Assembly (NCBI GenBank): GCA_963575745.1
Contig: CAUYUJ010000322.1
Location: 62,001-115,375, forward strand
Length of the DNA stretch: 53,375 nucleotides
Direction of reading: 5' to 3'
DNA from: Prorocentrum cordatum
Taxonomy: Eukaryota
Part shown: in pieces, positions 1-53,375 of the stretch
Layout of the letters: each line of letters begins with the position of its first letter
Numbering within the stretch: the stretch's first letter is position 1
The notes under the pieces: model-generated
Told to the model about the DNA's origin: nothing
Databases searched by the model: none
Seen by the model: only the letters and a program-made list of their open reading frames with translations
Program-made: the position numbers and the translations under genes

Positions 1-180
1 CCTATGAAGGCGTGGATGTATGCCCAACGATCCTCCTCATCGGCTCGCGTGTGTATCGGTATGTGGACAGACGCGCTCGGATGGAAGATCTCGAATGATA
101 AGTTGAAGGAAGTTGACACGGGGATCGACGGCTCAGTTTGGGAGGTCGCTCTTAACAGTACTCAGTGACGGTGCCCAGCC

Positions 181-1340
181 CTGTGCGGAGGTTGGAATAC
201 ACGGAGGTTGGGGACACGCACCTCCGAGTGCATGCGATATCTTGCTGACCGTGATCTCTCTATTGTTGCTCTCCAGGAATGCCACCATTTGAATGATGTT
301 GAGGTTGAGGATGTGGGGTGGGATTCTAGGTACTCCGAGTGTAGGCGGGCTGTTGTCTTGTACCGTGGTTCTCGGAAGCACCTCATCCTAGACAGCATCT
401 CTGGTGATCGTTGGGTTGCTATTGTATTTCGTCATCTTATCTTCGTTTCCGCTTATCTTCCTCATCGTGAAAGTGAGCTTGGTGATAATGGTGAGCCTCG
501 GGGATCTTCAGAAGGCCACTACGCTAGTTTCGCCAAGTACACCAGTGTGCTGTCAGGTCTGACATCCAAAGTTCTTGCTGCGAAAAGAAGTATTCCATTC
601 GTGATCTTGTGTTGCAGGTCGATGCCAACGTGGAAGTGTATCCTAATCAGTCTGTCGATAGGATACTCGTGACTGGGGGGGCGGTGGAGGGTCCCAAGGC
701 CAAGCCTAGGAGGAAGGCCAAGGAGGGGAGTGCGGACATCATGCGTGATCAGATGCGTGAGATGTATTGTCGGGCCCCTTGAAAACCATGGGCGCCCTGA
801 AGCTCCGCCTTGCGAACACTTGCGGCACGCGCGCGCCCGCTTGGAAACATTGCACACGTAAATATCAGCATGTGTATGACTACTTCGCTATCCCGACGGA
901 CTGGCAGGTTCCAGAGGTCTCCTGTTCGTGGGTCTTACCATCTGATGTTGAGCATTAACCCCATAGAGCTCATCACTAAGGCTGTCTTTGAGGGTGCCCG
1001 CGAGACTTTGGACCTTTCTCGTAATTCTGGTAGACAATCTTCTGGGTTTCCGAAGCTCTCAGAGGACCACCTGAGGATTAAGGAGGAGCACTACGGGATT
1101 AGGCGGGAGTACAAGAGGGAGGAGGTGGAGAAGGAGGTGTATAATTACCCTGGCGACGTACCCAACCCCTGCGCAAAAGCGGGGCGCAAATAGTTTAGGA
1201 TACTTTACAAGGGGGCGATGACGGAGCGAGGGTTACATATGTCTGCATACGGAATTCGGGAGACTCGCAGGACACTGGCTACAGGAAAAGGGCTTGATAA
1301 AGCTGATGATTTACAATTCCTGAGCACTCCTAGCCACTTC
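181..1340 (+). pseudogene. Non-LTR retrotransposon APE (EEP-family) endonuclease and linker, frameshifted
   Basis: From 181 the frame reads LCGGWNTRRLG (WN motif), IVALQECH, IFVSAYLPH. After a frameshift near 615 it gives DANVE (GDxN equivalent), and later LRLANT...VYDYFAIP...SDVEH. The motif order is that of LINE APE domains. Stops and frameshifts are present. Confidence 0.8.
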
Positions 1341-1354
1341 GAAAACGGGGATCA

Positions 1355-2818
1355 CAGCAGGCCTCGAAAGTGGCGACAGGTTCGCAGATCGCAGCCCCGC
1401 AGGGATGGGATGGCGAGGTCTCATTTGAATCTGCCCGTGGCCCTCACTGTGCTGGGCCCCCCAGCAGGCCTCGAAAATGGCGACAGTTTCGCAGATCGCA
1501 GCCCCCCAGGGATGGCGAGGTCTAATTTGAATCTGCCCGTGGCCCTCACTGTGCTGGCCCCCCAGCAGGCCTCGAAAGTGGCGACAGTTTCGCAGATCGC
1601 AGCCCCCCAGGGATGGCGAGGTCTAATTTGAATCTGCGCGTTGCCCTCACTGTGCTGGGCCCCCCAGCAGGCCTCGAAAATGGCGACAGTTTCGCAGATC
1701 GCAGCCCCCCAGGGATGGCGAGGTCTAATTTGGGTCCGCGCGTGGCCCTCACTGTGCTGGGCCCCCCAGCAGGCATCGAAAATGGCGACAGTTTCGCAGA
1801 TCGCAGCCCCCCAGGGATGGCGAGGTCTAATTTGAATCCGCGCGTGGCCCTCACTGTGCTGGGCCCCCCAGCAGGCCTCGAAAATGGCGACAGTTTCGCA
1901 GATCGCAGCCCCCCAGGGATGGCGAGGTCTAATTTGAATCCGCGCGTGGCCCTCACTGTGCTGGGCCCCCCAGCAGGCCTCGAAAATGGCGACAGTTTCG
2001 CAGATCGCAGCCCCCCAGGGATGGCGAGGTCTAATTTGAATCTGCCCGTGGCCCTCACTGTGCTGGGCCCCCCAGCAGGCCTCGAAAATGGCGACAGTTT
2101 CGCAGATCGCAGCCCCCCAGGGATGGCGAGGTCTAATTTGAATTTGCCCGTGGCCCTCACTGTGCTGGGCCCCCCCAGCAGGCATCGAAAATGGCGACAG
2201 TTTCGCAGATCGCAGCCCCCCAGGGATGGCGAGGTCTAATTTGAATCTGCCGCGGTTACCCTCTGTGCAGGACCCCCCAGCAGGCCTCGAAAGTGGCGAC
2301 AGTTTCACAGATCGCAGCCCCCCAGGGATGGCGAGGTCTAATTTGAATCTGCCGCGGTTACCCTATATGCAGGACCCCCCAGCAGGCCTCGAAAGTGGCG
2401 ACAGTTTCACAGATCGCAGCCCCCCAGGGATGGCGAGGTCTAAGTTGAATCCGCCGCGATTACCCTCTATGCAGGACCCCCCAGCAGGCCTCGAAAGTGG
2501 CGACAGTTTCACAGATCGCAGCCCCCCAGGGATGGCGAGGTCTAATTTGAATCCGCCGCGATTCCCTCTATGCAGGACCCCCCAGCAGGCCTCGAAAGTG
2601 GCGACAGTTTCACAGATCGCAGCCCCCCAGGGATGGCGAGGTCTAATTTGAATCCGCCGCGATTACCCTCTATGCAGGACCCCCCAGCAGGCCTCGAAAG
2701 TGGCGACATTTTCACAGATCGCAGCCCCCCAGGGATGGCGAGGTCTAATTTGAATCCGCCGCGATTACCCTCTATGCAGGACCCCCCCGCAGGCCTCGAA
2801 AGTGGCGACAGTTTCACA
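1355..2818. repeat. 102-bp tandem minisatellite, about 14 copies, running into the assembly gap
   Basis: Unit GGATGGCGAGGTCTAATTTGAAT...CAGCAGGCCTCGAAAATGGCGACAGTTTCGCAGATCGCAGCCCCCCAG. The ORF track shows a 34-aa periodicity. Confidence 0.97.
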
Positions 2819-2918
2819 NNNNNNNNNNNNNNNNNNNNNNNNNNNNNNNNNNNNNNNNNNNNNNNNNNNNNNNNNNNNNNNNNNNNNNNNNNNNNNNNNN
2901 NNNNNNNNNNNNNNNNNN
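2819..2918. other. Assembly gap (100 N)
   Basis: Run of N. Confidence 1.
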
Positions 2919-4275
2919 ATGACCTCAGCCAAGGAATATTATCTCGTGAAACTGAGTTGCCTCATGTACTGTGTGACTCGCCTGTCCCTCCTGCCCCCGC
3001 TCCTGTGCAAAATCGTCGGAAGTTGATCTCTGACATGTATCGCAACGTTCGCCAGCGTCGGGAGGAGCCATCCCAGACCTCGTCGCAACCGATCTCGGAG
3101 CCTCCTCGTAAAAGAGCACGCCAGAGCTTTGCACATAAGTGGGCCGCCGCATCTATGCAGAGCGCGCTGTGTATGTTGCATGCGTCTGGAGAGTACACCA
3201 CACATCGTGATGCCATGGTTCGTGCTGCTGGTGTCCGCGGTCGTGTTCTTTCTCGTCGGCGTCCGCATCGGGTTATGCAGAGTCTCCAGCCCTGGTTCAC
3301 GGTGTTTGAGGTCACTCAGGGGCCCCACTGGGATCAGAGTATGTGTTGGACGGAGTTAGGTTGGAAGGTCTTCTTAGTGGACACGCTACAGCAGTTTAAT
3401 CTACCTAAGCTATTGGAGTTCTGCTTGATAAAAGATGCTATTTCAGGCAACCACTGGAAGGAGGAGGAGGAGAACAAAACGGAGGCTCAACAACAACGTG
3501 AACAGGATCGTGCTTCTAAAAGGATTGCCACTCTGTATCCGGATGAGACTACTTGGAGGATCAACCCTGGATATCTGGCCTTAGAAATGAGGGGAGATAG
3601 CCAGTGTGTAACACGTTCGCTGACGGGCAAAAACAGATGCTTGAATGAAAGGTTCAGCCAAACAATTGCTGCCATGCAAAATACTCTGTATTCCGTGTGT
3701 AAGCAGTTCCAGATCTACAGTCCTGAAGCGGGCCGTGATATCTGGAAATGGGTCTATCGGGAGGGGAACACAGAGACCACGAGACACATGTGGCCAGAGA
3801 AGGGCATACTACATTTGACGTGCGGTGGGATCTCGATGCACTTTCATCTATTCGTTCGGGTCGATATAGTGTACACGCGGTGAGAGGCTCTTTTGATGGT
3901 GGCAGATGTGAGTTAGGCACATCGTGCGGATGGGTGATTGACATTTTCATCTCTGCTAATTTACCCCCTGCTTCCCTTCCCCCTGGCCTTCCTCCCAAGC
4001 GTTGGCAGCTCGGTGTTGCCAAGCGTGCTTTCGTGCTCCCCTCCCATTGTACTGTCACCCAGGCGGAGCTTGCTGCATCGGAGAGTTTATTGTCGGGAGT
4101 TGTTGATTTGTGCGCACGCATGCGCTGATGGCACACTTCTTTTACAGCTTCGCTGCTTAATCTTGCCGCTTTAATCTTCCAGCTTCGCTGCCTCTGTACA
4201 GCTTCGCTGCTAGTGTTCTCTGTGTCCTGGCCTGCTCCCTTGGGAGCTCGAATCGGCCAGCGCAGACATCGCAGA
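2919..4275 (+). mobile_element. 3' part of a non-LTR retrotransposon: post-RT region, RNase H-like domain with permuted motif order, 3' UTR
   Basis: LEMRGDSQ (3581-3604), then WVYREGNTE[fs]DHETHVA (~3750-3795), then VRGSFDGG..GW (3880-3935) and TQAELAA (~4057-4077), stop at 4128. The upstream region aligns by eye with 29730-29960 (MLHASG..RDAMV vs MLHSLG..RDAFV; WTELGWKVF vs W*EQGFQVF). Confidence 0.8.
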
Positions 4276-7200
4276 CCAGGTTGAGGGTTCACCGCCGGTG
4301 CCAGTTGGCAGACCCGACGTTCAGAGACAATGTGGTGACCTGGGGTGGGTTTTCCTAAGATTTGAAGGATATTTGACCATTCATTTTGAGAAACCAGATT
4401 TTTCGCACCTATAGTGGGTTATGCCGCGTCTGCCAGTAAAATTCTCAGGTCCGTAGGTGCAGTATTACTATCAAAACACTTGGAGCAACCGACGTTGGAT
4501 AAAAACAGAAGAACACGATTTTTCGATTTTTCGTTTCTCGCTCCAGGAGCTTTCTTCATGTGTTCCGACGATCGCCGTGCAAGAAAAGAGCTGTAGCGGC
4601 TTACGCCACGTCTGCCAGTCAAATTCTCAGGTATGTAGATATAATATTACGTTCAAAAGACTTGCTGGGACCGTCGGCCGTTTCGAGTCATCTTGACACG
4701 CATTGACGGTTTTCTGTACTTATCTCGAGATTTCGGACAGCTACAGAGCTGATACTTAGAGAAACCAATTCAGAATCATCAGGCGCGTTCGTTCGTCCTC
4801 ATCGAGAGCTCTGAACTCGGTCTGCTGCTCGAGCTAGGTTCGTAAACCTATTCGTCTTCTTCGAGTTATTTTGACGAGTTGTGTTGGTTTTCTGTACTTA
4901 ACTTACAATTCAGAGCTGGTACGCACATGAGAGGGTTCTGTATTATTAGGCACGTCCGTCTGTTACATCGAGCGGTCTGAACTCGGTCTGCTACTCAAGC
5001 TAGGTCCGCAAAACTGTTCGTATTCTTCAAGTTCTCTTTGTAGGCTCTGTCCGTCTTCTGTACTTAACTGAAGCTGTTGCAGAGTTGCAGAGGTGGTACG
5101 CACAGAAGCCGATCCACAATTATCAGGGGCGTTCGGCTGAAGCATCTAGAGCTCTGAACACAGTCTATCCGAGCTAGGTCCGCAAAACTATTCGTATGCG
5201 ACCGATTTTTTTTCGAACTGAATTTTCTCCACTTAACTCGAGCTGCAGATGAACTTGAGAGCTCTTTCGCACAAAAATCTTGGAGAACATTCCCTTTATG
5301 TGTACGGGGCAGCCCCGCACGAGGAAAGAGCTCTACGAAGCTCCCGGTGGTAACCTGGTTGACGGTTTACCGCCGGCTCCCAGTTGGCAAGGAAAATCTC
5401 GACGGACCTTGGTGACTTTTGATCGGTTGAAAATTTTGTTCTCGAAATTCCTGAATTCGTTTGAGCTCTAGTATTTTTTCCCGTGATATTCGATCTTATT
5501 CCCGCTCGCCGTCTTGATCTCAGCTCGATCAGGTACCTTGTACTGCCAACGGACGGGATCGGCTGTTTCGAGTGATCTTGATACGCGTTGTCGGTTTTCT
5601 GTACTTAACTCGAGCTGTAGGACAGCTACAGAGTTGATATTTGATAGGAACCACTTCAGAATCGTTCGTCTGTCTCATCCAGAGGTCTGAACTCGGTCTG
5701 CTGCTCGAGCTAGATCCGCGAAACTATCCGTATTGTTCGAGTGATCTTGAGAGATGCTGTCGGTTTTCTGCACTTAACTCGGGCTGGGGTGGCTGCACGG
5801 CTGGTAGTCACAGACGCCGATTTGGAGACATCAGGCGCGTCCGCCTGTCGCATGCAGAGGTCTGAACTCGGTCTGCTACTCCAGCAGGTCGCGAAACCTG
5901 CTTGTATCGCTCGAGTCATCTCAACTAGCGCCGGCGGTGAACCGTCAACCTGGTCACCGGCGGGAACCTCGTAGAGCTCCTTGCACCCGTAAGAAAGCTC
6001 AGGATCGAAGCTGACATCTTCTGGGAGCTTTTCTAGAAAAACGTCAAATTAAGATTATTCGGAGTGAACATGAAGTCGGTTCTGGGAAGTCAACTATTTC
6101 TAAAACTGGCTCTAGAGAGCTGAGCTGCTGAGGGAACAAAGTTTATATGCCAATGCTCGGCGTAAAAATCTGCTTCCTCAAAATGAATTGTCAAATATCT
6201 TTCAGATCTGAGCAAAACCGACCCAAAGTCACCACTTTGTCCTTTCTGGTCGGGTCGACCAACTAGCTCCACCCCGCGCCGGAATTCCTCTAGCTCATCA
6301 ACGAAGAGCTCTACGAGGTACAGGGAATGTCGGTTTGCTGTACTTAACTCACGCTCTAGGTAGGGGAGCTACAGAGCTGATGCGCACAGAACCTGATTCG
6401 GAAGCATCATGCGCGTTCGTCTGTTGCATCCAGAGGTCTGAACTGAGCTTGCTACTCGAGCTAGGTCCGCAAAACTATTCGTATTCTTCAAGTCACCTTG
6501 ACAGATGTTGTCCCTTTTCTGTATTGAACTCGGGCTGTAGGAGAGCTGCAGACTGATGCAGAAGCATTGTGAGCGTTCGTCTGTTGCATCGAGAAGTCTG
6601 AACTCGGTCTGCTACCCGAGCTAGGTTCACAAAACTATTCGTATTCGACCGACAGTTTTCTTTCCAAATGGTGGTGCATTTCTTCACTGATCTCGAGCTG
6701 TTTTTCGGCCGAAAAGTCAGAAGGACGTCATGAGGCGCAAAGCATCTAGACGCTTGGTTTGGGTCTGTTGTGAGTGCAGACGCCAAGCACGGATTCGTAC
6801 TCTGCTATTTTCTTCCTAATGGTATTTTCTACGCGCTGCAGATAAGCTGCAGAACTGTTCAGCACAGCAATATCACTAGACGCCTGAGATCAGTCTGCTA
6901 TCAGCGCTCGGGCTGAAAAACTTTTCGTTCTCTGCTAATTCTTTGGACATAATATATGGTCAGGAAGCTCTACGAGTCCCCCGGCGGTAAGAAAGGTTGA
7001 CGGTTTACCGCCGGCGACCAGTTAGCAAAATTCCGAAAAGGGACGCGATCATACCTTCCGCGGCCTGGCTCGGCCGATTTTGCAGTTCTAACCATTCGTT
7101 TGGGCTGATAATTGCGCAGAGCAAAGCTTTGTATTGGAGAAGTTACCTTTAAAACGCTCAGCTCATTCTGTCGACGAATTTTCCCGAGCGAAGCCAGGGA

Positions 7201-10200
7201 ACCCCAGATTTTTTTTAAAAAGATTTCAAGAAAATCTACTGCGAAGTTCTTTGCTTCGATTCGGGGCACTCTACGCGTGTAAGGAGCTCTACGAGGTTTC
7301 CGGCGGTCACCAGGTTGACGGTTCACCGCCGGCGCTAGTTCCGGGGCGCTGGAGAGCTAGTTGGCAAGAAAAATCTCGACGGACCTTTTCGTGACTTTTG
7401 GTCGGTTCAAAATTTTGTTCTCTAAATTCAACCATTCGTTTGAGCTCTAGTATTTTTTCCCGTGATATTCGATCTGATTCCCGCTCGCCGTCTTGATCTC
7501 AGGTCGATAGGATACTTATTACTGCCAAAAAGCATCCCGGCGGGATCGGCCGTTTCGAGTCATCTTGACACGGGTTGAGAGTTTTCTGTACTTAACTCGA
7601 GCTGTAGGACAGCTACAGAGTTGATATTAATAGAAACCACCACAGAATCATCAGGCGCGTTCGTCTGTTGCATCCAGAGGTCTGAACTCGGTCTGCTGCT
7701 CGAGCTAGGTCCGCGAAACTATTCGTATTGTTCGAGTCATCTTGAGAGGTGCTGTCCGTTCCCTGTACTTAACTCGGGCTCTAGGGTGGCAACAGGGCTG
7801 GTAATTACAGAAACTGATTCAGAGACATCAGGCGCGTCCGCCTGTCGTATGCAGAGGTCTGAACTCGGTCTGCTACTCCAGCAGGTTCGCGAACATATTC
7901 GTATCGCTCGAGTCATCTTGACAGGGGCTGTTGGTTTTCTGTACTTAACTCGAGCTCTAGGGTAGCTACAGAGCTCATACTGACAGAAACCGATGCAGCA
8001 TATTCAGGCGCGTTCATCTGTTGCATCCAGAGGTCTGAAATCGGTCTGCTACTCGAGCAGGAGAGCTACAGAGGTGATACGCACAGAATCTGATTTGGAA
8101 TCATCAGGCCGGTTCGTCTGTTGCATGTAGAGGTCTGCACTGGGTCTGCTACGAGGTCCGCGAAACTATTCGTATTCTTCGAGTCATCTTGACAGATGTT
8201 GTCCATTTTCTGTATTCAATTCGGGCTGTAGGAGAGCTACAGAGCTGATACGCACAGAGAACGATCCAGAAGCATCAGGGCGTTCGTCTGTTGCATCGAG
8301 AGGTCTGAACTCGGTCTGCTACCCGAGCAAGGTTCGCAAAACTATTCGTATTCGACCGATATTTTTTTCCAAATGATGGTGAGTTTCTTCGCTGACTCGA
8401 GCTGCAGAGCAGCTCGAGAGCTCTTCGGCAGAAAATTAAAAGGATATCATGTGGCGCGAAGCATCCAGACGCTCTGTTTGGGTCTGTTTCGAGCGCAGAC
8501 GCCAAACACGGATTCGTACTCTGCTACTTTCTCCCTAATGGTACTGTTTTTCTTGGTTCTACACGCTGCAGATGAATAGAACTGTTCAGCACAGCAATGG
8601 GAAGGGAACTATCAGGGACAATAGTGAAATGTATCTAGACGCCTGAGATCAGTCTGCTATCAGCGCTCGGGCTGAAACTATTCATTCTCTGCTAATTCTT
8701 TGCGCATAATATATGGTCAGGAAGCTCTACGAGTCCCCCGGCGGTAAGAAAGGTTGACGGTTTACCGCCGGCGCCCAGTGGGAAAAATACCGGTTCTCAA
8801 GACGAATTGTTAAATTTTGCACAAAGATAGAAAAACCGACCCCAAGTCGTCACATTGTCTCTTAAGATCGGGTCGGCCATCTAGCTCGACCCTGCGCCCA
8901 AATTCCTCTTAGCTCATCTTGGCGAAGAGCTCTACGAGGTAAAAACGTATTATTCGAGCTTTTTTCCTTCACGCTTGAGAAAGCATGGGAGCCGGCGGTA
9001 AACCGTCAACGAGGTTACCGCCGGGAGCCTCGTAGAGCGCTTTTCCTGGCGCGGCGCTGCTGGGAACACATGGAAAGGGCTTCCTCAAGCGTTAGCTGAA
9101 AACTCGAAAAAAAAAAACATTTTTTTGGTTTTCATCGAAAGTCAGTTCCGCCAAGTGTTTTGATAGTAATACTGCAGCTACAGACCTGAGAATTTCACTG
9201 GCAGACGCGGCACAGACCACTACAGGTGCGAAAAATATTTTTTCTTGAAGCGAATGTTCAAATATCTCACAATGTTTGCCGAACCGACCCAAAGTCCACG
9301 CATTGTCCGTCGGGGCCGAGTCGGCCAACTAGCTCCACCCCGCCCCGAAATTCCTCTAGCTCATCGATGCCGAAGAGCTCTGCGAGGTATGGGAGCCGGC
9401 GGTAAACCGTCGACCAGGTTACCGCCGGGAGCTCGTAGAGCTCTTTCCCTTGCGCGGCGCTGCTCGGAACACATGGAAAGAGCTTTATCAAGCGTTAGCT
9501 GTTGGTATGAATTAAAAACTCGAGAAATGTTGTTTCTGGGTTTTACGCAATGTCGGTTCCTCCTAGTCTTTTGATAGGAATAATGCAGCTAGAGCCCTAA
9601 GAATTGCACGATCGAGCGCGCCATGATTCGCTGCAGAGAATAATAATCCGGATGTCCAAAACAAATTTCAAAATCTTTCAGAATCTCACAAATCCGACCC
9701 AAGTGTCACACATTGTCCGCCCCGGCCGGCTGGGTCAACTGGCGCCGGCGGTGAACCGTCAACCTAGTCACCGCCGAGAACCTCGTAGAGCTCCTTGCGC
9801 GCGTAATAATGCTCAGATTCCAAGCAGACAGCTTATTGGAGCATTTCTAGAAAAACGTCGAATTTTCATGTTTTGGTTGTCAACTTCATGTCGGTTGCTC
9901 CTAATTTTTCGATAGTAAAACTGGCTCTAGAGAGCTGAGCTGCTCAGGTAAGAAAATTTATGTGCCAATGCTCGGCGTAAAAATCTGCTTTCTCAAAATG
10001 AATTGTCAAATATCTTTTTAATATTAGCAAAACCGACCCGAAGTCACCAGATTGTCTTCTGGTCGGGTCGGCCAACTGGGAGCCGGCGGTAAACCGTCAA
10101 TCTGGCTACCGCCGGGAGCCTCGTAGAGCTCTTTTCTCCTGCGGCGCTGCCCCGAACACGTTAAGGGAGTTGTCGGCAAGATTTCTGTGCGGAAGAGCTC

Positions 10201-10793
10201 TCAAGCTTAAAAATCACCATCGGTTCGCAAAAATCGGTTGCATACGAACAGTTTTGCGGACCTAGCTCGAGTAGCAGACCGAGTTCAGACCGCTGGATGC
10301 AACGGACGAGCGCGCCTGATGATACTGAATCCGTTCATGTGCGTACCAGCTCTGTATCTATTCTGAATCTTGAGTTTAGTACAGAAAACCGACAGCACTT
10401 CTCAAATTAACTCGAGGAACACGAATAGTTTTACGGACCTAGCTCGAGCAGCAGACCGAGGTCAGACCTCTAGATGCAAGAGACGAACGAGCCTGATGAT
10501 TCTGGACCAGTTTCTGCAAGTATCGGCGTTGTAGCTCTCCTATATCTCGAGTTAAGTACAGGAAACCGTAAACGCGTCTCAAGATGGCTCGGAACACAGT
10601 CGGTTCCTCCAAGTGTTTTGATAGTAGTACTGCACCAACGGGCCTGGGAATTTCACAGGCGCAAGCGTCATAACCCACTGCAGGTGCGAAGAATCTGGTT
10701 TCTAGGAATGAATGTCAAATATCTTTCAAATCTCAGCAAAAACGACCCCAAGTCGTCACATTGTCTCTTAACGTCGGGTCTGCCAACTGGGAA

Positions 10794-10826
10794 CCGGCGG
10801 TAAACCGTCAACCTGGTTACCGCCGG
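10794..10826 (-). other. Representative copy of a recurrent 33-bp imperfect palindrome, CCGGCGGTAAACC-GTCAACCT-GGTTACCGCCGG
   Basis: Intact copies lie near 5344, 5931, 6981, 7300, 8738, 8993, 9396, 9745, 10084, 10794, 11319, 13824 and 14012, in both orientations. Nearly all are adjacent to GAGCTCTACGAG or its reverse complement. Confidence 0.9.
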
Positions 10827-11127
10827 CAACCTCGTAGAGCTCTTTTCTTGCGCGGCGATCGTCGGAACGCATGAAGAAAGCTTCTGGAGCGAGGAACGAA
10901 AAATTAGAAAAAAATCACGTTTTTCTGTTTTTATCCAACGTCGGTTCCTCCAAGTGCTTTGATAGTAATGCTGCACCTACGGACCTAAGAATTTGACTGG
11001 CAGACGCGGCATAACCCACTACAGGTGCGAAAAATCTGGTTTCTCAAAATGAATGGTCAAATATCTTTCAAATCCTCGCAAAACCGACCAAAAGTTAACG
11101 CTTTGTCCGCCCGGGCCGGGTGGTCCA

Positions 11128-11312
11128 ACTAGCTCCACCCCGCGCCGGAATTCCTCTAGCTCATCGATGCCGAAGAGCTCTGCGAGGTACTAGCTCCACC
11201 CTGCGCCCGAATTCCTCTTAGCTCATCTTGCCGAAGAGCTCTACGAGGTACTAGCTCCACCCAGCGCCGGAATTCCTCTAGCTCGTCGATGCTGAAGAGC
11301 TCTATGAGGTAC
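11128..11312. repeat. Three tandem ~61-bp units
   Basis: ACTAGCTCCACCCCGCGCCGGAATTCCTCTAGCTCATCGATGCCGAAGAGCTCTGCGAGGT x3. Single copies also lie near 6262, 8880 and 9328. Confidence 0.9.
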
Positions 11313-12010
11313 TGGGCGCCGGCGGTCACCGGTCAACCTTTCTTACCGCCGGGGGATCGTAGAGCTTCCTGACCATGTATTATGTCCAAAGAATTAGCAG
11401 AGAACGAATAGTTTTTCTGCCCAGCGCTGATAGCAGACCTGATCTCAGGCGTCTAGTGATATCCCATTGCTGTGCTGAACAGTTCTTTAGCTCATCTGCG
11501 TGTAGGAAATACCATTAGGGAGAAAATAGCAGAGTACGAATCCGTGTTTGGCGTCTGCGCCCACAACAGACCCAAACCAAGCGTCTAGATGCTTCGCGCC
11601 TCATGATGTCCTTCTGATTTTTCGGCTGAAGAGCTCTCGAGCTGCTTTGCAGCTCGAGTTCAGTGAAGAAATTCACCAAGATTTGGAAACAAATATCGGT
11701 CGAATACGAATAGTTTTGTGAACCTAGCTCGGGTAGCAGACCGAGTTCAGACCTCTCGATGCAACAGACGCATCGAGAGGCCTGAACTCGTTCTGCTACT
11801 CGAGGTAGGTCCACAACACTATTTGTATTTCTCAAGTTCTCTTTAGAGGCGCCGTCGGTATTCTGCGCTGAACTCTAGCTGCAGCACAGCTACAGAGCTC
11901 GTACGCACAGAAACCGATGCAGAATCATCAAGGGCGCTCGGCTGAAGCATCTAGAGCTTTAAAAAGAGTCTGCTACTCGAGCTAGGTCGGCAAAGCTATC
12001 TGTATGCGAC

Positions 12011-12092
<82 letters not shown>

Positions 12093-12193
12093 CCCCCCCC
12101 CCTTTTCTCTTCTTCTTCTTTAAAAAATGCTCTCGCTTAAGCTTCCCTCACGTAATCCGAGGAGCGCTGGGCAAGGAAAGAGCTCTAAGAGGT

Positions 12194-12278
12194 GCCTTCT
12201 CTAGCTACCCTGTGCTCCGTTTGGGAGTCTGAGGGCTCAGCTGTCACAGCTGTCCGCGCCCTGACTCAAACCCAAAAA
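12194..12278 (+). mobile_element. Very short 5'-truncated retroelement 3' end (UTR plus A-rich tail)
   Basis: Non-satellite sequence replaces the left arm of the palindrome. It ends CAGCTGTCACAGCTG...TGACTCAAACCCAAAAA directly before the right half-site and resembles the end at 12614-12660. Confidence 0.55.
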
Positions 12279-12301
12279 CCTGGTTGACGGTTTACCGCCG
12301 G

Positions 12302-12660
12302 TTTCAAGTTTTGAATCGTACCCTACTCCAATCGCCATCAGAGGTGCCTTCGATGGCGGGGTGTGTCCTTTGGGATCAGGATGTGGTTTTTGGCTTCATA
12401 TTGGCATGTTGAACAGAGAATACGTGAGTGAGGAGCTCGGATTTGCACAGCCTAGCCCTGTCGGGACTGCTACGCCTCTCGTTTGGAGAGATGTGGCTGA
12501 GGCCGCGTGGCTCCTTGAAGGAGCGACAATCACGTAATGTGAACTTAGTGCCGCCGAGGCGCTTCTTTGCGTTGCTCGCTCGTTGCTTTGGGACTTGCGA
12601 GACTCGTCTCCTCCAGCTGTCTCGCAGCTGGTGCACATGAGCCCAAACAAACAAAACAAA
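12302..12660 (+). mobile_element. 5'-truncated non-LTR retrotransposon carrying only the terminal RNase H half and an (AAAC)-type tail
   Basis: Translates IAIRGAFDGGVCPLGSGCGFWL...WRDVAEAAWLLEGATIT*CELSAAEALL (not in the ORF track). This matches 3880-4128 and 30435-30710. It is flanked by near-direct repeats at 12279-12301 and 12661-12684. Confidence 0.85.
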
Positions 12661-14610
12661 CCGAGGTTGACGGTTTACCGCTGGCTCCCAGTAACTCGTA
12701 GAGTTTCCCGTAGCTCGTTGCTGGAAGCTTAAGAGTATTTCCGGGGCGCCGGAGAGCTAGTTCGCAAGAAAAATCTCGACAGACCTTTTGCTAACTTTTG
12801 GTCGGTTGAAAATTTTGTTCTCGAAATTCAACAATTCGTTTGAGCTCTAGTATTTTTCCCCGTTATATTCGATCTTATTCCTGCTCGCCGTCTTGATCTC
12901 AGCTCGATCGGGTACCCTTTACTGCCAAAAAGCACTGCGGCGGGATCGGCCTTTTCAGTCATCCCGACAGGCGTTGTCGGTTTTTTGTGCTTAACTCGAG
13001 ATTTAGGAAAGCTACAGAGCTGATAGTCGCAGAAACCGATTCAAAATCATCAGACGCGTTCGTCTGTTGAACCGAGAGGTCTGAACTCGGTCTGCTACTC
13101 GAGCTAGGTCCGCGAAACTATTCGTATTATTCGAGTCATCTCGACAGGTTCTGTCGGTTTTGAGGTCTGAACTCGGTCTGCTACTCGAGCTAGGTCTGCA
13201 AATTTATTCGTATCATTCGAGTCATCTTGACAGGTGCTGTCGGTTTTCTGTACTCAACTGTAGGACAATGACAGAGCTGGTACGCACAGAAGCCGATTCA
13301 GAATCATCAGGCGCGTCTGTCGCTAGCATGTAGAGGTCTGAACTCGGTCTTCTACTCGAGCTAGGTCCGCGAAGTATTCGAATTCTACGAAATTTGTTGA
13401 CGGATGCTGCCGATTTTCGGTACTTAACTCGAACTGTAGAAGAGCTACAGAGCTGATGCGCATATGTAACGGATTTAGAATCATCGTGCGCGTTCGTCTG
13501 TTGCATCCAGAGGTCTGAACTCGGTCTGCTACTCGAGCTAGGCTGCGAAACTATTCGTATTCTTCGAGTCATCTCGACAGGTGCTGTCGGTTTTCTGTAC
13601 ATAACTCGGGCTGTAGGGAATCTTCAGAGCTGGTACTCACAGGAACCGATTCATCAGGCGCGTCTGTCTGTTGCATCCAGAGGGTAGCAATGGGAAGGAT
13701 ATTGTCAGCGGCAATGCTATCTAGCCGCCTGAGACCAGTTTGCTATCAGCTCGGGCTGAACAAATTTTCGTTCTCTGCTAATTCTTTGGACATAATGCGT
13801 GGAAAAGAAGCTCTACGAGTCTCCCGGCGGTAAGAAAGGTTGACGGTTTACCGCCGGCGCCCAGTTGGACACCCCGCCTGGACGGACAAACTTGGCGGAC
13901 GCAACTTTGTTGAAAACAAGGGCATCAATTTTTCGAGTGCCAAGCTGAGATTCGAAGCAGTCTCGTCGTATTCTGAGCCTCTCCTCAAGTGTGAAAGGTC
14001 TACGAGGGCCCCAGCGGTAACCTGGTCGACGGCTTGCCGCCGGCTCTCAGTAACTCGTAGAGCTTCCCTAAGAGCGACATAGCGAAGCTAGAGAGTAATA
14101 CCTCGTAGAGCGCTTCGGTATCAATGAGCAAGAGGAATTCCGGCGCGGGGTGCAGCTAGTGTGCCCGCCCGGCCCCGGCAGACAATGTGTGAATTTTAGG
14201 CCGATTTGCCGAGCAATTTGTGAGATGTGAGCATTCGTTTTGGGAAACTTGATTTTTATTCCCTGTTGTCGATAATCGCGCGTTTAATTGTGTAAGTGAC
14301 TAGAGCTTGCCTAAGAGCGAAGCGGCGAAGCTAGAGAGTAATTCCGGCGCGCTGGGGGGCTAGCTGGCCAAAAATATATCGACGGATGTTTCTTTGTTTT
14401 TTGACTTATGTTAAAATGATTTTGTCGAAGTCTGAGCTTTCGTTAGAGCTCCTAGTATTTTTCTCTCCATATTCGATCTTGTTCCTGCTCGCCATCTTAA
14501 TCTCAGGTCGATCGGGTGCATATGACTGTCAAAAAGCACTCAGGCGGGATCGGCTGTTCAGTGTCATCTTAGCAGGTGCTGTCGGTTTTCTTAACTTAAC
14601 TCGAGCTGCC

Positions 14611-15630
14611 TATGACACGTCATGCCACTCTCTGGGGGGAAAGGCGAGTCTGTACATATGGGGATAATGGATATAAAGAAAGCGTTTGATCATGTGACGG
14701 TTTCGCTGGTGATCCGCGCGATGGAACATCTCAGATATCCAGCAGATTTGATTATTGCACTTGTGGAGCCCATGATTGGAAACACAGCAGTTTTTGATTT
14801 CCAGGATGTGTGCAGTGAAGAGATCCTGTATAACAAGTCGGTGCGAACTGGAGGGAAAGAAGGTCCAGTACTCCTCAATATTGTGTTGGAGGCAATATGG
14901 GCCTCTATTGCTGAAACATGGGAAGCATGTAATTATGGGGTACGATTGGAAGGCGAAGGGGCACAACAGGCGCTGGTCAACCATTACATATGGGCAGATA
15001 ATGTGGTGCTGTTGGCAGCCTCGGCGAATCAGCTGAGGAATATGGTGAGTATGCTGACCGTTGCCCTCAGACGGGCTGGTATGGACTGGAAGATTGGGAG
15101 TCTGGAGTATCTGGTTTTTGGGCTGAGACAGAACCAGTGGCCACAATCATTAGTATGTGAACTGGGAGATGATATTTGTACGCGGGCTGGAGACCCCAAC
15201 CTACCTTATCAATTACGTGAGGCGGTGGTTCTGCCGAGAAAAAGTGAGTGTGACATACTGGGGGTTAATTTTGTGACGAACCCGAGGGATTTCCAAGCAT
15301 TACGGCACCGTATTGATGCAGGCAGGCGGTGTTTCTATGCTGATATTAATTTCTATCGATCACGGGCGGTGAACATGAGGGAAACAGTCAGACGGTACCA
15401 GAGCACAGTTCAACAGACTATATGCCGCGGATGTGTGGGGTGGAGCTGTAATGAACATGTACTTAACATATTGAGAAGCTTTGAAGGAATATGTCTCAAC
15501 ACAATGCGAGGATTACATAGAAACGAGACGGAAACGTGGGAGGAGTTCAGGGATCGCAGTACCAATAGATCCAGGGAGATGCGCAAAGAGGGGGGGGGTT
15601 CAAAACGTTGGTGGAGAAAGTCGTGAGATT
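14611..15630 (+). pseudogene. Non-LTR retrotransposon reverse transcriptase fragment (domains 3-7 and thumb)
   Basis: GIMDIKKAFDHV, VRTGGKEGPVLLNIVLE, HYIWADNVVLLA (14991), CDILGV. It is truncated by satellite on the 5' side and by a simple repeat on the 3' side. Confidence 0.9.
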
Positions 15631-15639
15631 TTTCACGGA

Positions 15640-16330
15640 TTCCTGGCTTCATGATTTCATTGTTTTCCCATGGTTTCTCCATGGTTTGTCCATGGCTTCC
15701 TGGTTTCATGGTTTCATGGTTTTTCCATGGTTTCCCGGTTTCACGGTTTCCTGGTTTCATTGTTTTTCCATGGTTTCACTGCGGTTTCACGGCTTCCTGG
15801 TTTCATGGTTTTTCAAAGGTTCCATGGTTTCTTGGTCTCATGGTTTTTCATTGTTTTTTCATGGTTGCGCAATGGTTTCACCATGGTGTCCTGGCCTCCT
15901 GGCTTCCTGGTTTCATGTTTTTTTTCAATGGTTTCACAATGGTTTCCTGGTTTCCTGGTTTCATGGTTTCATTGCTTTTCCATGGTTTCATATTTTCCTG
16001 GTTTCATGGGTTCCTGGTTTCGTGGTTTTTCCGTGGTTTCACCATGGTTTCCTGGTTTCCTGGTTTCACGGTTTTTCATTGGTTTCATGGTTTCCTGGTT
16101 TCCTGGTTTCCTGGTTTTTCCATGGTTTCACAATGGTTTCATAGCTTCCTGGTTTCATTGTTTCATGTTTTCCCATGGTTTTTCCATGGTTTCATGATTG
16201 CCTGGTTTCATGGTTTCATTGTTTTTCCATGGTTTCCTGGCTTCCTGGTTTCATGGTTTCATGGTTCTTCAATGGTTCCACCATGGTTTTTCAGGTTTTC
16301 ATGGTTTTTCCATGGTTACATTGTTTTTCC
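15640..16330. repeat. Degenerate 8-10-bp simple repeat (CATGGTTT / CCTGGTTT)
   Basis: Visible directly. It produces spurious FHGFLVSW-type ORFs in all frames. Confidence 0.95.
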
Positions 16331-17528
16331 AAGTGTGATGATTTCTTTTGATTGTTTCTCGCATGGCGTGGCCACGCGGCATGGCCCTGCCGACAAAGCC
16401 GCATGGCAATGCCGCGCGGTTGAATAGACCATGGTATATCCATCATATGGGCGGCGGGCCTGCGCCAAAGCGCCTGGGGGGGGGGGGGGGGGGGGGGGGC
16501 GTGCTTGTCGTCTGTTTTGCGCGCTCAGCGCTGATCTCTTTGCAGCGAGCGAATAGGTCCTTGCGCGCATGCGCAAAAAAAAGATACGATGAGCCGCGCG
16601 AGGGGGGCATGCACACGGGCCGATGCGTGGACGGGCGGGCGCCCCGGTTGGAAGGCGTCGCCGCGACGCCCCGCCACCCCTCCTTGCGTGTATATATATA
16701 TATATATATATATAAAGCACCAACTAGCTTGCTCTCGCGCGTACCCAAGTGGGAGGGAGGCGACGCCGCCGAAAGGCAAAGCGAAGACGAAGCCTGGGGC
16801 GCAGAATTAAACAAAAAGGTGCGCAGTCAGCAAGAGCAAGAGAAGAGGAAACATAACGCCGAACATCACCAGGCTCAGGCCACGCAGGGGGGGGGGGGGG
16901 GCCCTGTAATTTCGCCGCGCCTGCATGGGGGAATCATATTGGCAGCGCTCCCTTGCGTGTGTGCTTGTATGTATATATATATATATATATATGGATACGC
17001 ACTGCCCTCCTCAAGAGATAGGGGAGGGGGCGCCTGAAGAAAGAAGCGCCCGACATCTGGAGACAGTACAAGAAGGGCACCCACAACCAGAAACAAAAGC
17101 GGGCACGCGCGTGGGACGAGACGGGCTCCTTCGACCACATTCGCACGAAGAAGGTGGAGGCCCAACAGAAGGAAGAGTGGAAAAACGAGACCTCATCGTG
17201 GTTCTCCTGTTCGAAAATAAACCCTTTCTCGCCCCTAGCCAGCCGACTCGTCAGGGGGCGTGGGCGGAAACACCACAGAGAACAATTCCGCTCACGACAT
17301 CTGAAAAGACTGCCGATGCATCCATATATATATATATATATGGACGGCGGCACCCTATCGGGCGATACCGATATGAGGCCGCCGAACGTCGACATCCCGA
17401 GGTCCCGTTACATCTGAAGAGGTATGTAGCATCTTGGGCGTTTTGTGGAACACTATGTGATTACATTCGCACAAGCACAGCTCCATAACGCTTTGCGTAT
17501 AGCATGTCATCATTTTTATCTTTGGCCG

Positions 17529-18315
17529 ACCGGAGACCAGAGACCAGAGATTCGGGAAGACTCATCTCCGGTCGACCGGAGACCGGAGACCAGAGATTCC
17601 TGGGACTCATCTCCGGTCGACCGGAGACCGGAGACCAGAGATCTCCCAGGACTCATCTCCGGTCGACCGGAGACCGGAGACCAGAGATTCCTGGAGACTC
17701 ATCTCTGGTCGACCGGAGACCGGAGACTGGAGATTCCTAGAGACTCATCTCCGGTCGACCGGAGATGAGTCCTGGGAGATCTCTGGTCTCCGGTCTTCAC
17801 GGTACACAGAGCCGGAAGATTGAGTCTCCAGGTATCTCTGGTCTTCAGGTACTCATCCGAGTTAGTCCAGAGGAAAAGTACTTCAGGAATCTATTGGTGC
17901 TCCTGTTGACTGGAGATAAGCCCCTCATTTAATCTCTGGTCTACGGTTCATCGGTCGGACATTTATTCGTACTGAACAGGGCTCTGCTCAAGCGAACAGT
18001 CGGTCACAGACGAGACCTGCGCGGCTACTATGCTTTTGTCTACCGGAGACCAGAGATTCCTGGAGACTCATCTCCGGTCGACCGGAGACCGGAGACCAGA
18101 GATTCCTGGAGACTCATCTCTGGTCGACCGGAGATGAATCCTGGGAGATCTCCGGTCTCCGGTCTCCGGTCGACCGGAGATGAGTCTCCAGGAATCTCCG
18201 GTCTCCGGTCTCCGGTCGACCGGAGATGAGTCTCCAGGAATCTCTGGTCTCCGGTCTCTGGTCGACCAGAGATATGTATTCAGGAATCTCTGGTCTCCGG
18301 TCTCCGGTTGACTGT
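17529..18315. repeat. 46-bp tandem repeats containing the palindrome TCTCCGGTCGACCGGAGA, with two orientation flips
   Basis: CTCATCTC recurs at 17561, 17606, 17652, 17698 and 17744. There is a perfect 30-bp palindrome at 17742-17771 and a near-perfect one at 18111-18140. Confidence 0.92.
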
Positions 18316-18689
18316 AGATCAGCCACTCCAGAATCTCTGCGCATGGTCTCCGGTTTCTGGTTGATTTCATTCGTCATGCAGGGCTCAAGCGGACAGTCGG
18401 TCACAGACAAGACCCGCGCGGCTACTATGCCTTTGTCTGCGGACGAACGCCTCGCCGAACTGCGCCGCCCAGATGATGGCGAGTCTCGTCTCGTCACCCT
18501 GACGGCTGCCCAGTGTTCGCGCCTGAGTTGGCAACGTGCATCGGATCTTCCCCGATCGGGAAATGGTCGATCTGGCACTTCGGAGTGCGATCCCAATCGT
18601 GTTTTAAGTGTCGCTATCTGGCATTCGTTCCTCCTGGGCCCCCTCTCGATCTGATCATCCGTCCCCCGCGGTCACATCGCCTGGAGGCG

Positions 18690-21179
18690 ATGGCGTTTGC
18701 GATCAATACTGTCGGCCGTCGCTCAGCCGACCAAGGCAGGACGGTGAACCCTGAGGACGTGGAGGCCGCTCTCGACATGCCAGACTTCCTTTTCCGCCCA
18801 GTCGACCAAGTCGCCCACATGCTGAACCTGATCGACGTGGTGATGGCATGGTCGGGCAACATCGATGAGGAGACGGTCAAGGCGGCCGTGGAGAGCAGAG
18901 GGGCGCAGGCAATGGAGAACGTGCCAGATGTGCTGAAGATTCCAGCAGGAGCGCCTGCGAGCGTGAAGGCGCAGTTCGTTGTTCAGCGGGCTGGCGTTGG
19001 GCGGTACAACGTGTTGCGCCACTTCATTTTCAAGCACGGCACCAGCCTAAAGCGCGCAGACACGCGCCTGTACACCATGGGCCAGTCGGCGACGTTCCCT
19101 GCGGCCGAGGACTCCAACACTTGGGGCCAGCGGAAGAATTTCAATGCGATGCTCGACCGCTTGCCAGGATTCCAAGTGCGCCATTTCAGTGTGACCCGCA
19201 AGGAGCCCAGAGATCAGCAGGGGAAGGGCTGGGACCCCACGCCAGAAGAGATCCGCGACGGCTTCGCGTACATCCGCGAGCACTACCACGAGATTGCTGG
19301 TTCAAGCGCGATCGAAGCGCAGGAGTGGGTGCTTCTGCAGACTAAAATCCGATCGAGCGCTTGCTTTGGGTGGCCAACCAGCCAGATCGAGAAGGCGTTG
19401 GTGAACATGGACAAGGCATCAGCTTCGGCCGACGTAGACATATTCTTCCCGCTGACGTCGTACGACCTGCATCCTGTCATCCAGGAGCTTCTGCTGCCGT
19501 TGATCTACGCTTTCGCCCCGCTCTCTGGTACCATGGTGCTCGGCGCTCCCGGAGTGGGGAAGACTCCCTTGTGCCAGATTGCAGCCATGGCGTGGGGGCG
19601 GTACGTGACGCGGAGCAAAGGCATCGACAAGAAGCCTGGCTTCCGGCGGGGCAAACAGATGGACGTCTTTCGGGATAAGGCAACGCCCGTGTATGAAGGC
19701 ATCTTGCTCGACGACCCCTCTCTGGATCGCATTGACATCGAGGACCTCAAGGCCTTCGGTACAGTCCACACAGCGGGTCATTGTGACGCTCGGTATACTC
19801 CCCCTAAGTGGGCCAAGGGCCAGTTCCACGCGCTTCTCAGCAACTGCTGGTCGGAAGATGCTGAGCCGCCAGACTCGGCGGAATTCTCCATCGACCCCCA
19901 GCTGTTCATGAGAATGCTCGAGAAGCCTTTCGGCTACCTCAGCCAGTCGCACAGGCTCGCCCTCACTAAGCGGTTCGTGCTCGTTGTGGTCGGCAGGCGC
20001 GCGTTGTACGTGCGAGCGCCTAGCTCCGATGACGCCGCCCAGATCTTTAAGTTCACTCAGGGCAACGTGGCCTCTGACTTTCTGTTGCCAGACCACAAGG
20101 ACGCCCTCGCTGGCTTCTACCAGGGCATGGATCACGAGGACTGCGTGCACCCAGATTATGCGCTGCACGTCGAAAACGAATACAGTCTCGTATGCGAGGT
20201 GCAGGAGGCGGTGCGGCAGAAGACCGCAGAGGAGATCGCCTCGTGGTGGGCGAACCGCACGGCCGATCGTCTATCGTCAGCCAGTGGCGCACCACCTGCG
20301 CCATCCATCCACCATGTCCCTGCTACTGCTGGTACGCAGGCATCCGACGCTGGCGGCGTGCGCGTGCGAGCGGATGCTGACGGCCAGTATCGCTTCCGCC
20401 TGCCAGCCGCGGGATCGCTGGCACCGCCAGGCGGATCGCGCCGCGCTTTCCGATACCCTCTCTCCGCGAAGCGTGAGCGCGAGGAGTTGGATCGGACCGA
20501 CGCGCCTGGCGGCCCGAGGCCGAGGAGGGGCCTCGGCAGCGCCGCCGAGGGCGCTGCGCGGGCCAGCGCCAACGGCGCCAGATCGGCGTCGGGCGCGGGG
20601 GCGACGCCGCATGGCCTAAAGGAAGAGTTCAGCAGCCCCCCTGCGGCCCCCGCCGTGGATAGCATTGGCGGCGCTGTGATCGACGTATTGTCCAGCGGAG
20701 AGGAGGGCGACGCTCCGCCCGCGCCGCTTGCTCGCTACCCGCGGGGAGCACGCCTGTGCGACAGATCGTTTGGCTGCATCGTGTCGATGCAGTTCCGCCC
20801 CGAGAACGTGCGGCGCTACCCAGACTGCTGCATCCTGGATGCCCTGAACGCCATCGGCGTTCCCGTGCCTTACGATCACGCCGGCCCCTACACTTTGGAT
20901 GAGGCAAAATCCCTGCTCAACCCGTTCGGTCTGTCGTTGCTCCGCTCGCATCCCAGATCGGCCAGAGGTTCTCAGGCAGGACGCTACATCATCGTTTACA
21001 GCATCGCACCCAATCGTCCTGGGCACGCTGTGGGTGGCATTGTATCCAAGGGCCGCGTGCATTTCTTCGACGGTTTGCGAGAGCAGGTCCGTGCGGGCCA
21101 TTCCGCCTGGCACCGGCTGCCCGACGGCACTCCCTCGTGGATCTGTGATTGGTATCAGGTGGTCTGCTGCGTCGCATGA
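18690..21179 (+). CDS. ~830-aa protein: unknown N-terminal domain, SF3-like P-loop helicase/ATPase, low-complexity linker, C-terminal papain-like (Josephin/C39-like) cysteine protease
   Basis: Uninterrupted ORF with first ATG at 18690. Walker A GAPGVGKT (19542), Walker B ILLDD (19701), CDARY, motif C LLSN (19833), ALTKRF (~19960). The C-terminus has DCCILDALNAIG (20823), GHAVG (21021) and HFFDG (21060). Confidence 0.75.
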   Translation: MAFAINTVGRRSADQGRTVNPEDVEAALDMPDFLFRPVDQVAHMLNLIDVVMAWSGNIDEETVKAAVESRGAQAMENVPDVLKIPAGAPASVKAQFVVQRAGVGRYNVLRHFIFKHGTSLKRADTRLYTMGQSATFPAAEDSNTWGQRKNFNAMLDRLPGFQVRHFSVTRKEPRDQQGKGWDPTPEEIRDGFAYIREHYHEIAGSSAIEAQEWVLLQTKIRSSACFGWPTSQIEKALVNMDKASASADVDIFFPLTSYDLHPVIQELLLPLIYAFAPLSGTMVLGAPGVGKTPLCQIAAMAWGRYVTRSKGIDKKPGFRRGKQMDVFRDKATPVYEGILLDDPSLDRIDIEDLKAFGTVHTAGHCDARYTPPKWAKGQFHALLSNCWSEDAEPPDSAEFSIDPQLFMRMLEKPFGYLSQSHRLALTKRFVLVVVGRRALYVRAPSSDDAAQIFKFTQGNVASDFLLPDHKDALAGFYQGMDHEDCVHPDYALHVENEYSLVCEVQEAVRQKTAEEIASWWANRTADRLSSASGAPPAPSIHHVPATAGTQASDAGGVRVRADADGQYRFRLPAAGSLAPPGGSRRAFRYPLSAKREREELDRTDAPGGPRPRRGLGSAAEGAARASANGARSASGAGATPHGLKEEFSSPPAAPAVDSIGGAVIDVLSSGEEGDAPPAPLARYPRGARLCDRSFGCIVSMQFRPENVRRYPDCCILDALNAIGVPVPYDHAGPYTLDEAKSLLNPFGLSLLRSHPRSARGSQAGRYIIVYSIAPNRPGHAVGGIVSKGRVHFFDGLREQVRAGHSAWHRLPDGTPSWICDWYQVVCCVA

Positions 21180-21758
21180 CCGCGATATTTTTTTTGCGCG
21201 ATTGCCCGTTTCGCAGATGCGATAGTTTGGCGTCGAGTGCAGAATGGGCGCCGATGCTGTGCTGATGTGAGTTTCCGTTGCTGCGCAGGCTCGTGGCGCG
21301 CGTGCAGGGCGCCGAGCACGCGCCCGAGGCAGAGGAGGGTCGGCGCGGCTTGTTTCGTCTTCTTTGTTGAAAGTCAGTTCGCATGGTAGTGGCCAAAATT
21401 GATTGAGCGTGCAGTCTTTGGCAGGGGAAATGCCCGCTGAACGGGGCGCGGCGCATTTCATTTGAAGACTTCGCTGCGCTTTCCGCTGCGACGACGTGCA
21501 ATCCATCATGGGTCCGATTGTCGCGGCAGCGGCGCGCCGCGTTTCATCCGTCACTTCTGGGCGCAGCCATGGCCGCTGCAGCGCGGGCGCTCTTCTGTGC
21601 AGGCCCCTTCGCCCGTGCGCAGCGCGCGGGGGGCGCGCCCCGCCCTTGCGGCCTCGTTTGGATTGCGTGAAGGAGTGGATGTGAAAATACACGTTGCATG
21701 TGTCTTTGGGTCGCACTTTTGTTGGCCAGTCTCATGCATCGACGTTGCTGGGTTGATA

Positions 21759-21780
21759 TCCGTAGGTATTTTTGCTCAAG
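21759..21780 (+). other. Relict dinoflagellate spliced leader (DinoSL) upstream of the transposase ATG
   Basis: TCCGTAGGTATTTTTGCTCAAG matches DinoSL DCCGTAGCCATTTTGGCTCAAG at 19/22. It is in sense orientation, 21 nt before ATG 21802. Confidence 0.8.
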
Positions 21781-21801
21781 AAGAGATACCCGTTCTTTGA
21801 G

Positions 21802-21907
21802 ATGGGCAAATTTGTGCCGAAACGCGGTAGACTTCGCAATGGTTCGCTCCCGCGTCATGGACAGACTTTTTTTTTTTTTTTTTTGTTTTTTTTTGATGTT
21901 TTTTTTT

Positions 21908-21963
<56 letters not shown>

Positions 21964-23225
21964 TTTTTTTTTTTTGTTTTTTTTTCCTTTTTTGTTTTTT
22001 TTTTTTTTTTTTTTTCTTTTTTTGTTGTTTTTTTTTTTGTTTTTTTATTTTTAGACTTTGAAGCTCATCAAAAAGCCTGCGGCGCAACCGCGCTCGCGGC
22101 AGAGTGCTCGAGCGCGCGCCACTTACACGCAGTCCGCGGCCGCGGAGATCAAAGGAGATCCACGCGATCGAAAAGTCAGTAAGAATTTGGTTGACCTGGC
22201 TCGCATGACGGAAGCAGAGATTTGGAATTTCATGCTCAAGGTTGATTTCGCGAAAGATTTGCATGGGGAACGCTGTCCAGTGTGTAAGAATGGATATCTG
22301 GGTGCCAAGCAATTTCGATCTGATGGGAGTAAGCCGTTCCACCGCTGCTCGTCTTATAAATGCCAGCGCCGTGAGTTCCCATGGGGGCAATGTCCGCTTT
22401 TACACCATGGGCGACGTTCAGCTCCTCTCCAGCAGCAGCTCATGAACTTACTGTGCCTGTCCACGACGAACTCAGTGACTAGCACCATCCATTTGACGGG
22501 GCATGCGCGCAGGTCTGTCATACACACGCACGGGTTACTACAGAATGCTCGTAAGTTGTACGTGCAGCGGAAGGAGAAGACCATGACTTTTGGCAGTGAC
22601 AAAAGAGTGCCAGCAGCGAAGTGGCACGACATCGAAGTAGACGAGGCCTCTTTCGGCAAGATGCTACTCCGACCTCCACGCAGCGCGTCTGACCACTGCC
22701 TCGCATGGGAGAACTGGATCGGTATTCTGCGCCGTGGTCACCCAGGTTCTCTCATGCTCATTCGTTCGAAAAAACACGCCCACCCTGGCGAGATCGCCAG
22801 GTCCAGGACCGATCACTAAGGACCAGTGGAAATGCATAGCAAAGAAGCACTTGCAGAACCGATGTGTCGTTATACACACAGATTCAGCACGAGCATACCG
22901 TGAAACCAATATTCCGGGAACGGTGCGGGACCAAGTCGTACACCAGAAGAAACGAGTTTTTAACAACAAGACTAAGCGGTTCACGTGGACGAAGCCTAAA
23001 TACGTGGGCACTGTGCAGCACAGCGTTGATGGCAAACGATTTTGGCGCAAGTCTGGAACTCAGACAGTTGATAGCTGCTGGAGATTCCTGAAGTCTCGCA
23101 TTCACAAGAATCAATGTATGAAACCAGGCTCGCGCGCCTTTACGGTGGCAGTCAAGTCTGCACAGTACGAATATTGGACGAGAGGCATGGACCCTTGGGA
23201 GGCAATGTCTTTGCTGCTCAAATGA
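21802..23225 (+). pseudogene. IS1595/Merlin-family DDE transposase (~410 aa reconstructed), interrupted by a T-rich tract and a 1-nt frameshift
   Basis: Zn ribbon CPVC..HRCSSYKC, an HTH-like segment, IEVDEA (22631), IHTDSARAY (22871), VVH, and GTQTVDSCWRFLK (23055). Removing the 190-bp T tract and one A at ~22770 gives a single 411-codon frame. Confidence 0.85.
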
Positions 23226-24154
23226 CAACTGTCGGCCGCGCATCTCTTGTCTCATCATCATTCGAGCTGTTGGCTCGTGCAGGAGCCGAGCGGCCAGATT
23301 TGTTCAATGCTAGTGCGCGTGCAGACCTTCGCACTCAGATAGGCCTGAGACACTCCTCACGTGATCGCTTAATCGCTAGATGTTGCTGCGTCGCTGTTGG
23401 CTCATGCAGGAGCCAATCTGTCGAGCGCTTTAACGCTGTGCCGTATACAGTTGAACGCCACAGTTTGCGATCATCGGAACACTGCTTGATGTGAGCTAAC
23501 ATAAATTTATGATCACTCGAGTGTTTTAACGCTTTTGCGTATACAGTTAAACGCAACAGCACGCGGCCATCGAAGCATTGATTATTTTGAGCCAGCAAAA
23601 TGACTGATTGAAGTATGTGAGCATCCCCGGACCAGTTAAGATATCCTTGAGAAAGCTCCTAAAGAGGCCCCGGGGAGGGGGCGGTCAGGGGGGGAAAATG
23701 GCGCCGGGGCCGAGGCGGGAACCACATTTAGACTAATATTCTAAATGTGGTTCCAGCCCCATCCTCCGCACGGGTCCTGGATGGCCAACTGCGGTCCAAG
23801 GCACATTCGCAGACGCCCCAATTAGCTTCTGATAATTGCAAAAATGCAAACAAAATGGCGCAAAACGGCCTTCAATGTTTCCAAAATGCATGCCCCAGTG
23901 GGAAAAACACAAATGAAAAAAACGTTCCCGCATGCTTTTCCAATCTTATGTGTAAAAACACGATATGCGGAAGGATTCGGACCAAGCGGAAGCCCGAAAA
24001 CAAGGCCAACGTTGCACCGGGAACCGAATTTTGGAAGAATCAAGCACATTCAGATGGAAGAAGCAGATATGATAAAAACATCTCCCGGGATTGTTTCCGA
24101 ATCCTATGTAAAAACAAGATGCGAAGGAGGGCCGAATAAGAGGAGCGGGAGCAT

Positions 24155-24605
24155 GAGGAGGAGGAGCAGGAGGAGGAGAAGGAGGAGGAGGAGAAGGAGG
24201 AAGAGGAGGAGGAGGAGGAGGAGAAGGAGGAGGAGGAGGAGGAGGAGGAGGAAGAGGATGAGGAGGAGGAGGAGGAGGAGGATGGAAGAGGGACCTTCGT
24301 AAACAGGTCTAGGGTGAGAAACGGCGCTGGATTGATTCCACTCGCCTCCCCAGAGAGCCGACGTTCCAAACAAATTGGAGCGGCAAGAGTTGGGTTCTTT
24401 ACTTTCGTCCTCCTCCTCGCCCTCCTCGTCGTCCTCCTCCTCCTCCTGCACCACTATGGGCCTCTTTGGGCCGTCGTGCCCAAACGGGTCCGTCGCTCCC
24501 TCGGCAGTGTGCGCTGGATTCTCCTTCCGTGGATTGCTTGCCTTGCCTCCTCCTCCTCCTCTTCCTCCTCCTCCTCCTCCTCCTCCTCCTCCTCCTCCTC
24601 CTCCT
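24155..24605. repeat. (GGA)n and (CCT)n microsatellites
   Basis: Visible directly. Similar tracts lie at 25630-25800, 27715-27915 and 31900-32150. Confidence 0.9.
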
Positions 24606-26167
24606 ACTGGAGGCCTTCACCAGGCCTCGGAAGCATAAAAACCGATTCAGGACGAAAAGCTGTTTTCAGAGAAATCCTCGAAATGTGCAGATCCAGGGTA
24701 AGAAGCGGCGTTGGATTGAACTCACCCGCATAACTCAGAGGAGGCAGGGTGACACGAGGGTTGCTTTTTCGGCCTTCGAGGACCCTCGTCGCGTCTGAAC
24801 GTGGCTCGGAAAACGGATGCGTTTGAACCCTGGGAGAGGTCCGGGAACCGATTTTGAACCGAGTTCGGGCATCATTGTCTCACCGCCGTTATCTCACGTT
24901 GCCTTCTCTGAGTAACTGGTGCACCTGATCGGAACCACAACCATCACCGCAGCGCCAGTTGGGTTGATTGAGCCCCGACCGAGTAGAATGTGGAGGAGAG
25001 CTTGTGGCATTTTGCCTCGGCCGACACTTTGCCAGGGTTGTGGGTCACCGGCGTCTTCGATTTAACTGGGATACTCTTGAAAGTCTCATCGGCGACAGTG
25101 TATTTTCACGTGCTACCTTGGGCTAATCTTGATGTATTGTTGTCGCTTTCTCCGATCGTTTTCGAGCTCCGAGTTTCGTCTTGGAACTCTCGTAAACAAA
25201 GTTTGAGCTTCCTTGGATGCCTCAGTGGGCGTTTGAGTACTTGTTCAGCGTGTTTGCCACATCCCTTGTCACACATGTTATTTTCCTAGTCGTAGTGATG
25301 CAGCTGATTATTTGTTATCTTCGATTCGTGTATCATCCGAGCAATTTGGGCTCATTAGTAATATTGTCCCACGTTGCTGTTGTACCGAGCGCAGCTTCAG
25401 AACAATGCCAGAACATAAGAAAGACTTTCTTCAATTGTTGCGGGATGGAACCCCCAGCGAACGAACAGACGCAGTTGGTGTAGCTACAAAGCGGCTACTA
25501 AATATGACGTTCAATGGCGTATTGAATGATGCGAACGGTGTGTATATCATATTCTTGACGCTTCGCGTAACCCCACCAGCCCATCCAACACCAGGCGCTC
25601 GAACGAAGAACGCCGATGATCGGCAGCTGTTCTCCTCCCCCTTTTCCTCCTACTCCACCGCCTTGTCGTCCTTTTCCTCTCCTCCTCCTCCTTCTCCCTC
25701 TCCTCCTTTTCCTCCTCCCTCTTCTCCTCCTCCTCTTCCTCCTCCTCCTTCCCTTCCCTTCCTCCTCCTCTTCCTCTTCTCCCGCTTCTTCCTCCTCCCT
25801 TGTGGCTTCTTGGAGGTATATTGGAACGTTTTGGCGGACTCTTGGGCCTTGCGGGCAGGCGGCCGGCGTTCCGCCCGCTCGCGCGCAGGCCAAGAGGAGA
25901 GTCCAAGACGTCTGTTGAAACCCTCTTGGAGGACATCGATCACAGAACGGGGGGCTTAAATTAGCAACGCCTTCCTTGGGGCCGCGATCCTCGTAAGGCC
26001 TGTCGAATTTTAGCTCTCCCAGGGGTCGATCTTGGACACTCTGACCGCTCGCGAACGCTCCTGTTCAGGTCAGTGGGAAGGAGTAGGGGGACGGATGCCC
26101 CTCCCCGAAAGGGAAGAAGGAGGGGCGGAAGAGGAAACGCCCTTTGCCAACGACGCCCAGAGGGCTG

Positions 26168-27433
26168 ATGGGATTTCAATTGCTACTTCGCCATCTCAAT
26201 TTTGATACATGGTCACCGCTCCGAGTGTTCGCCACGCTCATGGCAGTGTATGTCGTCAAAAGGTGCACTGGGCGAAAGATTATCGATCGCTTTGCATACA
26301 AGCCAGGAGTGGCGACATTTTCGTTCACACTGCCGCTGTATTTCCGCATTGTTACTGCTGTCAACCCCTACAACAACGATGACCGAAACAGTATATCCAA
26401 GGTGATGGATTTGTTGCGCTTGCATCCAGTGTGGAAGGATGGGGATTCCAATGACATTCTGCTAGCTGACCCTTTTTTCCAAAAGTTGCGCAATTGGTAT
26501 ATCCCACACGCTACAAGGGCAATGACCACAGAATCAGCAACTTATATTTTCGATCAGAAGTATGCGCGCGCGTTGCTTCTTACACTTTTAGTGGTTTTGT
26601 CGGTCAGGGCAGATCGTTTTCTGACATACTTGGTTGCGAATCCTGCATTCCTTTTGTTCGACGAAGAATGCTTGCCGCTGCTCTACAGGGGCGTTGTATT
26701 AGGAAAATCGTTGTACCTTGGGTTGCGAGATAATTCAGTCGCCGCGAGATGTTGCGCCACCACAGAGCAGAAACTTTGGAGAATCGGAGATCTAGTTGAT
26801 TCGATCCTTGTTCCATGCTGGGAATGTCCTGAAAAGACCCTCGACCCGATTCTGAATGCAACTTCGGTGGCTGATCTCGCAAAGGCTCTCATGGGCATCA
26901 ACAAGACAAAAGGTAAGCTTGTGTTCAGTCATTCGATGGAATACTTGTTCTTACTGCACGAGCAAGCATGCAAGGCGAAACGGGCGTCAGTTTTTAAATT
27001 CGCCCTCGATATGCAAGCACTCGACGACCACATTCTCTTGGGAACGAATGGAGAAATATTCGAAGAATGGATCAACGCGTACCCCGCCGGGAACCGAGCT
27101 GCCACTAGCGCGCGAAAGCGTTCCACGGTCCACGACCTGGCTGCTGCGGTGAATGAGATGCTTCCGCTGTCCATCCACTACACTGACGGATCTGTCGCCT
27201 ACACTCAGCATTTCGGCGCGACGTCTGCCCAGCAGACATCGTGCAAGATGGTGCAAGTTGCCCAGACGTATATCACGGGCAATACGGGCGGCAAGGACAG
27301 GGATCCAAACGGCAACGCAGCAGGTAAGAAACGGAAGCGAGGAGAAGTTGTGTCTTTGAAGCACGACGAGCCCGCCAGCAATTTGCGCCGCGTGCGCAAG
27401 AAAGCGCCCAGGCTGTCCTTCGTGCGGGCCTGA
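26168..27433 (+). CDS. ~420-aa uncharacterised protein, possibly a helix-hairpin-helix-fold DNA-acting protein, with a basic NLS-like C-terminus
   Basis: Long uninterrupted, non-repetitive ORF with globular composition, ending KKRKR...RRVRKK. The family assignment is tentative (see findings). Confidence 0.65.
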   Translation: MGFQLLLRHLNFDTWSPLRVFATLMAVYVVKRCTGRKIIDRFAYKPGVATFSFTLPLYFRIVTAVNPYNNDDRNSISKVMDLLRLHPVWKDGDSNDILLADPFFQKLRNWYIPHATRAMTTESATYIFDQKYARALLLTLLVVLSVRADRFLTYLVANPAFLLFDEECLPLLYRGVVLGKSLYLGLRDNSVAARCCATTEQKLWRIGDLVDSILVPCWECPEKTLDPILNATSVADLAKALMGINKTKGKLVFSHSMEYLFLLHEQACKAKRASVFKFALDMQALDDHILLGTNGEIFEEWINAYPAGNRAATSARKRSTVHDLAAAVNEMLPLSIHYTDGSVAYTQHFGATSAQQTSCKMVQVAQTYITGNTGGKDRDPNGNAAGKKRKRGEVVSLKHDEPASNLRRVRKKAPRLSFVRA

Positions 27434-28030
27434 GTTTGTCTTCCTTCGTCCGCGCACGTGCGTCGAGGCATTGCCTGCCCTGCTGTCGTTATCCCGTTTC
27501 CCAGTTAGAAGTGCTTGAGAGCGCCTGCAGAGAGAATCCGCCACCGAGAAAAAATTATAGCCCATCCGTTGCCATTGCAGCAGGCCGCATCTACCACCGT
27601 CGTTGATCGTGCATTTCTCGGGGAGCGCACGACAACCGCGCGTATTGCCCGATAGGGTGCCGCCGCGCATATATATATATGAATATCCTGTACTATATTC
27701 TTAGGCTGTTTCTCCCCCTCCTCCTTCTCCTCCTTCTTCCTTCTCCTCTTCTTCTCCTCCTTCTACCCCTTCTCGTTGTCCTCCCCCGCATCCTCTCCTC
27801 CTACCCCTCCTCTCATCCTTCCCATTCCTTCTTCCCCTCCTCCTCCTGCCCCACTCCTCCTGCCCCTCCTCCTCATGCCCCTCCTCTCCTTCTCCTCCTC
27901 GCTCCTTCTTCCCCTCCGCGTCCACCTCATGTAACCGCGCCCTCGCGCGCGCGGGGTGCGATATTGCCGCGCCCGCATCCCTTTCATGTATATCGCACGG
28001 GGGCTCTACGAGTTCCCGACGGTAACCAAG

Positions 28031-28721
28031 ATTCCTGGTCACGCCCCCCCCCAAGGTGCCCAATGCTGTTTCCCTGGAGGACACGCGCAAGATGTGTCTA
28101 CTGCCCTTGGTCTCAAACTGGTATAGTATGTGTCTTGCGAGCCTGGCTGAAACCCAGCTGGCGGAGAGTGCTACTTCGCTGTGTGTGTCTCTGGGTTTTC
28201 CAGGGGGCGGAGGCCGCGAGAAATTACGGCGGTTGCGAAGAGGTTGTGTCAACATGCGGCGTGGTGGGGTAAGGGGGGGGGGGGGGGGGGGTGGGGTCTC
28301 TCTTCTTGGGGTCGGCGGACGTACTGCAATGCTTCGACTACGTATCGGTACCACTTGCGATGAAGAGTATGCTGGCTTTGGGTTTCCCACGTTCCTTGGT
28401 ATGTGCCATGCTCGCGCCTCTGGGGGGGAACAAGTGTAAGATGGCGTTCAAAGGAGTGTGCTGGGAGGACTGGGTCTCTTGGGATAAGGCCATGCGCGCG
28501 GAGGAGTGGAGAGCCCTTTGCTATTCAAGGTTGTGTCGATCTACATGTGGAGGGGTGGTGAGGAGGTGGGGGTTGCGGGGTGGGTGGGGGGTTGTGTGTG
28601 TGTGTGTTGTGGTTGTGTGTGTGGTGTGTGTGTGTGTGTGTGGGTATGGGGTGGTGGGTGGGGTGGGGTGGGTGGGGGGGTGGGGTGGGGTGGGGTGGGG
28701 TGGGGTGGGGTGGGGTGGGGT

Positions 28722-28755
<34 letters not shown>

Positions 28756-30770
28756 TGGTGGTGGTGGTGGTGGTGGTGGTGGTGGTGGTGGTGGTGGTGT
28801 GTGTGTGTGTGTGGGGGAAGCAGAATGTGGGTTATGTGCTTGAAACACCACTCCGAAACGCGCGGACACGCATCACGCATGCGTTGTGGGCGGACAACAT
28901 GTGCATTTATGCACGTTGGAGGGAAGAGCTCCAACAAATGATGCGGGACCTCGCGGAGCCGTTGGCTTGGGCTTGTTTGCGGTGGAAGCCCTCGTCGCTT
29001 GGGTTCTTGGCCAGTGGCATTCCATGGGCACCCGACGACCATATTGTTGTGCATGTGCCTGCGTATGGTGGTCCCTTCTCTCTCCAGCGTGTGAGTGCGA
29101 TGAGTGCCTTGGGGTTCCAGGTGAGCGACGCGTGGAATGCGCGCTCGGACCTTCAGTACAGCTTGATGAGAACGGACAAGGCATGGTTCAGGGATCTGCG
29201 ACACGATCAGTGTAGACAGGTACCACTACGAGAGCGTTTCCAGCGGTACTGCACCCGTGTCCAGAGTGTTGCGTTGTATGCGTGTGAGGGGATGACACTG
29301 GATAGGACGACTATACATCAATTGCACGTGTGGGAGGGTAATCACTTAGCTATTCTTGGTGGAAAACGTAAGGGTACAGGTGAGGATTGGGCGAGTTTTG
29401 TCAAGAGATGACTGATGTTTGGTCGGTCGTCCTTTCATTGTCTAGGATTTCAATCGATTGTGGAGCGTTTCTCTCCGAAACAATGGAGCTGCGCAAAGGA
29501 GATTGCTGCGTCTGCACGACCGCGCAGCACGGGCCCTGCTCTGCCACAATACGTCGACGCGGACTCGCACGCCCCGACCCGACGAGCACGGGCGCGACTT
29601 GTGAGGGAGTGGGCGAGTAACGGGAGAGCTCGCACTGAGGTTTCGATATCATCTTCGTCGAATCTACCTTCAGTTTTAGATCACGACACGCCCATGGAGA
29701 CGGAGACCGCTTCACATCTGGGTGTCCTGGAGATCACGCGTGCGGCGATGCTACACAGTCTGGGACGCGGGACGGAGCGCCGTGACGCTTTTGTGGCGAC
29801 GATGAGGTCGTCTCAGGAACGTGCGCCGTGGACTCGAGTGAGGAGCGGTGCACCACCGCGCGGTCGCAATGCGTGGGGCTGTTCATTTGTGTCGGTGGGT
29901 GGCGTGGAGTGGTGACTCAACCTAGATTGGTGAGAACAAGGGTTTCAGGTGTTCATACGTCAAGTTTGCGACGAGCACGTCTATGCATGGTTTCAGGTCA
30001 CGGAGTGTCGCGGGGCAGGAGGTGCTGCGTCTGTTGAACGCGGCCATAGTGACCCTGCAGAGGCGGAGGTGACAAGGATTGCACCACGACTGGCGGCGAA
30101 CTTCGAACATGAAACGACCTTTACACGACGGGAAGGGATTGTTCTGGAATTGAAAGGGGGTTCTGTGCTGATCACGAACTGGATGAGAGGAGTGTGGTAT
30201 ACGAACAATGGGAAATATCAGCAGCAGGTGGGACAAACATTTGATATGCTGGATGAGGCTTGTAGGAATCTGGATATTGTGACGCCTTCTTGAGGATGTG
30301 ATTTGTGGATGTACTATTGTAGAGAAAGCAATGCGCGTTCAGATACTCTCACATGGGAGCTAAGAGATCAACTTGGCATGGGTAGGAAATATATTAACCA
30401 CAACTTTATGGATTACCGAACGGAGACGCTGAGCGCGATCCGTGGTTCGTACGACGGTGGCGTCTCGGAAGCAGGGGCTGGGGGGGGCTGGTGGCTGGAG
30501 GGGGAGTTTACTTACAGGAGTGGACACAGTGTCGAAGGGCAGGGTGAAAAGGCATGGGCTTCATGGATTAGGCTTCTCGGCGAGGAGGCCTTTGGGCTAC
30601 CAGGTGAGTCCGCCGTGACGGTCTGTGAGTTTGAGGCTGCTGTACGGCTTTCGCGTTCCGCTTGCGAGATGCTGAAACAGCATCGGCACTTTTCAGGGCT
30701 CAATGTATAGCCTCCCGAGCGCCCCGCGCGTGGCCACCTGCTCGGACCGAAAGCGACCGGAAACAAACAA
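28031..30770 (+). mobile_element. 5'-truncated, decayed non-LTR retrotransposon: RT, post-RT region, permuted RNase H, AAAC tail
   Basis: PKVPNAVSLEDTRKMCLLPLVSNWY, ADVLQCFDYVS, VESPLLFKVV, LWADNMCIY (28887), LELKGGSVLI (30144), YCRESNARSD, IRGSYDGG (30450), VCEFEAA, stop 30710, tail GAAACAAACAA. The left half-site is at 28003-28030 and the right half-site at 30768-30790. Confidence 0.88.
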
Positions 30771-31865
30771 GGGTGACGGTTTACCGCTGGCTCTCAATCT
30801 CAGGGCTCTGGCTGAAGCAGAGCGCTCAAAGATGACTCGTAGAGCGCCTAAGAGCGAAGCGGCGAAGCGAGAGAGTAATTCCGGCGCGCTTGGGGGCTAG
30901 TTGGCCCGAAAATTTTCGACGGAAGTTTTGCAAACTTTTGGTCGGTTACAAACCATTTTCTCGAAATCTGAAAATTCGTGGGAGTTCTAGTATTTCTTTC
31001 CCCACTATTCGATCTTATTCCCGCTCGTCATCTTAATATCAGGTCGATCGGGTACATATTAGTGCCACAGAGCACTCGGGCGGGGTCGGCTGTTCAGTGT
31101 CATCTTGACAGATGCTGGTGGTTTTCTTGACTGAACTCGAGTTGCAGATGAGATGCAGAGCGGTTCGGTGCAGCAATCGAAAGAGAGTTATCAGAAGCGC
31201 TAGTCTCAAGTATCTAGATGTCGGAACTCGCTCTGCTACCAGAACTGGGTCCGAAAAATTAGTTGTACCCTGCTAAACTTGTAAGAGTCGATGATGACTT
31301 TATTGACTGAACTCGAGCTGCAGATGAGCTGCAGAGCTGTTCGGCACAGCAATCGAAATATATTCATGAGAAGCGCTAGTCTCAAGTATTTAGATGCCCG
31401 AACTTGCTCTACTACCAGAGCTGGGTCCGAACCACTTTTCGTACTCTGCTAGTTTTTTATGAATGAGTTGATGATGACTTTCTTGACTTAGCTCGAGCTG
31501 CAGACGAGCTAGAGAGCTGTTCGGCACAGCAATGGACACATATTCAGCAGAAGTGCTAGTCTCAAGTATCTAGATGCCCGAACTCGCTCTGCTACCAGAG
31601 CTGGGTCCGAAAATCTATTCGTACTCTGCTAATTTTCTAAGAGATTATGATGACGTTCTTGAGGTAACTCGAGCTGCAGATGAGCTACAGAGCCGTTCGG
31701 TGCAGCAATCGGACGAACATCATCAGGAACGCTATTTCTGAGTATCTAGATGTCTTAGATCGGTCTGCTACGGAGTTGAAACCAAACAGCTATTCGTATT
31801 CTGCTATTTTTTGTATTTCTTGGAGAAATGATGATAGTTTTCTCTTTTTCATTCGAGCTGTAGGC
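30771..31865. repeat. Second block of the satellite complex (diverged ~177-185-bp units)
   Basis: 30840-31145 matches 14305-14610. ACTCGAGCTGCAGATGAGCT-like motifs lie near 31135, 31312, 31492, 31668 and 31853. Confidence 0.9.
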
Positions 31866-32714
31866 TGGCTGAGAAGCTGAGAAGCACTTCTCGAAACATC
31901 TCCTCATCCTCCCCCACTTTCCCTTCTCATCCGCCTCTCCTTCTCCTTCTTCTTCTTCCTCCTCTTCCTCCTTCCTCCTCCTCCTACTGCTCTTCCTCCT
32001 CCTCCTCTTCCCCCCTCCTCTTTTTCCTTCATCTGCTCCTTCTCCTGTTTTCCCTCCTTCCCCTTGTCTTTCTCCTCCTCCAAATCTTCCTTCTTCATCA
32101 TCATCATCCTCATCGTCCCTCGTCTCCCTCTCCACGCTTCCCCCTCCTGAGACTTCCTCGAAATGTAGCCAGGGCCCCCGCTCCCGCCCGAGACTTCCTC
32201 GCATTTTATTCAGGAACCGCGCTCTCGCTTGGGACGTCTTTACAATTTATTCAGGAATCGCTCTCCCGGCGCTCTGGAGTCGCGCTCTCGCAAGAGAGTT
32301 GCTTGTAACTTACTGAAGAATAGCCTTGCGTTGGAATTTCCTGCAATTTGCCCGAGCGCCGCGCTCCCGACGCCCAGGCACCCAGGAGTCGCGCCCGTTG
32401 TGGCCCCATGTGCATGCCCTTCGTGGCCCCGCCGTCGCCATTTGCGTCCCCCTCACTGTCCTACGTGGCCCAGTTGCTACCCTCAGTGGCCCCATAATTG
32501 CCTTCTGTGGCCCCGCATTATCTGCACTTCGTGGCCCCCGCTCGTTCGCGCTCTTCGTGGCCCCATGCGCATTCCCTTCGTGTCCCCGCTGTCGCCCCTT
32601 TGGTGGCCTACGTCGTGCCCTTCGTGGCCCTGCTGGTCGTTCTCTCTCTCTCGCTCTCTCGCTTTCGCTCGTCGTCGTCGTCGCCGTCGCCGTCGTCGTC
32701 GTCCTCGTCTTCGA

Positions 32715-32759
<45 letters not shown>

Positions 32760-33029
32760 AGTCCCCTGTCCGTCCCTCTTGGGGTCGGGTCGACGTTCCG
32801 CGGCCGCCCCGCCGATCAGCGCTGCCGCTGGCCAGGCCGACGGTCCGCGGCCGCCCCGCCGCTTGCCGGGGCCCGGCCTGCAGGGAAGAAAGGTCTACTC
32901 CCCAAAAGGGGCGTTCGATCGAAGACGAAGAGGGCGGGTGTCCAGGGTTTGGGAAATACGCGTTATTGGACACTCGATCATCCAAGAGCGAACAGTCTTG
33001 AAAGTATTATTGCTGTTGTTGTTGTTGAA

Positions 33030-35125
<2,096 letters not shown>

Positions 35126-35299
35126 TATATATATATAGATATATGTTCTCCTCCTTCTATTTTTACAAGCCCAGGGTGGGGGAACCCTCGCCCCCCCAAA
35201 AAAAGTGGACCCCCGGGATCTGGGTTTTTCGGGCTCCCTTGGACGTCCTTGGAAAAAGGTCACCCGGCTTTCCGGGTCTCCACAAACGCCGCGCCAGCA

Positions 35300-36620
35300 G
35301 ACCCAGAGCGATCCGAGGGGTCATCAGAAGGACTCAAGCGAGGCCCCAGGCAGCACAAGAGCGCTCCAAGAGGGACTCCAATTGCGTCAGGACGGCCCGA
35401 AAGACCCCCAAGGCACCCCAGAAAGCTTTCCAAGGGGCCCCCCAAGAAAGCTTCAAGGCGGCCGAGCCGGGCCCCACGATCGCCCATGAGAGCCCCAAGA
35501 CAGCCCATAATGGAACCAAGAGGCCCCCCAAAGGCTCCCAGCACAGACCCAGAAGGGCCATGGGAGGTCCCCGGAAGTGCCCAAGCCCAAGATGGGTCTA
35601 AAGGGGGCTCCAGCGGGCCCAAGCTCCCCAAGACGGCCCGAGAAGGCCCCAGGACGGCACATGAAGGCGCCAAAACGGCCCACGAGGGCCCCGAAAACAC
35701 CCCCACGATGTTCCGAATGCCAACATAAAGACCCCCAAGGCACCCCAAAGAGCTTTCCAAAGGGCTTTCAAAGCACAACAATCGCCCAATTCCTTACGTA
35801 AAACTTACAATTTTAGCATCTTCGTTTCATCAGCTTTCAAGACGGCTTCAAGGCCCCCGAGATCGCCTCGAGACGCCCCAAAAGGCCCCCAAGAAAGCTT
35901 CAAGACGGCCGAGCCGGTCCGCGCGAGCGCCCACGAGAGCCCCAAGACAGCCCATGATGGAACCAAGAGGCCCCCCAAGGGCTCCCAGCACAGACCCAAA
36001 AGGGCCATGGGAGGTCCCTGGAAGTGCCCAAGGTAGGTCCAAAGGGGGCTCCAGCGGGCCCAAGCTCCCCAAGACGGCCCAAGAAGGCCCCAGGACGGCC
36101 CATGAAGGCGCCAGAACGGCCCACGAGGGCCCCGAAAACACCCCCACGATGTTTCCGAATGCCAACATAAAGACCCCCAAGGCACCCCAAAAAGTTTCCC
36201 AAGGGGCCTTCAAAGCACAAAAATCGTCCCATTTCCGCCGTAAAACTTTCAATTTTAGCATATTCGCATTTCGGATTTCATCAGCTTTCAAGACGGTTTC
36301 GAAGTCACCGAAATCGCTTCAAGACGCTCCAAAAGGCCCCCATAGAAAGCTTCAAGGCGGCCGAGCCGGGGCCCGCGATCGCCCGCGAGAGCCCCAAGAC
36401 AGCCCATGATGGAACCAAGAGGCCCCCCAAGGGCTCCCAGCACAGACCCAAAAGGGCCATGGGAGGTCCCCGGAAGTGCCCAAGATAGGTCCAAAGGGGG
36501 CTTCAGCGGGCCCAAGCTCCCCAAGACGGCCCACGAAGGCCCCAGGACGGCCCATGAAGGCGCCAGAACGGCCCACGAGGGCCCCGAAAACACACCCACG
36601 ATGTTACGAATGCCAACATT
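35300..36620. repeat. ~450-bp tandem repeat, 3 copies, built of CCCAAGACGGCCC-like motifs
   Basis: CCCAAGACAGCCCAT occurs at ~35494, 35941 and ~36392. Related sequence lies on the opposite strand at 48480-49010 and 51530-51790. Confidence 0.9.
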
Positions 36621-36859
36621 CGTTGATTTTGCTCCCATGCCATTTCACAGTGTGACCCAGTCTTTGAGGGTCTCGTGGCATGCAGCAAAGATGCCCGAGG
36701 ATGCACCGTACGAGTTGCATATGCATGTTAATACCCTTACACACATACATGTATATGTACATATGTACGCTGTATACACACATTCAACAATGTAAGTATA
36801 TTGTATACACCTAGACATGTATTCGGAACGTGCATGCACGTGCGCGTGTATACATGCAT

Positions 36860-37140
36860 GGGAAGAAGACCGGTTCAACAGACGACCGGTTCAACAGGGA
36901 CTGGTTCAACAGACGACTGGTTCAAGAGGGACCGGTTCAACAGACGACCGGTTCAACAAGGACCGGTTCAACAATCACCAGTTCAACAGGACCGGTTCCG
37001 CAGAACCGGTTCCACAGAACCGGTTCCACAGGACCGGTTCCACAGGACCGGTACCACAGAACCGGTTCCACAAGCCCGGTTCCACAGGACTGGTTCCACA
37101 GGACGGGTTCCACAGGACGGGTTCCACAGAGGCGGTTCCT
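36860..37140. repeat. 13-15-bp minisatellite (GACCGGTTCAACA / GACCGGTTCCACAG), candidate left end of a MULE
   Basis: Visible tandem units. They resemble the reverse complement of 44415-44709. Confidence 0.8.

Positions 37141-53375: not shown

Follow-up and report, generated by a model that had tools for sequence, protein, structure and literature searches.

A stretch of Prorocentrum cordatum DNA of 53,375 nucleotides (contig CAUYUJ010000322.1 of assembly GCA_963575745.1; the whole stretch is called here the window) carries copies of a LINE-like retroelement whose open reading frame (ORF) closes with an unusually arranged type-1 RNase H. In the three window copies, the C-terminal half of the domain (GDS ... 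YRExNxxAD) precedes the N-terminal half (FDGG ... TxTxAEL) in the coding order, and the end of the ORF lies shortly downstream of the N-half. The question raised by this locus is whether the two halves form one RNase H with moved termini. We consider, with a probability of roughly 0.8, that the ORF2-like protein of the LINE-like element ends in a naturally circularly permuted type-1 (archaeal/RVT_3-like) RNase H. Apart from the retroelement, the window looks eukaryotic: it holds microsatellites, an ORF for a MULE transposase and a PPR gene, and is interrupted by an assembly gap (N, 2819-2918).

Copy 1 (forward strand, as are all features described below) begins at the assembly gap and lacks the reverse transcriptase (RT) as well as all sequence 5' of it. 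The part of ORF2 between RT and RNase H occupies 2921..3580 in frame 2. It is followed in the same frame by the first-encoded RNase H part, the C-half (3581..3778; family HMM positions 3-84, E 3e-18), which includes β4 with GDS (3593-3601), two helices, β5 with YRE and the N of NxxAD; the translation reads LALEMRGDSQ (GDSQ at 3593-3604) and then WKWVYREGNTE (WVYREGNTE at 3749-3775). Positions 2921-3778 correspond to residues 987-1275 of the relative P0004 and 448-740 of P0003, with 57-66% identity (tblastn). The frame then changes from 2 to 1 within the NxxAD motif (3760..3778), where the tblastn segments obtained with intact relatives as queries overlap. Frame 1 encodes the D of the AD motif, the linker, the RNase H N-half and the stop (3775..4128; family HMM positions 77-180, E 9e-22), reading AVRGSFDGG (FDGG at 3892-3903), GTSCGW (the GxSCGW pattern), TVTQAELAAS (4051-4080; TVTQAEL at 4051-4071, TQAEL at 4057-4071) and TGA at 4126-4128. 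This second half is 70-79% identical to P0002-P0005, and all four RNase H carboxylates are present in the copy. Contigs from four public sequencing runs cover parts of 3400-4300, and single contigs cross 3774 from the first half into the linker or the second half. The contigs of three of the four runs (X1, X3 and X4) have 4 additional bases after 3774, indicating that the frame break is private to copy 1.

Copy 2 is more diverged. Its RT and linker (28029..30128; tblastn, translation and motif) are decayed: the reading frame changes at ~28200-28500, a microsatellite is inserted at ~28560-28830, and TGA interrupts the frame at 29409, 29913 and 29931. The sequence at RT motif C is WADN. A complete permuted domain follows in a single frame (30129..30710; family HMM E 2e-13 and 8e-29, in two pieces), with LELKGGS at 30144 (GGS 30153-30161), YCRESNARSD at ~30315, YDGG at 30450, VCEFEAA at 30621 and TAG at 30708-30710. 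GDS has decayed to GGS in this copy, with loss of the aspartate. The copy can be read as one frame from 28488 to 30710 that includes four in-frame TGA codons (29409, 29913, 29931 and 30291) and the terminal TAG; translated with TGA as X, it was used as query protein P0001. A reading of these four codons as sense was considered and set aside, as the intact relatives and the metagenome contig L001 are open under the standard code and decay is simpler. Copy 3 (12307..12600; translation, tblastn and family HMM) is 5'-truncated to the linker end and the N-half. It contains AFDGG, an in-frame stop at 12535 and CELSAA (12346-12560), and retains just the last ~300 bp of the ORF together with the shared 3' flank, which aligns with that of copy 2.

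The element family is represented by one further copy, the fourth (14637..15596; tblastn), which consists of an RT only, with motif C WADN (Pfam RVT_1 at 14616-15626, 4e-11); the family HMM scan detected no RNase H part downstream of it. An N-terminal endonuclease-like fragment (IVALQE) lies at 124..672 (tblastn to residues 34-143 of P0061 and 6-78 of P0098); it could be part of copy 1 or of a different copy. The family HMM, made from 28 proteins from outside the window, matched exactly five of the 1206 six-frame window ORFs. These five pieces are the three copies (E 8e-29 to 7e-13), so no spare half-domain exists up- or downstream of any of them. HMM and motif scans detected neither an FDG-type N-half upstream of GDS nor a GDS/RExNxxAD piece downstream of the stops of the window copies, and Pfam matched neither RNase H nor RT in the nine window ORF pieces analysed. 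Copies 1-3 are all dead: copy 1 by the frameshift and the gap, copy 2 by four in-frame stops and the loss of the GDS aspartate, and copy 3 by 5' truncation.

The initial annotation of this DNA, made from the sequence alone, had described most of this arrangement. The order GDS, YRE, FDGG, AEL and stop in copy 1 was reproduced with exact coordinates, as was the same order in one frame in the diverged copy 2 (LELKGGS, RESNARSD, YDGG, VCEFEAA, stop at 30710); copy 3 does end after AFDGG...CELSAA, with an in-frame stop in addition. A frameshift proposed at ~3773 falls within the interval delimited by tblastn (3760-3778), and relatives read REGNxEADHETH unbroken there. The absence of an FDG motif upstream of GDS was borne out by the HMM and motif scans and by the predicted helical nature of the upstream stretch.

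With the second half of copy 1 as query, four intact relatives were retrieved (P0002-P0005; 70-79% identity, up to 1399 aa, with RVT_1), in which the domain is unbroken: MELRGDSQCV ... WVYREGNxEADHETH(V/L)AREG ... AVRGSFDGGRCE ... T(V/I)TQAELAAS, with the end of the protein 20-25 residues past the glutamate. The copy 2 query matched 75 proteins at E<=1e-3 and 29 at E<=1e-10 (HMMER, 1.84 billion representatives). P0008, a protein of 3494 aa with 14 weak stretches, was among the 75 but proved to be a spurious repeat protein and was dropped. Most relatives come from short contigs. Both motif types (RExNxxAD-type and FDGG-type) were present in 81 of 107 proteins, and 77 of these 81 showed the permuted order only. 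The other four are explained: two have a chance upstream match besides the permuted motif, and two are fragments cut before FDGG. Upstream 'FYDGS' pattern matches in P0021 and P0084 were examined as a hidden N-half and rejected, since they are located in the region homologous to predicted helices.

Relatives found through the RT of P0004 (P0103-P0108) gave the same picture, with the permuted order in all five that reach the C-terminus; P0108 has it although its RT is just 25% identical. The same order was observed in dozens of independent contigs from several sources. The metagenome contig L001 contains a single open frame of 1379 codons (standard code) with the RT and both halves and a stop directly after α1, followed by sequence similar to the 3' region of copy 1 after its stop codon. 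A profile search with alignment A3 for longer homologues retrieved none at E<=1e-3 among the 8000 scored candidates, which is weak evidence. The motif order across these proteins indicates that the permutation is family-wide, as the initial annotation had proposed. Its two potential objections, a canonical N-half upstream of GDS or a C-half after the AEL helix in intact copies, found no counterpart in the relatives: the upstream stretch is predicted to be helical, and a median of 25 residues follows the α1 glutamate (54 rows).

The catalytic residues are highly conserved. In alignment A1 (66 rows), the D of GDS is kept in 46/50 non-gap rows, the D of NxxAD in 62/65, the D of FDGG in 61/62 and the E of AEL in 54/54. 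From the 75 matches, A1 omits P0008 and 11 short fragments (P0026, P0032, P0033, P0043, P0046, P0055, P0057, P0058, P0060, P0073 and P0076); P0003 and P0005 were also left out as near-duplicates of P0002 and P0004. The four carboxylates (β1 D, α1 E, the D after β4 and the D of the last-helix NxxAD) align to their counterparts in the RNase H structures 4e19 and 3aly. Spacings are regular, with medians of 61 residues between GDS and AD, 35 between AD and FDGG, 53.5 between FDGG and the glutamate, and 25 in the tail after it; the linker that closes the old termini has 27-50 residues. A conserved W/G/F stretch and a conserved helix (KRLAxNxExxxxW) precede GDS.

Next to the motifs, we analysed the similarity of the two halves to known RNases H. 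Against the PDB, the A1 profile matched Halobacterium RNase H1 (4e19, 1.4e-5), LC11 RNase H1 (3u3g, 1.8e-5), Sulfolobus tokodaii RNase HI (3aly/2ehg, ~4e-5) and Rv2228c (3hst, 0.014). The significant stretch, profile positions 38-111, aligns to the C-halves of the PDB RNase HI chains, while a weak stretch (133-200) aligns to their N-halves, with FDGG on FDG and AEL on AE. This swapped alignment was reproduced with the 28-row alignment A3. The N-half stretches, encoded second, reached <=4.1 bits each and are not significant by sequence alone. Pfam RVT_3 (PF13456) matched 26 of 66 members at E<=10 (best 1e-5); among the matches listed, the first-encoded part corresponds to RVT_3 positions ~62-122 of 123, and among the 30 proteins listed P0067 alone exceeded the curated RVT_3 cut-off. 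In P0065, residues 71-87 match RVT_3 107-123, and residues 105-166 then match RNase_H 6-56 (E 0.038). Pfam detected only RVT_1 in P0003 and P0004, with no match on the RNase H part. Protein-language-model neighbours belonged to RVT_3 and RNase_H clusters (score 0.91), which we treat as a lead only. Taken as sequence evidence, the homology of the first-encoded half to RNase H appears statistically sound, while the identification of the second-encoded half as the RNase H N-half draws on motifs and weak matches.

The predicted structure covers both halves. An AlphaFold2 model of P0016 (277 aa), built from a 66-sequence alignment and no templates, had a mean pLDDT of 92.4 and a pTM of 0.81, with pLDDT values of 95-98 per block over both halves. 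Residues 1-85 are helical (H8-21, H26-39, H43-47, H62-65 and H69-85), with no strand before β4. The first half comprises E97-103 (ending in GDS), H106-112, H121-139, E155-157 (YRE) and H164-174 (AD); the linker holds a small strand (E179-182) and a helix (H184-188); and the second half comprises E194-206 (FDGG), E209-220, E232-244 and H250-272 (with the glutamate). The four carboxylates are D104, D167, D202 and E254. Motifs, profiles and model all gave the chain order β4-α-α-β5-α-linker-β1-β2-β3-α1, and the canonical β1-β2-β3-α1-β4-α-α-β5-α was not encountered. In the model, P0016 has the elements of RNase H in a cyclically shifted order, and the predicted helical region upstream of GDS is no degenerate β N-half. 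In structural alignments of two AlphaFold2 models, each half resembled the opposite half of RNase H1 (aligned parts 22-24% identical). The two RNase H matches in swapped order that the initial annotation had expected were obtained in three independent ways, by the PDB profile, by Pfam (P0065) and by these structural alignments. In Foldseek searches of the PDB, neither model matched an RNase H at E<=1e-3; the partial model had no match of any kind at this threshold, and E. coli RNase HI ranked 40 (E 0.47). The top Foldseek matches of the full model, PelC and ribosome hibernation factors, were discarded as topology look-alikes (TM 0.2-0.25). The swapped segments lie within one chain, as is the case in a circular permutant: they occupy the continuous ORF of L001 and are accompanied by the profile and structural matches.

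Four other explanations were weighed against this reading. One is that assembly, gene calling or the junction of two tandem elements has produced the order artificially. Copy 1 does abut the gap and a 102-bp satellite, and the relatives are mostly on short contigs, but three separate window copies share the order and a homologous 3' flank, the frame of L001 is uninterrupted, dozens of independent contigs concur, and single run contigs pass across 3774 from one half towards the other; we regard an artefact as hardly credible. Just as remote is an ordinary RNase H whose N-half, upstream of GDS, has diverged past recognition, the FDGG…AEL piece being an extra. The conserved W/G/F stretch and the KRLAxNxExxxxW helix before GDS might be read as its remains; against this, residues 1-85 of P0016 are predicted as helices without a strand before β4, and neither a profile nor a Pfam match to an RNase H N-half was obtained upstream of GDS.

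The halves could also be adjacent remnants of a tandem duplication that has decayed, a C-half of one copy and an N-half of another, which form no common fold. The weak sequence match of the second half to RNase H speaks for this, but the halves bear exactly complementary catalytic residues, all of them conserved, the linker and tail lengths are regular, and the arrangement is kept in long intact ORFs. Moreover, the confidence of a single model over both halves (pLDDT 95-98 per block, pTM 0.81) would not be expected of independent modules, and we find this explanation very unlikely. Somewhat less improbable, though still doubtful, is a permuted RNase H fold that does not cleave RNA:DNA hybrids and instead only binds nucleic acid or acts on another substrate. 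The RT motif C of the family, (W/Y)ADN, also departs from the textbook, showing that active sites in this family can do so. However, 92-100% of rows retain the four carboxylates together with the RExN and GDS contexts, although the lineages are only 20-30% identical, and such conservation is hard to explain without catalysis. A permuted and catalytic RNase H is the reading that we prefer.

The permuted domain belongs to a protein of 1180-1480 aa in full-length family members. Pfam RVT_1 was detected in P0003, P0004, the window (14616-15626) and 8 of 9 full-length relatives, and profile A5, made from ten full-length family members, matched LINE-1 ORF2p (8c8j, 1.4e-13) and R2 (4.6e-7) in the PDB. 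RT motif C was (W/Y)ADN, not xxDD, in 24 of 24 RT-bearing proteins of at least 500 aa and in both window RT copies. The N-terminal family consensus is LQE…DANVEL…SDH, which we take to be AP-endonuclease-like. Pfam Exo_endo_phos matched weakly in P0085 only (E 0.041), a single-sequence search with the N-terminal 500 residues of L001 gave no PDB match, and there was no endonuclease among the 6 PDB matches of profile A5 at E<=0.01. The 3' untranslated region of copy 1 (4129..4298; alignment of the three 3' flanks) ends in a 21-base core (4278-4298), and all three copies share this core ~60-150 bases past the end of the ORF. The core occurs 15 times in the window, vs 0 expected, which points to a dispersed repeat that is non-autonomous and has its 3' end in common with the LINE. 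The LINE-type RT and the 5'-truncated copies with a common 3' end identify the element, as far as sequence can tell, as a non-LTR (LINE-like) retrotransposon.

Type-1 RNase H consists of one five-stranded mixed sheet with strand order 3-2-1-4-5 and clustered carboxylates, in which β1 and β4 are adjacent parallel strands. In the proposed permutant, the chain would enter the domain at β4 (GDS) and run through two helices, β5 (YRE) and the NxxAD helix; a linker of 27-50 residues would then lead to β1 (FDGG), β2 (GxGxGW), β3 and α1 (TxTxAEL), with the end ~25 residues later. Together, these elements would rebuild a single five-stranded RNase H core with a D-E-D-D metal site. Because β1 and β4 are adjacent and parallel, entry at β4 would shift the tether to the RT only slightly. 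We infer an RNase H-like assembly of the sheet, convergence of the carboxylates and catalytic activity. Its function would be to cut the RNA of the RNA:DNA hybrid (template removal) during target-primed reverse transcription; most likely, the permuted chain does the ordinary RNase H job. Duplication followed by trimming is the standard model for the origin of permutants. A tandem-duplication origin would fit the position of the domain at the very end of the ORF, but no tandem or canonical-order intermediate was present among the 107 proteins. Beyond the domain itself, we lean slightly towards a deeply diverged LINE-like clade, present in contigs from aquatic samples, that replicates with an active permuted type-1 RNase H and a (W/Y)ADN RT.

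RNase H is among the best-studied folds, in enzymology and in folding, and is a defining retroelement module. A permutant kept over lineages that are 20-30% identical would show that the fold tolerates moved termini in evolution. If the preferred reading is correct, the family would provide the first example documented in a retroelement of a naturally permuted RNase H catalytic domain, and would amount to a natural experiment on the effects of chain topology and the RT tether on RNase H folding and hybrid cleavage. The family would also provide a ready-made system for studying the effect of the RT-to-RNase H tether on hybrid cleavage. The permuted order explains why the RNase H of this family escapes standard domain annotation, with Pfam, Foldseek and sequential structure aligners largely failing on it; for such elements to be classified, transposable element pipelines would have to include a permuted model.

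The permuted arrangement seems to be undescribed for LINE-like elements, as had been suspected from the start. The literature searched did not contain a report of a permuted RNase H in LINEs or other retroelements, and the word stem 'permut' is absent from a 2014 survey of the RNase H-like superfamily (PMC3985635). The nearest precedent, in the portions of the article available, is a pair of RNase H-like domains from AlphaFold DB clusters related by circular permutation, reported with CIRPIN in 2026 (PMC13552848, Fig. 5D). The likeness to our family is a natural circular permutation in the RNase H-like fold class; the comparison is by description only, as those portions name no proteins and mention neither retrotransposons nor catalytic motifs (PMC13552848). 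A different remodelling is found in retroviruses and Tat/Athila LTR retrotransposons with dual RNase H, where, according to the accessible sections of the two articles, one whole domain degenerates to a connection domain and the second stays catalytic (PMC4408406, PMC10508981). What the family has in common with those elements is the remodelling of a retroelement RNase H region, presumably following duplication or acquisition; in contrast to them, as far as those sections describe them, the family has a single domain with its halves reordered (PMC4408406, PMC10508981).

Like the RNase H of non-LTR ORF2 proteins, among them the Archaea-like type of plant L1 elements, the domain lies after the RT at the ORF end and is of the archaeal/RVT_3 type. 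The RT of the family is likewise closest to those of non-LTR elements, LINE-1 ORF2p and R2. Smyshlyaev et al. reportedly described the Archaea-like RNase H of plant L1 elements in 2013. To our knowledge, the RNase H domains of known non-LTR ORF2 proteins have the canonical order, whereas the order is permuted in every member of this family seen. The closest likeness in motifs is to archaeal-type RNase HI without the basic protrusion (2EHG/3ALY, 4E19 and 3U3G) and to RVT_3, with which the family shares FDG(G/A), AE(L/Y), GDS and RExNxxAD. In contrast to archaeal-type RNase HI, the halves are swapped in the family, so that the termini fall between α1 and β4; 27-50 residues, among them a small additional strand and helix, link the old termini, and ~85 residues of helical structure precede the domain.

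A conserved helical region was present 5' of the permuted domain in all of the long family members (residues 8-85 in P0016, the 277-aa relative modelled with AlphaFold2; window positions 3290-3580 in copy 1, one of the three dead LINE-like copies harbouring the circularly permuted RNase H). This region is characterised by the conserved patterns …W.E.GW..F… and …KRLAxNxExxxxW, and it matched no family in Pfam. The helix directly before β4, the GDS strand that opens the permuted domain, could be a putative relic of an earlier α1. At the opposite end of the domain, the first base of the copy 1 TGA stop (4126) was G in most of the related contigs from the four public sequencing runs, and the C-termini of the intact relatives lay a few residues beyond the end of copy 1. 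Consequently, the exact C-terminal tail differs from copy to copy.

All four in-frame stops within copy 2 were TGA (29409, 29913, 29931 and 30291), while its terminal stop was TAG. Recoding is not required by the intact relatives, and these TGA-only stops were taken as decay. The RT region of copy 2 was also broken up by a GT/GGT-rich microsatellite (28560-28830), which is translated as GGVGW repeats and poly-V. Copy 1 is directly preceded on its 5' side by a satellite (1355-2815) in which a 102-bp unit is repeated 14.3 times with 95% matches; this satellite runs into an assembly gap (2819-2918). Elsewhere in the window, a MULE transposase domain was recognised in one ORF on the + strand (40884-42458, 1.3e-7). 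Two ORFs on the - strand matched PPR repeats (51795-53099, 2e-6) and BUD22 (43548-44909, 3.9e-10), the one with the BUD22 match being of low complexity.

A 21-base core was found at 15 window sites with three mismatches or fewer, against 0 expected. Three of these sites (4278-4298, 12664-12684 and 30770-30790) were linked to the RNase H-bearing copies 1-3, approximately 60-150 bases 3' of their stop or ORF end. The other 12 were located between 5356 and 13857, inside short dispersed repeats that carry the core and fill the window from 4.2 to 14 kb. These repeats look like a SINE-like family whose 3' end is common to the LINE.

RT motif C was (W/Y)ADN in all 24 of the RT-bearing proteins of at least 500 aa among the family proteins P0003-P0108, and also in both RT copies of the window, namely copy 2 (28884-28900) and a fourth member in which only the RT was detected (14990-15010). 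The usual RT motif C is xxDD (FADD/YADD). When aligned to LINE-1 ORF2p, the ADN of the family falls on ADD; asparagine at the second catalytic aspartate is unusual for an apparently active family.

Follow-up and report, generated by a model that had tools for sequence, protein, structure and literature searches.

Truncated LINE copies that end at one position of a hairpin-forming repeat in Prorocentrum cordatum

Results

The repeated unit and its intact copies

The window analysed here, i.e., the whole stretch of 53,375 nucleotides from contig CAUYUJ010000322.1 of Prorocentrum cordatum, contains a repeated unit of ~57 bp with the consensus GCTCTACGAG-(C-rich spacer)-CCGGCGG(A/T)AACC | (A/T)GGTTGAC-GGTTTACCGCCGG-CnnnnA(G/C)T, in which the bar marks the insertion point described below. 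With up to 3 mismatches allowed, the right half-site GGTTGACGGTTTACCGCCGG is matched 17 times in the window, against a mean of 0.01 in shuffled sequence, and 0 of 100 shuffles reach 17. At 13 of these 17 the left half (CTCTACGAG..CCGGCGGTAACC) lies directly upstream; these are intact "empty" units, close to the approximately 13 counted in an earlier note on this DNA, and with so many of them nearby the uninterrupted target sequence is defined.

Sequence matching places empty units at 5331-5384 and 7287-7340 on the plus strand and at 5923-5976, 8984-9037, 9388-9440, 9737-9790, 10075-10128 and 10786-10839 on the minus strand. A variant with GAAA at the insertion point is found at 6968-7022, 8725-8779 and 13811-13865 (all plus) and, in degenerate form, at 11311-11364 (minus), while a short form of 65 bp, its ends closed by the outer arms GTCTACGAG and CTCGTAGAG, occupies 13998-14062 (plus). 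The region around the units is a tandem, mosaic repeat. The remaining four right half-sites (4279, 12282, 12665 and 30771) have non-unit sequence upstream and are regarded as filled. Left halves number 14 in the window, 13 of them adjoining a right half, the single exception (28004-28030) being found at the fourth of the inserts described below.

Folded as single-stranded DNA, the unit is predicted to form a CCGGCGGTAACC/GGTTTACCGCCGG stem in five of five folds, with hairpin z-scores of -2.3 to -4.5 in four and of -0.96 in the fifth (window positions 13996-14064). Compensatory changes are present in the stem of some units (CCAGCGG with CCGCTGG in L047 and L059, CGCGCGG with CCGCGCG in L065), and the insertion point coincides with the arm/loop boundary of the predicted hairpin.

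Four inserts and their junctions

Four retroelement 3' ends stop within ~2 bp of one position of the unit, all of them (4/4 visible) in the plus orientation of the unit. The first insert (c1, 2919-4275, plus strand, recognised by tblastn and from translations) is the 3' part of an element, comprising a C-terminal region with a permuted RNase H-like domain interrupted by one frameshift and a 3' UTR of ~147 nt that lacks an A-tail; the 5' side of the insert falls in the N gap at 2819-2918, and family proteins match it by tblastn at 3011-4119 (P0031 E 6e-30; also P0007 and P0025). Its 3' junction (4275/4276) reads ...cgcaga|ccaGGTTGAGGG, the filled right half (ccaGGTTGAGGGTTCACCGCCGGtgccagt, 4276-4305, plus, sequence match) follows, and the flank further downstream matches those of empty units, e.g. 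the one at 10794(-).

The second insert (c2, 12197-12278, plus), recognised by reading the sequence, is an 82-nt 3' UTR fragment ending in caaacccaaaaa, ~50 nt of which are similar to the 3' UTR of c1 in an alignment. Its 3' junction (12278/12279) reads ...caaacccaaaaa|cctGGTTGACGG. At its 5' junction (~12196/12197, ggaaagagctctaagaggtgcc|ttctctagc) a partial left half (CTCTAAGAGgtgcc, 12183-12196, plus) can be read, with ~10 bp of the target missing, and the flank upstream resembles that of the empty units 9396(-) and 10083(-). This partial left half beside the short copy ending at 12278 is a feature beyond those described in the earlier note.

The right half-site after c2 (12279-12301, plus) is at the same time the upstream copy of a 23-bp direct repeat around the third insert (c3, 12302-12660, plus, tblastn), which comprises the final ~80 codons of the C-terminal domain and a 3' UTR with a (CAAA)-type tail. 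Family proteins match it at 12241-12567 (P0085 E 8e-13, P0025 E 7e-9), the motif IRGAFDGG is present, and the copy lies, as had been claimed for it, between the direct repeats CCTGGTTGACGGTTTACCGCCGG and CCGAGGTTGACGGTTTACCGCTGG. The junction at 12660/12661 reads ...caaacaaacaaaacaaa|ccgaGGTTGACGG and leads into a right half with the outer arm ACTCGTAGAG (12661-12703, plus, sequence match).

The longest insert (c4, 28031-30769, plus, tblastn) is a 5'-truncated element that extends from the reverse transcriptase (RT) to the C-terminus. It contains a G-rich microsatellite (28540-28830) as well as several stops and frameshifts, and is matched at 28035-30683 (P0025 residues 731-1296, E 1e-40; P0085 residues 516-1262). 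Its 5' end adjoins the left half at 28004-28030 (ctctacgagttcccgacggtaaccaag, plus, sequence match), its 3' junction (~30769/30770) reads ...ggaaacaaaca|aGGGTGACGG, and the right half that follows (30770-30844, plus) has its distal outer arm ACTCGTAGAG at 30836-30844; the two half-sites previously described at the ends of the 28031-30770 copy are thus both present.

The junctions at 4275/4276, 12278/12279, 12660/12661 and ~30769/30770, as read in the sequence, bear out the main observation of the earlier note, namely that four separate 3' ends share one site position, as well as its mention of tails on three copies: A/CAAA-type tails are carried by three of the four inserts, the exception being c1 (4275). 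Copy lengths differ (82 nt for c2, 359 nt for c3, 2.7 kb for c4), corresponding to different 5' truncation points with a common 3' end. Left-half sequence is found at two of the three readable 5' junctions (complete at c4, partial at c2), with a 23-bp right-half copy at c3, and the target-site changes in these three cases are duplications of 23 bp and of 3-4 bp and a deletion of ~10 bp.

Measured against the C-terminal peptide of c4, those of c1 (4276 junction) and c3 (12661 junction) have identities of 27% and 37%, while the right halves adjoining the inserts (28 nt) are 74-89% identical. The inserts differ far too much to have arisen by duplication of a single event. In the 82 nt that precede the junctions, end-gap-free nucleotide identities are 0.67-0.84 against shuffled means of 0.73-0.76, a poor metric from which no more follows than that the UTRs cannot be clearly aligned. 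A protein identity of 27-37%, together with the left half at two 5' junctions, argues for independent insertions, as had been proposed, and against sequence carried along by the element. By simple arithmetic on the window counts (a 3-bp window in the right orientation, 17 units, 53,275 non-N bases), a random insertion would fall at this position with a probability of ~5e-4, and four of four would do so with ~5e-14.

In one sequencing run the c4 region (28840-30900) is represented by the same DNA at ~2-3x and by a few paralogues of c4 that are 88-93% identical; depth over the half-site and downstream repeat rises to 118-597 in that run, and none of its contigs bridges a new LINE/unit junction. 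Two further runs gave no match, and the outcome speaks neither for nor against site-specific insertion.

Other fragments and the protein family

An RT fragment lies at 14610-15626 (plus; Pfam RVT_1 E 4e-11 at 14616-15626; tblastn P0085 E 4e-43, P0025 E 4e-41) and has WADN as its motif C. Its 5' junction lies in a 176-bp satellite, not in the unit, and its 3' part disappears into a (CATGGTTT)n array, which leaves the 3' junction invisible; given the satellite junction and the missing 3' end, this fragment may be an exception to unit targeting. Upstream of the gap, at 169-700 (plus, BLASTP), lies an endonuclease-like N-terminal fragment with a frameshift near 610-640, in which LQE and, past the frameshift, VDANVE can be recognised by eye; Pfam gave no match to it. 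Positions 169-672 match the N-termini of full-length proteins by BLASTP (P0048 residues 16-115, E 1e-5; P0025 residues 5-79, E 3e-5), and because of this homology the link that the earlier note had drawn across the assembly gap, from an endonuclease at 181 to the inserts, is reasonable at the level of the family.

By sequence similarity, the four inserts, the RT fragment and the endonuclease-like fragment are assigned to one non-LTR (LINE-type) retrotransposon protein family. A search with a profile of three C-termini gave 61 proteins at E<=1e-3 (18 at E<=1e-10), in most of which the C-terminal domain lies at or within ~70 residues of the protein end and in a few of which it lies mid-protein. 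Three long matches to this profile were rejected as family members, being unrelated repeat proteins (WD40, Ig-like). Homologues from word-based searches are marine metagenome proteins only, and no relatives of P0048 were found in viral contigs. Full-length members have 1279-1455 aa and carry RVT_1 (P0025 2.6e-8, P0048 1.1e-7, P0055 3.8e-13), and tblastn places c1, c3, c4 and the RT fragment on them.

Compared with solved structures, the full-length profile matches human L1 ORF2p (~1e-10, over the RT and the region upstream) and R2Bm (1.6e-4), and the nearest Atlas clusters combine Exo_endo_phos, RVT_1 and RNase_H. Motif C of the RT is (W/Y)ADN in the family, not ADD. At the N-terminus, LQE, DANVEL and LSDHALV can be seen by eye in the consensus of the family alignment, Pfam Exo_endo_phos is matched below threshold in P0048 only, one of the five full-length proteins (E 0.05, 13.8 bits, cutoff 24.5), and no solved endonuclease structure matches the family profile at E<=1; assignment of this part to an AP-endonuclease-like region is weak.

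The C-terminus was described in the earlier note as RNase H, and RNase H-like motifs are indeed present, but Pfam RNase_H and RVT_3 remain below threshold in family proteins, no RNase H family is found by Pfam in the C-terminal pieces of the window even at E<=10, and the order of the motifs is permuted. GDS and RE.N..AD are followed by (F/Y)DGG and T.T..EL, all four being matched by regular expressions in four of the five full-length proteins; P0085 misses RE.N..AD and has the other three in the permuted order, so that GDS, (F/Y)DGG and T.T..EL occur in 5/5. The motif matches supply the four carboxylates (D, E, D, D) of type 1 RNase H, and D240 and E301 of P0007 show no variation among 25 sequences, while the canonical order beta1-3, alphaA, beta4, ..., beta5, alphaE is replaced by the permuted one.

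In AlphaFold models, residues 125-214 of P0007 align with the C-terminal portions of RNase H1 chains (Z 3.4-3.7, 21-29% identity) and residues 42-127 of P0005 align to residues 1-69 of 3u3g_D (rank 1 of 48,161 chains, Z 4.6, rmsd 2.1). For the family profile, the alignment covers RNase H chain residues 76-134, and RVT_3 profile positions 63-119 fall upstream of FDGG. Comparison with solved RNase H folds yields half-domain matches only (Z 3.4-4.6), sequential aligners being unable to span a permutation, and a Foldseek search of the PDB with the P0007 and P0005 models gave no match at E<=0.001. The assignment of the C-terminus as an RNase H-like domain with permuted motif order is supported, with both models favouring the permutation. 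A literature search on circularly permuted RNase H in retrotransposons found nothing relevant.

The unit beyond the window

The unit pattern occurs in at least 124 stretches of marine metagenome contigs. Among the matches listed, both halves are present at 119 of 128 unit sites, 91 of the 107 sites having full flanks have unique ones, information content falls to zero outside the ~57-bp block, and the block itself is almost invariant across contigs with a GC content of 0.34 to 0.58; right halves without a left half (9/128, again among the matches listed) mostly resemble bacterial chance matches. The unit is therefore more than a satellite palindrome of this region; it is discrete, strongly conserved and dispersed in marine metagenome contigs. 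Of the satellite-palindrome target proposed in the earlier note, the hairpin-forming repeat was confirmed and its local nature was not.

No filled sites are found in the metagenome loci: of the 109 left halves among the matches listed, 108 have a right half after them and the last is a spurious match. This absence does not favour site-specific insertion, but it is weak evidence, because repeats assemble poorly. No LINE homologues were detected in 120 metagenome unit loci by tblastx or tblastn with the window copies and family proteins. Viral contigs gave 0 matches to the unit pattern, and genome contigs gave 9 stretches, consisting of bacterial chance matches and two contigs of a Nitrospinota MAG. 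One of these MAG contigs is the contig of metagenome locus L004. Rfam at the gathering threshold has 0 matches in the whole window, no literature occurrence was found of the unit 20-mer or of either 13-mer, and the unit 10-mers led, among the matches listed, to unrelated papers only.

In 34 non-redundant cases a left arm like CTCTACGAG (<=2 mismatches) has a reverse-complement match (<=1 mismatch) downstream within ~650 bp, constituting terminal inverted repeats, and in two of the 34 the same direct sequence is present on both sides, the arm not being inverted. Inspection of these 34 arm pairs by eye, with no tally kept, as a test for MITE/TIR elements revealed no target-site duplication flanking the unit; the bases outside the arms are in many cases inverted, not direct, repeats (ggaag/cttcc, ctaccg/cggtag). 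Identification of the unit as a Helitron 3' end, an intron-like element or an integron-like attC was dropped, the flanks showing no defining feature, and an 842-aa ORF adjoining the unit in L050 was rejected as a transposase, being an ordinary-looking surface protein.

Discussion

The family looks site-specific because four broken copies end at the same base of a hairpin-forming repeat, the sample being four junctions in one 53-kb window. We consider it probable that this LINE family uses target-primed reverse transcription to insert at a single position of the conserved, hairpin-forming ~57-bp unit. A putative element endonuclease would nick the bottom strand at ~5'-CC(A/T)GG^TTACC-3', the freed 3' end would prime cDNA synthesis on the A/CAAA-rich 3' end of the element, and imprecise second-strand cleavage could give rise to the heterogeneous target-site changes. 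The TT of the site had been suggested to pair with the A-rich tail; this idea fails because the polarity is wrong, GGTT lying on the strand of the element RNA and the priming (bottom) strand carrying AACC. Because it is multicopy and strongly conserved, the unit may be a place where the element can land harmlessly, comparable to the rDNA, telomeric repeats or Tx1D used by known site-specific LINEs.

The same observations might be produced if the palindrome were fragile, its hairpin or cruciform breaking at the arm/loop boundary and LINE cDNA being captured during repair, in which case insertion would be endonuclease-independent and the specificity would be that of the DNA structure. The position of the insertion point at the predicted boundary, the mixture of duplications (23 bp, 3-4 bp) and a deletion (~10 bp), and the lack of an A-tail on c1 all fit such a repair-type insertion, but we consider it unlikely: all four inserts come from one family and have one orientation (the latter a weak argument on its own with four events, p = 0.125 that three further inserts agree with the first), three of the four keep complete A/CAAA tails with the same end nucleotide, and no other kind of sequence interrupts the 17 units of the window or, among the matches listed, the 109 left halves and 119 of the 128 right halves from the metagenomes.

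That the four filled sites are later-diverged duplicates of a single ancient insertion, copied together with the satellite array, would suit the tandem, mosaic nature of the region and the ~50 nt of similar 3' UTR in c1 and c2; it is nevertheless very improbable, as the inserted proteins are 27-37% identical against 74-89% for the abutting right halves, the inserts differ in 5' truncation point, tail and 5' flank, and c4 is situated 16 kb away in other surroundings. Least probable of all is that the right half-site belongs to the element, being its 3' terminus or a 3' transduction, and is carried along by it, which would account for its presence after every insert 3' end and on both sides of c3. 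The present data contradict this: c4 and c2 are each preceded at the 5' junction by left-half sequence of the same unit, the complete unit occurs with no LINE at 13 sites in the window and, among the matches listed, at 119 metagenome sites (91 with unique flanks), and the sequence past the half-site continues as it does in empty units.

Under the preferred reading, target-primed insertion at the unit, the boundary of the loop in a conserved hairpin repeat would join RNA genes, telomeres and microsatellites as a target of a new kind. It is conceivable, though we hold this with some doubt, that the family represents an undescribed marine-protist LINE lineage with a circularly permuted RNase H keeping four catalytic carboxylates and an ADN motif C, homing to the arm/loop boundary of a ~57-bp hairpin repeat that is itself an undescribed, widespread marine eukaryotic element; on this reading the structure of the DNA may contribute to target recognition along with its sequence. 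Site-specific LINEs are natural models for programmable safe-harbour gene insertion by target-primed reverse transcription, and each further pair of target and endonuclease widens the insertion toolbox and shows how specificity evolves. The permuted RNase H-like domain and the ADN motif C are unusual enzyme features present in intact proteins, and the target unit, a ~57-bp block with no match in the literature or Rfam searches, is of interest in itself.

With regard to known systems, RNase H is borne by the APE LINE clades I, LOA, Tad1, Ingi and their relatives, while L1 lacks both RNase H and site specificity, R2 has a restriction-like endonuclease and Tx1 is not known to have an RNase H domain. 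The family shares with the RNase H-bearing clades the order endonuclease (putative in the family), RT, RNase H-like, but differs from them in its permuted RNase H motifs and in having ADN instead of ADD as motif C. Human L1 ORF2p and Bombyx R2 are its best solved-structure matches, a distant similarity limited to the RT. Tx1L of Xenopus laevis (Tx1 clade) likewise inserts at a defined site in a multicopy repeated element, whereas the C-terminal RNase H-like domain would set the family apart from it.

TRAS1, SART1, R1 and Tx1L are presented as target-specific APE LINEs in PMC1919474, which also reports that the endonuclease of the R1 clade dictates one insertion position and recognises ~10 bp around the nick. 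The target of Tx1, Tx1D, is described in PMC4494074 as a non-autonomous piggyBac DNA transposon family, in contrast with the ~57-bp palindromic unit found here, around which no target-site duplication was seen. A zinc-finger-like motif C-terminal to the RT, described for R1-clade ORF2s in PMC1919474, is matched by a C..C..H..C-type regular expression in 0/5 full-length family proteins. As in R1, TRAS1 and SART1, 5'-truncated insertions with a fixed 3' junction are found in a multicopy target, which in those elements consists of rDNA or telomeric repeats and in the present family is a hairpin unit.

Insertion sites in the window

The right half-site of the ~57-bp hairpin-forming unit (GGTTGACGGTTTACCGCCGG, ≤3 mismatches) was found 17 times in the window (shuffle mean 0.01), and when flanks were read in unit orientation, a left half was located directly upstream of 13 of these, constituting empty units. 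Scanned for separately, the left half has 14 copies, namely the same 13 empty units and one at 28006–28027 that runs into unrelated sequence. The four filled right halves follow the LINE inserts c1 (2919–4275), c2 (12197–12278), c3 (12302–12660) and c4 (28031–30769), and are located at 4279 (...cgcaga/cca, the slash marking the junction), 12282 (...caaacccaaaaa/cct), 12665 (...caaacaaacaaaacaaa/ccga) and 30771 (...ggaaacaaaca/a), all on the + strand, as is the inserted coding sequence. An earlier note had proposed from the sequence alone that LINE 3' ends stop at one position of the unit; this is confirmed at four of four junctions in the window, with the sequence agreeing exactly with the junctions it had read and its approximately 13 empty sites now counted as 13 right halves with an adjoining left half. 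Four of four junctions at this position is not chance; by our own arithmetic, a random insertion would land in a given 3-bp stretch of any of the 17 units in 53 kb, and be correctly oriented, with a chance of ~5e-4.

In four empty units (6990–6994, 8747–8751 and 13833–13837 on the + strand, 11339–11343 on the - strand), all sharing one type of upstream flank, the LINE insertion point itself reads GAAA instead of CC(A/T). The GAAA could be the trace of one insertion, either aborted or truncated almost completely, that later underwent amplification; alternatively, it may simply be a subfamily variant.

Probable target site specificity and alternative explanations

The flanks of the inserts allow a target site to be distinguished from sequence carried by the element. 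Insert c4, truncated 5' at ~residue 516 of the family protein, has a complete left half of the unit (ctctacgagttcccgacggtaaccaag) on its 5' side and the right half on its 3' side, both as previously described for the copy at 28031–30770. At the 5' junction of insert c2, an 82-nt piece of 3' UTR, part of the left half is present and ~10 bp of the target are missing; the upstream flank of c2 is of the same kind as in several empty units. A half-site carried by the element is ruled out as the main explanation by these two 5' junctions. Insert c3 is bracketed by the right half in two 23-bp copies, the direct repeats of ~23 bp earlier noticed around 12302–12660; this fits a 23-bp target-site duplication, c2 having been inserted later into the upstream copy. 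The 5' side of c1, an insert without an A-tail, falls in the single assembly gap of the window (N at 2819–2918). The inserts differ in truncation points and tails and share 27–37% protein identity, as against 74–89% identity between the 28-nt right halves that adjoin them; this bears out the view that the insertions were independent and rules out one amplified insertion as the main explanation.

The insertions are thus 5'-truncated, in sense orientation, with a common 3' junction and unit sequence on both sides, and a site-specific LINE, which rests on one window, is the best explanation and in our judgment a probable one. Repair capture at a fragile hairpin is unlikely, though the known junctions amount to only four events. 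Metagenome loci carrying the unit contained no LINE homologue and, among the matches listed, no left half lacking a right half (0/109, one spurious match aside), so the filled sites all come from this single window. Contigs of the sequencing run containing the window's DNA, aligned on 28840–30900, gave the window's own DNA at ~2–3x, a few c4 paralogues (8–12% different), a very high total depth across the half-site and downstream repeat, and no new LINE/unit junction. An RT fragment at 14610–15626 was perhaps inserted outside a unit, since its 5' end joins a 176-bp satellite and its 3' part is lost in a (CATGGTTT)n-type microsatellite of ~700 bp (15640–16330), which directly breaks it. None of this speaks for site specificity, nor does the missing A-tail of c1 or the weakness of the endonuclease assignment.

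For a site-specific LINE, a bottom-strand nick at ~5'-CC(A/T)GG^TTACC-3' would be followed by target-primed reverse transcription, and second-strand cleavage would be imprecise (+23 bp, +3–4 bp and ~-10 bp). The pairing of the site's TT with the A-rich tail, as earlier suggested, fails because GGTT is on the element-sense strand, leaving AACC on the primer strand; tail and target are ambiguous for at most 2–3 nt (CC) at the junction.

The LINE protein family

Among 18 window ORFs tested, an RT at 14616–15626 was the only Pfam recognition, and a short motif, (I/V)RG(S/A)(F/Y)DGG...G.G(W/F), was found by tblastx to be common to the three longer inserts. A profile of their C-terminal peptides (those of c1 and c3 having 27% and 37% amino-acid identity to c4) was searched against 1.84 billion representative proteins, matching 61 at E ≤ 1e-3, of which 18 at E ≤ 1e-10. 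In most of them the match lies at the C-terminal end or close to it, in a few it is mid-protein, and three long matches are unrelated repeat proteins; all family members outside the window come from ENA/JGI metagenome assemblies, in which contigs of 4.8–11.6 kb carry the full-length proteins of the P0025, P0048 and P0085 clusters.

RVT_1 is centrally placed in the full-length members P0025 (1306 aa), P0048 (1455 aa), P0085 (1279 aa), P0087 and P0089, and a CCHC-type motif was found in none of these five. The five-sequence family profile matches human L1 ORF2p at ~1e-10 and Bombyx R2 at 1.6e-4, and the nearest Atlas clusters have Exo_endo_phos, RVT_1 and RNase_H together. A putative endonuclease domain is weakly supported, by a weak Exo_endo_phos match in P0048 (residues 20–86, E 0.05); the family profile gave no match to solved endonuclease chains at E ≤ 1.

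In tblastn searches, co-linear parts of family proteins were located at 3011–4119 (c1), 12241–12567 (c3), 28035–30683 (c4) and 14637–15596 (the RT fragment), and the ORF at 169–672 aligns to the N-termini of P0048 (E 1e-5) and P0025 (E 3e-5), so that the window contains six or more fragments of a single LINE family. A 102-bp tandem repeat at 1355–2815 (14 copies, 95% matches) separates the endonuclease-like fragment from the N gap, so c1 and the 169–672 piece are possibly separate copies.

RNase H and RT motifs

The halves of the RNase H-like motif are in the reverse of canonical order, GDS and RE.N..AD being followed ~35–45 residues on by (F/Y)DGG and T.T..EL. This permuted order is found in the window at 3600–4125, 12304–12534 and 30100–30707, and in P0025, P0048, P0085, P0087, P0089, P0007 and others; three of the four motifs are present in all five full-length proteins and RE.N..AD in four, failing in P0085, and shorter members have an identical order. 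For P0007, an AlphaFold model built on a 25-sequence alignment reaches pLDDT >90 over ~110–322 save a loop at ~261–280 (pLDDT 61–72); its strand/helix order fits beta4...alphaE, then beta1-3 and alphaA, and its residues 125–214 align to the C-terminal portions of three RNase H1 chains (Z 3.4–3.7, 21–29% identity). In the model of P0005 (pLDDT 92), residues 42–127 align to residues 1–69 of 3u3g_D, one of these chains, which ranks first among 48,161 (Z 4.6, rmsd 2.1 Å), with further RNase H domains among the top structural matches. Between them, the two models match both halves of RNase H1, but with the halves swapped. By sequence, the best PDB matches of the family profile are to the same RNase H, 3u3g_D (chain residues 76–134, E 0.5), and positions 63–119 of Pfam RVT_3 match upstream of FDGG in P0025 (E 0.011). 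Jointly, these weak scores fit a predicted circular permutation of RNase H; a record-level literature search found nothing on permuted RNase H in retrotransposons.

The usual RT motif C is ADD. In nine of ten distinct family RTs it is (W/Y)ADN, and AGN in P0001; (W/Y)ADN is located in the window at 14994–15005 (WADN) and in c4 at ~28887–28898, and in proteins P0025, P0048, P0085, P0087, P0088, P0089, P0055 and P0031.

The unit outside the window

Metagenome contigs, scanned for the exact pattern, gave at least 124 stretches with the unit. Among the matches listed, the left half is present at 119 of the 128 sites with enough upstream sequence; the nine without it comprise five in GC-rich coding contigs, which look like bacterial chance matches, two degenerate ones and two others (loci L042 and L117). 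Flanks are unique at 91 of the 107 listed sites with full flanks, and over the matches listed information content is high between ~-28 and +27 relative to the right half-site and zero outside, the block ending abruptly after CnnnnA(G/C)T. Aligning 67 units among these matches gave the consensus GCTCTACGAGT-(C-rich)-CCGGCGG(A/T)AACC-(A/T)-GGTTGACGGTTTACCGCCGGC, and the unit is nearly invariant across contigs of GC 0.34–0.58 (loci L001–L120, e.g., L065, L004, L002, L033 and L059). The contigs are mostly non-coding and commonly carry several units in either orientation, often in arrays (spacers 340–700 bp) or inverted pairs with outer arms CTCTACGAG/CTCGTAGAG; some units neighbour ordinary genes, encoding pantoate ligase, pyruvate kinase, MOSC and PAPS reductase. 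No viral contig contained the unit, and prokaryotic genome contigs gave only chance matches and two contigs of a Nitrospinota MAG, one identical to L004.

When folded as single-stranded DNA, the unit forms a stem (CCGGCGGTAACC/GGTTTACCGCCGG) with an 8-nt loop (z-score -2.3 to -4.5 in four of five folds, -0.96 in the fifth), and the LINE insertion point is the boundary of the hairpin 5' arm and the loop. Compensatory stem changes are seen in a few copies, the L065 variant having CGCGCGG/CCGCGCG and CTCTACAAG/CTTGTAGAG. The inverted outer arm (CTCGTAGAG) lies up to ~650 bp downstream in 34 non-redundant cases among the matches listed, closed forms being as short as 63–66 bp; around these 34 arm pairs no target-site duplication was seen, many having inverted, not direct, outside bases. 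The unit resembles the conserved core of inverted-repeat elements of foldback or MITE-like type. A 129-bp palindromic dimer (L050:114–242, GC 0.36 contig) either directly precedes an 842-aa ORF that resembles a surface protein or overlaps its beginning.

Other features of the window

The window is eukaryote-like and repeat-rich, with many tandem arrays, one of them GC-rich (~0.72; 37369–39992, period ~145–150 bp) with CCCG-type repeats and embedded GTTAGGGT motifs; no Rfam family was matched at the gathering threshold over the whole window. Two very long T runs, at 12012–12092 (81 T) and 21867–22052 (~186 nt, mostly T), may have originated as poly(A) tails of retro-copies on the minus strand, or they may be artefacts of assembly. 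At 18477–21179 (+) lies an ORF of 900 aa, without interruption, that encodes a P-loop (GAPGVGKT); it is flanked by 46-bp tandem and inverted repeats (17527–18354) and by the second T run. This ORF matched no family in Pfam or PHROGs, its similarity to AAA+ is weak (E 0.06), and it possibly belongs to a further mobile or virus-like element.

Comparison with known target-specific LINEs

According to PMC1919474, target-specific APE LINEs include TRAS1 and SART1 in telomeric repeats, R1 in 28S rDNA and Tx1L in Tx1D, the last being a non-autonomous piggyBac transposon according to PMC4494074. The window LINE family would probably work alike and is nearest in logic to Tx1L with Tx1D. It differs from the known target-specific APE LINEs in its RNase H and RT motifs and in its target, a conserved palindromic unit with the insertion point at the boundary of the loop.
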